IMG/VR virus record: IMGVR_UViG_3300025674_000016
Location: 1-64,000 of that record
Length of the DNA: 64,000 nt
Source of the DNA: a virus
Reading direction: 5' to 3' (one strand)
Shown here: positions 1-64,000 of the stretch, one piece after another
Position numbering within the stretch: position 1 is the first letter of the stretch
Layout of the letters: the number at the start of each line of letters is the position of its first letter
Made by a program: the position numbers and the translations under genes
The notes under the pieces: model-generated
Database searches by the model: none
Seen by the model: the letters and a program-made list of their open reading frames with translations, nothing else
What the model was told of the DNA's origin: nothing

Positions 1-2
1 TG

Positions 3-113
3 AGCGGAGGCGTAGCCACCTCCCGAGAGCCCCGCTTGCCTCCAAGTCCCATAATCCCAGCCCTTGTCAGTCCCGACGCTGAAAACGCCGGGCTCGTCTG
101 TCCATTTGCTCAT
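3..113 (-). CDS. partial hypothetical protein (runs off left edge), MSKWTDEPGVFSVG...
   Basis: ATG at 113-111 overlaps the TGA of the upstream gene (ATGA coupling); frame open to the window edge; GC-rich like its neighbour. Confidence 0.55.
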   Translation of the reverse strand, partial: MSKWTDEPGVFSVGTDKGWDYGTWRQAGLSGGGYASA

Positions 114-451
114 GGCGCGGCCTCCAATGCTTTGACGAGGGCTTCAGCCTCAGTGTCGAAGGCCGGCAGGACGATAGCCGCCAGCCCCTCAGAGCCGTAT
201 CGAGCGCCGACCCCCCATTTGTCGCCAACTTGCATAGTGCTAACAACTGAGTCGTCGCCCCGATGTGGCTCCCACGCCTCCCTCACAAGGGCAAGCAGAC
301 ACCCCAGCGTGGCGGGGTCGGAGAGGTCGGGCAGTGCTGCCTCCCAATCATCCGTCATCTCATCTAGGCGCAAGCCGGTATCCAAAGCCAGCATTCCCGG
401 CATCCACCGCCAGTCCTTGCAGGCGACGGCCTTTTTTGCAAGCTCAATCAT
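110..451 (-). CDS. hypothetical phage protein (WRWMPGM...PDLSDPATLGCLLALVREAW type)
   Basis: 113 aa ORF, AGGA-like SD upstream, natural composition, ATGA-coupled to next gene. Confidence 0.75.
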   Translation of the reverse strand: MIELAKKAVACKDWRWMPGMLALDTGLRLDEMTDDWEAALPDLSDPATLGCLLALVREAWEPHRGDDSVVSTMQVGDKWGVGARYGSEGLAAIVLPAFDTEAEALVKALEAAP

Positions 452-505
452 CTTCTTTCCTGTTTGCTAGAGTTTGACGTACTGACAAATAAAAATTTTT
501 CCGAT

Positions 506-727
506 TCAGATTTCTCTGCCATTAAAGTTTCGCTTTAGGCTTTCAATGCAATCTTCTGCTTCTGCAAGCAATTCTAAATGTTTTTTATATTCCTCCAACA
601 TATTGCTGTGCTCGCCAATGCCGACAGGGTTCTCAAAATAAAGTTTTAAGGTTGCAAGCGCAGCATCTCGCTGCGCGACATAGTGAGACAATAAGGCCCT
701 ATAAAAAGGCAACTCTTCGTATTTCAT
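506..727 (-). CDS. small helical phage protein (NPVGIGEH motif)
   Basis: 73 aa ORF, GGAG SD, overlaps the stop of the GIY-YIG gene. Confidence 0.75.
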   Translation of the reverse strand: MKYEELPFYRALLSHYVAQRDAALATLKLYFENPVGIGEHSNMLEEYKKHLELLAEAEDCIESLKRNFNGREI

Positions 728-996
728 ATCTTCTCCATTGTGTGTAAATTTGCAATTATAAGAAGCCCCTTTTCCACCCTAGAGAGCTTCTTGATTCTCC
801 ATTCTTCTCTTTGTGCTAAGCTTCTGCTTGGATACTCAGAATAAAAAACTAACTCTACTGGTCTGCGCGTCTTTGTGTACTTTGCTCCCTTGTTTGTATT
901 GTTGTGTTCGTTGAGTCTTCTTGATAGCTCAGTTGTTATTCCAGTATAATAAGTTCCATCGGCACATTGGACGATGTATGTGTACCAAGTCTTCAT
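724..996 (-). CDS. stand-alone GIY-YIG nuclease (YhbQ/YazA-like)
   Basis: WYTYIVQCADGTYYTGIT...RRLNEHN...GAKYTKTRRPV...E..IK; start moved to ATG 996 because the track's TTG start is the -35 box. Confidence 0.9.
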   Translation of the reverse strand: MKTWYTYIVQCADGTYYTGITTELSRRLNEHNNTNKGAKYTKTRRPVELVFYSEYPSRSLAQREEWRIKKLSRVEKGLLIIANLHTMEKI

Positions 997-1003
997 GCCA
1001 AAC

Positions 1004-1032
1004 AATATAGCACTGCGCAGTCCTAGTGTCAA
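1004..1032 (-). promoter_or_regulatory. sigma70-type promoter TTGACA-17-TATATT, leaderless for the GIY-YIG gene
   Basis: -35 at 1032-1027, -10 at 1009-1004, ATG 7 nt downstream of the -10. Confidence 0.8.
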
Positions 1033-1097
1033 GCAAAAGTTTGCTCATCTCGCAATGATAAACTATTTATTTGAGAAAAATAAAAGGAGTTTGATTA

Positions 1098-2168
1098 ATG
1101 CTATTGAAACGAGGGGACCGCAGCGAAGAAGTCAAAGCGGTTCAAGAAAAACTAAAACAATTAAATTTCTATGCTGGTGGTGTTGACGGCATCTTTGGCC
1201 AAAACACAGATCGGGCAGTTCGTTCTTTTCAGGCTTCACGAGGTCTTCTTGTGGATGGTGTCGTTGGCCCTCAAACAAACGCCGCTTTGCGAAAGGCTAC
1301 AGGGCAAAAAACAGCACCTTCTAGCCCTTTGAAAGCTCCAAGAGGCCAGAACTCCGTTCCACCAACTCACGACAGTATTTCGGCCTGTAGTCACGCTGCA
1401 TGGTCAAGGTATAAAAGTTTTAAAGATTGTTTATTGGGTAGCAACAATACAGGCGAGCATGTTTTCTATGGACCGGGGCGTGGCCTTTTTGAACAAGACA
1501 AATGGGTTGTCTCATATGGCCCAGGCAAGCTAGGCAGAAAAACATGGGCAGTTAAAGGCGGTAAGACAGGCCCAAGCTTGCACTGTTCTAGTTTAACAAA
1601 TTTATTTTTGGGATATCTGCTCAATTATAATGATAAGTGGACACACCAAGGCAATATGCCAGATCAAATGAAAATGTGTTTGCAAGATGATGGGCTGCAC
1701 CCGCTTCCTCAAAATAAAAAGATTAAGTATCGAGGATACGGCGACAATTGCATGCGCCTTGCAAGCAACGGCGATACCGCAGAAAGATGGGGTATTGGCG
1801 GCAAGTTTATGCACAACAGGCTTGATGCCCTTGAAGTCTGGGAGCGCAGAAAAGAACTGGCCACTTTCAATATCTGGGCTCAAAGCACAAAGAAAGGCCG
1901 CTCTTCAAAAATGAAGTGGGACCACCATGTAGGCTTATTTATTTATGACCATGCCGAAGACCGAATGTGGCGATTGGCTGCTGATGGCTATAGGGGCAGT
2001 GGCGGTGCTTATTCTGCAACGCCCGTTCAATATCGTGAAATAGATGCTGCTTGGTCAAAGCAAGACGCAGAAAACAAATTTTATCAGATTATGCGAATTA
2101 TCCCTGATGATGAGCATGGCAATTTTGGATTGGGCAGTGAATCTTTGCCAATGGAGGTTGAGGAGTGA
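1098..2168 (+). CDS. peptidoglycan-binding domain protein with putative Cys-His (NlpC/P60/CHAP-like) hydrolase domain; endolysin candidate
   Basis: N-terminal PG_binding_1 (LKRGDRSEEVKAVQ..L...DGIFG..T..AV..FQ...GL.VDGVVGPQT); later HCSSL and DHHVG motifs; AGGAG SD. Confidence 0.75.
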   Translation: MLLKRGDRSEEVKAVQEKLKQLNFYAGGVDGIFGQNTDRAVRSFQASRGLLVDGVVGPQTNAALRKATGQKTAPSSPLKAPRGQNSVPPTHDSISACSHAAWSRYKSFKDCLLGSNNTGEHVFYGPGRGLFEQDKWVVSYGPGKLGRKTWAVKGGKTGPSLHCSSLTNLFLGYLLNYNDKWTHQGNMPDQMKMCLQDDGLHPLPQNKKIKYRGYGDNCMRLASNGDTAERWGIGGKFMHNRLDALEVWERRKELATFNIWAQSTKKGRSSKMKWDHHVGLFIYDHAEDRMWRLAADGYRGSGGAYSATPVQYREIDAAWSKQDAENKFYQIMRIIPDDEHGNFGLGSESLPMEVEE

Positions 2169-3661
2169 AAATTACAAAGACTGAATTAAAATCAATAATT
2201 TCAGAAGAGATGTCTTATGAGATCTTAGAACAAAGATTGGATTTATTAAACGAGGATCTTCGTTATATAAATAATAAAAAATTACTAAAGGAAGGTTTTT
2301 TAGACGCTGCGCAAGGTGTCTTGGACCTAGTTGGGCTAATACCTGGCGCTGGTGAGATTGCAGATGCTATTAATGGTGTGGTCTCTTTATTGAGGGCTCT
2401 TGTGGAGTCAGAAGGTAAATTTGAAAACGTATTAAATGCAATTTTTTCTTTTATATCAATGGTGCCAGCAATAGGAGATGCAGTTGGAAAAGGTGGCAAA
2501 CTTGGCATTTATTTTATAAAAATTTTAGATAAATTTCCCCAACTTAAAAAAGCGGGAGACTTAATTAATGCTGCAAAGAGCAATAAAAAATTAATGTTTG
2601 TTGTCACTAACGCTAAAAAGTTTTTCTCTGATCATGGTGACAAAGTAGTAGGTGTAGTGAAAGCTTTGCAAGAAAAAGATGTTGATTCTATCTATAGAAT
2701 TTTTAATATTAAAAAAATTAAAAATGAAAGAGTTCAACAAAAGATAGACCTCTTATTTGAACAAGGTCTAGAGGGCATCAGTGAAAGAATGCAGGGATTA
2801 GATACCGATTCTTTAACCAGTGCTATTGAAGTTCTTAATGGTTTAAATTTGCAAACAAATGAATCTATAAATAACCATAGTAATTCAATTACTAAATCAA
2901 AATTAAGACAAATTATTCGTGAAGAGTTAAATAAGCAACTCCATAAAGAAGGTATTTTTGATACACTTAAAGGCGCTTTTGGGGGCAAGAAAAGCACCAC
3001 TGGCGACTTGGATTTAGAAGCCAATGGGGACTTGGGTTCAAAGCTGGAAGAGAAAGAGAAAGAATTTAAAGCAGCAGGGACTATAGAAAAAGGAAGCCTA
3101 CGACAACCGTTTATAGATCTTGTTAATCAAGCCTTAGAAAGTAGTGATCCGGTCGCCAAAGAAAAGGCAAACGAAATAAAGAAAAAATATCGCTCTCTTT
3201 TTATAGATCCTGAGCCTTTCGATGGAAACTTGAGTTTATATTCAGGCAAAGATTTGAGTAGACAAGGTTTTAAAGGTAAAGACCTCAGAAATGTGAACTT
3301 TTCAAAATCCGATTTGCAAAATGCAAATTTTGAAAATGCTATTTTTTCTATTGACCCTGCTTTGGGTAAAGAAAATTACATTTTTTCTGGGAGTGACATT
3401 ACTGGGGCCAACTTCAAAGGTATAAGAATATATGTCCAAGGTTTAGATCAAAGTTGGCCAAAAGATGGAAAGCTCCCTTACACAGAGGAAGGTGAAGGAT
3501 ATATAGAGCGCCCAGAAGGAAACCTGCACGGCAGTCGCTACCGTCCGCGTGCTATGAGAGACTCTGACAGGAAAGCGCGGGCAGAGCACATGGAACTTTT
3601 CAAAAAGTATTTCAAAATGCTAACTAAAGGCTCGATCATAAAAGGGTATCCAAAATTTTAA
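2165..3661 (+). CDS. leader-motif protein with pre-toxin TG-like domain and pentapeptide repeats
   Basis: MKITKTELKSIISEE leader; LDLVGLIPGAGEIADAING...ISMVPAIGD; second internal leader ITKSKLRQIIREEL; DLRNVNFSKSDLQNANFENA repeats. Confidence 0.8.
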   Translation: MKITKTELKSIISEEMSYEILEQRLDLLNEDLRYINNKKLLKEGFLDAAQGVLDLVGLIPGAGEIADAINGVVSLLRALVESEGKFENVLNAIFSFISMVPAIGDAVGKGGKLGIYFIKILDKFPQLKKAGDLINAAKSNKKLMFVVTNAKKFFSDHGDKVVGVVKALQEKDVDSIYRIFNIKKIKNERVQQKIDLLFEQGLEGISERMQGLDTDSLTSAIEVLNGLNLQTNESINNHSNSITKSKLRQIIREELNKQLHKEGIFDTLKGAFGGKKSTTGDLDLEANGDLGSKLEEKEKEFKAAGTIEKGSLRQPFIDLVNQALESSDPVAKEKANEIKKKYRSLFIDPEPFDGNLSLYSGKDLSRQGFKGKDLRNVNFSKSDLQNANFENAIFSIDPALGKENYIFSGSDITGANFKGIRIYVQGLDQSWPKDGKLPYTEEGEGYIERPEGNLHGSRYRPRAMRDSDRKARAEHMELFKKYFKMLTKGSIIKGYPKF

Positions 3662-3695
3662 ATACTCTTAGAAACCAACTAGAAGAAAAATAAAA

Positions 3696-3776
3696 ATGAA
3701 GAAGATCAGCAGAAAGAAAATAGAAATAACTAAATTAAAATTAAAACAAATTATTCGTGAAGAGCTAAATAAGTGA
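3696..3776 (+). pseudogene. 26-codon chimeric mini-ORF (MKKISRKKIEITKLKLKQIIREELNK)
   Basis: 3693-3726 matches 4142-4175 at 32/34 nt; 3726-3773 matches 2888-2935 at 44/48 nt. Confidence 0.6.
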
Positions 3777-3782
3777 TATAAT
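3774..3782 (+). promoter_or_regulatory. extended -10 promoter TGaTATAAT, leaderless for the 3789 gene
   Basis: TG-n-TATAAT ends 6 nt before ATG 3789; no SD present. Confidence 0.6.
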
Positions 3783-3788
3783 GAATCC

Positions 3789-4148
3789 ATGAATTGGAAA
3801 ATAGTTCTTATCTCTGCTCTCTTGACAATTGTAGGCCAGATCTTGGTCTGGTTTCAATGCAGCCTGCAATATATTTCTGACTGGTGGAAAGATCACCCCA
3901 CACTCAATATTGTTTTATTTTCCCTTCCCGCAGCCTTTTGCTTTTATTGGGGCTGGACCTATATGGTTCAAGCCACCAATTCTTTATGGGCTGCTAGGCT
4001 AATTGGATTTGCAATTAGCTTTACAGTGTTCCCCTTTATGACGTGGTACTTTGTTGGCGAGAGCATGTTCAGGCCAAAGGTTATGATCTGCATTGTTCTT
4101 GCCATTATTATGATATTGGTTCAACTATTTTATCCGGAGACAAAATGA
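3789..4148 (+). CDS. 4-TM small membrane protein (DMT/EamA-like size)
   Basis: four hydrophobic segments in 119 aa. Confidence 0.75.
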   Translation: MNWKIVLISALLTIVGQILVWFQCSLQYISDWWKDHPTLNIVLFSLPAAFCFYWGWTYMVQATNSLWAARLIGFAISFTVFPFMTWYFVGESMFRPKVMICIVLAIIMILVQLFYPETK

Positions 4149-4369
4149 AGAAGATCAACAGAAAGAAAATGGAAAAAGATTTGTTATTGTTCGCAGAAAA
4201 GTTTGAAGACACAATAGTCGAGTGGCATGAATATGATGCTGCCAGCAAACAAGTTTTTATTTGGGTTGAAGGCAAGTGGGACTTGGACATTAAGTATGAG
4301 CTTAAAGATTATTTGCAAGAAAACTTTCACAATAGAATTCTTGTTAGCAGAATGATTTATAGAGATTAA
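4145..4369 (+). CDS. hypothetical protein (74 aa)
   Basis: ATG 4145 overlaps upstream TGA; GGAG SD. Confidence 0.65.
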   Translation: MKKINRKKMEKDLLLFAEKFEDTIVEWHEYDAASKQVFIWVEGKWDLDIKYELKDYLQENFHNRILVSRMIYRD

Positions 4370-4370
4370 G

Positions 4371-4554
4371 AGGCGTGGGCTACCCAACCCACCGCGCATG
4401 CTGCGCCCACCTGAACAGGGAGACAGGATTTTATACCTGTAAAAGATCAAGTATTCCTGGCTGTCTTATTCCTTGATCCGAGTCGTGTATGCATGTCGCC
4501 AGTAGAACTCTGCGTGTTTTCCGCCGCTCCCCTACCATCAGGGTATCTTCATTT
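4371..4554 (-). ncRNA. candidate structured ncRNA (unassigned)
   Basis: GC-rich intergenic island, several stems, G-U pairs that work only on the minus strand, dedicated promoter directly upstream. Confidence 0.55.
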
Positions 4555-4560
4555 ATAATA

Positions 4561-4589
4561 AATATAACACAGTCACAATATTTTGTCAA
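4561..4589 (-). promoter_or_regulatory. sigma70-type promoter TTGACA-17-TATATT
   Basis: -35 at 4589-4584, -10 at 4566-4561. Confidence 0.8.
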
Positions 4590-4656
4590 CTGTTTTTATA
4601 AAAAAAATAACTAATTATTTGGAATAAGAAAATTACAGTAAGGGAGAAACAAAAGC

Positions 4657-4929
4657 ATGAAGTTCACCTTTGAGCACGCTAAAACTGTTTTATCTGTCTT
4701 AGTCATTCCTGTTGCCCTTTGGGCTGTCAAGCTAGAAGTTAATAGCGCCGTAATGGCAGAGAACATGTCAAGAATGGAGGCAGATATAGAAGAGGCAAAC
4801 GAGATCAGCGCAGTTGTCCAACAAAATAAAGTAACACTTGCCCTACTAAAGGAGAGGCTAGACAATGCCAATGAAACTCTCAAAGACATTAAGGATATTC
4901 TCAGGGATCGCGTTCGTCCTGTTGATTAG
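4657..4929 (+). CDS. single-TM coiled-coil protein
   Basis: N-terminal hydrophobic helix, heptad pattern, GGGAG SD. Confidence 0.75.
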   Translation: MKFTFEHAKTVLSVLVIPVALWAVKLEVNSAVMAENMSRMEADIEEANEISAVVQQNKVTLALLKERLDNANETLKDIKDILRDRVRPVD

Positions 4930-5128
4930 TTATCTTTCTTGGGCCAGTGGCAAGACAAGCCAAGCTCAGGAATCAAATAAAGGATCTATTTATAAAGACG
5001 AACAATCTATAGATGTTAAGCAAATAGAAAAGCTTGACGAAGAACTACTTGATCTCAAACAACAAATAACAGAGATCAAAAGGAAGCAGCAAAATGATAA
5101 GGATTATAATCAGAGGAAAAGACGGTAA
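4865..5128 (+). CDS. single-TM coiled-coil protein overlapping the previous gene
   Basis: LRIFSGIAFVLLISYLSWA helix, C-terminal coiled coil, GAGG SD. Confidence 0.55.
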   Translation: MPMKLSKTLRIFSGIAFVLLISYLSWASGKTSQAQESNKGSIYKDEQSIDVKQIEKLDEELLDLKQQITEIKRKQQNDKDYNQRKRR

Positions 5129-5693
5129 AGCCAAGCTTTGCCCCGAAGCAACTCAAGATCTCGAATTAAATACAAAAAATAGGGACGCCTCTATAAAAGC
5201 AGATCATATACAATATGGCCCTCTTAATGTTGATGAGCCGGGTAGCTACTGGAAGGATATTGCAGACCACTGGGATACTGCCGAGGAGGCTGCAAAAAAA
5301 TCTCTTTGTGGTAACTGTGTTGCATTTGATATCTCTCCAAGAATGAAAGATTGTATGCCAGGTGAAACGTCTGATGACGACGGTGAGCTAGGCTATTGCT
5401 GGATGCATCATTTTAAATGTCACTCTGCAAGATCTTGCCGAACATGGGCAAAAGGTGGCCCAATCAAAAACGACGAAAAGTCAAAAGAATGGCAAGACAA
5501 AAACAAAGAACAATTAGACGAAAAGAAAAAGAAACGTAAAAAGAAGAAAAAGAAACGTAAAAAGAAGAAAAAGAAAGCAGGGGATAGATGTGTGAGAATT
5601 GCAAAGCGCAAGTATGACGTTTGGCCCTCTGCCTACGCCTCTGGCGCTGTAGTTAAGTGCAGGCAAGGTAAAATATGGAAGGGTGAAAAATGA
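5094..5693 (+). CDS. Cys-rich (HiPIP-like CGNC...C...C..W) plus poly-Lys phage protein
   Basis: LCGNCVAF...GYC...FKCHSARSCRTW; LDE then 18 K/R; KRKYDVWPSAYASG module. Confidence 0.85.
   Translation: MIRIIIRGKDGKAKLCPEATQDLELNTKNRDASIKADHIQYGPLNVDEPGSYWKDIADHWDTAEEAAKKSLCGNCVAFDISPRMKDCMPGETSDDDGELGYCWMHHFKCHSARSCRTWAKGGPIKNDEKSKEWQDKNKEQLDEKKKKRKKKKKKRKKKKKKAGDRCVRIAKRKYDVWPSAYASGAVVKCRQGKIWKGEK
5523..5576 (+). repeat. 21-nt tandem repeat encoding a poly-Lys/Arg tract
   Basis: AAGAAAAAGAAACGTAAAAAG x2 plus a partial third copy. Confidence 0.8.
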
Positions 5694-6229
5694 TAAGAAT
5701 TAGAATTGTTTCATCACTAAAAAGCAAAATAAGAAAAGCTCTTCACGATGAAGGTGGCGCTGCCGGTATGGATGCCTTGATAAAACATACCGGCTCTGAC
5801 AAGCAAACTATAGATGCCGCTGTTCAGGAGATGCCAGATGTTGCGATACACAAGCACGGGGATTATATCATTGACGACGATGCTTGGGTGGATGTTGATG
5901 GCACTCAAAGAATAGATGAAAAAAAGAAGCGTAAAAAAAAACGCAAAAAAAAGAAACGTAAAAAGAAAGCCGGTACTGAATCCTCAAAGGAAAGCTCTTT
6001 AAGAGACTGGTTTGGCAGAAGAGGCGGTAAAGGCAAAGCCAAGGGCTGGGTTGATTGCAATACATGCCGCAAAGATAAGAAGACAGGTCGCAAAAAATGC
6101 AAGCCTTGCGGTCGCCAAAAAGGCGAAAAAAGATCAAAATATCCAGCTTGCCGACCAACGCCCGGAGCCTGCGAAGAAAGAGGTCGTGGTAAGAGTTGGG
6201 GCAAAAAATCCAAAAAGGGGAAAAAATAA
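5690..6229 (+). CDS. highly basic Cys-containing phage protein
   Basis: IDE then 16 K/R; LRDWF...GWVDC...PCGR...KYPACRP module. Confidence 0.85.
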   Translation: MIRIRIVSSLKSKIRKALHDEGGAAGMDALIKHTGSDKQTIDAAVQEMPDVAIHKHGDYIIDDDAWVDVDGTQRIDEKKKRKKKRKKKKRKKKAGTESSKESSLRDWFGRRGGKGKAKGWVDCNTCRKDKKTGRKKCKPCGRQKGEKRSKYPACRPTPGACEERGRGKSWGKKSKKGKK

Positions 6230-6486
6230 TGAAACTAACAAAAAGTCTATTGGAGTCTCTAATCAGGGAAGCACTAGAAGAGACAGGATGTAGAGGAAGA
6301 GAACTAGAAGAAGGCAACTGTGTAAGCGAAGAAGAACAAACTTTAGAGGAAAAGAAAAAGAAGAAAAAGAAAAAATCCAAAAAAGTTGAAAACCCAAGAA
6401 AGTACAAAAAGAGGAATTACGATAGAGATGGTGACGGTGTTCCAAATGGGGCAGACTCTAAACCAGATGATGGTAGTAAATCATGA
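6229..6486 (+). CDS. leader-motif protein with poly-Lys tract and DxDGDG (TSP3-like) motif
   Basis: MKLTKSLLESLIREAL; LEE-KKKKKKKK; DRDGDGVPNGAD; start at ATG 6229 overlapping upstream TAA. Confidence 0.75.
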   Translation: MKLTKSLLESLIREALEETGCRGRELEEGNCVSEEEQTLEEKKKKKKKKSKKVENPRKYKKRNYDRDGDGVPNGADSKPDDGSKS

Positions 6487-7076
6487 AAATGCAAAACTTA
6501 TTTGAAGGCTTCAGAAAATGGTCAAATGAAAAGCCTATTATTTCTGAGGCTCTTCAGTATCACATAGATCACGATGTTGGAATTGATAGAAATGTATTCA
6601 GGCCGGGATCTAAAGAGTTTTTATCTTTATTCAAAGAAGTTAGAGATCTCTATAATAAAGGCCAATACAAACTAAACGAAGGTGAAGAATATTATATTCT
6701 CGAAACAGACATAGGCGAATACGCTTTATATGAAGGCGAGATGGTCCCTCTTGATATGCCGATGCCGATTGAGGAAGCTAAAAAGAGGCGTAAAAAAAAG
6801 AAAAAGAAAAACCCTCCTCTCAACAAACCTTCGCTAAACACAGGCGGCGGCAAAAAGTGGAAAGTCTTTGTTCGAAGTAAATCAGGTGGTGTTAAAAAAG
6901 TTACCTTTGGAGACAAGAAAGGCGGATTGAAAGGCAACTGGAATGATCCAAAAGCTCGCGCATCTTTTGCAAAAAGACACAAGTGTGCAGAGAAAAAAGA
7001 TAAAACCAAAGCAGGCTACTGGTCTTGTAGGGCACACAAATACTTTGGCAAGAATGTCCCAGGCCGTTTCTGGTGA
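6483..7076 (+). CDS. phage protein with basic C-terminal module (KKWKVFV...VKKVTFGD...ARASFAKRHKC)
   Basis: MKMQNLFEGFRKW leader; IEE-A-KKRRKKKKKK junction. Confidence 0.85.
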   Translation: MKMQNLFEGFRKWSNEKPIISEALQYHIDHDVGIDRNVFRPGSKEFLSLFKEVRDLYNKGQYKLNEGEEYYILETDIGEYALYEGEMVPLDMPMPIEEAKKRRKKKKKKNPPLNKPSLNTGGGKKWKVFVRSKSGGVKKVTFGDKKGGLKGNWNDPKARASFAKRHKCAEKKDKTKAGYWSCRAHKYFGKNVPGRFW

Positions 7077-7085
7077 GAATATAGA

Positions 7086-8096
7086 ATGAAGTTAATCTTT
7101 GAAAACTGGCGGAGGCACTTAAAAGAAAATTTTTCTCAAGGGGGTGAATACTTCTTGAGGTTCGGAGACCCACGAGAGGTAAAAAACTCTGTTATACACG
7201 ATCCTAGAATGGAATATGAGCGACTATCTTCTGATGACTGGTCTAGCGGCATGGTGCATCAGAAATATGAAGCTGGTATTTCCGCATACCCAGTCTTGCA
7301 TTATGGTGAAGACAAAGTAGTTTTTGAAGCTCCTGTGGGGCTTGATGTTTTTGCCGGTCAGGCTAAAGGGTTTCTTTTCGATAGATTGCTTAATCAAGAA
7401 ATATATGTTTTCAAAGCAGACAAGCTAAGTAAGGCCGGAACTGACGGTGAGCCATTGATCATCGACAACACAATAGAGGATGTTCAAAGAATAAAACATA
7501 GAAATATCTATTTGGGACAAGAAATCTGGGATGAAAAAGAGAAAAAGGCCACTCTCATACAATACAAAAATATATTTGATTTCATCAGGCCATATGATAT
7601 TAAATTCGAATATGAAAATAGTTATGAAAAGTTTTTTGACTACGATAAACACACAACCATCGATAAACTTCTGCCCCCCGAAGAGGTAAAGAAAAAATAT
7701 CAAGCAGAGTTTGATAGACTAAAACAGATCTTTCCAACAGAGGAACACCGTAAAGTAATAGACGAACAAATAACAGATTACGACGAGGAACTTGAGTATT
7801 ATAAAGAGCGTTATAAAAAAAAACAAGCAGATAGCATGCCCTTCTCTCAAGAACAAATAGATGAGTCCACATTTATCAGAGAGTTTAGTCAGGACATTGA
7901 CAGTGAAGAACTTATCTGGCACATGGATCGTGAAGATAGAACCGTTACCATCCTAGAGTCAAGTGGCTGGGAGTTTCAAATGGACAATGAACTTCCAAAG
8001 ATATTAAAAGAAGGCGATGTGCTTTTTATTCCCAAATACACTTATCACAGGGTAATTAAAGGTAGTGGAAAACTTATCGTGGAGATCAAAGAGTGA
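7086..8096 (+). CDS. leader-motif protein: possible R-S-E ART-like domain fused to C-terminal cupin
   Basis: MKLIFENWRRHLKE; FLRFG...EAGISAY...DGEPLI; WHMDREDR...LFIPKYTYHRVIKG. Confidence 0.7.
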   Translation: MKLIFENWRRHLKENFSQGGEYFLRFGDPREVKNSVIHDPRMEYERLSSDDWSSGMVHQKYEAGISAYPVLHYGEDKVVFEAPVGLDVFAGQAKGFLFDRLLNQEIYVFKADKLSKAGTDGEPLIIDNTIEDVQRIKHRNIYLGQEIWDEKEKKATLIQYKNIFDFIRPYDIKFEYENSYEKFFDYDKHTTIDKLLPPEEVKKKYQAEFDRLKQIFPTEEHRKVIDEQITDYDEELEYYKERYKKKQADSMPFSQEQIDESTFIREFSQDIDSEELIWHMDREDRTVTILESSGWEFQMDNELPKILKEGDVLFIPKYTYHRVIKGSGKLIVEIKE

Positions 8097-9463
8097 TAAA
8101 GGTATCAGTTAAGAAAAAAATATTAAAAGAATCCCTCTCATTAAATGAGGGTTCCCTCTCAAGCAATCTTGGGTTTCCCAAATCCTTAGAGGAAGCTTTT
8201 GAAGATATTTTTGGCAATCGTGTCACAACATATGGCAAGTGGTTTAAAGAGTATCAGGGAAAGTCTAGATATGGCGGCCCTTGGTATTCTGGCATAAGCC
8301 ACTACCAATCACCATCTGACTTGAGTCTGCTTGATTGTGTAAAAATGTTGGAGGCCATTCGAGTAAATGATGAAGAAAGATTTAATCAACTTATAGAAGT
8401 AGACGAATGGAGCGATAGGGGTGACTCTAAATGGGCAAAGATAGGATTAAAAGAAAAAGGCATGCAGAATGCCAAGCCATACTTGGAAAAACAACTACGC
8501 GACGGCCTCGTTGATGATGCCACATTTTTTACAAGAGATATTGTCGAAGATCGTGAAAAAATAAAAAAACAAGAATTTAAGCAATATTCAAAAATGTCTT
8601 TTAAAGATGCGTCCGCCAAGTATTCACGAATCAAAGCTTTTTCCGAGTCAAAAGAAGTAATGACATTTGATGATGGCCATAGGTGGCTTGACGTTGGTCC
8701 TGAGTGTCAGTTTGTTGGAAGGGAAATGAAAAACTGTGGATCGACAGGCGTTATGTCTTTAGACTCTGACAAAACAATGCTGATCTTGGTTGACTCTAAA
8801 AACAAGCCAAGAATTGTCGCTACACTATCTCCAAATGAAAAAAGATTATCCGGCGTTGAGGGCTCTGCCGGAAGTCTCCCGAAAGAAGAATACTACGACC
8901 ATATCGTTAAGCTTGCAGATTTTCTAGATGTAAAATTTGATGTTACAAGATCTAATTCGTTTTTATTAAATTTGAAATATTTGTTCAGAGGGGTCAAGAT
9001 AAAAATCAAACGACTAAAAACAGATAACGAGTATGAGAGGCTTTATGAGATTATCTTACCAGATAAAAGAAAATTGTACTCTGATACATCCTATTTTTTT
9101 CTAGAAGATGAAGCAAGAAAAGCGGGCGAGATCTTAAATCAAAAACATTTCTCAAAGCCTGTTAATTTTTCAACACGGCTTAGGAACAATATAAAAAAAA
9201 TATTTCACGGCAGAAACCGGCAACTTGTTGGTGATAAGGTCGAATATTACACGATATACACTATAAGTCAATTCGCAGATGAATTAAGATCAACCTCTAA
9301 GCAACCAATCAAAGAAGAGATCCGCAAGACAGGCAGCAAGTGGTGTCTTTATTCCAAGAAGAAAACAAAAAAAGGCAAAAAGAAAAAGCTTGGCTGCTAT
9401 GGGACCAAGGGCGGTGCAAAGAAAAGAGAAAAGCAGGTACAATATTTTAAACACAAGGGGTAA
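8093..9463 (+). CDS. multidomain phage protein (PcfJ-like G..MxxC motif; basic C-terminal module)
   Basis: FDDGHRW...CQFVGREMKNCG; IKEE-IRKTGSKWCLYSK...LGCY..K..A.KRE. Confidence 0.75.
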   Translation: MIKVSVKKKILKESLSLNEGSLSSNLGFPKSLEEAFEDIFGNRVTTYGKWFKEYQGKSRYGGPWYSGISHYQSPSDLSLLDCVKMLEAIRVNDEERFNQLIEVDEWSDRGDSKWAKIGLKEKGMQNAKPYLEKQLRDGLVDDATFFTRDIVEDREKIKKQEFKQYSKMSFKDASAKYSRIKAFSESKEVMTFDDGHRWLDVGPECQFVGREMKNCGSTGVMSLDSDKTMLILVDSKNKPRIVATLSPNEKRLSGVEGSAGSLPKEEYYDHIVKLADFLDVKFDVTRSNSFLLNLKYLFRGVKIKIKRLKTDNEYERLYEIILPDKRKLYSDTSYFFLEDEARKAGEILNQKHFSKPVNFSTRLRNNIKKIFHGRNRQLVGDKVEYYTIYTISQFADELRSTSKQPIKEEIRKTGSKWCLYSKKKTKKGKKKKLGCYGTKGGAKKREKQVQYFKHKG

Positions 9464-9468
9464 ATAAA

Positions 9469-9696
9469 ATGAACAAGTTCTCACCTGGTGATCACGTTAG
9501 ACTTAGATCGGATGTTTATGATGACGGTATAGTGTTGATGGAGTGTGAGAACGAAACAGGATTTTATTTTGTTGTGTTCTGCAAAGGGTCTGGTTACAAC
9601 TGCCAGCCTTGGATAAGAAAGCTACACGTTGATAAATTAACGCTTGTGAAAAAAGAAGCACACAAACCAGATCCGCCACCAAAGTTCAAAAAATAA
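9469..9696 (+). CDS. small beta-barrel-like hypothetical protein
   Basis: 75 aa, F.PGD.V.L pattern, fills the gap between neighbours. Confidence 0.65.
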   Translation: MNKFSPGDHVRLRSDVYDDGIVLMECENETGFYFVVFCKGSGYNCQPWIRKLHVDKLTLVKKEAHKPDPPPKFKK

Positions 9697-9705
9697 AATA
9701 CTGTT

Positions 9706-10869
9706 ATGAAACTAACATCAAAATACCTAAAAAAATTAATATTGGAAGCATTTGTTGAAAAGCGTGGTAAATTTCTATGCTGGCATGCTTTTGGATGGGG
9801 TGGCCAATCAGCGGGACAGCGTGGCAAAATGGACCCAGAGCTTATGGATAAGTTTGGTGTCAAACTAAGAGCAAGAATGATAAAAGAGAAGGGCTTTACT
9901 CCTGGTAATGGAGCAATGTACGGAATGGGCGTCTATACCGTTATGGACCCAAGAGATATTAGTTATAATAAATACGGCCCTCTCGCGCTTCAATTTGAGA
10001 TTTCCAAATCAGCAGTCGATCAAAGTTTTCTTGTGATTCCATCTAACCATGACGATAACCAGATAGAAGACTATAAATCAAGTGCCACAACGATTGAAGA
10101 ACAGTTGGAGGCATTCGGCGTCCTCAACGAAGAAACAGCGGGGTTAGTCAAAAAACATTCTGATGAATATTTTGGTAGTGGGCTAGCACTTGAACTATCC
10201 AGACTAAAATATGTAAGAGACGCAATAAAAGGTCTCATATTTCATGGCGCTCAAGATGGCCATGTTCTGGTTTGTTATGACCCTAGCCTATTAAAACTAA
10301 CAGGATACACATCGTCAAGAAACAGCCAACCTAGATATACAACCGAGATTGAATTTAGATTCAATAAAAACCCAAAAGAAATCCACAAGATTGTAAAAAA
10401 CTATTTTGATTTCCCCAATTCAGAAAGTATTGATCAACAAATTCAAACTTGCCAATACGTTGACAGATTTATGTCTGATAATGAGTACTCAAAAGAAGCA
10501 ATGCTTGATCATGCTCGAAATGGATTAAGGGTGGAAGAGCTAAGAACATTAAAGACATACATGCCAGAAGATACTGAGTTGTTGCCCGACGATGCTTGGG
10601 AAAGGCCGAATGAAGATGACTATAACGAACATGACATACTTTATGATAAGTTGCTGGATGGTACTTTAATACGGGACGAAGAGCGTGACATTGACGAATA
10701 TGCCGATCTTACATACCTTGGTTCTATGATTGATACAGAAGCCCAGCAGTATAAAGCAAGAGCATGGGCAGATTTTGTCCAGTTTATTGAAGGCGGAGCT
10801 TTTGAAGAAATGATCTCCGGTCTAGATGGATCTAAAAAACTATTCGGGATTAAAAAGATTAAACAATGA
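9706..10869 (+). CDS. leader-motif protein with PARP/diphtheria-toxin-like (H-Y) ADP-ribosyltransferase-fold domain
   Basis: MKLTSKYLKKLILEAF; CWHAFG...KGFTPGNGAMYGMGVYT...YG...KGLIF....DGHVLVCYD. Confidence 0.65.
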   Translation: MKLTSKYLKKLILEAFVEKRGKFLCWHAFGWGGQSAGQRGKMDPELMDKFGVKLRARMIKEKGFTPGNGAMYGMGVYTVMDPRDISYNKYGPLALQFEISKSAVDQSFLVIPSNHDDNQIEDYKSSATTIEEQLEAFGVLNEETAGLVKKHSDEYFGSGLALELSRLKYVRDAIKGLIFHGAQDGHVLVCYDPSLLKLTGYTSSRNSQPRYTTEIEFRFNKNPKEIHKIVKNYFDFPNSESIDQQIQTCQYVDRFMSDNEYSKEAMLDHARNGLRVEELRTLKTYMPEDTELLPDDAWERPNEDDYNEHDILYDKLLDGTLIRDEERDIDEYADLTYLGSMIDTEAQQYKARAWADFVQFIEGGAFEEMISGLDGSKKLFGIKKIKQ

Positions 10870-12191
10870 AACTAACAAGCAATATTTTAAAAAAATTAAT
10901 ACTAGAAGCCCTTAGAGAAAAATACGACTACTCTAGCGAAGAAGATGAAAACATTAAAGCTCTTAAAAAATACAAGGCAGCAGGGTTGTCTGGCGTATCA
11001 CAAAGAATTGGTAAGTGCCTTATCAAAAACAAAGAATACGCAAAGGGTAAAAGCTCCTTTTCTTACGAGGATCGGCTTTGCTTAGAAGAACAAGGTTTCA
11101 CTAAGCTTGGGTTGGGCTCGTTTAGGATTGTGTTTTTAGATAATCAAAATAAAGATAGAGTTATAAAGCTTGCTCTCGACCTACCCGAACAAGAAGAGGA
11201 AGATGAAGAGGAAGAACAAGAGGAAGAAGAACAAGAACAGCAAGAAGAAGAACAAGAACAGCAAGAAGAAGAACAAGAACAGGAAGAAGATGAAGAAGAG
11301 GAAGAAGAAGAGGTAGAAATTTCTAAAGGCATGTCTATGAACTTAAAAGAGGCAAGTTTAAGACTCCAAACCTTATCCCCAATGTTCCCGAAAGTTTACA
11401 GCAAACACCCACATGGCATTTGGATCGAGGTAGAAAGAGTAAATATTTTTAAATTTAAACACAAGGACGATTATTTCGGCAATGAAAGTTGGGCTCCGAT
11501 AAAAAAGTTTTTTCCAAACTTCTCCAAAAATTACCAGAAATTCGATCAGATAAGGACTGAACTCAAAGAATTGGTCCCAGACCTGATAACCGAAGCCGCA
11601 GGGCAAAAATACACTCTTGATGACATACACAAACTGCTTCCGTTTACTAAAGAAAAGCCATTAGACAAAGCATTTATGATTCCAGACATCCATTCAACAT
11701 ATCACTCCATTGCGGATAAAGAAAGCGCGTTTGTGGCAACGTGGAGTTTGCTTATTATTGGCAATAAGGGGCTTAGGGGTAAGTCTTCTTATAAATTTCT
11801 TTATGACAATATAATTTCCCGTGTAAGAACTATGGTCTCCCAAGTGTTTGATCCCAAAGAAGAACAAGAAGAAGAAGAAGAAAGCTTTATTGATGATGAA
11901 TGGTTTGAGGATTTTGTGTTCGAAAACTTAGATAAAAATAATGCAGTTATAGAAGAAATTGTAAATAAAGTAGAAAATTATCTACAACCAAGATTGCAAA
12001 GCGCGTATAAACTAATTACAAGTGACCGTACTTACCAAGAGCTTTTGAGAGTTCATGACGAACTTGATGAAGATTTTCAATTATGGGATTTGAGGCCAGA
12101 CAACTTGGGATCAGCAATAAGAAATGGAAAAGAAACTCTTGTGCTCATTGATCCTGGTTTCGATATGGATATCGACCCCAGAAATAGATAA
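10866..12191 (+). CDS. leader-motif protein kinase-like enzyme
   Basis: MKLTSNILKKLILEAL; LGLGSFRIVF (Gly loop), VIKLA, NLKEA, FPKVY, WDLRPDNLG (catalytic loop), LIDPGF. Confidence 0.85.
   Translation: MKLTSNILKKLILEALREKYDYSSEEDENIKALKKYKAAGLSGVSQRIGKCLIKNKEYAKGKSSFSYEDRLCLEEQGFTKLGLGSFRIVFLDNQNKDRVIKLALDLPEQEEEDEEEEQEEEEQEQQEEEQEQQEEEQEQEEDEEEEEEEVEISKGMSMNLKEASLRLQTLSPMFPKVYSKHPHGIWIEVERVNIFKFKHKDDYFGNESWAPIKKFFPNFSKNYQKFDQIRTELKELVPDLITEAAGQKYTLDDIHKLLPFTKEKPLDKAFMIPDIHSTYHSIADKESAFVATWSLLIIGNKGLRGKSSYKFLYDNIISRVRTMVSQVFDPKEEQEEEEESFIDDEWFEDFVFENLDKNNAVIEEIVNKVENYLQPRLQSAYKLITSDRTYQELLRVHDELDEDFQLWDLRPDNLGSAIRNGKETLVLIDPGFDMDIDPRNR
11187..11312 (+). repeat. 42-codon Glu/Gln tract with a 21-nt tandem unit
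   Basis: GAAGAAGAACAAGAACAGCAA at 11223, 11244 and (partial) 11265. Confidence 0.85.
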
Positions 12192-12206
12192 GAGGAAATA
12201 TTGTCA

Positions 12207-12245
12207 ATGAAGATAACTAAATCTAAACTTGGAAGAAAAAAATGA
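12207..12245 (+). pseudogene. truncated leader remnant MKITKSKLGRKK*
   Basis: GAGG SD upstream, first 8 codons match the shared leader, stop overlaps ATG 12242. Confidence 0.55.
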
Positions 12246-12496
12246 GTGATAGCGAATCAGGATCAAAATATTTAGAGTTCTTGAATTTGGTTGAAAGCGG
12301 TGTCTTCGACCCAACAAGCCTAGAAGAAGCAGCCGAGTTTAAAACATATAATGAATATGCTGAACATCAAGTTAATAAATTTCCAGAAATCTTAATGGCT
12401 TTCATGCAATATGACACTGGCGAGGATAGTATGTTTTATCTCCAGTTAGTCTGGATGCATGACTATTTTAAAGGAAAGAAAAAACAAGCGGTTTAA
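12242..12496 (+). CDS. hypothetical protein
   Basis: 84 aa ORF with natural composition. Confidence 0.65.
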   Translation: MSDSESGSKYLEFLNLVESGVFDPTSLEEAAEFKTYNEYAEHQVNKFPEILMAFMQYDTGEDSMFYLQLVWMHDYFKGKKKQAV

Positions 12497-12560
12497 TGAT
12501 TTTAAACCCCTATTGACTATTTATTGTGAACGTTTAAACGATCAAAGGAGAACTTAACAA

Positions 12561-12986
12561 ATGAGTCAACAAAACACAAACAAAATTTTTAATCAATTAT
12601 TTTTACTTGAAAACCTTACCGCTGACACTACACTTGACGAGTTTAGTACCGGAAAGATTTATTCTCTCAACCCTACTGGCGCGATGGTTATCACACTACC
12701 AACCCCAGTAGCAGGCTGGAACGCTAGATTTGTTGTTGAGACAACCTCTCAAACGATTACACTATCGGGGAGCGCCGATGGTAACATCGTTGGTTTAATT
12801 TTTGGTACTGATGGTGGTGCCGGAAGCTCCAAAGACCTCGGCACCTTCGGTAATGATGCTGCGACTTCTGTGAAGACAAATTCTACTGAGTCTTTCCTTA
12901 GCGATAATCTTGAGATTGTCAGTACTGATTCCACGTTTGTTGTTATGGGTAGAGCTTCTAGCTCTGCTGGTTTTGTATTTGAATGA
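12561..12986 (+). CDS. beta-rich minor virion/fibre-like protein
   Basis: ITLPTPVAGWNARFVV pattern, T/S/G-rich; AAGGAG SD; CTATTTA motif upstream. Confidence 0.7.
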   Translation: MSQQNTNKIFNQLFLLENLTADTTLDEFSTGKIYSLNPTGAMVITLPTPVAGWNARFVVETTSQTITLSGSADGNIVGLIFGTDGGAGSSKDLGTFGNDAATSVKTNSTESFLSDNLEIVSTDSTFVVMGRASSSAGFVFE

Positions 12987-12995
12987 TTTAGCTTT

Positions 12996-13024
12996 TTAAC
13001 CTTTCTATTCATTTCTGGTATAAT
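12996..13024 (+). promoter_or_regulatory. sigma70-type promoter TTAACC-17-TATAAT with extended TG
   Basis: TG 13016-17, TATAAT 13019-24. Confidence 0.65.
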
Positions 13025-13050
13025 ATACCTCACACTAGAAAGGTTAAAAA

Positions 13051-13452
13051 ATGATTATCGGAACACCACACCAACCTTGGGAACTTCTCGACACCACAGC
13101 AGAAGACTTCCTCCTACAAATGCTAAAATACGGAAAACCTATTGAAACCTCGCTTGTTGGCTCATTTGATCAATCGGGGCGAGGCTCAAGAAGGGATATT
13201 CCGCTCCCATTTCATCGAGATGGCGACTACTCAAAAGAAAAAGCTTCAAAAAACAGCATAGATGTTGTCGGCCTCTTCTGTATTAGGGGCGGAGAAGCCA
13301 ATACCCTCATTAAATACAACGATAAAATAACATCATACAACCTCAAGAAAGGTCAAGGTATTATTTTTGATAATAAAGAAGTCCTACACGCCAGAGAAGG
13401 CGAGGTAGGAGACAGATTATTGCTTAGAGTGTGGGTCGAGAGGCAAAAATGA
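13051..13452 (+). CDS. minimal TauD/TfdA-like Fe(II)/2OG dioxygenase
   Basis: FHRDG (HxD), GLFC, GG..N, IIFDN..VLHAR, R.L.R.W. Confidence 0.8.
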   Translation: MIIGTPHQPWELLDTTAEDFLLQMLKYGKPIETSLVGSFDQSGRGSRRDIPLPFHRDGDYSKEKASKNSIDVVGLFCIRGGEANTLIKYNDKITSYNLKKGQGIIFDNKEVLHAREGEVGDRLLLRVWVERQK

Positions 13453-13772
13453 GCCTAGACCAAGAAAAAGCTAACAAAGTATGGAAGTACCTAGTTTTTT
13501 CTTTGTGTATCCTTAGTATTTTAGACTTACAGTTCACAATCTACGAGCTAGAGCTAGGAATAGCCTATGAATACAACATATTCTTAGCTAACGTGCTTCA
13601 TTTAGGCTATTTGCCTTTTATTCTAACAAAAACCAACATAACTTTAGCTTCTTGTGTTATATTATTAGCAGGAATAGACAAGATCTTTGCTAAAATAGGT
13701 GTTTTAGCTTGTAATCTTATTTATTTCTTTATTTTTGTTTATCATATCATCGGAATTGCAATCTACTCATAA
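13449..13772 (+). CDS. membrane protein (DUF5658-like)
   Basis: LD..FT......G...E.N..L, K in TM2, three TM helices; ATGA-coupled start. Confidence 0.7.
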   Translation: MSLDQEKANKVWKYLVFSLCILSILDLQFTIYELELGIAYEYNIFLANVLHLGYLPFILTKTNITLASCVILLAGIDKIFAKIGVLACNLIYFFIFVYHIIGIAIYS

Positions 13773-13786
13773 CAAAGGAAGGAAAA

Positions 13787-14776
13787 ATGATTGTAGACGT
13801 TATCGTAGACTTACAGTATGGCGATTGTGGCAAGGGAAAAGTAACTCATCACCTCTGCAAGAAGGGTAAATACACCCATGTTGTTAGATATAACGGTGGA
13901 TGTAATGCGGGACACACAATTTATCACGAAGGAAGGAAGTTTGTAACCCATCACATCCCTGCTGGCGTCTTTTTTGGCGTTAAATCGGTCATTGGACCTG
14001 GTTGTGTTGTTAATGTTGATCGTTTTTTCGAAGAAATGGACATGTTAAGGGATGGAGGCATCCCCTATCTTGAAGATTTAGTTAAAATTGCTAAGAATGC
14101 ACACATTATTACAGACGAACATGTTAACTCAGACTCATCTGACACTAGTATTGGCACCACAAAGCGTGGTAATGGTCCTGCATATGCCGCTAAGTACGCC
14201 AGAACAGGGGTCAGGGCAGAAGATGTAAGAGAATTACAGCCTTATTTGGTTGATTTCTTTGAAGAAATGCATCAAAAGGACACTATTGCCCTGTTTGAAG
14301 GCGCTCAGGGCTTTGGTTTGGACGTTGATTGGGGTGATTACCCTTATGTTACCTCCTCTCACTGCACTGTTGCAGGTGCAATGCTCAATGGCATACCTCC
14401 AAAAGCCATTAGAAACGTTTGGGGAGTGGCAAAGTGCTATGAAACATACGTTGGAGCAAAGGATTTCGGTGGTGATGACCCTATTTTCGACACAATCTGC
14501 GAATTAGGACAAGAATATGGCGCTACAACGGGTAGAAAGCGCCAAGTTAACTGGATGGAGTGGGAATTACTCGAAAAAGCGGTTAAAATCAACGGTGTAA
14601 CCCATTTGGTGGTCAATAAAATGGATATTTTAAGCGAAATACAGCGTTGGAGCCTGTTTTGCAACAAAATTAAGCATAGTTTCCCCTCAGAGCAGTCATT
14701 TAAGACATATTTTGAAGAAAAGTTAGGAGAAACAGGCATTTCCATCTATTTTTCTGGTGATAAGGGTCGTATTTAG
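13787..14776 (+). CDS. purA: adenylosuccinate synthetase (short form)
   Basis: QYGDCGKGK, RYNGGCNAGHT, IGTTKRGNGPAY, FEGAQG, YPYVTSS, GATTGRKR, NKMD. Confidence 0.95.
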   Translation: MIVDVIVDLQYGDCGKGKVTHHLCKKGKYTHVVRYNGGCNAGHTIYHEGRKFVTHHIPAGVFFGVKSVIGPGCVVNVDRFFEEMDMLRDGGIPYLEDLVKIAKNAHIITDEHVNSDSSDTSIGTTKRGNGPAYAAKYARTGVRAEDVRELQPYLVDFFEEMHQKDTIALFEGAQGFGLDVDWGDYPYVTSSHCTVAGAMLNGIPPKAIRNVWGVAKCYETYVGAKDFGGDDPIFDTICELGQEYGATTGRKRQVNWMEWELLEKAVKINGVTHLVVNKMDILSEIQRWSLFCNKIKHSFPSEQSFKTYFEEKLGETGISIYFSGDKGRI

Positions 14777-14896
14777 GCTATTTATAGTGCAAAAAATGCT
14801 TTAAAATAGCCCATTTCAAGGTATATTTTGCCCCATTTTTGGCCCTTTTTGGCCCTTAAATGGGGTATTTTTTTGCTTAAGATCTATAAAAATAGT
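14777..14896. repeat. nested inverted/direct repeat element in intergenic DNA
   Basis: 14803-14821 pairs with 14854-14871 (1 mismatch, 1 bulge); TTTTTGGCCC x2 at 14836-14855. Confidence 0.65.
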
Positions 14897-14920
14897 ATGT
14901 CTTGGAGGATAAATAAGCAA

Positions 14921-16315
14921 ATGAGTAGCGATTCAAAACCTAAATTTAAGATAATCATTAAAGAACAGCAAGAAAAACAAGAGCTAGAAGAAGGTTTTTT
15001 GGATTATGTTAGTGTTATCGGCGGAGATATCAAAAATTCAGTACAAAACTACTTTAAGAGCGTTGGGGACAGAGCAAATACAAGATCAAATAGGAGAGCC
15101 GCCAATACATTAATAAAGAAACTACAATCACAATTGGCACCATTGAAGAAAAAGTGTGATAGAAACCCCTCACAGTGTGACGAAAGAACAAAAAAAATTA
15201 TTCAAAATCTTGAAGGGTTGATTAGCAATCTTCAAGAAAATCCAGATGGTACACTAGAGGCAATTGATGGAGATCGGCTCGATCTAAGTGCTCGACGGGT
15301 ACTAGCGCCGAGTACCCCAATTACGGGAACAAGATCAGAACCATCAGCACAGCCAGAAGCAGACGGTGGTCCAGCACAGTCAACAGAGCCCCCAGCGCAG
15401 CCAGCAGCAAGCGGTAGTCCAACACAACAACAAGATCGGCCAGCACAACAAAAAAAGCCCAAACCAGCACAAAAAGCTAGACAATTAAGAAAAAATCCCA
15501 AGCCTGGCAAGGTTCTGTCTCGTGCCTCTGCTCTCTATAGGCTGCAAGCAGCAGGTGTTGAAGATCCAAAAGAAAAAGCAACACAAATTTCTCAAACAAT
15601 TAAAGACTTCTTAAAAGACAACCCCTCGATAAAAAATAAAGTTAAAGTACTTGCAGAAAACGTAAACTTGACTGTTGGAAAAGAGTCACTTTTGGCGACT
15701 TTGAGGAAGAACCACTCTGATGTGGATACTAGAATACTTCAAATAATCGTGTCAGATATAGCCGCACAATTAAAGGCAAGTAGAGTAGAATTAATCTCAA
15801 CAAAGAAACAACTAAGAAAAAGCAAAGAACAGCAAAGAAGTGATTCTGGTGAAGAGCAAACTAACACCGATAGTGAAGAACTAGATCAAGAAACTGAGAT
15901 TGAAAATCAAGAAACAGAAAAGAAAACAATCTTTGATGAGTGGTTGCAACAAAATTTTGAAGACACAACTGTAGAAGAGTGGCTTGTTGCAAACAGTAAC
16001 CAAAAAGACCGACTTATAATCCAATTGCTTAGAAACTATCTCATACACCAATTACATGACAACAAACCAGAGATAAAACAAAATATTTTAAGAGGTTTTA
16101 TTAATTATCTGAAGAGAAACCTGAAAGATGAGGCCAAAGGTAGAGCTAACAAATTACATGGACTTTTTAATACAACAATTAATCCAGGGGGCGGTTTCAG
16201 AAGAAAAGATCTATCCAATTACACAATGACTGAGGGCAAAACTCTTCAAGAATCATTTAACAAAAGAAACCAAAAGATATATAATTCTCTATTAAAGAAG
16301 TTTTTAAAAAATTGA
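14921..16315 (+). CDS. hypothetical charged protein (putative internal head protein)
   Basis: GGAGG SD before ATG 14921; KIIIKE...LEE-GFLD; PAQ-rich linker. Confidence 0.8.
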   Translation: MSSDSKPKFKIIIKEQQEKQELEEGFLDYVSVIGGDIKNSVQNYFKSVGDRANTRSNRRAANTLIKKLQSQLAPLKKKCDRNPSQCDERTKKIIQNLEGLISNLQENPDGTLEAIDGDRLDLSARRVLAPSTPITGTRSEPSAQPEADGGPAQSTEPPAQPAASGSPTQQQDRPAQQKKPKPAQKARQLRKNPKPGKVLSRASALYRLQAAGVEDPKEKATQISQTIKDFLKDNPSIKNKVKVLAENVNLTVGKESLLATLRKNHSDVDTRILQIIVSDIAAQLKASRVELISTKKQLRKSKEQQRSDSGEEQTNTDSEELDQETEIENQETEKKTIFDEWLQQNFEDTTVEEWLVANSNQKDRLIIQLLRNYLIHQLHDNKPEIKQNILRGFINYLKRNLKDEAKGRANKLHGLFNTTINPGGGFRRKDLSNYTMTEGKTLQESFNKRNQKIYNSLLKKFLKN

Positions 16316-16923
16316 AATATCAATTCTTAAATAAAACAGATAAAGATATGTCTAATATTGAGCAGTTTATAGATGAATTTTATCCCTATGCTCAAAAAAG
16401 ACTCAGCATCGACAAGCCTGTTACAATTATTCTGAAATCTGATAGCGATAATGCTAAAAAGATATTAGGAAAAACAGGCTATTACGATCCAGACAATCTT
16501 GAAGTGGTTGTCTATGTTGATAATAGGCACCCAAAAGATATCTTAAGATCAATATCTCACGAACTAATACACCATGCACAAAACTGTCGTGGCGAATTCG
16601 ATGATTCAGGCCCCCTTTATCAAGGTTATGCTCAAGATGACGATCAAATGAGAAAAATGGAAATGGAAGCCTATTTATTGAGTAACGGCGACGATTTAAT
16701 GATATTCAGGGACTTTGAAGATAAGATGAAAAAAGAAAAAGGAATGATTAACGAAAGTCTAGAAAAAAAAGATCTTGAAAAAAAGATTGCAGAAATCTTA
16801 AAGCAAAAACAAACAAAAAATAAAGAAAAGCCACAACCATTGCAGGAAAAAACTCAAATCTCAGATCAGCAGTGGTATCAGCAAGAACTTTACAAGAAGC
16901 TTGCAAAGAAGTGGTCGAAATAG
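16312..16923 (+). CDS. HExxH zinc metallopeptidase-like protein
   Basis: LGKTGYYDP...RHPKDILRSISHELIHHAQ...MEMEAY. Confidence 0.8.
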   Translation: MKYQFLNKTDKDMSNIEQFIDEFYPYAQKRLSIDKPVTIILKSDSDNAKKILGKTGYYDPDNLEVVVYVDNRHPKDILRSISHELIHHAQNCRGEFDDSGPLYQGYAQDDDQMRKMEMEAYLLSNGDDLMIFRDFEDKMKKEKGMINESLEKKDLEKKIAEILKQKQTKNKEKPQPLQEKTQISDQQWYQQELYKKLAKKWSK

Positions 16924-16933
16924 GAGAAAAACA

Positions 16934-17233
16934 ATGGCTAGCCCAAGAAAAAGAAGAGCATTGAAGCTTGCAAGAGCAAAAAGACTAGCAGAGGCAGCAA
17001 ATCCACAACCAGAGCCTAAAGTTGAAGAAACTTTGCCCGCAACTCCCCCTGCCCCTACGCCAGTTGAGGAGTTTAAGTGCGATAAATGCGATAAAGTTTT
17101 GGAGTCCAAAGACCAAGACTGCAAGGCGTGTGCAGAGCCTGGGCCTGAAAAGAAGAAACCTAGAACTAGAAGATCTAGAAAGAAGCCTGAGCAGGTTAGC
17201 GAGGCGGCTGTCGATGTCAAAACAGAAGAATGA
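16934..17233 (+). CDS. small Pro/charge-rich protein with CxxC..CxxC
   Basis: AGGAG SD before ATG 16934; KCDKC...DCKAC. Confidence 0.7.
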   Translation: MASPRKRRALKLARAKRLAEAANPQPEPKVEETLPATPPAPTPVEEFKCDKCDKVLESKDQDCKACAEPGPEKKKPRTRRSRKKPEQVSEAAVDVKTEE

Positions 17234-17399
17234 AACAAGAGAGCTTTTAGAGTCTTTAATAAAAGAAAGATTAAAGATTGTAATAAAAAAGCTCTTGCTA
17301 GGTGAAAAGGAGCTTGAAGAAGCTTCTACAGTGGCCGGTGGCAGTGTAGCAGGTGCCCCAGTTAGCAATAATAAAAACAATTCTCTTATTGGAGAATAA
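17214..17399 (+). CDS. small leader-like protein (LLESLIKE...LEE-ASTVAGGSVAG)
   Basis: GAGG SD before ATG 17214. Confidence 0.6.
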   Translation: MSKQKNETRELLESLIKERLKIVIKKLLLGEKELEEASTVAGGSVAGAPVSNNKNNSLIGE

Positions 17400-17413
17400 T
17401 ATGGAGTCAATAA

Positions 17414-18217
17414 ATGCATATCAATCGAGACGAACTTATCCAAGAAATGATTCTTAGGAAGCAAATTAGATCGATTATAAAAGAATCGTCTAAGCAGTGG
17501 ATCAAGGACAACCACCCTAATGAATACGGTCAATTTTTGGAAGAACAAAAACTCAGAAAAGCTATTCAATCTATTGCTCCTAGAATCTTAAATGAAGAGA
17601 TGTCTGACTCTGAGGCTGAGGATATGGCTATCTCTTTCGTTAGAGAGACTTTACTAGCTGTGATCAAAATTGTCAAGCAAGATCAGTCAAAATTTACTAG
17701 TTCTGAGGTTCAGGATGGATTTATTAAATTTTGTTTATTGGCGCTTAAAAATGATTTTGAGGAAAACAGAGGAGAAGAGTTTGAAGAATCCTCAAATGTC
17801 TCAGAAGAAGATGAAGATCTAGCAATTCTTAAAGAATTAGAAGACAACAACGATGGAATTGTTGATGTCAAGGTTGGACCTAAAGATGACCCAATGTTTA
17901 TTTCAGATGAACCAGACGAGCCCGAAGAAGAAGATGAGGAAGAAGATCTTTCTCCAAGAGAAACAAAAGAACAAGAGCTTTATTTAACTTTAAGCGATGA
18001 AGAAAAAGTAGGCTTTAGATATGCCAGAGATAATACTTGGCCTAAAGTTACTAAGCAGATTAAAAAAATACACAAGCAAGTCCTACCTCATAAAAAAGCA
18101 GTTGATTATTATGAAGAATGGTTAACTAAAAACTTTAAGTTACATGGTGAAAATACTAAAGAAGAAATGCCTTTGAAAGGCGAAGAAGAGCAAGAAGAAG
18201 AATCTTTAGAGCTATAA
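17414..18217 (+). CDS. acidic protein with repeated E..LRK.I leader motif (scaffold/internal head-like)
   Basis: EMILRKQIRSIIKE and EQKLRKAIQSI; GGAG SD. Confidence 0.75.
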   Translation: MHINRDELIQEMILRKQIRSIIKESSKQWIKDNHPNEYGQFLEEQKLRKAIQSIAPRILNEEMSDSEAEDMAISFVRETLLAVIKIVKQDQSKFTSSEVQDGFIKFCLLALKNDFEENRGEEFEESSNVSEEDEDLAILKELEDNNDGIVDVKVGPKDDPMFISDEPDEPEEEDEEEDLSPRETKEQELYLTLSDEEKVGFRYARDNTWPKVTKQIKKIHKQVLPHKKAVDYYEEWLTKNFKLHGENTKEEMPLKGEEEQEEESLEL

Positions 18218-18226
18218 AGTAACAAG

Positions 18227-18255
18227 ATTATATCATATTTTTTACCAAAAGTCAA
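18227..18255 (-). promoter_or_regulatory. near-consensus sigma70 promoter TTGACT-17-(TG)TATAAT pointing antisense into upstream genes
   Basis: -35 at 18255-18250, -10 at 18232-18227. Confidence 0.7.
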
Positions 18256-18265
18256 GAGTTAAGTA

Positions 18266-18649
18266 ATGCCTTGGAAAAAGAAGTTAAATAGAACTATTCC
18301 AAAAAGATATTTTGGTAAAACTAAAAACTATTCAATCTCAAACAAGTTAAGAAAAGAAGGTAAGATAACTGAGGAGTTTGAAATTATGTTATCTAGTCTT
18401 ACTCTAGAAGATATAATTGGTCTTAAACTAGAATTATCAACTAAAGTTGCCGGTGGTTTATTATATGGCTTTCCCTTATGGAGTGCCATTCCTAATATTT
18501 GTAGAGAAGCAGTATTAAAATATACAATCTCAGCGAGCAGGTCTAATCAAGAGGCTGCTAGGTTTATAGGAGTAGACCTTCACAAGCTAAAGTATTTATA
18601 TAAAAAATATAACATCAATAAATATTTTAGTGGACTCGGTGAGAAATGA
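18266..18649 (+). CDS. protein with C-terminal Fis-like HTH
   Basis: REAVLKYTISASRSNQEAARFIGV...L.....KKYNI. Confidence 0.7.
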   Translation: MPWKKKLNRTIPKRYFGKTKNYSISNKLRKEGKITEEFEIMLSSLTLEDIIGLKLELSTKVAGGLLYGFPLWSAIPNICREAVLKYTISASRSNQEAARFIGVDLHKLKYLYKKYNINKYFSGLGEK

Positions 18650-18659
18650 GGTATATACT
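18631..18659 (+). promoter_or_regulatory. promoter TGGACT-17-TATACT for the ncRNA/tmRNA unit
   Basis: -35 at 18631-36, -10 at 18654-59. Confidence 0.6.
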
Positions 18660-18664
18660 ATAAA

Positions 18665-18779
18665 TCCTGAATAGCACTCATTGTCTATAACGAGGGCGGT
18701 ATAAAGGGGGTGATCCAATTCCTAAATAGAAGATAGGCTGGTGTTGCCGCACACGAGAAGATAGTATTTAATATCAGGA
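18665..18779 (+). ncRNA. candidate rod-like structured RNA upstream of tmRNA
   Basis: terminal TCCTGA/TCAGGA, inner GCGGTA/TGCCGC; 5' end coincides with the predicted TSS. Confidence 0.4.
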
Positions 18780-18797
18780 GCTATCAGCGGCTATTTT

Positions 18798-19101
18798 GGG
18801 GGTGACTTGGTATCGACTGGGTACGGAATTAGTTCTTGCAAGGAAGTTTGAGCAAACTTTAAAAAGTTCAACCATTTTAATTGACGAAAGCCAATTCGAA
18901 TACGCAATGGCCGCTTGAGGTCTTGCTGGGGTGGCAACAGCCCTATTATCCAAAGTTGCGAAAATAAAGGTTCGTTTACTTTCCTTTTCCAAAAGTAAAC
19001 AATCGTTTACTTTGCTTGTTGGAGCACTAAACCAACTAACCTTGTGAATGAAAGAACAAAGTGAAGTATTTAGGACGCGGGTTCGAATCCCGCCTCCTCC
19101 A
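18798..19101 (+). ncRNA. ssrA: tmRNA, tag (A)DESQFEYAMAA
   Basis: GGGGGTG/CTCCTCC-A acceptor with G3-U70; TCGAC D-loop region; GCGGG-TTCGAAT-CCCGC T arm; tag frame 18883-18918 after TAATT. Confidence 0.95.
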
Positions 19102-19908
19102 TTAGTTAAGAAAATCTCGTCTTAAAAGTAATTCGCGGTGGTCCCACACCTCTCTCTCATAGAATCTTCTAAGAGAGTCGTAACTCGGTGAGTACACAAT
19201 AAAATTAAATCTTGTGTTCATCATGGACACGAGACCTACGACCTCGCCTCTTTGGTTCATAATGGCGCTACCTGAAGATCCGCCTGTAACAGGCAAACTA
19301 TAAACCGAAAGGTTTGCTTCTGGGTCATAGCCGTTAAAGAAACCATCAGTAATAAAAGGAGCATTCTTATGGAGAATCCCAGCAGGAGCAGCCACATTTA
19401 ATATTCTATCTCCTGGTCTAGGAGCATGAGCAGCAATCTTTAGTTTCGGCCTCTCCAGATCCTTTGCATAAAGCAAACAGAGATCACCTTTTTTATCCAT
19501 TCTGATTACTTTAGTTGTAAACTTTTTTCTTTCTTTGGTGATCGCACTTACTTCTAATCCAGCAGTAATGCTTAGTCCTTTTGAAGTAAATTTGTTTGGA
19601 AGTTTCTGAGGTTCACAGACATGTGCAGCAGTGGCAACATAAGAACCTTGAATATCTGAATGTTCGATCACAAATCCAGAACCAAATACAAGAGGAATAC
19701 TTTCAGAATGACAACTTTTTGTTAGTTCGTCGCAGATGTTTGCAATTACTGATGTTTCAAGCATAACAAAAGCATCTCGCGCTCTGTCCAGTGGTGTGTT
19801 ATACTTGGAATCATCAGCGTCCACATTGGATGCATGGACGCAGGAGGTTGTGAACATTGAGATCAAAAGCACCTTTAAGAAGATTAGATCAAAAGTTCTT
19901 TTAAACAT
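19102..19908 (-). CDS. trypsin-like serine protease with signal/lipoprotein-like N-terminus
   Basis: GSGF, TAAHVC, DLCLL, GGSSGSAI; GGAGG SD before ATG 19908. Confidence 0.9.
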   Translation of the reverse strand: MFKRTFDLIFLKVLLISMFTTSCVHASNVDADDSKYNTPLDRARDAFVMLETSVIANICDELTKSCHSESIPLVFGSGFVIEHSDIQGSYVATAAHVCEPQKLPNKFTSKGLSITAGLEVSAITKERKKFTTKVIRMDKKGDLCLLYAKDLERPKLKIAAHAPRPGDRILNVAAPAGILHKNAPFITDGFFNGYDPEANLSVYSLPVTGGSSGSAIMNQRGEVVGLVSMMNTRFNFIVYSPSYDSLRRFYEREVWDHRELLLRRDFLN

Positions 19909-20024
19909 GGCGTTTACCCTCCGCATTAATAGATAGAGGTGAAAAATAGAAAAATTAATAATATCTCTAATTTTTCTAAATTCTATTTAGTTGTAGTGCT
20001 ACTCAACACTAGGAAGGAACCAAA

Positions 20025-21359
20025 ATGGCAAAGAAATTTTATGTGTTTGACACCTCAGTCTGCTTGACTGATTTTAATTCTGTTTACTCTTATGGGAATA
20101 ACGATATCGTTATTCCTTTTAAAGTTTTAGACGAGATCGATAACCACAAACAAAGACAAGATGGCGTAGGTACTAACGCTCGTGGCTTTATTAGAATGCT
20201 CGACCTACTCAGGGAAAAAGGAAGTATTATTAAAGGGGCAAGACTAGACAAAGGAAAGGGGCTGTTGATTGCTCGCGGCTACTCAACTGGAGTCTTGCCT
20301 GACGGATTCGATATAAAAATACCCGACAACCAAATTATTGCAACAGCCCTGACTCTCATGGCCGAGAATGAGGATACTAGAAGAAAAGTTGTTCTTGTTT
20401 CTCGTGATATCAATATGAGGGTTAAGTGCGATAGTCTAGGAATTCTCACAGAAGATTATTCAAAAGAAAAAGTTGTAAACAAAAGAACTGATATCTATAC
20501 AGGCATGTCAAAAGTGCTTGTTGACGACCAAGTAATTGATCAGTTCTATGAGGGCGATAAGGACGTGTTTTTAGGGGAAGATGTTGCTCTTTACCCAAAC
20601 GAGTTCGTTATGATGGTTTCATCTTCAAACGAAAAAAAGACTGCTATCGGCAGATACTTGAACGAAAGTTCTCCTTTGATGTTTGTGCCTGAATCTAACG
20701 GATCTTCCAAGAAAAGAGCGGCTTGGGGCATTAAACCAAGAAACAAAGAGCAGGGTTTTGCTCTTAATCTGCTTAGAGACCCAAACATTCATTTGGTATC
20801 ACTCATTGGAAAGGCGGGTAGCGGAAAAACCTTATGTGCAATTGCAGCAGGTCTAGAGCAGGTATTGGGCAAGAGCAGCACTTATAGTCACCTTATTGTT
20901 TCAAGATCCATTCAGCCAATGGGAAAGGATTTAGGATACTTACCAGGTACTCTAGAAGACAAGATGATGCCTTGGATTGCTCCTATTAGAGATAATTTAA
21001 AGTATCTTATGGGTAATGACCATGAAGCTTTAGATAATTACTTAGATCATGGTGTTATCGAAATAGAAGCTCTTACATATATAAGAGGGCGTAGTATTAG
21101 TAATGCTTTTATTATTATAGACGAAGCTCAAAACTTGACAATGCACGAGCTAAAGACTATAATCACTAGAGCAGGCGAAGGAACAAAGATTGTCCTTACT
21201 GGAGATATTGAGCAGATCGATAATGTTTATGTTGATGAAGTTTCAAACGGACTAACATACGCTGTTGAAAAATTTAAAGAGTATGATATATCTGGCCACG
21301 TTACTCTTTTAAAGGGAGAGAGAAGTAGGGTGGCCACACTTGCGGCAAAGATATTATGA
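20025..21359 (+). CDS. phoH: PIN-PhoH family ATPase (YlaK/PhoH2 type)
   Basis: VFDTSV...PDNQI...SRDINMR PIN domain; GKAGSGKT, LGYLPG, YIRGRS, DEAQN, GDIEQID. Confidence 0.95.
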   Translation: MAKKFYVFDTSVCLTDFNSVYSYGNNDIVIPFKVLDEIDNHKQRQDGVGTNARGFIRMLDLLREKGSIIKGARLDKGKGLLIARGYSTGVLPDGFDIKIPDNQIIATALTLMAENEDTRRKVVLVSRDINMRVKCDSLGILTEDYSKEKVVNKRTDIYTGMSKVLVDDQVIDQFYEGDKDVFLGEDVALYPNEFVMMVSSSNEKKTAIGRYLNESSPLMFVPESNGSSKKRAAWGIKPRNKEQGFALNLLRDPNIHLVSLIGKAGSGKTLCAIAAGLEQVLGKSSTYSHLIVSRSIQPMGKDLGYLPGTLEDKMMPWIAPIRDNLKYLMGNDHEALDNYLDHGVIEIEALTYIRGRSISNAFIIIDEAQNLTMHELKTIITRAGEGTKIVLTGDIEQIDNVYVDEVSNGLTYAVEKFKEYDISGHVTLLKGERSRVATLAAKIL

Positions 21360-21706
21360 CACAAATGAAATTTAACTGGCTAGATTACCAAACAGAAGAT
21401 TTTTTTCTCGATGAGGATAGTCTAGTAACTCCTAAAATTCCAATGGATATCGATATGACGGCCTACGTCAGAATAGATATGCATGAAACTGAGGCTTGCG
21501 ATAGAAAGGCTTTAATAAGAGCCAGAAAGAAATTTATTAATATATCTAATTGCAAACCAAAATTTCAAAGTGTAGAGGTTATAAAGAAGAAAACCATTAT
21601 TCTCTTTACTTCCAGAAAGATAGAGTATATAATAAAGATCTTAGCTGATTACAACTCTGTAACAGAATACTACAACAACGCACGAGGAGAAGATGCAAAG
21701 TATTAG
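21356..21706 (+). CDS. hypothetical protein
   Basis: 116 aa, ATGA-coupled. Confidence 0.6.
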   Translation: MTQMKFNWLDYQTEDFFLDEDSLVTPKIPMDIDMTAYVRIDMHETEACDRKALIRARKKFINISNCKPKFQSVEVIKKKTIILFTSRKIEYIIKILADYNSVTEYYNNARGEDAKY

Positions 21707-21959
21707 CGAAAAAGAGGCAACAAAGAATCCAACACTTGAAAGCTTGATTGGAAAAGAAACACAAATTAAAGAAATGATTGTTAATTACGTTGGCGAAAAA
21801 ATGGACAATGAAAGTGTAACAGTTCAGATGATCGTTGATGTTCTTGCAGAACAGTTTCCTGAATTAGTTCTTGCGGTAGCAGAAGAAAATTGGATTCGAG
21901 GATACCACCAGGCACTAGAAGATGTTGACGCTGGTCGCCAAGCCGAAGCAGAAGAATGA
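21693..21959 (+). CDS. hypothetical phage protein (EFPE...AEENW.RGY)
   Basis: 88 aa, GAGGAG SD. Confidence 0.75.
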   Translation: MQSISEKEATKNPTLESLIGKETQIKEMIVNYVGEKMDNESVTVQMIVDVLAEQFPELVLAVAEENWIRGYHQALEDVDAGRQAEAEE

Positions 21960-22636
21960 ACTTTACACCATCCAGCGAAGCCAAAAATAAGATTGGCGAG
22001 CACACTCTATTTAACAGAATCATAGCATACACAATAGAACCACTACCTGACAATGTGAGCCTTTCAGCCGTCCTAGAAAAGGTAGAAGAACTGGTTCCTA
22101 AAATTTTCTTTGATAATGTAGATTCTATTTATATCGGACATTTCAGAGAATTTGAAGAAAATCAAACAAATGCCTTTTACAGTGATGGCGCTCTCTTTAT
22201 CTCAAACAATCAAACAGATAACGACGACTTGCTTGATGATATTCTTCACGAGACGGCACACGCTGTTGAAAGGGAGTATGAGGCATTTATTTATGATACT
22301 GATCTTGAAAAAGAGTTTCTAACAAGAAGAAAAGTGCTTTACAACAGGGTTAAGACCTTAAACGATAGCAAGAGTCTTGATCTAGATTTCAATAAACAAG
22401 AATTTATGAGATTAGAATACAATAGAGAGTTCGATGAGTTTTTGTATCAGACATTGGGATATGCTTTTCTTCATAATATTTCATATGATCTTTTTGTTTC
22501 ACCTTATGGAGCAACTTCATTACAAGAATATTGGGCAAACGGTTTCGAGAACTATTTTGCGGATAATCCAGAAACTGTAAGAAAAATAAGTCCAATTCTT
22601 TACGGCAAGATTCAATCAATTGCAGAAGAGGCATAA
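21956..22636 (+). CDS. zincin-like metallopeptidase
   Basis: LHETAHAVE...YGATSLQEYWANGFE. Confidence 0.75.
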   Translation: MNFTPSSEAKNKIGEHTLFNRIIAYTIEPLPDNVSLSAVLEKVEELVPKIFFDNVDSIYIGHFREFEENQTNAFYSDGALFISNNQTDNDDLLDDILHETAHAVEREYEAFIYDTDLEKEFLTRRKVLYNRVKTLNDSKSLDLDFNKQEFMRLEYNREFDEFLYQTLGYAFLHNISYDLFVSPYGATSLQEYWANGFENYFADNPETVRKISPILYGKIQSIAEEA

Positions 22637-22637
22637 T

Positions 22638-23429
22638 ATGTCACACATTTCATTTAGTGAGTTGAGAAACTGGCTTCACTGCCCTCACTATCACAAAGTA
22701 AATCACATAGATGGACTAAGATCTTTTAATGGCAATTTGTTCACAAGCTTTGGCAAGGCTCTTCACGAAGTTGCAGAAAAGCTTGTTTTGAAGGAAATCA
22801 AACAAGAGGACTCAGCCGCCTATTTTAAAAATAAATTTTTTGATTTTGTTGATGAACTAGAAGATAAAGACAGCCAAGACGGCGAATTATTTGAACAGAT
22901 GATTCCGCAGGGTGAACACTTAGCGAACCTTATTTTTCCTGCTCTTGTGGCTGAATTTGGCAAATTTGAGCTTGTAGGCGTCGAAGAATTGATCTATGAG
23001 GATATCGAGAAGCCAGAGGATCTAGAGATAGGAGACAGAAAGTTTAAAGGCTTTATTGATCTTATTATAAAGGCTGAAAATGGCAAGCATGTTATATTAG
23101 ATTGGAAGACTTGTGGTTGGGGCTGGGACCAGAGGAAAAAGACTGATCCCAAATACACCTACCAGCTAGTCTACTATAAAAACTTTTTTGCAAAGAAGCA
23201 CGGCATTGATCCAAAGGATATTGAAGTTTACTTCGCTCTTTTGAAAAGAACCGCAAAGAAAGATAATGTTGAAATCTTCAGGGTAACAAGCGGTCCAAGA
23301 AAAACAAAGAATGCTCTAAAGATGCTTCACAATGCTCTTCACAATATTGAAAAAAAGAACTATGTGAAGAACCTCCTAAACTGCGAAGGCTGCGAATTGT
23401 TCAGAACTGAACATTGCAAAAGAAATTAA
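22638..23429 (+). CDS. PD-(D/E)xK Cas4/RecB-like nuclease
   Basis: ISFS......CP, FG.ALH, GFIDLI, ILDWKT, YQL..Y, C-terminal CEGC......C; start at MSHISFS. Confidence 0.88.
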   Translation: MSHISFSELRNWLHCPHYHKVNHIDGLRSFNGNLFTSFGKALHEVAEKLVLKEIKQEDSAAYFKNKFFDFVDELEDKDSQDGELFEQMIPQGEHLANLIFPALVAEFGKFELVGVEELIYEDIEKPEDLEIGDRKFKGFIDLIIKAENGKHVILDWKTCGWGWDQRKKTDPKYTYQLVYYKNFFAKKHGIDPKDIEVYFALLKRTAKKDNVEIFRVTSGPRKTKNALKMLHNALHNIEKKNYVKNLLNCEGCELFRTEHCKRN

Positions 23430-23433
23430 AAAT

Positions 23434-23462
23434 TTGAAAATCCAAAATAAGTGTGCTATATT
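23434..23462 (+). promoter_or_regulatory. sigma70 promoter TTGAAA-17-(TG)TATATT of the glycosylation island
   Basis: boxes at 23434-39 and 23457-62. Confidence 0.7.
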
Positions 23463-23495
23463 TTTCATATTATTTGAAAATCTAAAGGTACACTT

Positions 23496-24773
23496 ATGAG
23501 CGAAACCAATTCAAAAAAAATTAAAATACTCACCCTTTCTGATCACCCACTCAGCCCTTCTGGAGTTGGCACACAGACAAAATATATGATCGAAGGTCTT
23601 TTAAAGACTGGTGATTATGAAGTTGTGTCTCTAGGTGGCGCTGTAAAGCATCAAAACTACCAGCCAATGAAAACTGAAGAGTGGGGAGATGCCTGGACCA
23701 TTTATCCTGTTGATGGATATGGAACCCAAGATGTTATCCGTTCTGTGATAAGAAGCGAGAAGCCAGATATACTGTGGATGATGACTGATCCAAGATTTTG
23801 GCAGTGGCTGTGGCAAATGGAGGATGAAATCCGACCACTAGTGCCAATTGTCTATTATCATGTTTGGGATAATTATCCGCCACCCAAATACAACAAACCA
23901 GCATATGATTGTAATGATACAATTGTAACAATTTCTAGATTAACAAATGAAATTGTAAATGCAGTCACAGATGTTCCCGATGTAGTTCACCATCCTCACG
24001 CAGTGAATACGGATATATTTAAAAAGTTGAACCCTGAAGATGTAAAAACTTTTAGAGAGAACAGTTTTGAGGGTGGAGAGAAAAATCCAAACAGAATGGT
24101 TTTCTTTTGGAACAACAGGAATGCAAGAAGAAAACAAAGTGGCACTTTAATTTACTGGTTTAAGGAGTTTTTAGATAAGGTTGGTTATGATAATGCTTGT
24201 CTGATAATGCACACCGACCCCAAAGATCAACATGGTCAAGACTTGGAACATATCATAACTGAATTGGGCCTCCACAACGGACAAGTTATGATATCTAGAA
24301 ATAAGATTCCACCAGAAGGTTTAGCCATGCTCTATAACATGGCTGATTGCACAATTAACATTTCAGACGCAGAAGGATTCGGACTAGCCACTCTTGAATC
24401 TTTAGCCTGTGAGACCCCTATTATCGTAAATATGACTGGCGGCTTGCAAGAACAAGTGACCAATGGTGAGGACTGGTTTGGAATCGGAATCGAGCCTTGC
24501 TCTAAGGCAATTATCGGGTCTCAGGAAATTCCATACATCTATGAAGACCGCTTAAATAAAGAGCAGTTCTTAGAGTCTATTGAGAAATTCTATAATCTTA
24601 CAAAAGAGCAAAGAGAGGAGCTAGGTCAAAAAGGTAGAGAGCATGTTCTAAAGAACTATGATTTTGTCAACTACCAAGAAGGTTGGGACAAGATTATGAA
24701 GGACGTTCACCAGAAACACGGTTCTTGGGATAGTAGAAAGGGCTACGATACCTGGAGGCACGAGGAACTATGA
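23496..24773 (+). CDS. GT4-like (GT-B) glycosyltransferase
   Basis: NNRNARRK, LYNMAD, EGFGLATLESLAC.TPII. Confidence 0.9.
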   Translation: MSETNSKKIKILTLSDHPLSPSGVGTQTKYMIEGLLKTGDYEVVSLGGAVKHQNYQPMKTEEWGDAWTIYPVDGYGTQDVIRSVIRSEKPDILWMMTDPRFWQWLWQMEDEIRPLVPIVYYHVWDNYPPPKYNKPAYDCNDTIVTISRLTNEIVNAVTDVPDVVHHPHAVNTDIFKKLNPEDVKTFRENSFEGGEKNPNRMVFFWNNRNARRKQSGTLIYWFKEFLDKVGYDNACLIMHTDPKDQHGQDLEHIITELGLHNGQVMISRNKIPPEGLAMLYNMADCTINISDAEGFGLATLESLACETPIIVNMTGGLQEQVTNGEDWFGIGIEPCSKAIIGSQEIPYIYEDRLNKEQFLESIEKFYNLTKEQREELGQKGREHVLKNYDFVNYQEGWDKIMKDVHQKHGSWDSRKGYDTWRHEEL

Positions 24774-26035
24774 AGCAAAAAATATTAGTTAGGGGACCAG
24801 CCCTAAGTCAAAGTGGGTACGGCGAGCATGCAAGATTTGTCTTGAGGGCTCTAAAAACAAGAGAAGATCTATTTGATATTTTTCTACAAAATATCAATTG
24901 GGGTAGAACAAGTTGGCTCTGGGAGGACACTGAGGAAAGAAGGTGGATCGATAACCTGCTTAACAAGACTATACATTTTAGACAAAGCGGTGGGCAGTTT
25001 GATGTTTCCTTGCAAGTTACCATTCCAAATGAATGGGAGCGCCTAGCGCCCATTAATATTGGCTGTACCGCAGGAATTGAGACAACAAAGATTGCCCCAC
25101 AATGGGTAGAGAAAAGCTATCTCATGGACAAGATTATAGTTGTCTCAGAACACGCAAAATATGGCTTTGTAGAAACTGTGTACAATGCAACAAATTCTCA
25201 AACCGGACAATCTCAATCTGTTTCTGCAAAAGGTCCAATCGAGATTGTAAATTACCCACATAGGCCCGTTGAAGCCTCAGAGATCAATTTAGACTTGAGA
25301 CATGATTTTAACTTTCTTGCCATCTCTCAATGGAGTCCAAGAAAGAATTTAGAAAATACAATTAAGTGGTTTGTTGAAGAGTTTATTGATCAAGAAGTTG
25401 GCTTGGTAGTTAAAACCTCGGTTGCTAACAATTCAAATAATGATTTTCAATTTACAAAAGATAGAATTAAAAGCCTCTTAAGTGACCAAAGATATTCCAA
25501 TAGGAAGTGTTCCGTTCATGTGGTTCATGGTTACATGAAGGACGCAGAGATGTCTGCACTTTATCAACACCCAAAAATCAAAGCTCTTGTGAATATTGCT
25601 CATGGTGAGGGTTATGGTTTGCCCCTATTCGAGGCTGCTGGCTATGGGCTTCCTGTGATAACGATTCCTTGGGGTGGACAAGTTGATTTCCTTTATGTGC
25701 CTGAGCGGCAAGGAAAGAAAAAGAAAATGAAGCGCAAGTTTGCTGAAGTTGAATACACGCTTGGCCATATTCAAAAAGAAGCTCACTGGGAAGGCGTTCT
25801 TCAAAAGGATTCTATGTGGGCTTATGCTGATCAAGGTTCCTATAAGATGACTTTGAGGGACGTTTTCAAAAAGTATGGGGTGTACAAAAAGAGGGCAGAG
25901 GCACTAAAGGAACATATTGAGAATAGTTTTTCCGAAGAGAGAATTTACAAACAATTTAATGACACATTAGCACTTGGACTCTTCAGCACAAATTCGGCAT
26001 CTGAAAGTCCATCAGAAATCAAGATCTTTACTTAA
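24770..26035 (+). CDS. GT4-like (GT-B) glycosyltransferase
   Basis: SGYGEHAR, RKN, HGEGYGLPLFEAAGYGLPVI. Confidence 0.9.
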   Translation: MKQKILVRGPALSQSGYGEHARFVLRALKTREDLFDIFLQNINWGRTSWLWEDTEERRWIDNLLNKTIHFRQSGGQFDVSLQVTIPNEWERLAPINIGCTAGIETTKIAPQWVEKSYLMDKIIVVSEHAKYGFVETVYNATNSQTGQSQSVSAKGPIEIVNYPHRPVEASEINLDLRHDFNFLAISQWSPRKNLENTIKWFVEEFIDQEVGLVVKTSVANNSNNDFQFTKDRIKSLLSDQRYSNRKCSVHVVHGYMKDAEMSALYQHPKIKALVNIAHGEGYGLPLFEAAGYGLPVITIPWGGQVDFLYVPERQGKKKKMKRKFAEVEYTLGHIQKEAHWEGVLQKDSMWAYADQGSYKMTLRDVFKKYGVYKKRAEALKEHIENSFSEERIYKQFNDTLALGLFSTNSASESPSEIKIFT

Positions 26036-26036
26036 T

Positions 26037-27668
26037 ATGAAAATTATAATTATTTCGGATTTTTTTTGTGATGAGGTTCTTGGCGGTGGAGAGATAAATG
26101 ATCAAGTTCTATACGATTGTTTGCTAGAATCTGGCCATGAAGTTTTAAAAATAAAATCACAAGAAGTAGATTTAAAATTTATAAATAAAAATTCTAATGC
26201 AAAGTTTATAGTATCTAATTTTGCATTGTTGAGAGATGATGTCAAAGTTACCTTAGAGTTTTGTGAGTATATAATCTATGAACATGATCACAAATATTTG
26301 ACAACAAGAAACCCAGCAATGTTTAAGGGGTATAGGGCTCCTGACACATTTTTGACAAACGTGTCATTTTATAGAAATGCCAAAGCAGTATTTTGTCAGA
26401 GTAATCTACACTCAGAAATACTTTTAAAAAACATTCCACTAGAAAATATTAGAAATGTTGGTGGAAATTTATGGTCCAATCAACAACTAGATTATATCGC
26501 TAGTTTGACTTCAATCAAAAAAAGAGATAGATTTTCTATTATGGATTCTTCGATTGAGCATAAAAATACAAAAGGAGCTATCTCTTACTGCGAGAAGATT
26601 GGAAAGGAATACGAGTTAATAAAAGGTTCTTATTTTGATTTCTTAAAGGCGATATCTTTAAATGATAAATTGGCGTTTTTTCCAAAAACACCAGAAACTT
26701 TATCTAGATTGGTTGTTGAAGCAAGAATGTTAGAAATAGAGGTTCATACAAACTCTCTAGTTGGTGCCGTATCTGAAGGATGGTTTCACCTTAAGGGACC
26801 GGCATTGATAGACTTTTTAAGGAAAAAGAGACAAGACGTAGTAGACTCAATTAAGGAAACATTTACAGTTGATAAGATATATTATAATATTTTACCAAAT
26901 TTAAAACCAAAAGTTTCTTTGATAACATCCTTATATGACGGTGATTTGTTTATTAGCGATTTTTTGAAAGATATAACAGATCAAACTATATTTGAGGATT
27001 GTGAATTAATAATAGTAGATGCAAATTCCCCTGGAAACGAAAGAGCAGAGATAGAGAAATATCAGAATAGATTTCCTAATATCAAATATCATCGAACTAA
27101 AGATAGAATTAGTATATACTCTGCTTGGAATGTTGGTATAAGCCTTTCTGATGGAAAATATTTATCAAATACAAACCTTGACGATAGGAGATCTAAACAG
27201 CAACTTGAAATACTAGTTGACTTGCTAGAGGAAAATTCCGATCTTGATTTATCATATTCTGAGTGTCTTATGACAAGAAAGCCAAATGAAACTTTTGCTT
27301 ATAATTCATCACTAGGCGAGGTATATCCGGTTTCTTCTTTTTCTAGACAAGCTATGATAAAATGTTTACCTGGGTGCATGCCGGTGTGGAGAAGGGAAGT
27401 CCATGATGCAGTTGGTGTTTTTGATGAAGACTATAAGTATGCAGGGGATTGGGAGATGTGGCTTAGGATGGTCAGGAGGGGGTCAAAATTCATCAAGAAA
27501 GATTGCCCTCTGGGGCTCTATTATATGAACCCAGAAGGACTATCAACTTCTCATAAAAATGAGGTAGAAAGATATAGAGAAGAACAAAAGATTTTCTGGG
27601 AATATACTGATGTCTTCGGAGAAAAAATGACTAGTTTATATGCACAACATTTTGGGAGAAAAGTATGA
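26037..27668 (+). CDS. GT-B-like domain fused to GT2 glycosyltransferase
   Basis: GGGE...PETLSRLVVEARM; KVSLITS...ELIIVDANS...AWN.G...NLDD...FDE....GDWEMWLR. Confidence 0.88.
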   Translation: MKIIIISDFFCDEVLGGGEINDQVLYDCLLESGHEVLKIKSQEVDLKFINKNSNAKFIVSNFALLRDDVKVTLEFCEYIIYEHDHKYLTTRNPAMFKGYRAPDTFLTNVSFYRNAKAVFCQSNLHSEILLKNIPLENIRNVGGNLWSNQQLDYIASLTSIKKRDRFSIMDSSIEHKNTKGAISYCEKIGKEYELIKGSYFDFLKAISLNDKLAFFPKTPETLSRLVVEARMLEIEVHTNSLVGAVSEGWFHLKGPALIDFLRKKRQDVVDSIKETFTVDKIYYNILPNLKPKVSLITSLYDGDLFISDFLKDITDQTIFEDCELIIVDANSPGNERAEIEKYQNRFPNIKYHRTKDRISIYSAWNVGISLSDGKYLSNTNLDDRRSKQQLEILVDLLEENSDLDLSYSECLMTRKPNETFAYNSSLGEVYPVSSFSRQAMIKCLPGCMPVWRREVHDAVGVFDEDYKYAGDWEMWLRMVRRGSKFIKKDCPLGLYYMNPEGLSTSHKNEVERYREEQKIFWEYTDVFGEKMTSLYAQHFGRKV

Positions 27669-28366
27669 GACCATTCAAACCTTCTAGTCTTATAGAGCTA
27701 AATAATAAACAATATTATTACCTAAATGATGATAATCCATCTTTAGGATACACAACATCTGATGTTTCTTTCGTTGCACAACCGCTCTACAACAAGAGTA
27801 CAAATAAGAAATTTAATGTTGTTGCTGTACCGCTTATGATGACTGACGAGTGGTCAATCATGGAAGAAAACCCAGACATTATTCAAGAATTGAGAAGTGT
27901 TGAAAAAGAATACGATTATATGTTTATTGGTCAATGTCATTATATGGGTAGGCAAGTATTTAGAACTCTAAAATTAGATAATTATTACTTTAGAGAGAAC
28001 TCCAAAGGAATTTTTCACTTAAGAGCAGAAGATAAAAAAGTTGAATTAATAAAGTTTTTAAAAGAGATCGCAAAATCAAAATTTATTTTCTGCCCCCGTG
28101 GTGTAGGCTCCAGCTCATTCAGGCTTTATCAAACTATGATGGTTGGGTCAGTCCCTATTGAGACTGGCATGAATGATTATCCCTTTGATGAAGAAGTAGA
28201 TTGGGATACATTTTGTATTAGGGGCGATTTAAGTAATTTATATTCTTTAATTGAAAAAAGTAAGAATATTAATTTTGAATACTTTAGAAATAATGGTATG
28301 GAATTTTGGGATAAGTATTGTCGTCATGATGAAATGAAGAAGAGGCTAGAGGAAAAATATGGCTAG
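27665..28366 (+). CDS. exostosin-like GT47 domain protein
   Basis: SKFIFCPRG.G.SSFRLY.TM..GSVPI.......PF. Confidence 0.8.
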   Translation: MRPFKPSSLIELNNKQYYYLNDDNPSLGYTTSDVSFVAQPLYNKSTNKKFNVVAVPLMMTDEWSIMEENPDIIQELRSVEKEYDYMFIGQCHYMGRQVFRTLKLDNYYFRENSKGIFHLRAEDKKVELIKFLKEIAKSKFIFCPRGVGSSSFRLYQTMMVGSVPIETGMNDYPFDEEVDWDTFCIRGDLSNLYSLIEKSKNINFEYFRNNGMEFWDKYCRHDEMKKRLEEKYG

Positions 28367-29150
28367 GGCGTGCTTGTTTAATGTATATCTTGGCAAATTA
28401 CCTCATTGGATTGAATTTTTTATAAAGAGTGCAAACCACAATCAAGATTACCATTTCTACATTTTCAATGATAATGTGAATAGCGACTATAACGTGGGAA
28501 ATGTTTTTTTAAAGAAGATTAACAAAGATCAAGTTGAAAAAGCAATAAGCAGGAAGTTTAATAAGCAGTATAGTTTGCCAAACACAAGAAAACTGTGTGA
28601 CTGGAAAACCGCATACGGGGTGATATTTTCTGAAATCTCTACAAAATATGAGTTTTGGGGACATTGTGATTTGGACATAGTATGGGGTGATATTTCTAAT
28701 TTTATTGGAGATGATGATTACGACAAATATGACATAATTTCAGGAGACCAAAAAAGATTATGTGGTCCTTTCAATTTATATAAGACATCTTGTAATATTG
28801 ATGTGTGTAAGCATCATCCAAACTGGGAGCACATACTATTTCGCCTTCCGCATGTTGCCTATGACGAAATTGGTCTAGATCTGTCGATAAAAGCCAATTA
28901 TGATAGGAGTAAAATACTGTATGGAATGGGAAGAAACAATTTACCCATGCAGAACTATGGCTCACCAAGTGAGCAACCTCCTTTGAGAGTTCCTGCTAGG
29001 TGGAGACAAGGAGAGTTGAGAATTCTGGAAGATGGCAGGGAAACAATGTTTATACACATGGGCTTTAAAAAGTTAATGAAACCAACAAAGTTTAAAGAAA
29101 GCGAGGAGTTTTTTGTATATAAAGAGGGTATAAAAATATGTCTAATGTGA
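28359..29150 (+). CDS. DUF6625-like putative glycosyltransferase
   Basis: Y.GKLP.W...F..S...N; KLCD.K.AYG.IF; FWGHCDLDIVWG. Confidence 0.75.
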   Translation: MARACLFNVYLGKLPHWIEFFIKSANHNQDYHFYIFNDNVNSDYNVGNVFLKKINKDQVEKAISRKFNKQYSLPNTRKLCDWKTAYGVIFSEISTKYEFWGHCDLDIVWGDISNFIGDDDYDKYDIISGDQKRLCGPFNLYKTSCNIDVCKHHPNWEHILFRLPHVAYDEIGLDLSIKANYDRSKILYGMGRNNLPMQNYGSPSEQPPLRVPARWRQGELRILEDGRETMFIHMGFKKLMKPTKFKESEEFFVYKEGIKICLM

Positions 29151-29725
29151 GAAAAATAACTAGAAGAGGTCCACTTAATAAATCACCTGGTAGTTTTTAT
29201 GGCGGAGTGCCAACTGGCCAGAGGGTCGAGGCGTTTGAAGTGCTAAAGAGAGTCGTCGAGGATTACAAGCCAGAGGCTATTATTGAAATAGGCTTTTGGC
29301 AAGGTGGTATGAGCCTATTTTTATCTGATTTAGATGTTTGTTCTGTATGGTCTTTTGATATTAAAAATTCGAATTATCCTGTTTCAAACAGCAACTTGAA
29401 TATGATAGTAAAAAATTGTCACTCACAAGAAACTAAGATTTATTTAGAACAAATAACAAAAAACAAAAAAACATTGTGGATGATAGACGGGGGCGATAAA
29501 GCAAAAGAATTTAATTTCTTATCGGATATAATCAAGACTGGGGAATTAGCCATGACTCATGACTTCGCACCGGACAAAGAAGGTTTTAATTATTTAGTTG
29601 ATAATAATATTTGGTATTGGTGGGAATCTAGTCTAGATCAGTTAGATCTATCTAGTTTTGAAAATCATGATGATTTTGAATATATTTGGAAAACTTCTGT
29701 TTGGGGGGCGTTTGTAAAACAATGA
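29138..29725 (+). CDS. class I SAM methyltransferase-like (CmcI/Methyltransf_24)
   Basis: IIEIG..QGG; WSFDI; IDGG; THD. Confidence 0.7.
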   Translation: MSNVRKITRRGPLNKSPGSFYGGVPTGQRVEAFEVLKRVVEDYKPEAIIEIGFWQGGMSLFLSDLDVCSVWSFDIKNSNYPVSNSNLNMIVKNCHSQETKIYLEQITKNKKTLWMIDGGDKAKEFNFLSDIIKTGELAMTHDFAPDKEGFNYLVDNNIWYWWESSLDQLDLSSFENHDDFEYIWKTSVWGAFVKQ

Positions 29726-30384
29726 TCGATCTTAATATCTTTACAAACTGCACCGAACAGAACTCAGACTCTGCGGCTTTGATAGAAAGAACTTTCAATT
29801 CATGGAAAAGAGTTTTTTCTGCAAATACAATTAGCGCCCTTAAAGTGTTTATAGACCCAAAACCTAAATCTAAAAACTTTCATTCTTACTCAAGCAAGAT
29901 ACAAACTTTCTTTGAAAAAGAAGGCATGCAATGTTCTGTTTTTGAGACAAATGGATTGGCAGATGGGTATTTAAAATCTACTAAGCTTTGTGACTCGGAC
30001 TATATTTTCCAACTAGAACATGATTGGGAATTTCTTCCATCAATAGTACATGATATTCCACTTTTAATTGAGTGCATGAAAAAGCAACAAATGGAGCATC
30101 TTAGGTTTAATAAAAGAGAGAATATAAATTTAAACGAATCGTTAACTGAAATTCAAGTCGGAGATATTGCTTTTTGTAAAACAAACAAGAGGTCTAACAA
30201 TCCTCACATCATTGATAGGAAAAGCTATCTACAAAGGTGGAATAAGCGTATTGATGTTTCCAATAGACCTAAAAGAGCCGATGGTATAGAAAACATGCTT
30301 GTTGGTGTTGAGGGCTATATTTATGGCCCATTTAGATACCCTAAGCAAATTAATCATATCGACGGCAGGGGTCAAAAAATATGA
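29722..30384 (+). CDS. GT-A fold putative glycosyltransferase
   Basis: DYIFQLEHDWEF, SNNPH, HIDGR; ATGA-coupled start. Confidence 0.65.
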   Translation: MIDLNIFTNCTEQNSDSAALIERTFNSWKRVFSANTISALKVFIDPKPKSKNFHSYSSKIQTFFEKEGMQCSVFETNGLADGYLKSTKLCDSDYIFQLEHDWEFLPSIVHDIPLLIECMKKQQMEHLRFNKRENINLNESLTEIQVGDIAFCKTNKRSNNPHIIDRKSYLQRWNKRIDVSNRPKRADGIENMLVGVEGYIYGPFRYPKQINHIDGRGQKI

Positions 30385-31043
30385 ATTTATTATTAGCGTT
30401 CCCTAGGACAGGCTCAACTTGGACTAGATATATAGTTGAATTTTTTAGTGAAGGAGTTTGTGACGGATATTATGATAACAAGTCAGTTCTAAGTACCATA
30501 AAAGATAACAATATTGATACTTTATATGAAATTAAAAATCAAAATGTTTTTATGACTATGATACACCACCACCATGAAATTAGAAACAGCCCAACAAAGT
30601 TAATCGTGACTCAAAGAAACCCAGTAGAATTACTACCTAGCTTTTACTATAGCAGGAATCATAAAAATAAAAAAATACCAATTAAAAATTTTATGAAAAC
30701 TTTAACTTTTTCTAAACTAAAGAACATTTGTCGTTCTTACAAAGAAAATTTAAATTTTTATAAAAGATTTAAAGGTGAAAAAATTATTTTAAATTATGAA
30801 TTTTTGATGACAGAACCAGAGAAAGAGATAATAAAAATTACAAAATTTTTAAATTGCTACAGTGAAGAGAAAATGAAAAGTTTTATGCATCAATATGAAA
30901 AGCATAAAATAGCGTGTTTGAATTATAAATCCCTGCCAAAACACATGGCGGTCAACACCTCTGGGGAATTGAATAAAATTGAAGAGCTTTTACAGAAAAG
31001 CACAATAGATGATATAATAAATTTTTACAAGGACATTAAATGA
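30381..31043 (+). CDS. sulfotransferase domain protein
   Basis: FPRTGSTW (5'-PSB loop), RNP......S (3'-PB), YE.L..EP..EI.KI..FL. Confidence 0.85.
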   Translation: MNLLLAFPRTGSTWTRYIVEFFSEGVCDGYYDNKSVLSTIKDNNIDTLYEIKNQNVFMTMIHHHHEIRNSPTKLIVTQRNPVELLPSFYYSRNHKNKKIPIKNFMKTLTFSKLKNICRSYKENLNFYKRFKGEKIILNYEFLMTEPEKEIIKITKFLNCYSEEKMKSFMHQYEKHKIACLNYKSLPKHMAVNTSGELNKIEELLQKSTIDDIINFYKDIK

Positions 31044-31522
31044 GTAGCTATATAAACTATGTTTTAAATAACTTTCCTCAAGATACTTGTGTGCTAGAAA
31101 TAGGCGCAGGATTTAGGAGCACAAAGTCTTTCTCTCAGTATTTCAATAAGATGTATAGCATTGAACATGATCATAGTTTTATAGGGCACTATGATAGTGA
31201 ATATTTACACGTTGAAATAAATAACGAAACTGGATGGTATGATGTTGATCAATTTCGTAAAAATTTACCAAAAGATTATGATTTAATAATTCTAGACGGC
31301 CCACAAGGCGGATTCATACCATCCAAACCAAGCAATAAAGAATTTAGGTATGGGTTTTGTAATCTTTTTCAAGATATCAAGAAAAATGTTATAATAATAG
31401 TTGATGATACAGATAGACCTTGGAGAGAAGTAGAGGTTGTAGAATTTTTGAAGAGTAAGGGATATAGAGTAGACGTTAAAGATGGCTTCACGGTTTGCCA
31501 CCCCCAAAAAGAATTAAAATGA
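31040..31522 (+). CDS. class I SAM methyltransferase-like
   Basis: VLEIGAG..ST, SIEHD, YDLIILDGP, IIVDDT.R..E. Confidence 0.8.
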   Translation: MSSYINYVLNNFPQDTCVLEIGAGFRSTKSFSQYFNKMYSIEHDHSFIGHYDSEYLHVEINNETGWYDVDQFRKNLPKDYDLIILDGPQGGFIPSKPSNKEFRYGFCNLFQDIKKNVIIIVDDTDRPWREVEVVEFLKSKGYRVDVKDGFTVCHPQKELK

Positions 31523-32271
31523 AAATAATAACAATTTTTAATTATCCTGATGTCAAAAGATACAATGATATGTGCATAATTTGGGCAACACAAATTAGAA
31601 AATATTGCCCAAAGATAACTGTACAGGTTTTAAGTGAAAACACTGTTCCAACAGTAGTTCAGGATTTTTTATTAAAAAACAATATACAAATTATAAATAA
31701 ACATCGAAAAGATAATATATTTAGTTTTAATTCTGATATATCAAAAAAGGCACAACACAACATTTTTTTTAAAATGTACAATTTGTGTAATGAGGTTGAG
31801 CCGTATATATTTATAGATGCAGATGCATTTCTACTTTCTGATATTGAAGATTTGTTGATAGCATCAAGAGATAAACCTTTCATAGCCGTTAATCATGAAA
31901 AAATCCCTAAACACTGTGCTCACTTACCATACAACTTCTTAAACACCGGCATGATGGTGGTTTCTGATCCATCTTTTTTAAATTTTAATAAAAAGATAGA
32001 AATCCTAAAGAGAGATCGAACTTTCAGATACCCAGGCACAGACCAGTCTCTAGTGAATTCATATGTTAAGGAGCTGGGTTATGATTATGAGCATCCGTTG
32101 GTTGGCTTTGGCTGGAATCATTGCGCTGGCTATACAAAGTTTATTGAAGGCGACATAGCTGTGTCTGCCGGACTCGGATCTGAATATAGAATTAATCTCA
32201 ATCATTATTGGCATGAATTTAAACCTTGGAATGTTAATTGTCCAATCTTTAAAAAACATTTAAGGAAATAA
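31519..32271 (+). CDS. GT8-like (GT-A) glycosyltransferase
   Basis: IFIDADAF, LNTGMMV, DQSLVN, HYW...KPW. Confidence 0.8.
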   Translation: MKIITIFNYPDVKRYNDMCIIWATQIRKYCPKITVQVLSENTVPTVVQDFLLKNNIQIINKHRKDNIFSFNSDISKKAQHNIFFKMYNLCNEVEPYIFIDADAFLLSDIEDLLIASRDKPFIAVNHEKIPKHCAHLPYNFLNTGMMVVSDPSFLNFNKKIEILKRDRTFRYPGTDQSLVNSYVKELGYDYEHPLVGFGWNHCAGYTKFIEGDIAVSAGLGSEYRINLNHYWHEFKPWNVNCPIFKKHLRK

Positions 32272-32272
32272 A

Positions 32273-33169
32273 GTGAAAAAAGCTTTAGTAACTGGTGGCG
32301 CTGGATTTATTGGCTCAAATCTAGTTGATAGATTGATAAATATGAATTTCGAAGTCTTGGTTGTTGATAATGAATCTTCTGATTCGCACGAGTCGTTCTA
32401 TTGGAACGAAAAAGCTTCGAACTATAAACTAGATATCAGAGAGTACTCCAAAATTAGGCCGCTTTTTGATGGAGTTGATTTTGTTTTTCATTTAGCGGCA
32501 GAGTCTAGAATACAGTCTGCCATCGATAATCCTGTTGATGCTGTTTCTACTAATGTGCTTGGTACTTGCAATATTTTACAAGCAGCAAGAGAAGCAAATG
32601 TAGAAAGAGTGATATACTCTTCCACCTCTTCTGCCTACGGGCTAAAAAATACCCCCCCAATGCTTGAAGATATGCCTTCTGATTGTCTGAATCCATACTC
32701 GGTGTCTAAGGTTTGTGGAGAAGAACTATGTAAGGTTTATACTAATCTATTCGGACTAAAAACAATAATATTTAGATATTTTAATGTTTACGGAGAAAGA
32801 CAACCTACAAAAGGTAAATATGCCACAGTTGTTGGCCTTTTTCTCAAGCAGAGAAGAGATGGACAACCAATGACAATAGTTGGAGACGGCCTCCAGACAA
32901 GAGACTTTACTTATGTTGGGGATATTGTGGACGCAAATATTAAAGCAATTTGTGCTACTAGTGGATTTGGAGAAAAATACAATATAGGTTGTGGATCTGA
33001 ATATAGCATATTAGAACTTGCAGAAATGATAGGCGGAGATTATGTTTTCACTGAGTCTAGGATAGGTGAGACTAGAAATACTAGAGCGGATATAACTAAG
33101 GCTGAAAAAAAATTAAATTGGAAGCCAAAAACTAAATTAAAAGACTGGATTGACAGAACGAAAACTTAA
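32273..33169 (+). CDS. NAD-dependent NDP-sugar epimerase (extended SDR)
   Basis: TGGAGFIGS, YSSTSSAYG, YSVSK, RYFNVYG, GDG.QTRDF. Confidence 0.92.
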   Translation: MKKALVTGGAGFIGSNLVDRLINMNFEVLVVDNESSDSHESFYWNEKASNYKLDIREYSKIRPLFDGVDFVFHLAAESRIQSAIDNPVDAVSTNVLGTCNILQAAREANVERVIYSSTSSAYGLKNTPPMLEDMPSDCLNPYSVSKVCGEELCKVYTNLFGLKTIIFRYFNVYGERQPTKGKYATVVGLFLKQRRDGQPMTIVGDGLQTRDFTYVGDIVDANIKAICATSGFGEKYNIGCGSEYSILELAEMIGGDYVFTESRIGETRNTRADITKAEKKLNWKPKTKLKDWIDRTKT

Positions 33170-33178
33170 ATACTATTG

Positions 33179-33187
33179 TGATATAAT
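33179..33187 (+). promoter_or_regulatory. extended -10 promoter TGaTATAAT
   Basis: 19 nt upstream of ATG 33207, with AAGGAG SD in between. Confidence 0.55.
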
Positions 33188-33206
33188 TGCAGAAAGGAGC
33201 TTTAAT

Positions 33207-34259
33207 ATGAAGAAAATATTAGTACTAGGGGCCGGTGGCTTCATTGGTGGAGCAATGGTAAAAAGGTTGAAAAAAGATGGGCATTGGGTTCGAGGTGTAG
33301 ATTTAAAGTATCATGAATTTTTTGATATTACTAAAATTGCAGATGATTTTGTAATTGGAGACTTGAGAGACCCTAGGTTCGTTGCTTCGATTATGATAGC
33401 ACCAAATCAAACTAACAAAAATGATTATCAAAATTCTTTTGATGAGGTTTATCAATTTGCTGCCGATATGGGAGGAGCAGGTTTTGTTTTCACTGGAGAA
33501 AACGATGCAGATATAATGCACAATTCTGCAATTATCAATTTAAATGTTGCAGAACAGTGCGTTAAAAATTCTGTTAAAAAAGTGTTTTATTCATCATCTG
33601 CCTGCATGTATCCAGAACACAACCAAGAAGATCCAGACAATCCAAATTGTAAGGAGGATTCAGCATACCCAGCAAATCCAGATTCAGAGTATGGGTGGGA
33701 AAAGTTGTTTAGTGAGAGATTATGGTTGGCTTTTTCTAGAAATTATAATTTAAACGTCTCGGTAGCTAGATATCATAATATTTTTGGTCCAGAAGGAACT
33801 TGGCAAGGTGGAAGGGAAAAAGCACCAGCGGCTTTTTGTAGGAAAGTCGCCCTAGCATCTAGCGGAGATTCAATTGAAGTTTGGGGACCGGGAACACAAA
33901 CTAGGTCTTTTCTTTATATTGACGAATGTATAGAAGCAACTTTGAGATTGATGAATTCAGAATTTAATGGACCTGTAAATATTGGAAGCGAAGAGATGCT
34001 TTCTATTAATGACTTTGCCGAGATGGCAATTACTATTTCTAGAAAAGATTTATCAATAAATAATATACAAGGAGAAGAATTCTTTAAAAAATATGGTTAC
34101 AAGTGTCCCATTGGGGTCAATGGCAGGAATTCTGACAATGCTCTTTACGAGTGTGAGATTGGTTGGCGAGTATCTCAACCACTTTTGGAAGGTATGAAAA
34201 AAACTTATCAGTGGATCAAGTCCGAGGTTGATAGAACTAGGGTTGTAAATGATGATTGA
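33207..34259 (+). CDS. GDP-mannose 3',5'-epimerase-like SDR
   Basis: GAGGFIG, AADMGGAGF, SSACMYP, YGWEK, HNIFGPEGTW.GGREKAPAAFCRK, GVNGRNSDN. Confidence 0.88.
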   Translation: MKKILVLGAGGFIGGAMVKRLKKDGHWVRGVDLKYHEFFDITKIADDFVIGDLRDPRFVASIMIAPNQTNKNDYQNSFDEVYQFAADMGGAGFVFTGENDADIMHNSAIINLNVAEQCVKNSVKKVFYSSSACMYPEHNQEDPDNPNCKEDSAYPANPDSEYGWEKLFSERLWLAFSRNYNLNVSVARYHNIFGPEGTWQGGREKAPAAFCRKVALASSGDSIEVWGPGTQTRSFLYIDECIEATLRLMNSEFNGPVNIGSEEMLSINDFAEMAITISRKDLSINNIQGEEFFKKYGYKCPIGVNGRNSDNALYECEIGWRVSQPLLEGMKKTYQWIKSEVDRTRVVNDD

Positions 34260-34599
34260 ATATAGACCGTGGGGCAACTACGTCGTATTACATGATGGAG
34301 AAGATTGCAAAGTAAAAAGAATTATCGTAGGACCAGGGCACAGACTGTCCCTACAATCACACGAGTACAGACAAGAGCATTGGATTATTGTTGAAGGCAA
34401 AGGTGTGATGGAAGTCGGCAAAAGCAAACGAAATATCGAAGCAGGCACCGACATCTTTATTCCAAAGCGAACAAAACACAGAATTAAAAACATAGGCGAA
34501 ACAGACCTTGTTTTTATCGAAGTTCAGACAGGCACCTATTTTGGTGAAGACGACATTATTAGATACGAAGACGATTACGGTAGACTGGAGGAAAAATGA
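34249..34599 (+). CDS. type II mannose-6-phosphate isomerase cupin (ManC C-terminal-like)
   Basis: RPWG, VKRI.V.PG.RLSLQSH..R.EHW, EVQTG.Y.GEDDI.R.EDDYGR. Confidence 0.92.
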   Translation: MMIEYRPWGNYVVLHDGEDCKVKRIIVGPGHRLSLQSHEYRQEHWIIVEGKGVMEVGKSKRNIEAGTDIFIPKRTKHRIKNIGETDLVFIEVQTGTYFGEDDIIRYEDDYGRLEEK

Positions 34600-34781
34600 C
34601 ACTATCAAATCAAGCACTAGGCGCTATTATGATGGCGCTGCAAAAAGCACTAATGGAACAATCAGACATTACAAAAACTTTAAAAGGCTTCGAGTTCGTC
34701 CAAGACGACTCAGGTGAATTAATCGTAACCAACCCACCAATTGTTCAGTTGGGCAAAAAAGAACCACACAATCTAGACTGA
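34596..34781 (+). CDS. small hypothetical phage protein
   Basis: 61 aa, GGAGG SD, coupled on both sides. Confidence 0.7.
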   Translation: MTLSNQALGAIMMALQKALMEQSDITKTLKGFEFVQDDSGELIVTNPPIVQLGKKEPHNLD

Positions 34782-35032
34782 TGCCAATTTACACTTACCA
34801 CTGCACAAGTTGCGAAAAGCAGTTTGACAAGTTTCATTCTATGTTGGACACACCAACAACTTGCGATTTGTGCGGAGAACAAGACTGCTTAACAAAACAA
34901 ATTCCAGAACTAAGCAGCATCAAAAAACAAGAAAGTGGGCCTAGAGTGGGAGATATCGTGAAAAAACACATTGAAGAAGCCAAGCGTGATCTCAAAGAGG
35001 ATCGACAACTGGCGATACAGGAGATCGAATAA
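34781..35032 (+). CDS. FmdB-family zinc ribbon protein
   Basis: MPIYTYHCTSC...F...........CDLCG. Confidence 0.85.
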   Translation: MPIYTYHCTSCEKQFDKFHSMLDTPTTCDLCGEQDCLTKQIPELSSIKKQESGPRVGDIVKKHIEEAKRDLKEDRQLAIQEIE

Positions 35033-35370
35033 TGGCTTGGTTGCTTGCGTTTTTTATAATTTTGAGCATTGCCTCGATTGCATTCAATGGGGTGCTCTTG
35101 TGGTATAACCGAGAAGCAGTTAAAAAAATAGTTTTTGTCTCGGACAACTTGGGCGACATGATGGGCTACTTTAAAGAGTTTCAGGTTCATCTTGAAAGCC
35201 TTTATGAAATGGAAGTGTTTTATGGTGACGAAACAATTAAAGGTCTTATTGATCACACAAAGTTCATGGTTGATCAAATAGGAGACTTTGAAGAAATATA
35301 TTCTCTAACAAGAGAAGAGGAAGAACAGGATGACGGAGAACTCGGACCCGAAGCCGAAGAAGAAGCGTAG
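35032..35370 (+). CDS. single-TM protein
   Basis: N-terminal hydrophobic helix; AGGAG SD. Confidence 0.75.
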   Translation: MAWLLAFFIILSIASIAFNGVLLWYNREAVKKIVFVSDNLGDMMGYFKEFQVHLESLYEMEVFYGDETIKGLIDHTKFMVDQIGDFEEIYSLTREEEEQDDGELGPEAEEEA

Positions 35371-36043
35371 AAAAAGAAAAAAGAATTTATATTTCACCTC
35401 TGTTCACGAAGAGGCTATCATTGAATATTCCAAGACAACCGACAAAAAGCGTCGTGGCGAGCTTTATGTTGAATTTATTCAACCAGCATTCAATGAAATG
35501 GTTGACAAGATAGTCTATACCTATAAGTTTACTTCTCTACCCAACATAGATTACCTGAAAGACGACTGCAAGATCTGGCTTACGATGATCTTGGATAAGT
35601 ACGACAAGGACAAAGGCTACAAAGCTTTTTCTTATTTTAGCATTGTCACAAAAAACTGGTTTATTCAAAAGGTCAAAAAAACAAAAGTCAATTGTCAAAG
35701 GGAAATCTCTTATGAAGATGCCTTTAAGGATGAGGACTCTCAAGCAGTAACCCACCATGAATATGAAAAGATAAGAGAAGAAGAGGAATTCTGGATGAGC
35801 TTTGCAGAAGAAATGCAAAGTTGGGATGAAGAACTTTTAAAAGAGAATGAACAAAAAGTCTTAAAAGCAGTCAAAATACTCTTTGAAAGTTGCGATGATA
35901 TAGAAATTTTTAATAAAAAAGCTATTTACCTATACTTGAGAGAGCTAACTGGTCTCAATACAAAACAAGTTGTAAGTAACCTAAACAAGCTTAGGGAAAA
36001 GTACAGGACTTTTAAAAAGAAATGGCACGACGGAAAGATCTAG
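35330..36043 (+). CDS. phage sigma-factor-like protein (candidate late sigma)
   Basis: L.KYD...G.KAFSYF..V.KN resembles sigma region 2; C-terminal HTH-like LRELTGLNTKQV...L.KLR. Confidence 0.65.
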   Translation: MTENSDPKPKKKRRKRKKNLYFTSVHEEAIIEYSKTTDKKRRGELYVEFIQPAFNEMVDKIVYTYKFTSLPNIDYLKDDCKIWLTMILDKYDKDKGYKAFSYFSIVTKNWFIQKVKKTKVNCQREISYEDAFKDEDSQAVTHHEYEKIREEEEFWMSFAEEMQSWDEELLKENEQKVLKAVKILFESCDDIEIFNKKAIYLYLRELTGLNTKQVVSNLNKLREKYRTFKKKWHDGKI

Positions 36044-36327
36044 ATTCCTATATTCAAGAAACAACAGACAACATCAGAAAAGATAGAGCTATGACCAATT
36101 TTTTGTTGACCGAGCTTATCCAAGAGATGAAAGCCGGAACACAACAAGAATATGGCCTTATTGCAGCAAAGTACGTTGAAACACTTCAGAGATCCAACGA
36201 ACAACTTGTAAAGCTCGCAGCACTGATTCAGAAAGATTCAAAGGGAGACCAAGGTCTCTCTCAAGAAGATAAACAAGATCTTTTTGATATGATTAATGCT
36301 GATGTAGGTGTAGATAGTGGCAGTTAA
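36022..36327 (+). CDS. hypothetical helical protein
   Basis: 101 aa, overlaps both neighbours. Confidence 0.75.
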   Translation: MARRKDLDSYIQETTDNIRKDRAMTNFLLTELIQEMKAGTQQEYGLIAAKYVETLQRSNEQLVKLAALIQKDSKGDQGLSQEDKQDLFDMINADVGVDSGS

Positions 36328-38335
36328 AAAGAACTCAGTAAACTTAACAGGAAAGCCTGGCGACTATACATATGGAATATTAAATTCCATTGAGAGGCCA
36401 ATTATTGGAAAGGCTGTACCTTCGCACGGTTCTGATCCTTGGAGTATGCTTAGTGTTGTTGCTTCTGAGTTTTATAAAGTTGATGCCCTGAAGAACACTG
36501 GTCCCTATAGAGGAATAGTGTTAAGAGTAGAATCTGGACCAGAAAAGAAAGCAAAAACGGCGGAACAAGGCGGAGCTTTGTTTGACGATCCTGATGATGC
36601 AACACACTATATCTATAACAACGAAACAGTTGGCGGAGATCCACCCGAACTAGTAAGAATAAAAGTTAGAGTACCGGAACTCCACGCACACATTAAAGCT
36701 CCTGAAAACTGGGGGGACGTAGATGGAGACCATCAACTTGTTATAGATCTACACCCCACATACGTTGCACAGACGGATCTGGTTCCACAACCAGCTATAG
36801 GAGATATAGTTTGGGTTGATTATACAAATAAAAATGATTTTACAGACCCCATCTATATAAGGCCAGTTACAGAAAAGCAGCACTTTATTGAGCTAATAGA
36901 GGGAATAGTAAGTAAATATGCTTTTTTAAATTGCAACAAGACCACGGCGGCAATAAACATGCCAGGGATAAAAATATCAGATACAGTACCTTCTGTTAAT
37001 TATGCAGCCAACCAAAACTATCCAAAAGGAACTAGAACAGTTCCACCGGGAGAAATAACAGAAATTCTGGAAGCAGGAGAAAGCGAGGGCATTCAAGCAC
37101 CAGAATCAGAAATCTCTCCAATCTTAGCTAAGATTGCAAAAGATGCTGGCATAGTAATTAAAGCTTGGGTTGGGAGGGCGGCTGGCAACGGGTATCGTAA
37201 TGTTATAGTTATGATGCCCAAGACAACAAATTTGGACAATCCTTTCGAATTGATATATCATTTTCATGGACACGCTAGTTGGTTTTCTGGGGGCACACCA
37301 AAGCACATATTAGAAAACATGAAGACGCTATCCGAGCAAAAAAGAAATTTTGTCCTAGTATACCCTCAGATGCCTTGGGGTGGGAATCAAAAATCTCCAA
37401 ATTCTTTTTTATATAGCTCAAAAGTAAATGGAATAAATGATCGTGAACCGGGAGTGTTTCTGGGGCCGCCAGCGGGGACTTCAAAGGGCGGGTCTTTTCA
37501 AGCTTTAAATGATCAAGTGTTAACTGTAATTAAAGAAGTTTTAAAGGGTGCGTCTCAAAGCGACGAAAGCACAATGCAAATTGGATTTCTAACTGTTACT
37601 TGCCATAGTCGAGGTGGTATTGCGCTGGCCATGATAGCCGCTACGGGCGGCTTTATGGAGGTAAAGCCAGATAAGATTACCTTGGGCGACGCAGACTATG
37701 GATATGGAGGCCCACCAGGAGAATATCGTAGAACCGAAAAAACACACTTTAACACGTTTACTAATAAAGACAGAAATCGTTACTATAATTCTGAGTTTCC
37801 ACAAGAACTGCTTGATCCAGATACTCAACCGTATGGGGAATTAACGCCAAGCATAAGGCCAACCGATGTAGTTTGGGAGTACTATGTAAAGGGAGCCAAA
37901 AAATTAGTAGAATATAACTTATTAGTCATTTCTCCTGAAAGGAGAGGAGATAGCCACACAGAAAGCTTGGCAACCTTTCCAAGGGCGGCTGCGCAAGAGT
38001 TAATAAGTCGGAGAATAGGCAAAGCAGTACCATCATCAAATCAAAAAAGGTTTGTGGAGGAATATGAAGATGGGACAACGGCTTCCATTAATTATGTTCC
38101 TTTGAATAAATCTCATAGTAAGATAGGCAGCGAAGATACCATAATATATGCTGGCAGCAGAGAGGATTTGCCAGTAGATAATGACTCTGGCAAAGAAATA
38201 AACCCAGAGGACGAAATTCCTATTGGAGGTGGAGTTGGAGTTGGATATGGGGATGGAGGTGATGAAGGCTTCCTTGATGGAGAAAATGCAAGCTTTGAAG
38301 AAGCCCCACCCCCAGAAGACGAAACTGAAGGATAA
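36317..38335 (+). CDS. gp5-N/OB-fold-like baseplate hub domain fused to alpha/beta-hydrolase-like domain
   Basis: GIVLRV...RIKVRVPE...P.IGDIVWVDY; IYHFHGH, LVYPQ, TCHSRGG. Confidence 0.6.
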   Translation: MAVKKNSVNLTGKPGDYTYGILNSIERPIIGKAVPSHGSDPWSMLSVVASEFYKVDALKNTGPYRGIVLRVESGPEKKAKTAEQGGALFDDPDDATHYIYNNETVGGDPPELVRIKVRVPELHAHIKAPENWGDVDGDHQLVIDLHPTYVAQTDLVPQPAIGDIVWVDYTNKNDFTDPIYIRPVTEKQHFIELIEGIVSKYAFLNCNKTTAAINMPGIKISDTVPSVNYAANQNYPKGTRTVPPGEITEILEAGESEGIQAPESEISPILAKIAKDAGIVIKAWVGRAAGNGYRNVIVMMPKTTNLDNPFELIYHFHGHASWFSGGTPKHILENMKTLSEQKRNFVLVYPQMPWGGNQKSPNSFLYSSKVNGINDREPGVFLGPPAGTSKGGSFQALNDQVLTVIKEVLKGASQSDESTMQIGFLTVTCHSRGGIALAMIAATGGFMEVKPDKITLGDADYGYGGPPGEYRRTEKTHFNTFTNKDRNRYYNSEFPQELLDPDTQPYGELTPSIRPTDVVWEYYVKGAKKLVEYNLLVISPERRGDSHTESLATFPRAAAQELISRRIGKAVPSSNQKRFVEEYEDGTTASINYVPLNKSHSKIGSEDTIIYAGSREDLPVDNDSGKEINPEDEIPIGGGVGVGYGDGGDEGFLDGENASFEEAPPPEDETEG

Positions 38336-38359
38336 TTTTTTTAATAACGAGGTTTTATA

Positions 38360-40318
38360 GTGGGAGAAACAAAAACAAATCCAGAAAGACCAAAAGTATC
38401 TGGAACTAGAACAGAAGCAAGGCCCCCAAACGAAAAAGAAGGCGGTGGCCCCCTAGGCGACCTTAAGAATCTTGCGGAAGAAACAGCGGAAGAAGCAGTT
38501 GCTCAACTGGGCGCACCAAGCAAAGTAAAGTCACAATACTCCGATCTTGTAGAGGAGCCAGAGAAGTATAAAGAAAGCAGAGTTAGGTTAAAAAATTTTA
38601 CAGGAATACCGGGTGCGCCTAGCTATGGAGGGTTTCCAAATAACCCATATAGTTATGTCAACCCCGACACCCAGATAAAACTTTTAGTCCCAGTTCCATC
38701 TGTGGACCCCAATAAACAACAATACCTTCATGTCTTGGCAGCAAAAAGATTAAAACTGCTAAATGAAAAATGGCAGAAAGACCACCCAACTAAAGAAGAA
38801 CTCAAGCTTTGTAGTGGTTTTAGGCCAAATAGATTTCCTAAAGGTTCTCAAATAAAAAACCCTAAATCTTATCATCTTTTTTGTAAAGGAAAAGGTTATT
38901 GGTTGCCGAATATGTCGCCGTGGGGACCAGGCGCCGCTAGTCCTAGTGCAATGGGCTTGACCGGCTCTCTTGATCAAAGCAAGAGGTGTAATAAGTGGAT
39001 TGCTTACTATTCACCTCACGAAACGGGTCTAGCAATGGATTTTGGAAACCACGGTTTAACGGCTTCATCGCAAGTAAAAGGGCAGAAAGAAACCCCACTA
39101 TTTAAATGGCTCCAGCAAAATGCTCACTTATTTGGCATAACACCGCTCTTGCATGAAGCTTGGCACTGGGAGGTCAATGTACCAGTTGAGGCTTGGCGTA
39201 CTGGAGAAGAATTTGTAGAAGGAGATGATTACGCTGTTAGGGTTAAGGGAGACGGAAAGCGAGGGGACATAATACAGTCGGCAGGCGGAACGGGTGTCGG
39301 AAACCCAAGCCAAACTCCTCCATGCCCACCAACAAGTCTTTTGGGAGGAGAAGAAGAAAAAAAACGAGTATTGCCAGATTTAAGAACATTCTCAGTACAA
39401 GAACCAAAATATGGAGCCGATCCAGGAGTTAAGTTTAAAGGACTGAGGGAGAGATCATTAGACAGTATTGTGAATATTGTTATACATGACACAGCGGGCT
39501 TTTGGAATACAGTTGAGGCACCGCCCGGAGTTGGGAAAAACGGCAAATCAAAAGAAAGATTGTGCATAGCAGTATTAGCAGAAAAAGGAGCAAGCGTTCA
39601 CTTTACCATAGGAAGAGGTGGCGGAGTAAGGCAGCATGCCGATCTTAAAGAAAGGTGTGGTCATATAAGCGGTAGAATAAATCCAATATCTATTGGATTA
39701 GAATTTATCAACCCAATAAGCCTAACAAAAGACAAGGCCAAGAAGTTTGCCAAACAGACATTGGGAAAAAATGCTTTAGAGATGCACCCTATAATAGAAA
39801 AAGGAAATATATGGCCAGGAGGTGGAGCGAAGCCTTATTTTATCGCAAATACTTTCTATGCTTGCAAAGCACTATATGAACTAATAGATAAAATAATAAA
39901 ATCGGAACATTGTAAAAACCTTCGTCATGAATACCCATGTACAGAAGGAGGAGCGCTCTACCATAAAGACGACCGCCATAGGCAACCAGGTATCTTTGCC
40001 CATAGAAGAGAACAGACAAACAGAACAGATGGAATGTTTGGCGAATATTATTGTGCGCGGAAGAAGTTGCATCCTGATGAGAGCTACGCGGAGTGCTGGT
40101 ATCAAACGATGTCTGTGTTTATCGAGAAATCAAAGGGCAGCGATCCTAAAGCAGGTTATCCAGACCCAAAAACATACAAAAAAGACGGGGCAAAAAAGTT
40201 TGTTGAAGACGAACTAAATAGAGTTGCAAAGCTTTTGGTTGGAGAGGATAAGCCAGAGGCAGAAACACCGCCAGCAGAACCGCCACCAGAAACACCAGCA
40301 GAACCGCCTGCGGAGTGA
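38360..40318 (+). CDS. virion-associated peptidoglycan hydrolase: M15 (VanY-like) peptidase plus Amidase_2
   Basis: SGFR...SPHETGLAMDF...WL..NA..FG...EAWHW; IVIHDT...SVHF.I...SIGLE...AH. Confidence 0.85.
   Translation: MGETKTNPERPKVSGTRTEARPPNEKEGGGPLGDLKNLAEETAEEAVAQLGAPSKVKSQYSDLVEEPEKYKESRVRLKNFTGIPGAPSYGGFPNNPYSYVNPDTQIKLLVPVPSVDPNKQQYLHVLAAKRLKLLNEKWQKDHPTKEELKLCSGFRPNRFPKGSQIKNPKSYHLFCKGKGYWLPNMSPWGPGAASPSAMGLTGSLDQSKRCNKWIAYYSPHETGLAMDFGNHGLTASSQVKGQKETPLFKWLQQNAHLFGITPLLHEAWHWEVNVPVEAWRTGEEFVEGDDYAVRVKGDGKRGDIIQSAGGTGVGNPSQTPPCPPTSLLGGEEEKKRVLPDLRTFSVQEPKYGADPGVKFKGLRERSLDSIVNIVIHDTAGFWNTVEAPPGVGKNGKSKERLCIAVLAEKGASVHFTIGRGGGVRQHADLKERCGHISGRINPISIGLEFINPISLTKDKAKKFAKQTLGKNALEMHPIIEKGNIWPGGGAKPYFIANTFYACKALYELIDKIIKSEHCKNLRHEYPCTEGGALYHKDDRHRQPGIFAHRREQTNRTDGMFGEYYCARKKLHPDESYAECWYQTMSVFIEKSKGSDPKAGYPDPKTYKKDGAKKFVEDELNRVAKLLVGEDKPEAETPPAEPPPETPAEPPAE
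40258..40315 (+). repeat. degenerate CCAGCAGAA(A/C)C repeats encoding a Pro/Ala/Glu tail
   Basis: AETPPAEPPPETPAEPPAE. Confidence 0.55.
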
Positions 40319-40350
40319 ACAACATAGTTTTAGAGATTTAGGAAATAAAA

Positions 40351-41313
40351 ATGACGGTTATAAGAAGGACAAAAATTCTAGATGGATTGAGCAAAACAAA
40401 AAAGAAAAATCAATCCGCCGTTGCAGGTACTAGTAGAGACTGTATGACTCTGGGCAAGTGCGATACTGGCGACAGCCCTAAGTTAGATAATATTATTGAT
40501 GATAGCGGAACACAGACATGCGAAATAATTTATTCTAATGCGCATAATGCTTCCATAGTGTTAGGCAGGGATAGACCAGGCCACGTCAATTCAGGATATG
40601 GCGGCAGGGGCGACTCTCATTGTGCATCCATTGATATAGTTGCTGGCAGGATGGCAAGCAAGGCAAAAACTGGAGTAGAAAGCAGCAGCGGCCTATACGA
40701 ACAACTATATGTAAACCCAGACTTCAAGACTGATGCGGCTAGAATTTATATTAGTCAAAAAACAGATGTTGATAGAAACTTTAGACTACCACAAGGATCA
40801 ATGCCTTATGCAACAACAAGATCGGCAATAGCCATGAAAGCAGATGGAATTAGAATAATTGCCAGAGAAGGAATAAAATTAGTTTCAGGAGCAGAGGAAA
40901 TAAACTCTCAGGGATCTAAAATATCTACTGCTGTTTACGGTATAGATTTAATTGCAAACAATGATGATTCTGATTTGCAACCTATACCTAAAGGAGATAA
41001 CCTACAAGAAGCACTAGAAACACTAGCCTCAAATTTAGATGACCTTGCAGGTATAGTTAATTCTTTCCTGATATCTCAGATGTACTACAACACAACAGTC
41101 CAACTTCACACACACAATTCTCCCTTTTTTGGAATTCCTGTTACTTTGTCTCCCAGCCTGCAAATCAGCAATCCACAAACCAACATTGATCTTGTAACAA
41201 AGTGTACTGCTGGTCTTTATTTTCATAAAGTTAACATGGCTTTGTGGAGATTGTCAAACTTGTCCCCAATGGGCGATAACTATATAAACAGTCTTTATAA
41301 TAATACTAATTAG
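40351..41313 (+). CDS. gp5-C/spike-like baseplate protein
   Basis: IVLGRDR, IDIVAGR, DAARIYISQ, K.D.IRIIAR, G..L...L, HTH metal-tip motif; baseplate context. Confidence 0.6.
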   Translation: MTVIRRTKILDGLSKTKKKNQSAVAGTSRDCMTLGKCDTGDSPKLDNIIDDSGTQTCEIIYSNAHNASIVLGRDRPGHVNSGYGGRGDSHCASIDIVAGRMASKAKTGVESSSGLYEQLYVNPDFKTDAARIYISQKTDVDRNFRLPQGSMPYATTRSAIAMKADGIRIIAREGIKLVSGAEEINSQGSKISTAVYGIDLIANNDDSDLQPIPKGDNLQEALETLASNLDDLAGIVNSFLISQMYYNTTVQLHTHNSPFFGIPVTLSPSLQISNPQTNIDLVTKCTAGLYFHKVNMALWRLSNLSPMGDNYINSLYNNTN

Positions 41314-41324
41314 GAAAATATAAA

Positions 41325-44300
41325 ATGAGCAACTTTGACCTACTAGAAAATGGTGTAGATAGACCCACAGAGAGACCCTCAGAAAGGTACGATAGACCAC
41401 CGAGTGCAGAATCCTATAGAAATACTGAAGCAACCCATTTTGTTCACTTTGTTTGGGATGAAAATTGGGATGAAGAAAATTGGCAATCTTCTTCACATTT
41501 AGTGAGAAGAGATTTATCGGGCACCGATTGGGATATAGTTACAAAAGATTGCGCTATTTTATATAGTGATCTTCCAAACTTGGAAAGCTCTACAGTTGTT
41601 GCTAGACTATCCCACAAATCTTTAGTTAATGTTATTAGAGAAAGGGTTGGTCCGAGCGGACTATATCATTATGTTAGAGTGACGAATACAAACCCATCTG
41701 TAGATGGCCTTGAGGGATATATAAACTATGAGCATTTAACAAAGTTGCCGGGAATTGCCCCTTCTCTACCAGTTACATTTCGATGCATAAAACAACACGA
41801 TAAAAATAGAGATTTTTGCTCGATAACCTCTACAAATTGGCATTCAACAACAGAGCCATATTTAGATACTTTTGATTGTAACTACAAAATAAATGTTGTA
41901 ACTGGCTATTCCGACACTGGAGACGGCTCTCTAAAACAAAGAATGCAAGAGCAGATACCTAGAGGAGTTCAAGAGTTATTAGTTTATTATGATAAAGAAA
42001 GATCACCAGAGCAACTACAAAGACTATTGGGCGCATTTAGATTTGCGGAAGCTACTAGTTGGAACTTAGATCTACAAGATCAAGGTTCAAGATTGAAAGT
42101 TCTTGTAACTGTACCTGCAAGATATTTTGATGCAATACCAGACGCCTCATCAAAACTATCGTCAGTTGGAGATGGGGTTGTGAGATCTGCAACTCTGGAG
42201 TCCTCCAACATAGATAGAAGAATAGAAAGACTAGCTAAGAAAATGAGATCTTGGCATAGATCTTCAAGTTGGGAAAAGTCCAAAAGCCTGTACAGTGGCC
42301 CAGAGCCCTTCTATAAAGAATACAGTTTTTCTGAAGAAGCATCTAGGCTAGAAGCGTTTTTATCTGGCTTGAGAAGGCTATTAGCTCTAAACAGAAAAAG
42401 TATAAGAGCCAGATCAAACGATACAATAGAAATTGGTATGGATGCAGAGTATAAGCTATCTTATGTGTTGGTCAACGATGATAGTGGCACTCATAGAATG
42501 AAAATTGGCATTAACAAGCTAAAACAAATGGAGCCATTCAACCACCAAAGAACAATGGCTTATATTTTTTATCTTTATGAAATTTCTAATGAATTTAAAA
42601 GATCTAACGGTATTAAAGGAGGTTGGCCAGTATTTCTAAAGAAGTACACCTTCCCACCACCCAACCAACAACCAGCCTCTAAGAAGAAAAAATGTAAACC
42701 AACAATTAAAGATCCTTTCAAGTGTATGCCAAAAGAGTTTCAGGACTTTGCAAAAGGGCACCTTAATAATGTTAAGTGTGAAGATCTACCAGCAGAGATG
42801 AGAACCACCCCAATGAACTTGGGCTCCTCTGAAATAAATATGTTTTATGAAGCTCTAGAGAGTGGAGAGTGGAGCAATTACGAAGATAGGTTTGCCAAAG
42901 TTAGAACGCAAGCAGAAAATATAATTTCTAAAAAATCAATAAAAGAATTTAAAGAACAAATAAGAAGAGAAAACCAACAATTTGATGGAAGTTATGATTT
43001 TGTTGGTGATCCCTTTGTTGAAAGCCTAGACAAGCGCCTGCAAAAATATGGATCAGAAGAGTACGCTGAGGAATTTGAAAATAAATTATTTGACAAGTTT
43101 ATGAAAGATGTTGTCGTTAAGGTGGATATAAAAGGCGCCATCTCAACTCTCCATCAATGTCTTTGTGATGAATTGCAAAGACAAGTTGATATTCTAATAA
43201 ATAATTTACAAGACAGAGATCACCCAGCCGTTAGAGCAGCAGAGCTTACTGCAAGTGCTGCTGGGTGTGGCAATCCCTGTCAAGTCTTGCCGATTCTTTG
43301 CAGTTGTCTGCCAATACCTTGGCCCTTGAAGTTTGATTTACCGGCAAAATTCTCCATACCAGATATCATGAGATATCTGACCGCTGCAATTATTGATGCA
43401 ATTATATCAGCAGCGTTTAAGTTTTTGCTTGATTTGATAAAAGCAATTATCTCTGAAACTATTAAATGTGATAGATCTTCTGATGTTTCAAGAGACTTCA
43501 AAAAGCAATTTGAATTAAATTATCCTTTTGCTGAAACAAACTTTTCAAAAGAAGAAATAGAAGACACGCTATCAAAAAATGAAATGCCCAGCGAGCTTGT
43601 GGATATAGATAAAATAAATTCTCTTATAACTGAGACTGTTTTATTGTTGACGCCTCGTGAATTTTGTAACTTGATCTCTGGAGAACCTTCTTTGTCTGCA
43701 ATCGAAGCAGTATCATTTTTAATAAATGAGAGATACCCAGACTTTAAAGAAAATTTCTCAACTCATGAAAAAATAAAAACTCTATATTCTTCTATAGGGG
43801 ACATGATAGACCCAGATATTTGTAGAAACTTAGATCAAATACTGGATTCTGTTCCAATAGAGCCGGGAAACTATATTTGTGATGAAACTAATTTAAGAAG
43901 CGATATTGCCTCTGGCAAAGCTACTCGTGAACAAATTGGAGAAATCATGATAGAGGCTTCAAAATGCTCTAGCGAGAAATTGGAAACAATAACTAATCTA
44001 ACTAGAGATTTGGTAGCTGGCAATAGCATTATGGGTGCCTTAATGCCAGAGCTTATAAAGACACCAGCAAACCCAGGAGGAATAATACCAAGAGATCCTC
44101 CCCCTGTTTTATACATGACCAATCTTGCTAATGACTCAATTTTTAAAGGAGTTGAGAGAAGATTTTACACAGAAATGAATAGTCATGTCCCCACTCTTAT
44201 CACCACAAAGCAGATTCCTAGGGGGACCGGTGAGGGGTTTGTGAAATTTTTTGAAGACAACGGTTTCGCAGGGGAAGGTGACGCAGATCTGCAAAAGAGT

Positions 44301-47300
44301 CTTGGAAAAACAATTGCAGACGGGCTTGGAGAGATATTGACATACGAAGCGGTACGCCGGGAGGATTATGTTGATACATTAAATTTAGCTTCTCTAGACA
44401 TTCCAAGTAGATCAATATATCCAAGTGTAACCTCTGAGCAAAACTTCTCTCTTGGAGATAATCTATATGAATTGTTTCCAATACCCGGATTTAGCAACGG
44501 CTCTATAAATCAAGACCTCAGTCCACCAATAAGACAAGAAAGCTTGAGAGTGGAATACAATATCTGTGGAGAGACCGTTTCATCAGTTAACTTTAGCAGT
44601 ATAAGAGATGCCTATTCCGTTAGGATACAAGATACGCAGGATGCTACAAGAGGGCCATTGGACCTGATGACTTTCGATGGCAAGAAAAAGATAAAAGATA
44701 ATATCTTAGCACTTTACGAAGATTTTATAACTAGTGGAGAATACTCTCCCTCAAGAGAGTTACTATCGGTTATTTTATCTAATAAGTGGGCTTCTTTATC
44801 TGGGGCACCGGATAGCCTAAAAGACAAGCTCAAAGATCCAACATATGGTCTGAATAAGTTTCATGCAAATACCTTGTTTCAATTCGAAACAAATAAAATT
44901 TTATCTAGATTGGCAAAGATTTTCTCCAAATCTAGATTACTAGACTCTAGAAGAGTTGACTTTTTGCCGTTGCTGGGTAATGCAACAACTTTTGATGAAG
45001 CATTTGAAAACCTTAGATCAATAAGATTTAGCCCTGATCTAGATTGTGAAATAAAAGAACCTGGGCTTTTAAATCTTGATGACGTTATGTCTAAAGTCTT
45101 TAACTATTACAATAACGATCTACAGCAAGACCCTTCCATAAGATATGTCAACTCTTCAAACTACGGAGTGATCATGCTAATAGTCAGGGTTATCTGCATA
45201 CATGAAATATTAAATTCTGTATTTACTTTTGCACAATTTAGAGCCGAGAACATTTTAGAATCTGAATTGATGGTTCATTATTTACTTTCTAAATTTAGAA
45301 AAGAAATAGCAACTCAAACTTTTGTAAATCATCCAAATTTTTATGAAGAATTGAGATCTACTATTGGTGTTCTAATTGCACAAAGAAAATTTGTCGAGAA
45401 AGAAGACTTTGCTGATCCCTTTACCAATGAGCCTGTCGATGTAAGACTAGACCCTAGGTATGTTATGGAGCTAGTCCAATCAACTCAGCACGACCCAACA
45501 GGACTAATAGAAACTATTGACCTAGAGGAGCTTGATGGCGGTGAATTAGATTACAATCCTAATGGCTTAGATAGTGTTTTAAATTGCTATATTGCTGGGG
45601 TTGATCAACGGGAAGAGTCCGTTAATGAGTGCGTTCCACAAACAGAATCCGACGCTCTTAATGAAACATCAGACGGGACGCCAGTAAATTCAGGTAACGA
45701 GGAAATCTTAAACGATACAAGTGTCGCACAGCAAGACATGAGAGGCGGTAAAACTCCCGTAGGGTTTATGGAGTTCTTTGTAAAAGAACAACTTAAAGCA
45801 ATTTCTGGTGAGTTGGAAGTTTTATTGGGGACCGAAATAAATGATATTGATCAATATATGATTAATGGAATATCACGAACGACAGACGTGCAGTCTTTTT
45901 ATGCTGGCGATGGCTTCGATCCAAGACCACAAAACAGGCTATTTTTACAAAGTTCTAGAAGGGAAGGATCAATTAGTTTAGCCGCTGTTGCAGAATCAGA
46001 GCTTAGAGAAATATACGAGGTGTATAAGCTTTATCTGGAAACAGGCTCTTATGATACTAATTTTTTCTCTAGATTGTCAAGAATGCATCGTCGAGGTGAA
46101 ATTTCTGATCAGGTATACGAAAGATATATGTCACCTAGAAACATCACTGTAGAAAATAGAAATAGAAATATCATTAGGGACTTTGCGACCGGCGCGGCTG
46201 TCGGTGCTAGAGCGGGCGCGGTGACGGTGGGCGGAGCATTGGTCGGAGCATTCGTTGGGGGGTTTGTAGGTGCTTCAAGAGGAGAGCGGAGGAGAGATAG
46301 GGATAGAAGACAAGAATATTTCCAAGACAGGGACGAAGTGTTCGCCCTTTTGATGGAAGACTTGCAATCTTTATTTGTGCCCACTAGTCAACAAAGGATA
46401 TTGAATAATAAATTTGATTATTTACAAAATGGTGGCTTTATAACCGAAAGGTATGTAAGGGTGCGAGATTTAAGCGAACAAGAGTGGAATGAGTTAATAG
46501 ATAATCCAAACACCCCAGAGACAAAAGAAATAAAACAACTTTTGAAAGAAAAAATACTTGGTAGGCATGGAACTCTAAAAGGGGTTGTTTCTTTGCAGGA
46601 CTGGTATCGATTCAATTCGGACCTTGCAGACTTTCTTGTCAATCAGACAATAAGCCCTTATGACAATATTCGGACAATAAACCCTCGCGTCGCCGCAGTA
46701 ATCCTTAGAAAAGTCAACACTTGGTATAAAAGCGTAAAGTTTGGCAAAAGAATGTGTTATGTCTACCCTCTTCTTGAAGGTCTGAGTGGGGATGGCGATC
46801 AAGTCCAGTATCTACCGCAATTAAAAGAAGCAATAAATACCCTGCAAAGAGATATGCTTAAGCCAGAATTTTTTGACCAAGCAAGAAGAGAAAAAACTTT
46901 TATTTCCTTTGAGAGTGTTCAGACAGATTTTAGCGTGACAAACATCACAGAAACAGGAGACAGTATAGGTAAAGAACTCTCTGTTGCTAGGGATTATATA
47001 ATTTTTACAGTACCAGTTGTTAGTGCCGAGATGGAATTAACACTAGACTCCTTTAGAGGTTCTGGATTTGATTCTTCTGATTATGATTCATTTAACATTT
47101 ATGATCCATTTAACAATATGGACCATAATCCATATGTAAAAATGTATGAAGATCTATTTGAAATCAACTTGACAAATCAAATACTCAACAAAGATGAATA
47201 CAAAGCAATATTTGACTATATATTCCCTCTAGATAGATTTGTTTCTTTATTAACTATTTATACTGCTGAGTATGTTGCTGGTTTGCCAGGCAGAAAAGAA

Positions 47301-47594
47301 CTATTTGATGGAACTAAAGAGTTACTATACAACATGTACGAGGCTTTAAGAAAGTCTCTAAGTGAGGAATGGTGGCACAAAGAAGAGCGTAGATTTAAAA
47401 AATGGGAGAAACCACTAGATTTATCGGTCCCCGGTATTCTATTCATGACTCCTTGGAAAATTCTACAAGCACTCTTAACTCTTGTTCCTCCGTTAGATTG
47501 GTTCTTGGGCAAACTGAAAGACAGAATCCCAGCACTACCGCCTTACAGAAGGGGCAAAGAGGAGCCGTGCCCAGAAGATAGGGCAGAAAGATGA
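41325..47594 (+). CDS. very large (2089 aa) structural protein of the baseplate module
   Basis: uninterrupted ORF between spike-like and gp25-like genes; hydrophobic helices and a glycine zipper. Confidence 0.8.
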   Translation: MSNFDLLENGVDRPTERPSERYDRPPSAESYRNTEATHFVHFVWDENWDEENWQSSSHLVRRDLSGTDWDIVTKDCAILYSDLPNLESSTVVARLSHKSLVNVIRERVGPSGLYHYVRVTNTNPSVDGLEGYINYEHLTKLPGIAPSLPVTFRCIKQHDKNRDFCSITSTNWHSTTEPYLDTFDCNYKINVVTGYSDTGDGSLKQRMQEQIPRGVQELLVYYDKERSPEQLQRLLGAFRFAEATSWNLDLQDQGSRLKVLVTVPARYFDAIPDASSKLSSVGDGVVRSATLESSNIDRRIERLAKKMRSWHRSSSWEKSKSLYSGPEPFYKEYSFSEEASRLEAFLSGLRRLLALNRKSIRARSNDTIEIGMDAEYKLSYVLVNDDSGTHRMKIGINKLKQMEPFNHQRTMAYIFYLYEISNEFKRSNGIKGGWPVFLKKYTFPPPNQQPASKKKKCKPTIKDPFKCMPKEFQDFAKGHLNNVKCEDLPAEMRTTPMNLGSSEINMFYEALESGEWSNYEDRFAKVRTQAENIISKKSIKEFKEQIRRENQQFDGSYDFVGDPFVESLDKRLQKYGSEEYAEEFENKLFDKFMKDVVVKVDIKGAISTLHQCLCDELQRQVDILINNLQDRDHPAVRAAELTASAAGCGNPCQVLPILCSCLPIPWPLKFDLPAKFSIPDIMRYLTAAIIDAIISAAFKFLLDLIKAIISETIKCDRSSDVSRDFKKQFELNYPFAETNFSKEEIEDTLSKNEMPSELVDIDKINSLITETVLLLTPREFCNLISGEPSLSAIEAVSFLINERYPDFKENFSTHEKIKTLYSSIGDMIDPDICRNLDQILDSVPIEPGNYICDETNLRSDIASGKATREQIGEIMIEASKCSSEKLETITNLTRDLVAGNSIMGALMPELIKTPANPGGIIPRDPPPVLYMTNLANDSIFKGVERRFYTEMNSHVPTLITTKQIPRGTGEGFVKFFEDNGFAGEGDADLQKSLGKTIADGLGEILTYEAVRREDYVDTLNLASLDIPSRSIYPSVTSEQNFSLGDNLYELFPIPGFSNGSINQDLSPPIRQESLRVEYNICGETVSSVNFSSIRDAYSVRIQDTQDATRGPLDLMTFDGKKKIKDNILALYEDFITSGEYSPSRELLSVILSNKWASLSGAPDSLKDKLKDPTYGLNKFHANTLFQFETNKILSRLAKIFSKSRLLDSRRVDFLPLLGNATTFDEAFENLRSIRFSPDLDCEIKEPGLLNLDDVMSKVFNYYNNDLQQDPSIRYVNSSNYGVIMLIVRVICIHEILNSVFTFAQFRAENILESELMVHYLLSKFRKEIATQTFVNHPNFYEELRSTIGVLIAQRKFVEKEDFADPFTNEPVDVRLDPRYVMELVQSTQHDPTGLIETIDLEELDGGELDYNPNGLDSVLNCYIAGVDQREESVNECVPQTESDALNETSDGTPVNSGNEEILNDTSVAQQDMRGGKTPVGFMEFFVKEQLKAISGELEVLLGTEINDIDQYMINGISRTTDVQSFYAGDGFDPRPQNRLFLQSSRREGSISLAAVAESELREIYEVYKLYLETGSYDTNFFSRLSRMHRRGEISDQVYERYMSPRNITVENRNRNIIRDFATGAAVGARAGAVTVGGALVGAFVGGFVGASRGERRRDRDRRQEYFQDRDEVFALLMEDLQSLFVPTSQQRILNNKFDYLQNGGFITERYVRVRDLSEQEWNELIDNPNTPETKEIKQLLKEKILGRHGTLKGVVSLQDWYRFNSDLADFLVNQTISPYDNIRTINPRVAAVILRKVNTWYKSVKFGKRMCYVYPLLEGLSGDGDQVQYLPQLKEAINTLQRDMLKPEFFDQARREKTFISFESVQTDFSVTNITETGDSIGKELSVARDYIIFTVPVVSAEMELTLDSFRGSGFDSSDYDSFNIYDPFNNMDHNPYVKMYEDLFEINLTNQILNKDEYKAIFDYIFPLDRFVSLLTIYTAEYVAGLPGRKELFDGTKELLYNMYEALRKSLSEEWWHKEERRFKKWEKPLDLSVPGILFMTPWKILQALLTLVPPLDWFLGKLKDRIPALPPYRRGKEEPCPEDRAER

Positions 47595-47604
47595 GGGAAA
47601 CTAA

Positions 47605-47982
47605 ATGCCAGGTATATCTCCAAAACTACCATTAGTCAAAGATCCAGTTGATGGCTTTCTTCTTACCAAAAGTTATCGTGAGGCAATAAAACAAAATTTT
47701 AAAATGCTAATGTTGACTTCTCCCGGCGAAAGAATGATGGAACCAGATTTTGGAGTTGGGCTGAGAAGGTTCTTATTTGAACCTTTCGATAGTTTTGTTT
47801 TCGACGACATAGAAGAAAAGATTTATGAACAAGTTCAAGAGTATATGCCATTTATAGAAATTGTAAATATTGTTTTTAACGATCCACAAACAGAAGAATA
47901 TGAGAATCTTTTGGGGATTCAAATAGATTATTTCATAACTCCAATCGGAGAAATGGCTACATTAGACTTTTTCCCTAGTTAG
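47605..47982 (+). CDS. gp25/GPW-like baseplate wedge protein
   Basis: IKQN...L.LTSPGERMMEPDFGVGL..FLFE. Confidence 0.92.
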   Translation: MPGISPKLPLVKDPVDGFLLTKSYREAIKQNFKMLMLTSPGERMMEPDFGVGLRRFLFEPFDSFVFDDIEEKIYEQVQEYMPFIEIVNIVFNDPQTEEYENLLGIQIDYFITPIGEMATLDFFPS

Positions 47983-47994
47983 TGAGGTTTTGAC

Positions 47995-49800
47995 ATGTCA
48001 GATAAACTAGTACCTATAGATTACACAAGTAGAGATTTCGCTTCAATAAAAGGGGATCTAGAAGAGTATGCTAGGAGATATTACCCCGACACCTTCAGAG
48101 ATTTCAGCGAAGCCAGCTTTGGCTCTTTAATGCTGGACACCGTAGCTTATGTCGGAGACATCTTATCTTTTTATTTGGATTTTCAAGTTAATGAATCCTT
48201 CTTACACACTTCAATACAATATGATAACATTGAAAGAATAGGCAGGCAACTTGGCTACAAATACAGGATGGCGCCTACGTCACATGGTATTTTAGCCCTA
48301 TACATAACAGTACCAGCAAATACGAACGGACTTGGACCAGATACTGATTATTTACCAATATTGAGATCGGGTGCTACTTTTTCTTCAACTAACGGCTTGT
48401 CTTATACGCTCATAAGCGAAGTTAATTTTGCAGATAGTAATAACGAAGTTGTTGTTGCCAATGTAGACCGAGAGACAGGCATACCTACTTCATACGCAGT
48501 TAGGGCTTATGGACAGATAATTTCCGGTATTAATAATAGCGTTTCTATTGAAACAGGAGGGTTTTCAAGATTTAAAAGAATACAAATCCCATCCAGAAAC
48601 ATATCAGAAATATTATCTGTCGTAGACTCCGAGGGCCATACATACTATGAGGTAGAGTATTTATCACAAAATACAGTATTCATAGAGACCCTTAATAGAG
48701 GCAGCGACAGAGAAACTGCAAAAACAATTTTAAAGCCAGTTATAGTCCCCAGAAGGTTTACCGTGGAGAGCACGCCTACTGGGGTTTACTTGCAATTTGG
48801 ATACGGATCAGAAGAAAACTTAAGTAGCAACCTTATCACAGATCCAAGTGACGTTCTTATGGATGTTCATGGAAAGAACTATACAGCAGATAGCTCCTTT
48901 GATCCAACGAGATTAACACAAACAGACAAATTTGGAATAGTACCAGTCAACACAACATTGGTTGTGACATTTAGATCTAACCCGTCTGTTATTGTAAATT
49001 CTGGGACAAATACGATCAATACTCCAACCTCATTTAATTTCGTCTTCCCTGCCTTGCAAGAGGGCAAATCACTTAGTGATGCCGAAATCAATTCAGTTAT
49101 TGATTCTCTAGAATGTACTAACCAAGAGCCCGTTGTTGGTGGAACTTCGACACCTTCGTCTACAGAGTTGAAACATAGAATCTTTGCACATCATGCTGCG
49201 CAAAACAGAGCCGTTACAAGGAACGACTATAAAAGCATGATCTATAGCATGCCAAGCGGTCTTGGATCGATCAAGAGAGTTAATATCGTACAAGACACAG
49301 ATAGCTTTAAAAGGAACTTAAATATTTATGTTTTATCGGAAGATTCGGTCGGCAACTTTATAAGATCAAATACGACCATAAAGGCTAACTTAAAAAATTG
49401 GATCAATAGATATAAAATGATTAATGATACGGTTGATATTCTTGATGCGTACATTGTCAATATAGGGATAGAATATACAGCCGTCGCAATGAGAGGTGCA
49501 AATAGATTTGATTTAGTTGAAACTGCAAACGCAATACTTAGAGAAAGAATTGCTAGAAGAAAGATGGATATTGGAGAAAGGTTTTATATTTCCGATGTAT
49601 ATGATATTCTTAAATTTGTCCCCGGCTTGTCTGATGTTGTGGATGTTACAATAACAAGAAATGTTGGAGGAAGATATTCTGATACAACTTTCTTTTTAGA
49701 TGAGTTTATAGACCCAGACGGAAAATACATTGATATTCCAGAGAACGTAATTTTAGAAATTAAATTTCCAAACGCAGATATAAAAGGAACTATAAGATAA
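47995..49800 (+). CDS. T4 gp6-like baseplate wedge subunit
   Basis: DYTSRDFASIK, DFSEAS.G, LGYK, FG.G, AQNRAVT..DY. Confidence 0.9.
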   Translation: MSDKLVPIDYTSRDFASIKGDLEEYARRYYPDTFRDFSEASFGSLMLDTVAYVGDILSFYLDFQVNESFLHTSIQYDNIERIGRQLGYKYRMAPTSHGILALYITVPANTNGLGPDTDYLPILRSGATFSSTNGLSYTLISEVNFADSNNEVVVANVDRETGIPTSYAVRAYGQIISGINNSVSIETGGFSRFKRIQIPSRNISEILSVVDSEGHTYYEVEYLSQNTVFIETLNRGSDRETAKTILKPVIVPRRFTVESTPTGVYLQFGYGSEENLSSNLITDPSDVLMDVHGKNYTADSSFDPTRLTQTDKFGIVPVNTTLVVTFRSNPSVIVNSGTNTINTPTSFNFVFPALQEGKSLSDAEINSVIDSLECTNQEPVVGGTSTPSSTELKHRIFAHHAAQNRAVTRNDYKSMIYSMPSGLGSIKRVNIVQDTDSFKRNLNIYVLSEDSVGNFIRSNTTIKANLKNWINRYKMINDTVDILDAYIVNIGIEYTAVAMRGANRFDLVETANAILRERIARRKMDIGERFYISDVYDILKFVPGLSDVVDVTITRNVGGRYSDTTFFLDEFIDPDGKYIDIPENVILEIKFPNADIKGTIR

Positions 49801-51278
49801 TGGCAATCAAGAGATACCTCGCATCTAAAGACAACACTATAACAAATGCATTTAAATCCAGCCTCATACTTAGAGGAACGGGTTCAAATATGGGCCTTTC
49901 TGATGTTTCAGAGGTATTCTCTATTTACGGTCAGCAAAGCACTTCATCAATTGAAAAGTCTAGAATCTTAACAGAATGGGATATTAGCACTATCCAGTCA
50001 GATAGAGATGCGGGAGATATCCCGGCTAGTGGAAGTGTGAATTTCTTTCTAAATTTATATAACGCAAAACACTCTTTTACTTTGCCGAGAGAATTCACTT
50101 TGGTGGTTCACCCAATCTCAAGATCTTGGGATGAGGGAAGAGGTCTTGATATGGATGAGTATTCCGATCTGGGCTATTCAAACTGGATTGTCGCCTCTAG
50201 CTCTTCTTCTGGTCTAGTAAACTGGACTACTGAAGGCGGAGATTTTCACACTTTGCCTTATACGCCCGGTGCAACCTTGCCTTCATTTTCACAACATTTT
50301 GAAAAAGGCACAGAAGATTTGAGCATAGACGTAACTTCTCTAGTGGAAGAGTGGCTGGATGGCACAACCGATGAAGCTAGGAAGAACTATGGAGTTGGCG
50401 TTTTCCTAACAAGCAGTCAAGAGAATGGGTCCGAGAAACAAAGTTTTTATACTAAGAAATTTTTTGCTAGGGGAACTGAGTTTTTTTATAAGAGGCCGAT
50501 CATTGAAGCGAGATGGGATGATTCTAAGAAAGATAATGCAGGCAATTTCTTTTTAAGCAGTTCTCTAGCCGACGCTAGTGATAATTTAAATACTTTATTT
50601 TTATATAATTTTGTAAGAGGTCAATTAAAAGACATCCCAAGTGTCGGTTCTGGAGATATCTTTTTAAGTGTCTATTCAACTCTGGGTGGAGATAAAATAA
50701 CTCTACCAGTTGGATCGGGTGTTGTTTCCAATAACGATGTTAATGTCACAGGAAGCAGAGTCGAGGCTGGAATATATTCCGCTAAGTTTGCCTATACTGG
50801 ATCTGCAACAACAATCTACCCAGTATGGCATGACGGAACAACAGAGTTTTTCACAGGATCAGCGATATCAGTAAATAGCTTGTCTTCACTTAGCTACAAT
50901 CCTAATCCCAAGTATGTTTCAAATATAACTAATTTAAAGGCAATCTATGATACAGACGAGAATGCTCGTTTTAGATTGTACATCAGACAAAAAGATTGGA
51001 GTCCAACTATTTATACAAAGGCAACAGAGAATATTGAGACCGAAATAGTTGAAGACGCTTATTATAAAATATTTAGAATAATTGATGAGTTAGATGTGAT
51101 ACCATATGGCACAGGAAGTTTAAATCACACAAGATTGTCATATGACGTGTCAGGAAGTTATTTCGATCTAGATATGAGTCTCTTGGAGCCTGAGTATGCA
51201 TATGGAATTAAGTTTGTTTACTTTGTAAATGGTGCGTATCACGAGCAAAAAGAGCTATTCAAATTTAGAGTAGAATAA
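49800..51278 (+). CDS. virion structural protein (DNRLRE-like beta-sandwich)
   Basis: SRIL..., ISRSWDEG.G, W...GGD, DVT.LVEEW, NYG, RP..EARWDD. Confidence 0.7.
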   Translation: MAIKRYLASKDNTITNAFKSSLILRGTGSNMGLSDVSEVFSIYGQQSTSSIEKSRILTEWDISTIQSDRDAGDIPASGSVNFFLNLYNAKHSFTLPREFTLVVHPISRSWDEGRGLDMDEYSDLGYSNWIVASSSSSGLVNWTTEGGDFHTLPYTPGATLPSFSQHFEKGTEDLSIDVTSLVEEWLDGTTDEARKNYGVGVFLTSSQENGSEKQSFYTKKFFARGTEFFYKRPIIEARWDDSKKDNAGNFFLSSSLADASDNLNTLFLYNFVRGQLKDIPSVGSGDIFLSVYSTLGGDKITLPVGSGVVSNNDVNVTGSRVEAGIYSAKFAYTGSATTIYPVWHDGTTEFFTGSAISVNSLSSLSYNPNPKYVSNITNLKAIYDTDENARFRLYIRQKDWSPTIYTKATENIETEIVEDAYYKIFRIIDELDVIPYGTGSLNHTRLSYDVSGSYFDLDMSLLEPEYAYGIKFVYFVNGAYHEQKELFKFRVE

Positions 51279-51279
51279 C

Positions 51280-54200
51280 ATGTCAATTAAAGATCTTTTT
51301 CAACCCAAAAGAGCCCTTAAAGTTTTATCCCAAAAAAGTGTGGAAGAAGTGGCATCTGATGTCGAATCAGTCGAGTATCTAAGATTAGCCATTCAAGATA
51401 AGAAAAGATTCTTTCCACAAGTCGATTTTTCAAGACCAGGTACTTTTTCAAAGTTTGGGTCAGCGGAAGAATATTTCGAATCTTCTATCTTCAGAATATA
51501 CGCGCAATATCCATATGACGGCTCCTTAAAAGAAAAGTTACAATGGGAACTAAGCTCTTCGTATTTGGATCTTCATATATTTGAAAACGAGTACCCTAGG
51601 ACTAATGGCTACGCTATTTTCTCACCAAGCGGGTGGGGTACTCTTCAAACAACTGTAGGTGATTATGGAGAGTCAAATAGTGATGAGTATATCACCTTAA
51701 AGGGTGGCCCCAACAAAGATCCCAACACGTCAGAAACAAAAAAGATTTTTCCATCAGACGGTGGCATTGCAAACATTTATGACACCTCCAATAATAGAGA
51801 ATCTAACTTAAAATTTGATCTTAGAAATAACGGCGTTACCATTGAATTCTGGTTTAAGCAGGACTCTTTTAATGTTGCAGATACTAAAAAGCAAGTAATT
51901 TTTGATCTATGGAACGGGCAGCCTTCTTCAAGTGCTGATTACGGAAGGCTAACGCTAGAAATATCAGGCACAGCCGCCTCTGAGTCTCCTTTTTATGTCA
52001 CGGCCCAATCGGGTACAGCGGGCTGTTTTAATGAACAAATTGGCTCTTCTATCGCAGGGACTGGCTCTTTAGAGACTTGGAAGCATTACGCCTTCAATTT
52101 TACAAAAAAGATTACAAGCCCCTTTTCTTCCAATGTTCAAGTGAAGTTTTATGTAAACGGGGATCTCAATTCAACTCAATTATTGGGAACCAAAGGGATT
52201 AACGAAGTAACTGGGGATTTAATAGCAAATATTGGAGCCTTGAGGACTTCTCCATCTGGAAACATATTCCACAACCAAGAAATGGAAGGATGGGGCAAAC
52301 TATCTGGCTCCATAGATGAATTTAGATTTTGGAAAACAAGTAGAAGTTCAAAGCAGATCGGCAGATATTGGTTCTCCCAAGTTGGCGGAGGGACAAATAC
52401 AGACCTTGCAAATACAGATCTGGGCGTTTACTATAAATTTAATGAAGGCATAACAGAGAAATCTTCTATTGATTCTGTTGTTTTGGACTATTCTGGTCGC
52501 ATAACTAATGGAACGTGGACTGGGTATACTACTAGTTCTAGAAACACTGGGTCTGCGATGGTGCTGTCTAATGCAGCCGAAAGAGAATTTAAAGACCCTA
52601 TCATTAGAACAAATCACCCAACTTTAAGTGACTTTATCACTTCCAAGAAATTAGATGGTAAGGCATTCGATAGCTATAATTCTTCACAACTTTATAAATC
52701 TTTGCCTGCTTGGGTGCTAGAGGAGGACGAAGAGCACTCTGCTAATATTAAAAAATTAACACAAATAATGTCAAATTATTTTGACACTTTGCATTTGCAG
52801 ATGGACTTGTTTCCTCACATACAAGATGTAACTTATCCCTCTGGATCGCTTACTGGTATTAGTCGCCCCCTTCCTTTCTCAAAAGATCTTTTAACGAGCA
52901 GGGGACTTATCACGCCGGACATCTTTGCAGATGCAACGGTTTTAGAGTATATTGGTGATAGAGATGAAGATAGGGAATATGAAAACGACCTTGAGACAAT
53001 AAAGAATACAATTTATAAAAATATTTATAATAACTTATCTTTTATTTTTAAGTCCAAAGGAACAGAAAAGTCTTTTAGAAATCTCATTAGATGCTTTGGT
53101 GTAGATGATGAACTAGTGAAAGTAAATATGTATGCCAATGAATATACATATACTTTCGAAAATAACTATAAACATATATCAAGGCGAACAAACTACGCCG
53201 ATTTTAATCACCCAACAAGATTCAACGCAACAGTTCACCAATATCCAGACTCAAACAACGTCAATACTGTATCTTACATAAGCGGGTCTAAAAGTGATTA
53301 CTTAGAGCAGGGACTAGCGATTACTTTTGAGACCGAGGTTCTTTTCCCTAAAACATTTGACAAATCCTCAGTACACTTTTTTGATCCTCCTGGGTTGGTA
53401 TCGAGTTTGTTTGGTGCTCACACGGCAGACACTAGCTTATCAGATACGGACACTACGACCGCCACTCCAGATGTTGCCAATTTTCAAGTATTTTCTGTCA
53501 GAAGAGATGAAACTTCTAAAGATGTTACGTTTAAACTAACAGGCTCTGCTGGCGGATATTTCCCAGAGTTAACAAGTAGTATCTTTGCAGACACTTATGA
53601 TAACGAAAGATGGCTCTTGGCTGTTAGAGTTGCGCCAACAAAGTTTCCGAATGTAGGTCAACTAGACGGCGATGACGATACATATACAATAAATTTTTAT
53701 GGTGTCAACACTACATTCGGAGACGTTAGTGGCGAGTTTGAATTAACGGGAACAATACCTAGCAGCCAAGGACTAGAGATTGTATCAAATCCAAAAAGAT
53801 TTTTTATAGGTGCCCATAGAGAAAATCTGACAGGATCGGTTCTAAACAAAACTGATGTAAAAATAAGCAATTGCAAGGTCTGGTATGATTATATATCTAA
53901 CGAAGATCTAAAAGCACACTCTCTAGATCCAGCGAGCTTTGGTACATCAAACCCTTCCCGTAGGGCTTTCCTGCATGAAGACAACATTGGAAAGAAGTCT
54001 ATTTCGCAGGCAGAGACTTTAGCATTACACTGGACATTTGAAACAGTAACCGGCTCAGATAGCGCAGGAAAGTTTTTAGTACCAGACTTATCTTCAGGCT
54101 CAGTGCTCGATGAAAATAGACATGGCTGGATTAGCAAAATTACAAATAGACAGCACTCTGGGCAGGGTTATGGATTCCAATCAAACTTTACAAGCTCTAT

Positions 54201-57200
54201 TGATAAAGATTTTATATTCTCATACAAACAGCAATTGCCTGAGATTCTTTCTAGTGAGGACACAGTAAACATTGTTAATCAAGATGACCTTGTTTTTACT
54301 AGAGAAAACAGACCTCAAAGCTTTTTCTTTGCAATCGAAAAAAGCATGTATCAGGAAATTTCCTATGAGATCCTAAAGATGTTTTCGACAATGAAAGATT
54401 TTAATAATCTTATAGGAGAGCCTGTTCACCGATATCGACAAAGCTATAAAAGTCTTGAAAAACTAAGACAACTATACTTTGAAAGAGTCAGAAACACACC
54501 AGATTTTGAAAGATTTGTTGATTTTTACAAATGGTTTGATGATTCATTATCTGACTTGATAAGACAACTAGTGCCAGCTTCTGCAATGATGTCAGAAGAA
54601 ATAATGACTGTAGTTGAAAGTCATATTTTAGAAAGAAACAAATATTGGCATAAATTCCCAACTTTAGAATCGCAACAAATAGAACCTGAAGCTGGGGCAC
54701 GAGGAATAAACGAGCTTTCTTATAACTGGAAAATTGGCCATGCACCAGTGTCTAGTAGAGAAAGTGATAATTGTTTTTGGTGGAACCAGAAAGCAGAAAG
54801 AGAAGGGGTCGTATCAAGTGGCGATGCGGGGGCCGATTCTAGTAGAGGGTCTATTTTATCTGCTAGTTTGCAAGTATTCAACAGAAAATTGTCCACCCCA
54901 CACAAATTAGTTGTCGGAGAATCTTCTGTTATAAAGTCTGGCGTGTCAATTCACCACAACAACAAGGCCGATTTTTTCAAATCTGAAATCTCCACGCTTG
55001 GAACGCCAAAGACAATAACTGCATCTTTTGATAATTATTTTAAAGATTGCAACGATGACAGACCAGAGACAGAAAAAACAAAAATATCTCTAAGTGTTGA
55101 GGATTTAAGTGTTTTAGACGGAGAGGCTAAAGGAGAAATGGTGTTGCCCTTCTCCGTATTCAGCTCTTCTGCAAACCCTCTTTTTGCAATTTCAACAGAC
55201 AAAGAGATAACAAATCTTCATAAAGATTATTCCAATAAATCATATGAAACCCCACTTCAAGGTCCGTTCACTCAAGAACATGTCGGTGGCCTACAGCATA
55301 GAAACATAGGTGCAATTGATTTTCTAGCCAATACAGATAACAATACAATCAATAGCAGACCTGAAGGTTTTAGAATTAGAATAAATGGAAGCACTGTATA
55401 TGTTGATGGTGCTAGCAAGGGCACTGACGGGGTTACAAACCTAAACCTGCCAAGAGCAATTTTCTTTAGGGATGAGACCTCCAAAAGACCAGTAAACATA
55501 AAAAACATAAAGTCATCTACTTCAAATGGCATCTTAGGCAACTACACCGAAGATCACGAGATAGTGCAAACATCAAATAGGAGAATAAACAATTCTTGGT
55601 TTACCTATAGTGGCAGCGCAGAAAATCTTGAGACACCAAGTGTCTTGGCTGATTTGGATTCTTTTGTAATAGGGACTGGTTCTTTCTCATCTCTAGAAGC
55701 CACAGAATATACCAAGCCACAAAGAGGCAAGAATAAACATGTTATCGTTGAAAGATTCTCAGCCCCCGGCGGTCCAGAAACAGCGGGTGATGCCAATGGC
55801 GGTATTGGACTAGATGCCTTATCTGCGGAATATTCAATCTATAACATGATGAATTACCGCAACAACATTGTTAGAACATCACTAAACGATAGATCGATTG
55901 AGCATGCAGGTCAATTTGGAACAAGGCAAGGCACATCAATTAGTGAATTGGATTACGATAACACTGCTGCTTTCCACAAAGTAAATCGTAACACCCTTAG
56001 AAGAATAGAGTTGAGTGGTTCTAACGACACTATTGTCACAGGAACAGTGAGAGACAATCTTTTCATTCAGCACCCTATTCCTCAAGGAGATTTAGGGTAT
56101 GCTTGGATTACTGCCTCTGCAATTAGCGCACCACTAGGTTACGCTAGGGATTCAAGACAATACCCAACAGCAGCAGATACAATTACATTTCTGAGTGCTA
56201 GCTCTTTTGGCCTCTATGACGACGGAGGAGACATATATTTTGGAATCGATGAGGTAGAGGCAGGGCTCAGCGGATATCCAATGTTTTATAATTTTGATTT
56301 TGTTGGATTAAACATAGGACTGAGCGAGCCTATAGTTTCATCAACCAACACTATTGGATTAGATTCTAGTGAAGATGTTGCAGAATATATAAACAGAACA
56401 GTTGCAATTAGTTTGGGACCATATGACGACTATCGAGCCCGCGTATTAAACTCTATTAACCTTAACAGAAACGGCCCTTATGGATATCCAACCTTCAAAC
56501 AAATTAGAACTGGTGAGCATAAAGTAGCCAGAGACCAGAGGAAAAATAACAGACTAGACCATATTACACCAGCTAGGAGAACTAGGGTATTAGGTAGAGA
56601 AATCGCAATACCACCTGTTAAATCAACGGTTATAGAACCCCCTCTTTCTTCAAGATTCAAGCCAATGTCTCATACATTACGAATGGAAACTAGAATTGAA
56701 GAAGGCGAGAGCGAAGAAAAAGAATTTATTCTTAAGCATACATATGCAAATAACTTGACTTATTTTGCAAACAAGTTCCTTGATGATAGGTTAACTAAAT
56801 TTGATGGCTCACCGCTACAAAATAATATCAGGCAGATCTATAACGAAATTACAGATCTTTATATCCGAGCAGATATGGACGACATGAGAAATCCAGTAAG
56901 CGATTTCATTTCTCTAAGATATAAAGAGACAATTTATCCGAGAGAAGAAAATACTTTCTTGAATAGAACAAGAAGCAGGGTAAACTACGACGTAGCAGAA
57001 ATATTAAAATGGAGAAGCTCGCGGATTGATCGAGCCTCTGGTTCCTTAACAAATTCGCTTGGAGAGCCGCAAACTGCTAGTTTATGGCCTCTAGATGGCC
57101 GCTTTGATGGAACTGGCTTTACGTCTGCAACAACTCTTAGGGTCGATCAAGTCGTGGCTGGCGCAGCGTCACCTGGGCTAGACAACTCTGGCGAACTGTT

Positions 57201-59853
57201 AAACACCTATACACAGTTCCATAACGGGACACCTGCAAACGTTAAGCCCAGTCCTCTATATGCTCGCAGGGATTTATATTATTCTGGTAGTGGAGAGGTT
57301 TTTGCTTGCGGCGATGCTAACTGGCAAGCAGCAGAACAATCCGGTAAGTATCCTTTTTATGATACATATGATGATTTCTCTGAGGAAATTAAAAGATATG
57401 GAAAAGATTATTCCATCGTACCAGAGTTTAGAATATCAGATCACATGGAATATTTTCTCAATGAAACTGAGCTTCCTGATGATCCTAGGGGTTTTAGGAC
57501 AATAATAGACGACCTCTTTAAGACGGAGGGCGCAAGCATAACTTCTAGTGCAGACCCCTCTTTTATTGAAGGAAAAGGTTTTTATCAAGTCTATTCTACT
57601 TCTGACTTTTTAAAATACTTTGATATTCTTGAGGCAGACCATAGTGCAAACGAACAAATAGGTGGCGCAAATTCAATTAGGCTGACATGCAAGGCCATTA
57701 AGAAGTTTAGGCCAAGAGAAGGCTTCTACCCCGCACAAAGAACTATGCAATTGGCAACTTTGTTTAGCAAGTCTTTTGGAAAATATACAAACCTTGAAGG
57801 TTCTGACGCAAACTTTAGAACAATGATGCAGCCTTTCTTTGCCCCTGGTATTATGTACAACTCAATAAAGTCTGGTGTTGCTGTTGATTATCCCGTTTAT
57901 TTGCAGCCTTATGATAAGTTTGTAATTGATGATTCCCTGTCTGTGGGTACTGCTGCTTGGACTCAACTTGCCCTATATTCCGCTGGCGGATATATCAGTA
58001 CTGGATATCCGCCCTTTTACGGCAGAGCTGCAAATTTGGGAAGATACGGAAGCTTAAATGGCAGTAACAAAAAAGAATATGTTTTAAGCTCAAGCTTCCA
58101 GGCTAGAGTGCCATTTGAGGCAATCTTAGACCCATCAATAATTTCTAATGCCCCAATTCATGATAATGAGCCTCACATTAGTGCGTCTTTAAATTCAACT
58201 GCTAGTTTTTATGGTGGGCCAACTATTAATCTTTATTCGCTCGCGGCCCACAACTTTACGGCAGAAGTGGCTAGTTTCTATTTGAAGGGTGGAGGGTTCA
58301 CCTCAATAACATCTAAATCGTCAAGAACACCTAGCTTTTTAACAGTTGAGAAAGTGGGAAATGAGTATAAAGAATACTCTATGGATGTTATCTTAACAGC
58401 ACAATTAGGGCAACAGACTAGTGTTGAAGTTGGTAGCCTTTTTGGAGGAACAACAGAATATGACATTATAACAAAAACTATAGAGATGTATGATAACCCA
58501 ACGGCTTTTGGTCCAATCTGCAATTCAAACTCAAACTCAGGCTCTTTGGAATACGAAGTTGGTGTGCTGGTTGGTACTCCTCTTCATAGTATTACTGCAT
58601 CATATGTTGATGTTACGCCATTTACTCCACCATATTATAATGGTTTTTCAAGAGTAAGGCTAACATACAAGCCAACATTTGACAGAACAACCTTAAGGGG
58701 CTTATTGACAAACATAACAGCCTCTTTTTATAGAGGTTCGATTATGAACTCTGGTTCTTCCGCAGTTTGTGCAACAGACGCAATGCAAATAACAGCATCA
58801 GTAAATGTATTTGACCCAGCTAAGTGCATGCTTACAGATAAATTAGTAGAGTTTGATGAATTAGGAAATATTATTTCAATAAAAGAAGATCCCGATGCTG
58901 GGGATAGGTGGGTAATCTCTACAAAGTTCGAGACACCAGTATTAGATTTTTCAAACGCGGAAAGAGACATTCCCTCTGATGGTAGCGAAGATCGGGGTGT
59001 TGTTCCAAAAGGCATGTGGCACCAATACGGAGAGATACCAACAGGGGAAGAACAAGGCATCTTTTTGCAAATTAAAAACATACCAGAAAGCGAGAAGGAC
59101 AACATAAATCTTACTGGTTCACTTGCAGATCTTGTTGGTTTCGACAACCAACAAAGAACAAAAAAGATTGGACAATTGCCAGATTCAAAAGAAGTTTATG
59201 AAGCAATTGTTGCGATACCTTTCCTTGAGGGTGAGAATGGAGAGCAGAGATTTTTACCCATTCCAAGGCAAGAAGTGGACGCTTCGCTGCTAAACTTAAC
59301 TAACGTACTTAATGTGCAAGCAAGGCCAGTTCTGAATAGTCCAATCACACCAGAACTCCCATCTGCAAATTCTGTTACAAATATGGTGAGAAAAATGCAA
59401 AAATATGTGTTCCCACCAAGATTTGATTTCTTGACTTACTCTGACATAGATCCTTTTGCTATGTATATTTTTGAATTTAAACATGTATTCTCAAAACAGG
59501 ACTTGGCAGACATGTGGCAGAACCTAAGCCCAGCGTCTGCCACAAGTTTTCAGGTTGCAGAGTCCGCGATTCAGCATGATATTCTTGCTAGGGAACTGAT
59601 TAGCTCGGATGATATAAATGGCATGACGGCTAGCGGTAAATTGAGATGGATGGTGTTTAAGGTAAAACAGAAGGGCTCAAAGAACTATTATGAAAAAACA
59701 CTAGCAAACTCAGATGATGACAGGTTCAATGTTGCGCTACCTGGTAGAGATGATGTTGTTCCTGAATATAGTTACAACTGGCCTTATGATTATTTTTCAC
59801 TAGTGGAGCTAATTAAGCTAGAAGCAGAAGTCGAGTATACCAAGAAGGAGTAG
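51280..59853 (+). CDS. giant (2857 aa) baseplate/tail protein with LamG-like domains
   Basis: TIEFW...WKHYA...FYVNG...GSIDEFRFW..R; KSKGTEKS.RNLIRCFG (wedge gp7/P2 I-like). Confidence 0.8.
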   Translation: MSIKDLFQPKRALKVLSQKSVEEVASDVESVEYLRLAIQDKKRFFPQVDFSRPGTFSKFGSAEEYFESSIFRIYAQYPYDGSLKEKLQWELSSSYLDLHIFENEYPRTNGYAIFSPSGWGTLQTTVGDYGESNSDEYITLKGGPNKDPNTSETKKIFPSDGGIANIYDTSNNRESNLKFDLRNNGVTIEFWFKQDSFNVADTKKQVIFDLWNGQPSSSADYGRLTLEISGTAASESPFYVTAQSGTAGCFNEQIGSSIAGTGSLETWKHYAFNFTKKITSPFSSNVQVKFYVNGDLNSTQLLGTKGINEVTGDLIANIGALRTSPSGNIFHNQEMEGWGKLSGSIDEFRFWKTSRSSKQIGRYWFSQVGGGTNTDLANTDLGVYYKFNEGITEKSSIDSVVLDYSGRITNGTWTGYTTSSRNTGSAMVLSNAAEREFKDPIIRTNHPTLSDFITSKKLDGKAFDSYNSSQLYKSLPAWVLEEDEEHSANIKKLTQIMSNYFDTLHLQMDLFPHIQDVTYPSGSLTGISRPLPFSKDLLTSRGLITPDIFADATVLEYIGDRDEDREYENDLETIKNTIYKNIYNNLSFIFKSKGTEKSFRNLIRCFGVDDELVKVNMYANEYTYTFENNYKHISRRTNYADFNHPTRFNATVHQYPDSNNVNTVSYISGSKSDYLEQGLAITFETEVLFPKTFDKSSVHFFDPPGLVSSLFGAHTADTSLSDTDTTTATPDVANFQVFSVRRDETSKDVTFKLTGSAGGYFPELTSSIFADTYDNERWLLAVRVAPTKFPNVGQLDGDDDTYTINFYGVNTTFGDVSGEFELTGTIPSSQGLEIVSNPKRFFIGAHRENLTGSVLNKTDVKISNCKVWYDYISNEDLKAHSLDPASFGTSNPSRRAFLHEDNIGKKSISQAETLALHWTFETVTGSDSAGKFLVPDLSSGSVLDENRHGWISKITNRQHSGQGYGFQSNFTSSIDKDFIFSYKQQLPEILSSEDTVNIVNQDDLVFTRENRPQSFFFAIEKSMYQEISYEILKMFSTMKDFNNLIGEPVHRYRQSYKSLEKLRQLYFERVRNTPDFERFVDFYKWFDDSLSDLIRQLVPASAMMSEEIMTVVESHILERNKYWHKFPTLESQQIEPEAGARGINELSYNWKIGHAPVSSRESDNCFWWNQKAEREGVVSSGDAGADSSRGSILSASLQVFNRKLSTPHKLVVGESSVIKSGVSIHHNNKADFFKSEISTLGTPKTITASFDNYFKDCNDDRPETEKTKISLSVEDLSVLDGEAKGEMVLPFSVFSSSANPLFAISTDKEITNLHKDYSNKSYETPLQGPFTQEHVGGLQHRNIGAIDFLANTDNNTINSRPEGFRIRINGSTVYVDGASKGTDGVTNLNLPRAIFFRDETSKRPVNIKNIKSSTSNGILGNYTEDHEIVQTSNRRINNSWFTYSGSAENLETPSVLADLDSFVIGTGSFSSLEATEYTKPQRGKNKHVIVERFSAPGGPETAGDANGGIGLDALSAEYSIYNMMNYRNNIVRTSLNDRSIEHAGQFGTRQGTSISELDYDNTAAFHKVNRNTLRRIELSGSNDTIVTGTVRDNLFIQHPIPQGDLGYAWITASAISAPLGYARDSRQYPTAADTITFLSASSFGLYDDGGDIYFGIDEVEAGLSGYPMFYNFDFVGLNIGLSEPIVSSTNTIGLDSSEDVAEYINRTVAISLGPYDDYRARVLNSINLNRNGPYGYPTFKQIRTGEHKVARDQRKNNRLDHITPARRTRVLGREIAIPPVKSTVIEPPLSSRFKPMSHTLRMETRIEEGESEEKEFILKHTYANNLTYFANKFLDDRLTKFDGSPLQNNIRQIYNEITDLYIRADMDDMRNPVSDFISLRYKETIYPREENTFLNRTRSRVNYDVAEILKWRSSRIDRASGSLTNSLGEPQTASLWPLDGRFDGTGFTSATTLRVDQVVAGAASPGLDNSGELLNTYTQFHNGTPANVKPSPLYARRDLYYSGSGEVFACGDANWQAAEQSGKYPFYDTYDDFSEEIKRYGKDYSIVPEFRISDHMEYFLNETELPDDPRGFRTIIDDLFKTEGASITSSADPSFIEGKGFYQVYSTSDFLKYFDILEADHSANEQIGGANSIRLTCKAIKKFRPREGFYPAQRTMQLATLFSKSFGKYTNLEGSDANFRTMMQPFFAPGIMYNSIKSGVAVDYPVYLQPYDKFVIDDSLSVGTAAWTQLALYSAGGYISTGYPPFYGRAANLGRYGSLNGSNKKEYVLSSSFQARVPFEAILDPSIISNAPIHDNEPHISASLNSTASFYGGPTINLYSLAAHNFTAEVASFYLKGGGFTSITSKSSRTPSFLTVEKVGNEYKEYSMDVILTAQLGQQTSVEVGSLFGGTTEYDIITKTIEMYDNPTAFGPICNSNSNSGSLEYEVGVLVGTPLHSITASYVDVTPFTPPYYNGFSRVRLTYKPTFDRTTLRGLLTNITASFYRGSIMNSGSSAVCATDAMQITASVNVFDPAKCMLTDKLVEFDELGNIISIKEDPDAGDRWVISTKFETPVLDFSNAERDIPSDGSEDRGVVPKGMWHQYGEIPTGEEQGIFLQIKNIPESEKDNINLTGSLADLVGFDNQQRTKKIGQLPDSKEVYEAIVAIPFLEGENGEQRFLPIPRQEVDASLLNLTNVLNVQARPVLNSPITPELPSANSVTNMVRKMQKYVFPPRFDFLTYSDIDPFAMYIFEFKHVFSKQDLADMWQNLSPASATSFQVAESAIQHDILARELISSDDINGMTASGKLRWMVFKVKQKGSKNYYEKTLANSDDDRFNVALPGRDDVVPEYSYNWPYDYFSLVELIKLEAEVEYTKKE

Positions 59854-59858
59854 TAGCA

Positions 59859-60893
59859 TTGACTTTCTTTAATAGAAAAGAAGAAGTAATAGACATAGAA
59901 CTAACACAGTTTGGCAAACACAAGCTATCTAAAGGCATGTTCAAGCCCGCTTATTATGCTTTTTTTGATGATGATGTAATTTATGATTATAAGTTTGCTG
60001 GTATTACCACAGAGACTCAAAATCAAATAACCGACAGAATCAAAGAAACTCCAAGACTTAGAACTCAGTATGCATATAGTGGAATAGAATCTGAGATAAC
60101 AAAAAATATAGCCGACATAAGAAGAGAAAATACAGTTGGAGATAGATTAGAGTTCTTGATGATCCAGCCAACAGCAGAAAAGCATTTCAACAGTGCATCA
60201 CCAATTGGCAATTCACAACTAGGAACTCAGAAATCTCCAACATGGCAATTAAATTTTCTAAAAGGCACAATAAGTGGATCTGTGTCAATACAAACCAATG
60301 CAGAGCAACCGTCTTTGAGAATACCTCAAGTAGATGTAGAGGTAAAATATGTAACCAATGTGCTTAGAGTTGATCAAGTGCCCGAAGAAAATGAAGCTTG
60401 GAATGATTCTGCTACCGATACAACATTAAATATTGAATTTGAAGATGGAACAGATATACATGTAAAAGAAGATTATGTGGTCCTGCAAGTTGAAGAGCTT
60501 AACAGTTTAAACTTAAATAAAGAATTTGATATAGAGGTCTTTAAAGTAGAGAAAGAAGTTGTAAATGGCGAAACAACTGATAGAGAAATGCTGATCCCGC
60601 TCAAGTTTCAACCTGATTTCCAAAAAAATTATAGAATTACTGATAACAATGTTTATGTTCCAACAAGAACTAGAAGACAAGAGATATATGCTCCTGAAAG
60701 AGATAACGTTGAATATTTTCTAGACATAGATATAGATTCGCAAATTGATTCTCAATTGATGTGTGAATTGAAACCAGCAGACAGGACAAAGGGTCTATAT
60801 TCTAAAAGATTCTACGAGTGTGAAGATGTGGTGCAGGAAGTTGACAATATTTATGAACCAGAGTCTCCTTATGAAGACCCGTGTGAGGACTAA
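59859..60893 (+). CDS. virion structural protein
   Basis: TTG start; IDIELTQFGK..L..G.F..AYYAFFDDDVIYD. Confidence 0.75.
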   Translation: MTFFNRKEEVIDIELTQFGKHKLSKGMFKPAYYAFFDDDVIYDYKFAGITTETQNQITDRIKETPRLRTQYAYSGIESEITKNIADIRRENTVGDRLEFLMIQPTAEKHFNSASPIGNSQLGTQKSPTWQLNFLKGTISGSVSIQTNAEQPSLRIPQVDVEVKYVTNVLRVDQVPEENEAWNDSATDTTLNIEFEDGTDIHVKEDYVVLQVEELNSLNLNKEFDIEVFKVEKEVVNGETTDREMLIPLKFQPDFQKNYRITDNNVYVPTRTRRQEIYAPERDNVEYFLDIDIDSQIDSQLMCELKPADRTKGLYSKRFYECEDVVQEVDNIYEPESPYEDPCED

Positions 60894-63800
60894 TGGCTAA
60901 TTTAAGATTTGATACAAGAAGTATATTGGGGACTTTAGTTCCTAATGCCTATATTGATAAGATTACTCTAGAATCTAGTGGCGATGTTAATGTAGAGAAA
61001 AATCCTCATATTGATGAAGTTGCATCTTTTGGGCAGCGAAATATTAGAACAACAACTGACGAGCTAGGCCAACAGTTTATATTGACTGATGAAGAAGAAA
61101 CAGAGCAATTTGACGAGAACCAAGTCCTTGGCGGCGCAGGGTCTTTTTTAACAGTCAAAGTTGACGTGCTTTTAAAAGATATTATAGAAGACAACGCCAT
61201 CTCTTCTTGGCTGGAACAGCGCGATGTTCTTGCGCAGACCCCAAACCTACTTTCACTTCTTAATGTTGCTGCAATTGTTAGTACAGATAAAGATATAACA
61301 AATGTAATTTTAAGATCTAATAATTCGATTGCAGATATGGTCTTTGGCGGGGCAAGCTTAAAATCCAACATAATAAGCTATATATCCCCAAGAATTGGCA
61401 TAAAATCAGATCAAATATTAAACAACCCAGCATATCAAAGAATCCTAGACACTAGGGCAGAAGGCAACAGGCCGCGCTGCGAAGAGAACATAAGAGCAGA
61501 GTCGATTAGATTCAGAATATCTAATAGTAATATTGGCACTCGTGGAAGGTCAGAAATACAAGAAACATCAGACGGAGTTAGAATTAGAAATTTTAATATA
61601 AGATTTCAATTTACAGATATAAAAAATATAAATCCAAATGATTTAGATATTTTTGTTTTTGCATACATTGATATAAATAATTTTTCAGAACAATTACTTG
61701 GATTAGATACGCAATATAACTATAATAGATCTGCTTTACAATTTGCCACTGGCAATGCCGCACATAGATCTATTATATCCAATGGGTCAATTGTCAGAAA
61801 TGCTACTGCATTTAGAAAGTCAGATGGATCTTTTTGGATAGGGCCAGTTCACCAAATGCCCAACGGTGCATGGATGGCGGGGGCTTCTCATGGGGGAGGA
61901 GGTCCAGAAATATTTTTAGAAAAAGTAGTACTGCCTAACATATCCATCCAAGACTTTAGAAATATTGAGAACATAGAAAAAAATATTCAAAATCTATCCC
62001 TTTTTGAATCCACCGCATATCCAGCCTTTGGCAAGATATTCAAAGAAAGAGTAAAGAAAAATCTAACAATCTCAGATGTATCATCTTATTTCTCAGATCT
62101 TTACCTATCCAGAAGCAAAGACGATAGCGCAACTTTATTCTTTTCTTTTAATTTTGATAAGTTTGCAAAAGAAAACACAACCTATCCAAACTTACTATCC
62201 TCTATGCCAAGCTTATTGGCCGAAAATTTTGAGATTTTAAATTTAAAAATAATAAGAAGAAGAGTTCAGAAGCCAAGCAACTTTAAAAATAGTGAAATAG
62301 GATTCGAAGTTGACAGCAGAGAAATACATATATTCGATAAAGAACAAGTAGAGTCCACAGTAATACAGGCCAAGCAAGTTGGATCTTCAATACCCTCTTT
62401 AGAGGGCGCTATTTTTGGAAATTCAATTAGAGAGCTAAGAGCCACTCAAGAAATTGGAGTAAGATGCTTCTCGGTGAAAGACAGGTCCATAGGATCTTCT
62501 ACTGATGGTTTTTATCAATATGGCGTCGAAATACAAGTAAGAGATTCTTTGGCAGACTTTTTAAATTCCAAACTCGCACAACTTGTTCAAGAAAGAAAAA
62601 ACCTTTATAATTATTTTGTGGATGCATCGCGCCCATTTGGATCTCATAGAGATCCAGAAGAGTTACCAAGAGACCCACACGTTAATGTTCTTAGGCGATC
62701 CATTTCAAGCGAACCAGAAGAAGAAGAAAGAGGAAACTATAATCTATACACGAACCGCTTTACCCAAGGGTTTATTGAAAAAATTGAATCAGATTACGCA
62801 ACAAGAGAAAACCAGAAGCCTTGGATAAGAGCAACTTCTTTGATGACAGAAATACTCTTAATCTTATCTGGTGAATCTATAGGCACAGGGACTGATTTTA
62901 ATTATTTATTTGCAAGAGATATATGGACCCTATGTTCCCCGCAAACTGGTACGCCTGACGGAATTCAAACAGTTATTGGTCTTTTAGATCGGATAATCAG
63001 CAGAATGAGCAATATGTTGGGAGCCAGCCACTCAACAGTAACTGAGGACTCTACTGGTGCGACTAGAAGAAATAGTTTAGATGGCGGGGGATCTAGCTCT
63101 TCTTCTTCCGAGGCAAAGAAGAATATTCATACAATAAAATATTATTTTAATAATGCAATTTTTGATTCAAATATAATGAAGCAAACTGGTTTTCACTTCT
63201 TGCCTAGGGTCGGACAAAATGCAAGTGATTTTATTAGCGAAGGTTTTGCGGGAACAACAACTCTAACCTCTGGGCAGTTTAGAGGTAGACATGTAACAGA
63301 GGTTTTGAAATATTTTAATGATCTGAACCCGCAACTTTCCACAGAAGAGGTGACTGATTTTGAACTTATTCAAATGCTAGTAAATATTAATCCATCTAGC
63401 TTTAGTTACTTATCTACATCTACAGTCATGACAAACGGACAATCTTTCTTCTTGGACGGAGAAAGCTCAGACGATAATATTGCTATTTTGGCTAGCAATA
63501 TTATGAACCTTAAGTCGCCCCCAAACGAACCAAAAAGGATGCTCTCTCCAGTCGGCAGAAGCGCGAACGAATGGAATGAAATAACGACCTTAAAAGATAG
63601 AATTATTAGAGACAATTTGATAGATGTGTTAGCCGATAAAAATTGCACAATAGAGACCCCAGCATCACCAGCACTGTTGGTAGAAGATTTAACAATGTCT
63701 CGTTTTCAAACGAGATTGCAGAGAGATAGCGAATCTGACTTATCCGGGCAGAACGTTAATTTTAGAGATTACTTAGGAGAGTCATCTCAAGCCCCAAATC

Positions 63801-64000
63801 AATTAAGAGAAAATCTAGATAGAATAATAGATATCCACACCAGAAGAGATGGCGATGTATTCAACCCAGGTGTTATATTTCTAAAATTAATGGTAAACTT
63901 TATTGTTGATAACGAATCTTTATTTAGAGATCTGCCAGGAGGTTCTCTAGGGGACTTATCAGAACTGACGAAGATAGATAATTTTAATTTAAGAAGCGAA
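60893..64000 (+). CDS. large hypothetical structural protein, partial (at least 1036 codons; absent from the ORF track)
   Basis: ATG 60893 overlaps upstream TAA; MANLRFDTRSILGTLVPNAYIDKITLE...; frame open where spot-checked through to the window end. Confidence 0.8.
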   Translation, partial: MANLRFDTRSILGTLVPNAYIDKITLESSGDVNVEKNPHIDEVASFGQRNIRTTTDELGQQFILTDEEETEQFDENQVLGGAGSFLTVKVDVLLKDIIEDNAISSWLEQRDVLAQTPNLLSLLNVAAIVSTDKDITNVILRSNNSIADMVFGGASLKSNIISYISPRIGIKSDQILNNPAYQRILDTRAEGNRPRCEENIRAESIRFRISNSNIGTRGRSEIQETSDGVRIRNFNIRFQFTDIKNINPNDLDIFVFAYIDINNFSEQLLGLDTQYNYNRSALQFATGNAAHRSIISNGSIVRNATAFRKSDGSFWIGPVHQMPNGAWMAGASHGGGGPEIFLEKVVLPNISIQDFRNIENIEKNIQNLSLFESTAYPAFGKIFKERVKKNLTISDVSSYFSDLYLSRSKDDSATLFFSFNFDKFAKENTTYPNLLSSMPSLLAENFEILNLKIIRRRVQKPSNFKNSEIGFEVDSREIHIFDKEQVESTVIQAKQVGSSIPSLEGAIFGNSIRELRATQEIGVRCFSVKDRSIGSSTDGFYQYGVEIQVRDSLADFLNSKLAQLVQERKNLYNYFVDASRPFGSHRDPEELPRDPHVNVLRRSISSEPEEEERGNYNLYTNRFTQGFIEKIESDYATRENQKPWIRATSLMTEILLILSGESIGTGTDFNYLFARDIWTLCSPQTGTPDGIQTVIGLLDRIISRMSNMLGASHSTVTEDSTGATRRNSLDGGGSSSSSSEAKKNIHTIKYYFNNAIFDSNIMKQTGFHFLPRVGQNASDFISEGFAGTTTLTSGQFRGRHVTEVLKYFNDLNPQLSTEEVTDFELIQMLVNINPSSFSYLSTSTVMTNGQSFFLDGESSDDNIAILASNIMNLKSPPNEPKRMLSPVGRSANEWNEITTLKDRIIRDNLIDVLADKNCTIETPASPALLVEDLTMSRFQTRLQRDSESDLSGQNVNFRDYLGESSQAPNQLRENLDRIIDIHTRRDGDVFNPGVIFLKLMVNFIVDNESLFRDLPGGSLGDLSELTKIDNFNLRSE

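What the first reader, a model, noticed from the sequence alone, without database searches (positions are those of the whole stretch)
2165..18217. Leader-tagged cargo cluster: a shared N-terminal signal on unrelated effector domains (candidate capsid-packaged effector system)
Seen: proteins begin with, or contain, related short leaders ending in Glu: MKITKTELKSIISEE (2165), ITKSKLRQIIREE (2888, internal), MKLTKSLLESLIREA (6229), MKLTSKYLKKLILEA (9706), MKLTSNILKKLILEA (10866), LLESLIKE (17214), LRKQIRSIIKE (17414), and a second class MKLIFENWRRHLKE / MKMQNLFEGFRKWSNE (7086, 6483). Downstream domains are unrelated: pre-toxin TG, pentapeptide, ART-like, kinase, cupin, poly-Lys. Known: T4 internal proteins and Alt are packaged in the head, the IPs through a short capsid-targeting sequence, and gp21 protease cleaves after Glu in [IL]-x-E. 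Inference: this is an expanded, modular address-tag system for loading and injecting a variable set of effectors.
Basis: partly seen in the sequence, partly recalled or inferred. Interest (0 to 1): 0.9.

Follow-up and report, generated by a model that had tools for sequence, protein, structure and literature searches.

The report
Shared N-terminal tags on phage proteins
An uncultured marine T4-type phage puts the same 15-residue N-terminal tag, ending in the cutting motif of T4's head protease (a relative of which this phage encodes), on about a dozen otherwise unrelated proteins; this probably loads them into the capsid as T4 loads its internal proteins, but no cutting or packaging has been measured.

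Summary
The core observation is real. The window is the first 64 kb of a 155.7-kb IMG/VR phage contig with a T4 gp21-type (S77) prohead protease and a gp23-type capsid protein. A leader M-K-[IL]-T-K-x-x-L-K-x-[IL]-[IL]-x-E heads g2165, g6229, g9706 and g10866, recurs inside g2165, and forms a leader-only mini-ORF (3696-3776). Five more copies lie outside the window. A second leader (M-K-L-L-x-E-N-W-R-x-[YF]-L-x-E) heads four genes. The two claimed sites at 17214 and 17414 are not supported.

Similarity between bearers stops after 16-22 residues. Relatives yielded 326 distinct bearers, and 288 bodies fall into 244 BLAST clusters. Conservation is at the protein level. The two leader classes swap on homologous bodies. 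Leader genes sit in hot spots flanking the protease gene. The capsid protein keeps L-L-[RK]-E|[AS] where T4 gp23 is cut.

Best reading (about 0.5): a T4-style capsid-targeting propeptide removed after Glu. Delivery of the cargo is less certain.

Cargo calls: pentapeptide repeats and a 2H phosphoesterase are solid, an ART-like fold is modest, and kinase, cupin and PT-TG are weak or unsupported.

This scan has found the same kind of system before on other DNA. I rate it a new variant of a known kind.

The parts
1063..1070 (+). Candidate late-type promoter box aACTATTTA, 35 nt upstream of g1098. The stop codon of g1098 overlaps the start of leader gene g2165.
   Evidence: The 8-mer occurs 17 times forward and 0 times reverse in the genome. 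Nine copies lie 29-50 nt upstream of a start codon, including those of the scaffold-like, sheath-like and tube-like genes. That it is a promoter is inference only.
1098..2168 (+). g1098: a peptidoglycan-binding domain protein that has no leader and heads the operon containing g2165.
   Evidence: PF01471 E 4e-19. The endolysin PHROG hits cover only the PG-binding part.
2165..3661 (+). g2165: a two-module protein. Module A is leader 1 plus Gly-rich hydrophobic hairpins. Module B is an internal leader plus pentapeptide repeats and a basic tail.
   Evidence: Leader HMM hits at residues 3-17 and 242-256. PF00805 pentapeptide at residues 369-395. A relative carries a module-A homologue behind a class-2 leader (L081).
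2885..2932 (+). Internal class-1 leader without a Met (SITKSKLRQIIREEL).
   Evidence: 23.1-23.6 bits. The ORF appears to be a fusion of two leader-cargo cassettes.
3696..3776 (+). Leader-only mini-ORF: MKKISRKKIE, then ITKLKLKQIIREELNK, then a stop.
   Evidence: Its DNA is nearly identical to the internal leader, so direct repeats bracket the pentapeptide module. It is probably a recombination scar.
5094..6229 (+). g5094 and g5690: poly-Lys/Arg proteins with small Cys-containing basic modules and no class-1 or class-2 leader in this genome.
   Evidence: A g5094 homologue in relative L093 carries a class-2 leader. phrog_727.
6229..6486 (+). g6229: class-1 leader (…SLIRE|AL) on an 85-aa protein with an acidic part followed by a poly-Lys tract.
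   Evidence: 27.5 and 18.3 bits.
6483..7076 (+). g6483: class-2 leader on a poly-Lys basic protein.
   Evidence: Class-2 HMM, 27.8 bits. Its body is homologous to a class-1-led protein in L196.
7086..8096 (+). g7086: class-2 leader (MKLIFENWRRHLKE) on a 336-aa protein with a possible C-terminal cupin.
   Evidence: Cupin_8 and Cupin_2 hits are below threshold (E 0.005 and 0.018).
8093..9463 (+). g8093: 456-aa protein of unknown function with a poly-Lys C-terminus. It starts MIKVSVKKKILKE.
   Evidence: No Pfam or PHROG family. Its start resembles the MIKLK…L.E leaders seen on homologues of the g9706 domain. This is a resemblance only.
9706..10869 (+). g9706: class-1 leader (…LILE|AF) on an ADP-ribosyltransferase-like fold (residues about 20-210) plus a C-terminal part of unknown function.
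   Evidence: AlphaFold pLDDT 81. All top structural matches are ART folds with Z 5.5-7.0. Atlas lead to ART-PolyVal. The leader forms helix 5-17, outside the aligned fold.
10866..12191 (+). g10866: class-1 leader (…LILE|AL) on a protein with kinase-like motifs (GLGSF…VIK, DLRPDN, IDPG) and a poly-Glu insert.
   Evidence: Motifs read from the sequence. Atlas lead to Phage_T7_kinase. No Pfam or PDB sequence hit. Model pLDDT 51. The leader is kept in homologues of 71-92% identity, and three of them lack the poly-Glu insert.

Best explanation
The two leader classes are interchangeable N-terminal address tags that work like the capsid-targeting sequence of T4 internal proteins.

Proposed mechanism:
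- A basic amphipathic helix of about 15 residues takes the newly made protein into the assembling prohead core.
- The phage's gp21-family (S77) prohead protease then cuts after the invariant Glu of the [IL]-[IL]-x-E end.
- The mature cargo stays in the head with the DNA and probably enters the host with it.

Shown here:
- The tags, their modularity and their protein-level conservation.
- Their co-occurrence with an S77 protease.
- Their placement beside head-assembly genes.

Inferred:
- Targeting and cleavage, about 0.5.
- Ejection as effectors, about 0.35.
For: 1. The genome has an S77 gp21-type protease (1e-31) and a gp23-type MCP (1e-70).
2. Leader positions 1-5, 8, 9 and 11-15 are strongly conserved, and information content collapses after position 15-16 (326 distinct bearers). 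In the 43 hits fetched through the terminase, which were not selected by the leader pattern, 42 have Glu at position 14.
3. The unrelated class-2 leader also ends in [LVMI]-x-E. At least five leader types on homologues of the g9706 domain all end in hydrophobic-x-E(E) just before the domain.
4. The MCP N-terminus keeps L-L-[RK]-E|[AS], followed by an indel-rich linker, about 20 residues before the conserved P-I-V-R-R-V block. In T4 gp23 the corresponding region reads F-L-T-E|A (sequence; the cut after Glu65 is from my own knowledge). Three window leaders read L-I-R-E|A or L-I-L-E|A.
5. In relatives, variable leader genes sit in hot spots between conserved head genes: before the terminase, between g88837 and the protease, and between the protease and g89829.
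6. 9 of 9 leader-bearing contigs of 108-289 kb have an S77 protease.
7. Class 1 and class 2 swap on homologous bodies.
8. Synonymous codons vary freely at conserved leader positions.
9. The conserved head-module protein g89829 has a related N-terminus (hhalign P 2.8e-4).
10. A candidate late-type box precedes the g1098-g2165 operon and leader gene g119926.
11. Recognisable cargo domains are small enzymes: 2H phosphoesterase, ART-like fold, GNAT, nucleotidyltransferase, HD and ParB-like nuclease. None is a replisome or tail protein.
12. T4's MKTYQEFIAE|A on IPII and IPIII was checked in the T4 genome. The principle is in print (PMC3012670).
Against: - No cleavage, packaging or ejection has been measured. 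No cultured relative or virion proteome is available.
- The leader has no sequence homology to the T4 CTS beyond the M-K start and the hydrophobic-x-E end, and it is 5 residues longer.
- In most copies the residue after the putative cut is Glu. It is Ala in T4 IPII and IPIII and Ala or Ser in this lineage's MCP.
- Hydrophobic-x-Glu is a common tripeptide.
- 11-15 tagged genes per genome, and 24-26 in larger relatives, is far more than T4's handful.
- Many tagged genes lie in arrays far from the head module.
- The candidate late box is not enriched before leader genes overall (5% against 6% background).
- Co-occurrence with S77 may only reflect shared ancestry of these phages.
Confidence: 0.5

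Rival explanations
1. The leader does target proteins to the prohead, but the cargo acts mainly inside the head as core, scaffold-like or DNA-condensing proteins (for example the poly-Lys proteins). It is degraded or stays in the head and does not act in the next host.
For: - Five neighbouring genes carry poly-Lys/Arg tracts.
- Leader-like N-termini occur on conserved head-module genes (g89829 and g83345).
- In T4, gp67, gp68 and gp22 are protease-processed core proteins (own knowledge; sequences).
Against: - Many cargo proteins look like enzymes: 2H phosphoesterase, ART-like fold, GNAT, nucleotidyltransferase and HD.
- The cargo set turns over between close relatives. That pattern fits arms-race genes better than structural ones.
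Confidence: 0.15
2. The leader is a docking helix for some other shared partner or process unrelated to the capsid. Possibilities include oligomerisation among the tagged proteins, a phage chaperone (the genome appears from its N-terminal sequence to encode a GroEL-like protein at about 141.3 kb) or a modifying enzyme.
For: - The leader is a generic basic amphipathic helix (helix 5-17 in the model).
- Many tagged genes lie far from the head genes.
- An earlier case in this scan (e1-127136) turned out to be better explained by a modifying enzyme.
Against: - No radical-SAM gene on the contig (the contig is 86% complete).
- This reading does not explain why two unrelated leader classes, and further types on the same cargo family, all end in hydrophobic-x-Glu.
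- It does not explain why the variable tagged genes nest around the protease gene.
Confidence: 0.2
3. The leader is a stability or timing tag, that is a degron or protease-controlled activation peptide. It acts in the infected cell without any packaging.
For: The conserved acidic end and sharp boundary fit any protease-recognised propeptide.
Against: - No dedicated cytoplasmic protease is linked to the tags.
- The only protease consistently co-occurring with them is the prohead protease.
- The trypsin-like gene at 19102-19926 begins with a hydrophobic stretch (read) that may be a signal peptide, which would not fit a cytoplasmic role.
Confidence: 0.08
4. The shared 5' ends are mainly DNA-level recombination handles for cassette exchange and have no function as peptides.
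For: - Near-identical leader DNA between neighbouring genes (81406 and 82413; 2906-2935 and 3741-3770) and a leader-only scar at 3696-3776.
- T4's two CTS copies are also identical in DNA.
Against: - Across 270 distinct leaders, all six Leu codons and all four Thr codons are used at the invariant positions.
- Selection therefore acts on the peptide. Recombination at leaders is a likely by-product.
Confidence: 0.04

Closest known systems
Phage T4 capsid-targeting sequence (CTS, MKTYQEFIAE) on internal proteins IPII and IPIII, with the related propeptides of IPI and Alt, removed by the gp21 prohead protease
   Same: - A short N-terminal tag shared by otherwise unrelated proteins.
- The tag starts M-K and ends hydrophobic-x-Glu.
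- The phage has a gp21-family protease and a gp23-family capsid protein.
- Tag copies can be identical in DNA.
- The cargo set varies between relatives, as described for T-even phages (PMC3012670).
- Possible parallel: T4 Alt is a packaged ADP-ribosyltransferase (own knowledge), and g9706 has an ART-like fold.
   Different: - 15-16 residues instead of 10, with no detectable sequence homology to the T4 CTS.
- At least two interchangeable leader classes in one genome.
- 11-15 tagged genes here and 24-26 in larger relatives, against a handful in T4.
- Hundreds of cargo families across the lineage.
- Glu rather than Ala usually follows the putative cut.
- Nothing has been shown experimentally.
Proteolytically processed ejection and internal head proteins of giant phages such as SPN3US and phiKZ (PMC5694885, PMC7411985, PMC10052503; these came up and I did not read them)
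   Same: Many different head-internal proteins are processed by a prohead protease that cuts after Glu (own knowledge).
   Different: - Those proteins are not known to share one common N-terminal tag. Their propeptides are long and varied (own knowledge).
- They belong to a different phage lineage.
Earlier findings of this scan: MIKLKDLLKE-type and other leaders in uncultured T4-like phages (e1-3862018, e1-5358537, e1-5341548, e1-5702602, e1-1066390)
   Same: Same architecture and same inference. MIKLK…L.E-type leaders appear here on homologues of the g9706 domain, which links the systems.
   Different: - A different leader consensus and a different lineage. The closest cultured MCPs are Microcystis phage Mel-JY01 at 38% and Rhodothermus phage RM378 at 32%.
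- New here: swapping between two leader classes, and hot spots flanking the protease gene.

Membership tests
T4-type capsid-targeting / prohead-protease propeptide system | The phage encodes a gp21-family (Peptidase_S77) prohead protease together with a gp23-type capsid protein. | tested here: met
   PF03420, 106 bits, at genome 89200-89832. PF07068, 234 bits, at 92028-93767.
T4-type capsid-targeting / prohead-protease propeptide system | A short N-terminal tag shared by otherwise unrelated proteins. | tested here: met
   BLASTP similarity is limited to 16-22 residues. 288 bodies fall into 244 clusters. 314 of 326 tags start at a Met.
T4-type capsid-targeting / prohead-protease propeptide system | The tag ends in the gp21 cleavage motif [LI]-x-Glu. 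| tested here: met
   Positions 11-14 are [IL]-I-x-E. Glu is found at position 14 in 42 of 43 leader hits fetched through the terminase, not through the leader DNA pattern. Class 2 ends in [LVMI]-x-E.
T4-type capsid-targeting / prohead-protease propeptide system | Sequence homology of the tag to the T-even CTS MKTYQEFIAE. | tested here: not met
   Only the M-K start and the hydrophobic-x-E end are shared. The T4 CTS was verified. I therefore do not file this as a member of the T-even IP family, only as working like it.
T4-type capsid-targeting / prohead-protease propeptide system | The tag is removed by the prohead protease. | not testable with these tools
   There is only the indirect parallel with the conserved L-L-[RK]-E|[AS] in the MCP propeptide.
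T4-type capsid-targeting / prohead-protease propeptide system | The cargo is present inside virions and is ejected with the DNA. | not testable with these tools
   No cultured relative or proteome is available.
ADP-ribosyltransferase fold (g9706, residues about 20-210) | ART beta-sandwich fold with an H-Y-E-type catalytic triad. | tested here: inconclusive
   - Model pLDDT 81.
- All top VIA rows are ARTs (ParT Z 7.0, MbcT 6.7, cholix 6.5, PARP 5.5), but every Z is below 8.
- Foldseek E values are 3e-3 or weaker.
- His27 and Tyr77 are conserved. The third catalytic position may be Asp184, which I judged by eye.
- No Pfam ART hit.
Protein kinase-like (g10866) | Gly-rich loop plus Lys, a catalytic D-x-x-x-x-N loop, a DFG-like motif and a kinase fold. 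| tested here: inconclusive
   - The motifs are visible in the sequence.
- Atlas lead to Phage_T7_kinase, which only 11-17% of cluster members carry.
- No Pfam or PDB sequence hit.
- The model is too poor to search with (pLDDT 51).
2H phosphoesterase (g81877, outside the window) | Two H-x-T/S motifs and a Pfam 2H-family match. | tested here: met
   PF08302, 28.4 bits against a cut-off of 23. HHMTIV and HITIA are visible in the sequence.
Pentapeptide repeat (g2165, module B) | Pfam PF00805 match above its cut-off. | tested here: met
   33.9 bits against a cut-off of 20.2.
Pre-toxin TG domain (g2165, module A) | A Pfam PT-TG match. | tested here: inconclusive
   No PT-TG hit even at E up to 10. 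The only hit is DUF4112, below its cut-off (19.4 bits against 23.3).

The most novel reading that the evidence does not exclude
A large, uncultured marine lineage of T4-type phages uses interchangeable N-terminal tags as a general capsid-loading code. Each virion would then carry a genome-specific kit of up to dozens of ready-made enzymes, such as an ART-like protein, a kinase-like protein, a 2H phosphoesterase, GNATs, nucleotidyltransferases and HD hydrolases. These would act in the host before any phage gene is expressed. If so, the tag would be a sequence-only predictor of injected anti-defence and takeover effectors across ocean viromes.
Probability: 0.33. Interest if true: 0.8.

Novelty: new variant of a known kind. 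Interest (0 to 1): 0.6.

Why it matters
If the tags really load proteins into the head, they give a simple sequence rule for listing what thousands of uncultured ocean phages inject along with their DNA. That class of proteins includes first-strike anti-defence enzymes and is almost invisible to annotation: only about 10 of the 84 largest cargo proteins have any Pfam family.

The tags would also offer longer capsid-loading tags, different from the T4 CTS, for packaging foreign proteins in T4-like particles.

If the tags turn out to do something else, they are still one of the most widespread unexplained peptide modules in marine T4-like phages.

Tried and rejected
- Complex prediction of the scaffold-like protein (alignment A3) with the leader (alignment A4) gave no verdict: score 0.00, controls not run. 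It counts neither for nor against binding.
- The T4 late promoter TATAAATA is not enriched (6 forward, 14 reverse).
- The generic sigma-70 promoter and terminator scan of 1-20000 gave counts equal to shuffled expectation.
- The candidate late box CTATTTA is not enriched upstream of leader genes as a class: 18 of 339 and 5 of 45, against 6% background.
- Megablast of the region against cultured phages found no match.
- tblastn of a consensus leader against cultured phages gave only one weak hit, in an uncultured huge-phage record.
- tblastn of the ART-like domain and of a more typical family member against cultured phages found no match.
- Word-indexed homologue searches for g9706 and g10866 returned only close relatives.
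- The AlphaFold model of g10866 was too poor (pLDDT 51) to search with.
- phmmer against PDB sequences found nothing for g9706 or g10866.
- hhalign of the leader against the scaffold N-terminus showed no similarity (probability 0.4%).
- A full-text search for the leader peptide in papers gave 0 hits.
- No radical-SAM gene was found on the contig.
- The leaders claimed at 17214 and 17414 are rejected as noise.

Full report
**What the DNA is.** The window is bases 1-64000 of a single 155,702-bp IMG/VR virus contig, linear and about 86% complete. In my crude gene call, 167 of 187 ORFs lie on the + strand.
- The genome encodes a gp21-family Peptidase_S77 prohead protease (89200-89832, 106 bits).
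- It encodes a gp23-family major capsid protein (92028-93767, 234 bits).
- By position and N-terminal sequence it also has terminase-like, portal-like and scaffold-like genes. PHROGs gives a baseplate wedge match.
- It encodes a tmRNA.
- The nearest cultured capsid proteins are Microcystis phage Mel-JY01 (38%) and Rhodothermus phage RM378 (32%). This is a deep, uncultured marine branch of T4-type phages, and there is no DNA match to any cultured phage.

**Checking the observation.** The class-1 leader (M-K-[IL]-T-K-x-x-L-K-x-[IL]-[IL]-x-E) is present exactly where stated at 2165, 2888 (internal), 6229, 9706 and 10866. The class-2 leader is at 6483 and 7086.
- An HMM built only from relatives' leaders, so independent of this genome, gives 11 hits of 12-32 bits in the six-frame translation of the whole genome.
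- All 11 are on the + strand in coding frames. The next score is 7.2 bits.
- The sites claimed at 17214 and 17414 are not among the hits and are rejected.
- BLASTP between all bearers finds similarity only in the first 16-22 residues. 'Same head, unrelated bodies' therefore holds.

**How general it is.** I fetched 80 related loci through the terminase.
- These loci, about 2 Mb in all, contain 326 distinct class-1 bearers, and 314 of them begin at a Met.
- Information content is high at positions 1-5, 8, 9 and 11-15 and collapses after position 15-16. What follows is a Gly/Asp/Glu/Ser/Pro-rich stretch.
- 288 bodies fall into 244 BLAST clusters, of which 217 are singletons.
- All six Leu and all four Thr codons are used at the invariant positions, so selection acts on the peptide, not on an RNA or DNA element.
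- Larger relatives carry 24-26 class-1 genes, mostly in tandem arrays. One has 17 copies within 8 kb.

**Evidence tying the tag to head assembly.**
1. Both unrelated leader classes end in hydrophobic-x-Glu. This is the T4 gp21 rule (own knowledge), visible in T4 IPII and IPIII as FIAE|A. In the 43 leader hits fetched through the terminase, 42 have Glu at position 14.
2. Homologues of the g9706 domain in a 1.8-billion-protein library carry at least five different N-terminal leader types: class 1, class 2, MIKLK…L.E, …SLIRE.LL.EE and MNFKEWLL.EE. Each ends in hydrophobic-x-E(E) a few residues before the conserved V-Y-H-R-T start of the domain. A few homologues start directly at that motif.
3. 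The capsid protein's N-terminal extension keeps L-L-E-N-Q-A-K-E-L-L-[RK]-E|[AS] followed by an indel-rich linker. This lies about 20 residues before the block that aligns with T4's M-V-R-R. Three window leaders end L-I-R-E|A or L-I-L-E|A.
4. Synteny. Relatives share a fixed backbone: g77125, g77555, g80383, g82800, terminase, portal, g87357, g88175, g88837, protease, g89829, g90255, g90518, scaffold and MCP.
   - The leader genes are the variable inserts, mostly without a homologue in this genome.
   - They fall in a few hot spots: before the terminase, between g88837 and the protease, between the protease and g89829, and near g72267.
   - T4's own processed core genes 67 and 68 sit next to gene 21.
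5. Nine of nine leader-bearing contigs of 108-289 kb encode an S77 protease.
6. Homologous bodies carry class 1 in one phage and class 2 in another. Examples are this genome's g6483 against L196, and L081 against g2165 module A. A g5094 homologue gains a class-2 leader in L093.
7. The conserved gene right after the protease (g89829) starts with a related peptide. The similarity is modest (hhalign P 2.8e-4, probability 41%).
8. A strand-specific box aACTATTTA (17 forward, 0 reverse) lies 29-50 nt upstream of the scaffold-like, sheath-like and tube-like genes, and also upstream of g1098 (which runs into g2165) and of leader gene g119926. It is not enriched at leader genes in general.

**Cargo.**
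- Solid: pentapeptide repeats in g2165 module B and a 2H phosphoesterase in g81877 (PF08302 above its cut-off, with two H-x-T motifs).
- Modest: g9706 residues 20-210 model well (pLDDT 81). Every top structural match is an ADP-ribosyltransferase fold (ParT, MbcT, cholix, exotoxin A, PARP), but with Z of only 5.5-7.0. The leader is a separate helix (residues 5-17) outside the aligned fold.
- Weak: the kinase label for g10866 rests on motifs read by eye and an Atlas lead, and the model failed. The cupin hits on g7086 are below threshold. Pre-toxin TG has no support.
- Among the 84 largest tagged proteins of relatives, only about ten have a Pfam family. These are small enzymes (GNAT, nucleotidyltransferase, HD, P-loop kinase-like, ParB-like nuclease), never replisome or tail proteins.
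- Five neighbouring genes carry poly-Lys/Arg tracts. That would suit DNA-associated internal proteins, but this is inference.

**Mechanism and rivals.** The best reading is a T4-style capsid-targeting propeptide: an amphipathic helix takes the protein into the prohead core, the S77 protease cuts after Glu14, and the cargo stays with the DNA. I put targeting plus cleavage at about 0.5 and delivery as effectors at about 0.35.
- Head-internal role only: 0.15.
- Docking helix for another partner: 0.2. No radical-SAM enzyme is present.
- Degron or activation peptide: 0.08.
- Pure recombination handle: 0.04, disfavoured. The leader-only scar and near-identical leader DNA do show that leaders are recombination sites.
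- Main weaknesses: no experiment exists, hydrophobic-x-Glu is a common tripeptide, Glu rather than Ala usually follows the putative cut, and co-occurrence with S77 could be shared ancestry.

[quoted passage not shown] 1994).
- This system works like it but is not a sequence member of the T-even IP family. The tag is longer and not homologous. At least two interchangeable classes coexist. The repertoire is an order of magnitude larger.
- No paper in the held library contains the leader peptide.
- This scan has already reported the same kind of system on other DNA (e1-3862018, e1-5358537, e1-5341548, e1-5702602, e1-1066390). The MIKLK-type leader of one of them appears here on homologues of g9706.

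Noticed in passing
window 18798-19104 (+) and 19102-19926 (-): The phage encodes a tmRNA (tag DESQFEYAMAA; Rfam RF00023, 92.6 bits). It directly abuts a minus-strand trypsin-like peptidase (PF13365) whose N-terminus contains a hydrophobic stretch.
   Followed up: partly
genome-wide, for example window 1063, 12517 and 19983; G000 90966, 93845, 96485, 99505 and 119895: The strand-specific 8-mer aACTATTTA occurs 17 times forward and 0 times reverse. Nine copies lie 29-50 nt upstream of start codons, mostly of head and tail genes. It is a candidate late promoter for this lineage. The T4 late box TATAAATA is not enriched.
   Followed up: partly
window 5094-9463: Five consecutive genes (5094, 5690, 6229, 6483, 8093) carry poly-Lys/Arg tracts of about 11-19 residues next to small Cys-containing basic modules such as W-P-S-A-Y-A-S-G-A-V-V-K-C-R. 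In relative L170 such modules are strung into one 843-aa open frame.
   Followed up: partly
window 16312-16923: This protein has an HExxH motif (HELIH). If translation starts at the ATG at 16348 it begins MSNIEQFIDEF, which closely resembles the T4 CTS MKTYQEFIAE. Two homologues in relatives do not keep this N-terminus.
   Followed up: partly
window 11170-11330 (g10866, residues about 108-150): The poly-Glu/Gln insert in the kinase-like protein is absent from three homologues of 72-83% identity, so it is a recent low-complexity expansion.
   Followed up: yes
window 3696-3776 and 2885-2935: A leader-only mini-ORF whose DNA is nearly identical to the internal leader of g2165. The two copies form direct repeats bracketing the pentapeptide-repeat module. 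This looks like a scar of cassette recombination.
   Followed up: yes
window 1-1032: The contig's first 2 kb has a higher GC content than the rest (47% against about 37%). It holds a minus-strand ORF at 110-451 and a small ORF at 724-1032 (-) that looked GIY-YIG-like to me by eye.
   Followed up: no
window 13787-14776: A short (329 aa) adenylosuccinate synthetase homologue (PF00709, E 3e-81), an auxiliary metabolic gene.
   Followed up: no
window 20025-34259 and 41325-59853: A PIN-PhoH fusion (20025-21359), a PD-(D/E)XK nuclease, and a block of glycosyltransferase and sugar-epimerase genes up to about 34 kb. Two giant ORFs of 2089 and 2857 aa lie on either side of a baseplate-wedge homologue.
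   Followed up: no
G001 (289-kb relative) 52.5-60.2 kb; G002 170-179 kb: Larger relatives hold 24-26 class-1 leader genes, mostly in dense tandem arrays on the same strand as the protease gene.
   Followed up: partly

Follow-up and report, generated by a model that had tools for sequence, protein, structure and literature searches.

The 26-codon open reading frame at 3696-3776 of the window (the whole 64,000-nt stretch analysed here, with which a single virus contig of 155,702 nt begins) is an in-frame chimera of two sequences found nearby, and is probably a scar of recombination that has no function, left in a hypervariable slot for cargo genes in a marine T4-like phage. This slot, which extends from an endolysin-like gene to the promoter-like motif of a membrane protein gene, houses genes sharing a leader that ends in I-x-E, and we propose that related strains exchange, fuse and delete these tagged genes through recombination in or next to the leader-coding DNA. 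The features on which this reading draws, all on the plus strand, are the following.

1098-2168, plus strand: endolysin-like gene with a PG_binding_1 N-terminus (Pfam and PHROG matches); conserved left flank of the slot
2165-2218, plus strand: leader 1, the N-terminal tag of a 498-aa ORF, with I-x-E at residues 12-14; left breakpoint zone
2219-2881, plus strand: N-domain cargo of a glycine-rich family, with matches among representative proteins to residues ~35-200 of the 498-aa ORF; absent from the slot in all relatives found
2882-2935, plus strand: internal leader 2, which lacks its own start codon; either the donor of the mini-ORF's 3' part or a paralogue of it
2936-3661, plus strand: pentapeptide-repeat cargo (Pfam PF00805), a strongly diverged allele
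3662-3692, plus strand: unique spacer, for which relatives show no detectable homology; lacks a Shine-Dalgarno core
3693-3726, plus strand: S1, a secondary copy, 32/34 to 4142-4175, in which the start of the 74-aa gene is repeated without its GGAG
3696-3776, plus strand: chimeric mini-ORF of 26 codons with an in-frame join, whose TGA stop forms the TG-n of the promoter-like motif that follows
3726-3773, plus strand: leader 3, pentapeptide-type and cargo-less, 44/48 to leader 2 (2888-2935)
3774-3782, plus strand: extended -10-like motif TGnTATAAT, 6 nt before the ATG at 3789; the conserved right flank begins here
3789-4148, plus strand: gene for a conserved 119-aa membrane protein, resident rather than a cassette
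4142-4175, plus strand: S2, from which S1 was copied; lies at the start of the 74-aa gene and has the same sequence in five close relatives
4145-4369, plus strand: conserved 74-aa gene, always behind the membrane gene

The mini-ORF joins copies of two nearby sequences

The first-pass annotation had described the mini-ORF as an in-frame chimera built from two neighbouring sequences, with identities of 32/34 between 3693-3726 and 4142-4175 and of 44/48 between 3726-3773 and 2888-2935; recomputing both alignments returned the same values, and the description holds. The two repeats are real and far beyond chance: in 25 composition-preserving Markov shuffles of the region, identity never exceeded 26/34 and 33/48, and within 1-14 kb no other pairs of sequences come up to the observed identities. 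Across the genome, the 34-nt piece (S1) recurs once only (as S2, at 4142-4175), while the 48-nt piece (leader 3) finds its best match at 2888, with the remaining leaders reaching 34-36/48 only. Leader 3 can also be compared with the corresponding leaders of two related phages, L008 and L010, to which it is identical at 41/48 and 39/48 positions, respectively.

The limits of the copied pieces are well defined. S1 begins 3 nt before the ATG, and the GGAG of the donor is not included in the copy; there is no Shine-Dalgarno core ahead of 3696, a signal that is present for 80 of the 140 long ORFs of the genome. The join between S1 and leader 3 has 2 nt in common, and the joins of the mini-ORF as a whole share 2-4 nt. 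The resulting frame carries a complete leader, I-x-E included, with no cargo behind it, and predicted cleavage of the peptide at I-x-E would leave four residues only. When the S1/leader junction was searched for in IMG/VR with a degenerate pattern, the seven hits were all due to chance, and single-sequence searches of IMG/VR with the locus returned no match.

Slot contents differ among relatives between conserved flanks

Contigs of related phages were recovered by searching with the membrane protein (3789-4148), the 74-aa protein (4145-4369) and the cargo proteins. Six different contents are found between the endolysin-like gene and the membrane gene, with flanks of 86-95% DNA identity.

L047, 44 nt: empty but for a 4-codon leader remnant that overlaps the endolysin stop
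L012 and L046 (L007 and L013 are consistent), ~554 nt: one tagged gene of 177-178 aa
L008 and L009, ~1,597 nt: a tagged 341-aa pentapeptide gene and a tagged 187-aa gene
L010, ~1,105 nt: a tagged 355-aa pentapeptide gene only
L014, a more distant relative: two other tagged genes
Window, 1,620 nt: the fused 498-aa ORF and the mini-ORF

On the left, the stop codon of the endolysin-like gene overlaps the GTG start of the next gene, and the endolysin-like gene itself is 88-93% identical in L008, L010, L012 and L046. The left breakpoints lie inside leader 1 (2165-2209), with homology to L012 ending at 2175 and homology to L008 and L010 ending at 2209. On the right, a common breakpoint is found: the homology of L007-L010, L012 and L013 resumes at window 3766-3772, and the 3' end of the mini-ORF coincides exactly with this point. 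Where the window has the mini-ORF, relatives have a tagged cargo gene of 178-187 aa or nothing. The leaders themselves record exchange. In L010 the leader is a hybrid, leader 1-type at informative sites up to about nucleotide 20 and leader 2-type from nucleotide 26, and in L008 the switch from leader 1 type to leader 2 type comes earlier, at about nucleotides 6-14; crossovers therefore fall inside the leader-coding DNA.

The pentapeptide cargo varies in a different manner. The alleles of the window (2936-3661), L008 (436-1407) and L010 (189-1202) are only 30-32% identical as proteins, with the first ~33 residues conserved, a pattern of allele replacement or rapid diversification. Together with the six slot contents and the hybrid leader of L010, these diverged alleles behind a conserved leader bear out the view, put forward in the first-pass annotation, that leader-coding DNA is a substrate for recombination.

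Two of the related slots show further detail close to the membrane gene. In L047 (1724-1772) the 4-codon remnant at the endolysin stop is followed by ~30 nt and then by the membrane-gene motif. In L010 the same 7-nt string stands directly before the promoter-like motif, such that cargo deletion via this microhomology would be possible; the base after the string, however, agrees better with an L008-like parent.

The membrane gene and the 74-aa gene form a resident right flank

The membrane gene and the 74-aa gene were found together in every relative, whichever gene served as the query. The membrane gene is conserved down to 39-55% identity, and wherever the contig reaches far enough the 74-aa gene comes next. 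Since both genes are conserved and the S2 version is present in five close relatives, S2 is the source and S1 the copy. A motif of the TGnTAnnAT type stands 6-7 nt before the ATG or GTG of the membrane gene in ~25 relatives (L004-L030), down to 55% protein identity. Given this conserved spacing, the membrane gene looks like a self-contained unit, probably expressed from a leaderless transcript. Behind the 74-aa gene, the GC-rich non-coding stretch at 4371-4589 is nearly invariant between the window and L007.

The 498-aa ORF is a fusion of two tagged genes

From residue 242 onward, the 498-aa ORF aligns to residue 3 of the stand-alone proteins P0040 and P0051, both of which start with M-K and the leader and continue into a pentapeptide-repeat body. 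Judged from these alignments, the ORF is a fusion of two tagged genes, with internal leader 2 marking the seam. Relatives of its N-terminal part were sought in a search of 1.8 billion representative proteins, which returned stand-alone proteins by the hundred, 120-330 aa in length; the leader begins about one in five of the top matches. Four members of this family have internal leaders, and besides the 498-aa ORF a leader-like motif in an internal position is found in P0013, P0035 and P0076, so that fusions of this kind recur. Provided that a protease site lies in the leader, they would do no harm.

The N-domain family (P0012-P0160) is uncharacterised and has two conserved glycine-rich blocks, with 391 matches at E <= 0.001. 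The sole Pfam match is a weak one, to DUF4112, and some family members carry two copies of the domain.

A shared leader resembles the tags of T4 internal head proteins

The leader of the 498-aa ORF belongs to a wider family. A related leader of 14-16 residues, with I-x-E at residues 12-14, starts the genes at 2165, 6226, 9706 and 10866, and the same family is found outside the window at the genes located at 75.7, 81.4, 81.9, 82.4 and 119.9 kb. A second class of leader, with L-x-E in the same position, starts the genes at 7086 and 80782. The cargo proteins behind the common leader are mutually unrelated. No consistent T4-late-promoter-like motif was found upstream of the tagged genes; a TAAATA core 33-39 nt before the mini-ORF start and another inside the last leader codons are explained by the codons themselves.

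A second orphan, a half-leader, lies at 12207-12245: a 12-codon ORF with a good ribosome-binding site that encodes leader residues 1-8. The stop codon shares bases with the ATG of an 84-aa gene at 12242, and the overlap contains a run of seven A, in which one additional A would fuse both frames.

The 155,702-nt contig encodes a gp21-type (T4-type) prohead protease (PF03420 at genome 89347-89757, E 1.3e-31), a gp23-type capsid protein (PF07068 at genome 92232-93734, E 1.3e-70) and a gp6-like baseplate wedge protein. When 2000-8000 was compared with deposited phages by blastn, only 68-nt matches were obtained, to the Methylophilales phage (a myophage) Melnitz, and the 498-aa protein found no match in the same phages by tblastn. 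These T4-type protease, capsid and baseplate genes, along with the trace DNA similarity to deposited phages, identify the source as an uncultured marine or estuarine T4-like myophage.

The T4 gp21 protease is known to prefer (L/I)-x-E. The leader agrees with this preference and with the logic of capsid targeting in T4 (PMC3012670), and we infer that it may serve as a T4-type capsid-targeting sequence with a prohead-protease site. Three hallmarks of T4-type internal head proteins are found here: genes for a gp21-type protease and a gp23-type capsid, a short shared N-terminus ending in (L/I)-x-E, and a hypervariable locus.

Origin of the mini-ORF

Two changes would account for the slot of this strain. 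In one, the N-domain gene would have been fused in front of the pentapeptide gene; in the other, the gene that relatives have just upstream of the membrane gene would have been lost. What remains of the lost gene would be a cargo-less leader of the pentapeptide type, cut exactly at the promoter-like motif of the membrane gene, and the 5' end of the mini-ORF would consist of 34 nt copied from a site 449 nt downstream, the beginning of the 74-aa gene. Two versions of this course of events can be envisaged. Leader 3 may be what is left of a tagged gene that was resident here and received a 34-nt patch from S2 at its 5' end; alternatively, S1 and leader 3 may both be templated patches laid down during repair, with leader 3 taken from 2888. 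The 2-4 nt shared at the junctions fit illegitimate joining or template switching in repair and not a site-specific cassette mechanism, while the similar divergence of the two pieces from their source copies (2/34 for S1 and 4/48 for leader 3) would agree with one event dating from around the time at which the strains split. That tagged genes are truncated repeatedly finds support in the 4-codon remnant of L047 and in the half-leader at 12207-12245.

Several observations count against reading the mini-ORF as a scar. No ancestor or intermediate with the same join was found, and comparison of the spacer at 3662-3692 with the relatives revealed no convincing homology; with no homologue of the spacer, the left junction cannot be reconstructed. 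In addition, the mini-ORF is open and in frame (a chance of 1 in 3) despite 6 substitutions relative to the source copies.

Part of this evidence would suit an expressed small gene, either one for a cargo-less peptide that tunes or competes for prohead loading, or an upstream ORF with an influence on membrane-gene translation. A complete leader with I-x-E is encoded in an open frame whose stop lies 12 nt ahead of the ATG at 3789, A-rich upstream sequence can allow initiation without a Shine-Dalgarno sequence, and the other mini-ORF, at 12207, is preceded by a good ribosome-binding site and runs into the following start codon. However, the mini-ORF is absent from all relatives with a different slot content, which have unrelated sequence or a full cargo gene in its place, there is no Shine-Dalgarno core, and in all relatives the membrane gene starts 6-7 nt behind a promoter-like motif of its own, which points to a leaderless mRNA from which the mini-ORF would be missing. 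Neither the conservation in relatives nor the translation signals expected of a functional small gene are thus seen at 3696-3776, and we regard expression of this kind as unlikely.

Somewhat less likely still is the proposal, made in the first-pass annotation, that 2888-3725 and 3726-4141 are insertable cassettes bounded by direct repeats and moving at those repeats. The repeats are laid out as it described, and recombination between the members of each pair, which would delete 838 or 449 nt, is mechanistically possible. Yet a boundary at 2888 or at 3725/3726 is seen in none of ~30 related loci, the boundaries observed being 2165-2209 and 3766-3773; the membrane gene is never absent, is conserved down to 39-55% identity and is followed by the 74-aa gene wherever the contig extends that far; and the segments are not flanked by any stem-loop or terminator-like element. 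Nor was any variant recombined between the two repeat pairs found among the relatives.

The join is carried by three assemblies

The segment 3651-3800 is identical, and in the same context, in L044 (an ENA k141 contig of 169,681 nt) and in L045 (a Logan contig, SRR5468114). L045 matches the window with 100% identity over 5,153 nt, and L044 does so with zero mismatches and one gap over 6,505 nt, the gap being of 21 nt and located somewhere in 157-6682. The join is thus carried by three assemblies from different pipelines, although the samples behind them may not be independent. The longest exact runs inside the repeats are of 16-19 nt, which makes a k-mer mis-join very unlikely. Strains with differing slot contents do co-occur in similar samples, but given identical sequence from three assemblies of different pipelines, one of them at k = 141, and repeats whose exact runs of at most 19 nt and S1/leader join of 2 common nt provide no shared k-mer to create it, an artefact of assembly, in which co-occurring strains were merged into a chimera, is extremely improbable as the origin of the join. 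The identity of the three assemblies has a cost for the interpretation of the mini-ORF as a scar, and counts against it, as it gives no readout of decay or selection.

Relation to known systems

T-even internal proteins and the capsid targeting sequence were reportedly the subject of work by Mullaney and Black in 1996. The nearest known counterpart is the pair of T-even IP loci. According to two later articles that cite Repoila et al. 1994 (PMC3012670, PMC2839356), they are hypervariable and comprise >30 unrelated internal proteins with only the capsid targeting sequence in common; these loci have been linked to flanking promoter/stem-loop elements (PMC2839356). The locus described here resembles them in that a T4-type phage with a gp21-type protease has unrelated, fast-changing small proteins that share a short N-terminus with (L/I)-x-E, in being hypervariable between close relatives, and in that an arms-race role has been proposed for the cargo. 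It differs in that the leader is longer and of different sequence, the genes are spread across 2-12 kb, 75-83 kb and 119.9 kb, the crossovers fall inside leader-coding DNA, internal leaders (fusions) and cargo-less remnants occur, and packaging and cleavage are putative.

A second comparison can be drawn with the PeSL mobile regulatory cassettes of T4-type phages, which are non-coding units that combine an early promoter with a stem-loop (Arbiol et al. 2010, PMC2839356; Comeau et al. 2014, PMC4122927). In both cases small accessory genes are gained, lost or replaced between short repeats in hyperplastic regions of otherwise near-identical genomes. In contrast to PeSL cassettes, the repeated unit here is coding (the leader); no stem-loop or terminator-like element was found in 2000-4800, and the flanking early promoter and GC-rich stem-loop units by which a PeSL is recognised are not seen in that interval. 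The 34- and 48-nt patches, drawn from 449 and 838 nt away with 2-4 nt at the joins, also recall the templated 'filler' patches of microhomology-mediated template switching; unlike these, the 48-nt piece may be the resident leader of a deleted gene, and the event is deduced here from sequence only.

Taken alone, the mini-ORF is a minor scar. Considered with the six slot alleles and the hybrid leader, it offers a base-level view of how a T4-like phage turns over proteins that are probably delivered in the capsid, with recombination in the tag-coding DNA, tolerated fusions and leftover remnants. The contrast between flanks that are ~90% identical and pentapeptide alleles that are ~30% identical makes the cargo a candidate arms-race (anti-defence) factor. 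A broader and rather doubtful possibility is that the leader DNA doubles as a capsid-loading tag and as a portable homology box for the in-frame swap, fusion and loss of cargo between co-infecting relatives, fusions being harmless because the tag contains the protease site, and the cargo-less leaders (3696-3776, the L047 remnant and 12207) representing empty docking points that capture cargo. The system also hints at natural rules by which cargo can be exchanged behind a capsid-loading tag, which would be useful for the engineering of phage protein delivery.

Other features of the window

Two further regions of the window stand out in composition. At its left end, the stretch at 1-470 has a GC content well above that of the rest of the genome (~50% in the first kb versus ~38%) and carries a 113-aa ORF on the minus strand; L044 and L045 both begin inside this high-GC stretch, at window 157 and 268. 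Long coding repeats, lysine-rich (AAG/AAA) and glutamate-rich (GAA/GAG), are found in several neighbouring genes at 5500-6820 and 11180-11330.

Follow-up and report, generated by a model that had tools for sequence, protein, structure and literature searches.

A conserved structured RNA of uncultured marine T4-like phages and its counterpart inside a phage tmRNA

INTRODUCTION

The manA RNA is nearly confined to marine sequences and T4-like cyanophages and is a riboswitch candidate without a known ligand (PMC2864571), whose role is still unverified (PMC9964418). A second kind of structured RNA, the tmRNA, is encoded frequently by marine myophages, and the 3′ part of the Melnitz tmRNA gene is reported to carry a glutamine-riboswitch-like element (PMC9004378), which sets a precedent for accessory folded domains in phage tmRNAs. 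Phage T4 itself has small stable RNA genes, rnaC and rnaD (species 1 and 2), among its tRNA, lysozyme and internal-protein genes. The rnaC RNA is processed from the tRNA transcript.

Here we describe an RNA encoded on the minus strand of a 64,000-nt stretch of viral DNA (the window), which is the first 64 kb of the 155.7-kb IMG/VR virus record IMGVR_UViG_3300025674_000016. Its setting resembles that of rnaC and rnaD, in that the window RNA lies near genes for an endolysin and leader-tagged proteins and the copy at locus L015 abuts tRNA genes. However, rnaC has a tRNA-type T arm and sits directly beside tRNA genes, whereas the window RNA has its own promoter. A relationship with rnaC or rnaD was rejected, as searching the tRNA region of T4 with the model unfiltered gave 7.9 bits at best, which is noise. 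With manA the RNA has in common its occurrence in marine T4-type phages and, it appears, a purine-rich/pyrimidine-rich closing helix around four branches.

RESULTS

The RNA lies in a gap between plus-strand genes

The window phage carries T4-type baseplate genes, and distant relatives occur among Flavobacterium, Microcystis and cyano-myophages. Its endolysin has a peptidoglycan-binding domain, and seven tRNA genes are located at 151.8-155.3 kb of its genome. The RNA locus is a 287-nt gap between the genes at 4145-4369 and 4657-4929, inside a long run of plus-strand genes, and the RNA is present as a single copy in the 155.7-kb genome. The features of the region, together with the tmRNA gene discussed below, are as follows.

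3789-4148, plus strand: mem119, gene for a 119-aa membrane protein with four predicted helices; within about 1 kb of the RNA, on either side, in seven distinct sequence types
4145-4369, plus strand: p74, a 74-aa gene flanking the RNA and convergent with it
4355-4374, minus strand: pyrimidine-rich tail after helix P7; may act as a weak terminator in the window phage
4372-4553, minus strand: conserved structured RNA, from covariance model matches and covariation; predicted start at about 4553-4556, conserved part ending just after P7
4561-4589, minus strand: promoter with -35 box TTGACA (4589-4584), 17-nt spacer and TG-extended -10 box TATATT (4566-4561); 11 of 12 matches
4657-4929, plus strand: a 90-aa gene, the other flank of the gap
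18798-19104, plus strand: short tmRNA of the window phage, 307 nt, from a tmRNA gene search; no functional link to the RNA is implied by its listing

The mem119 protein has no Pfam or PHROG family and is 56-98% identical across marine contigs. Elsewhere in the window, the protein encoded at 13787-14776 (plus strand) matches phrog_1211, '2-aminooxy adenylosuccinate synthetase' (E 9e-73). We take this product to be PurZ-like, a hint of a 2-aminoadenine (Z-base) genome.

Homologues come from marine metagenomes

Several direct searches were empty. IMG/VR scans with the 90-aa, 119-aa and endolysin proteins singly returned no relatives, and an exact 37-mer together with a strict two-part pattern gave no match in the same database. 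Searching cultured phages by blastn yielded nothing beyond AT-rich promoter-like matches to Streptococcus phages; the AT-rich promoter region at 4578-4632 matches Streptococcus thermophilus phage intergenic DNA at 80-90%, which is probably a compositional or promoter-like chance similarity.

Homologues of mem119 in marine metagenomes led, through their contigs, to a homologous intergenic element in L006, and a pattern of two invariant cores then revealed six further loci in JGI metagenomes. A covariance model built from the window, its 98% twin L009 and a hand-drawn structure added copies in L002, L003 and L010, while L025 and the distant L027/L030 came from an IMG/VR scan for the invariant pattern of the P4 loop. 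The same loop pattern matched none of the GTDB genome contigs, so that no bacterial or prophage copy is known. The resulting set holds eleven homologues from marine metagenomes and viromes, all of them metagenomic sequences, and represents about seven independent lineages. Covariance model scores were 108-259 bits for full-length free-standing homologues and 90 bits for a copy embedded in a tmRNA, truncated copies scoring lower. Hardly anything but the RNA can still be aligned to the window phage genome in L015 and L018.

The initial annotation had recognised no tRNA, SRP, RNase P or hammerhead signature at this locus, and in a comparison with Rfam no family reached threshold on 4371-4589. An invariant 20-mer of the RNA had no match in the literature searched, which did not include the candidates of the 2023 viral structured-RNA catalogue. 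The RNA appears to found a new family, so far seen only in uncultured marine T4-like myophages.

A five-way junction with a kissing helix is kept by compensatory changes

The alignments define the following elements, all on the minus strand.

4410-4542: core domain, in which P1 and P2 close a five-way junction bearing P2a, P3, P4 and P5; the part common to the L030 tmRNA copy
4542-4538 and 4532-4527 with 4422-4417 and 4414-4410: long-range P1+P2, conserved
4524-4522/4514-4512: P2a, conserved
4510-4506/4484-4480: P3, conserved
4478-4472/4451-4445: P4, conserved
4440-4436/4427-4423: P5, conserved
4502-4498 (P3 loop) with 4461-4457 (P4 loop): 5-bp loop-loop kissing helix, spanning 4457-4502, 100% paired
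4406-4402/4398-4394: P6, a 3′ hairpin, covarying
4392-4386/4381-4375: P7, a 3′ hairpin with a conserved loop sequence, covarying; absent in the tmRNA-embedded copy

Every stem listed in the initial annotation (P4, P5, P6, P7 and the long-range P1+P2) is present and conserved, and P2a, P3 and the covarying kissing helix, absent from that list, are added here. Collecting homologues and examining covariation, as that annotation had proposed, gave clear results. Structure-blind alignment by MAFFT followed by RNAalifold recovered P1-P7 as drawn by hand. In this alignment of nine homologues, standard pairs fill 95.3% of cells and both sides have changed in 18 of 47 pairs; when the 3′ partners were slid by 1-3 columns, only 30-44% remained paired with 1-4 double-changed pairs, and no shuffle attained the real values. 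The model-fitted alignment of all eleven homologues shows 96% pairing, with changes on both sides in 24 of 48 pairs. The kissing helix, which lies outside the alignment model, shows compensatory double changes at two positions and a G-C to G.U change at one. The folding energy of the single sequence is no better than that of shuffles (minus strand, z = -0.87; plus strand, z = -1.85). The strand was also claimed from wobble pairs that are G-U only on the minus strand, and indeed two U.G pairs, which the plus strand would turn into A.C mismatches, occur unchanged in every homologue, placing the RNA on the minus strand. It is close to certain that the locus encodes a real, selected and independently transcribed structured RNA.

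The preserved fold bears directly on the idea of a decaying tmRNA or manA remnant without present function. Homology to a tmRNA-internal domain and a location in a rearrangement-prone region would fit such decay, but compensatory changes keep the helices in lineages with flanking proteins too divergent to be recognised as related, and the position of the promoter is conserved too. This reading was already disfavoured, and we find it hardly credible.

The P3 and P4 loops do not vary, nor do several bases of the junction, and this holds for the most distant copy too. A palindrome in the P3 loop was considered as a dimerisation site and rejected, because neither L002 nor L030 preserves it. Taken together, a compact junction, a tertiary loop-loop contact and invariant unpaired bases suggest recognition of a protein, the ribosome or a small ligand by shape. 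The same compact junction, tertiary helix and invariant unpaired nucleotides could belong to a catalytic RNA, a new self-cleaving or other ribozyme; however, the RNA matches no Rfam ribozyme family and contains no conserved cleavage-site context that we recognise, making catalysis highly improbable.

A 6S-like decoy of RNA polymerase, a role floated in the initial annotation, would agree with the length of about 185 nt, which is similar to that of 6S RNA, with a strong promoter of its own and with the phage origin. The fold does not support it: 6S RNA is a rod with a central bubble, whereas this RNA is a branched five-way junction with kissing loops and two 3′ hairpins, and no 6S model matched it even at E<=10. 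A decoy function is thus extremely improbable. A protein sponge, also named in that annotation, is a conceivable role. Bacterial Y RNA was considered as well; there is no YrlA match on the RNA and no TROVE domain in the 155.7-kb genome.

The RNA has its own promoter and no conserved reading frame

The minus-strand promoter reported initially stands where it was described, and its -10 box proved to be TG-extended. Across the region, five promoter-like sites were found against 4.9 expected in shuffles, i.e. no excess. Among the free-standing loci, all ten examined have a sigma-70-type promoter with 9-11 of 12 matches, and 7-10 nt separate the end of its -10 box from the conserved 5′ end of the RNA. 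In most of the free-standing homologous loci the -35 box is TTTACA, which we take to be of the T4 early-promoter type, making early expression of the RNA likely.

The window copy has no canonical terminator in a terminator scan, only the P7 hairpin and the pyrimidine-rich tail. Terminators made of a hairpin and a U-run are clear in L024 and L018, 10-45 nt past P7, and weaker in L006, L025, L002 and L015. Downstream of the RNA, a conserved long hairpin followed by a common short motif was observed in L025 (about 6935-6990) and, just past the RNA terminator, in L002 and L024; this element may be one of several promoter/stem-loop cassettes in the variable region.

The RNA lacks coding capacity. 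The short frame MKIP*, noted in the initial annotation, is present and is not conserved among the homologues, and no reading frame is open in all of them, in agreement with the non-coding status claimed there.

Genomic contexts vary around the RNA

The RNA shifts position within one variable neighbourhood and is found to either side of the mem119/p74 pair. It lies downstream of p74, with which it converges, in the window, L006 and L010, whereas in L025, L002, L013 and L024 it is upstream of and divergent from mem119. A co-directional ORF follows the RNA in L025 and L002. In L015, the RNA is directly upstream of, and on the same strand as, genes for tRNA-Ile(tat), tRNA-Met and tRNA-Leu(taa) (1519-1753, minus strand). 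The same three tRNAs cluster at 154.9-155.3 kb of the window genome; were the record circularly permuted, they would lie about 5 kb away from the RNA.

These varied contexts argue against a fixed cis-regulatory or antisense role. Antisense regulation of the convergent 74-aa and 119-aa genes by read-through is conceivable from the window, where the transcript is directed into 4369-4145 with no strong terminator between, and from L006 and L010, which are arranged alike. However, in the four divergent loci the RNA is directed away from these genes, and a conserved five-way junction with covarying helices is not needed for antisense pairing, so we regard this explanation as very unlikely. Alternatively, the RNA may be a leader or riboswitch controlling the downstream gene, as has been proposed for manA. 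The co-directional ORFs in L025 and L002 would suit such a role, as would sub-threshold manA matches and the position of canonical manA in P-RSM6, both described below. On the other hand, the RNA faces a convergent gene in the window, L006 and L010 and precedes tRNA genes in L015, the L030 core is part of a tmRNA, and a terminator-like hairpin with U-runs separates the RNA from the sequence that follows. A cis-acting leader is therefore quite unlikely.

The RNA resembles manA below the family threshold

An E-value scan of seven homologous loci detected manA (RF01745) in two, L015 at 26.7 bits and L006 at 23.3 bits. Both matches coincide with the RNA in position and strand, and both are far below the gathering score of 55.2 bits; the window copy gave no match to RF01745 at E<=10. 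The RNA is not a member of manA by the curated threshold. For comparison, canonical manA of cyanophage P-RSM6 scores 188 bits and lies 27 nt upstream of talC. In the reverse direction, family models R1 and R2 gave nothing significant against canonical manA and three cyanophage genomes.

The manA alignment is colinear with our structure, its closing helix corresponding to P2, its first branch to P2a, and its last hairpin and 3′ tail to P5 and the following sequence, with the middle branches skipped. The first branch and the 3′ tail are similar in the two RNAs and the loop of the last hairpin is very similar. They differ in the middle branches, a four-way sub-junction and a long hairpin in manA and two hairpins joined by the kissing helix in the RNA. 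P1, an additional outer helix, and the 3′ hairpins P6 and P7 set the RNA apart as well. Position separates them too: the RNA does not lie in a 5′ UTR but has a convergent neighbour, adjoins tRNA genes or lies in the interior of a tmRNA. We consider it roughly an even call whether the RNA and manA share a common ancestor. The resemblance to manA, combined with contexts that cannot be cis-regulatory, casts doubt on the riboswitch reading of manA itself.

The core has a homologue inside a phage tmRNA

The most distant relative of the RNA is not free-standing. The copy in L030, identical in L027, scores 90 bits (E 3e-26) with the covariance model, and many compensatory changes have left its P1-P5 and kissing helix intact. 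Around it, the tmRNA model gives a full-length match to an unusually long tmRNA of 485 nt (RF00023, 85.8 bits against a cut-off of 47; L030 4850-5334, minus strand), where the homologous core occupies the stretch of PK3/PK4 in a branched domain of about 185 nt. As read from sequence and alignment, the acceptor stem of this tmRNA has 7 bp with G.U as the third pair, a T arm and a 3′ CCA end are present, and the tag frame finishes with ALAA. The embedded form is a single sequence type present on two contigs. The L030 tmRNA gene is directly upstream of an endolysin gene and was missed by ARAGORN and detected by Rfam. The core of the free-standing RNA is homologous to the domain standing in for pseudoknots 3-4 in this tmRNA from a related phage, and the embedded core is the first clue to the function of the RNA. 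We know of no other case in which one RNA module exists both as its own gene and grafted into a tmRNA, and we found no published one.

The window RNA is itself no tmRNA. Neither ARAGORN nor Rfam reports a tmRNA match at 4371-4589, the P7 loop is not a T loop, and the RNA has neither a tRNA-like domain nor a tag frame, being a separate gene 14 kb from the phage's own tmRNA. No SmpB gene was found in the window phage genome.

In the window phage (G000) the tmRNA is 307 nt long and in G001 it is 279 nt, and in each the distance to the free-standing RNA is 14.3 kb. These two genomes are the only records covering both loci, fragment G004 being uninformative. The pattern raises the possibility of a split trans-translation RNA, in which the free RNA is an accessory domain that works with the phage's shortened tmRNA on the ribosome. 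The presence of the core within the 485-nt tmRNA of L030/L027, and the coexistence of short tmRNAs and free RNA at equal spacing in G000 and G001, speak for such a division. However, the pattern comes from only two genomes, and no RNA:tmRNA complementary stretch is conserved across the two available pairs (window phage and G001). In addition, long and short tmRNAs share little sequence when compared by eye and are therefore probably not close orthologues. A split tmRNA is a specific minority version of a role in translation or ribosome rescue, and we think it unlikely. One candidate contact, pairing of the 5′ leader with the D-loop region of the tmRNA, is present in the window and was rejected because it is not kept in G001.

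DISCUSSION

The reading we put forward is that of a trans-acting, free-standing non-coding RNA of about 185-230 nt that would bind a factor, possibly of the translation or ribosome-rescue machinery; we give this an even chance of being right. Such an RNA would act in trans early in infection and would work through its three-dimensional fold, binding a protein or a small ligand rather than pairing as antisense with a neighbouring gene. Because the module occurs free-standing, inside a tmRNA and beside tRNA genes, its most likely target would be the translation or ribosome-rescue apparatus. By descent, it would probably belong with the manA-type cyanophage RNAs as a distant structural variant.

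A broader scheme would unite the three occurrences as one portable module directed at the ribosome or ribosome rescue, fused into a tmRNA in some phages, free beside a truncated tmRNA in others, and present in mRNA leaders as the related manA form. We hold this to be improbable as a whole. If it were true, the free RNA would be either the missing domain of a functionally split tmRNA or a modulator of host translation in trans, and manA would be a ribosome- or factor-binding element and not a metabolite riboswitch.

A module that exists both free and grafted into a tmRNA offers a concrete experimental handle. The family adds to phage biology a well-supported RNA with a complex fold, and such folds usually mark specific biochemical jobs. 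It also shows that marine T4-like phages have more stable-RNA genes in their variable tRNA/lysis/internal-protein region than annotation would lead one to expect.

A further conserved element was observed at the tmRNA locus. The leader that precedes the short tmRNA (window 18660-18797, roughly 130 nt; L034) is conserved between the window phage and G001, and it holds a second copy of a motif resembling the 5′ end of the tmRNA.
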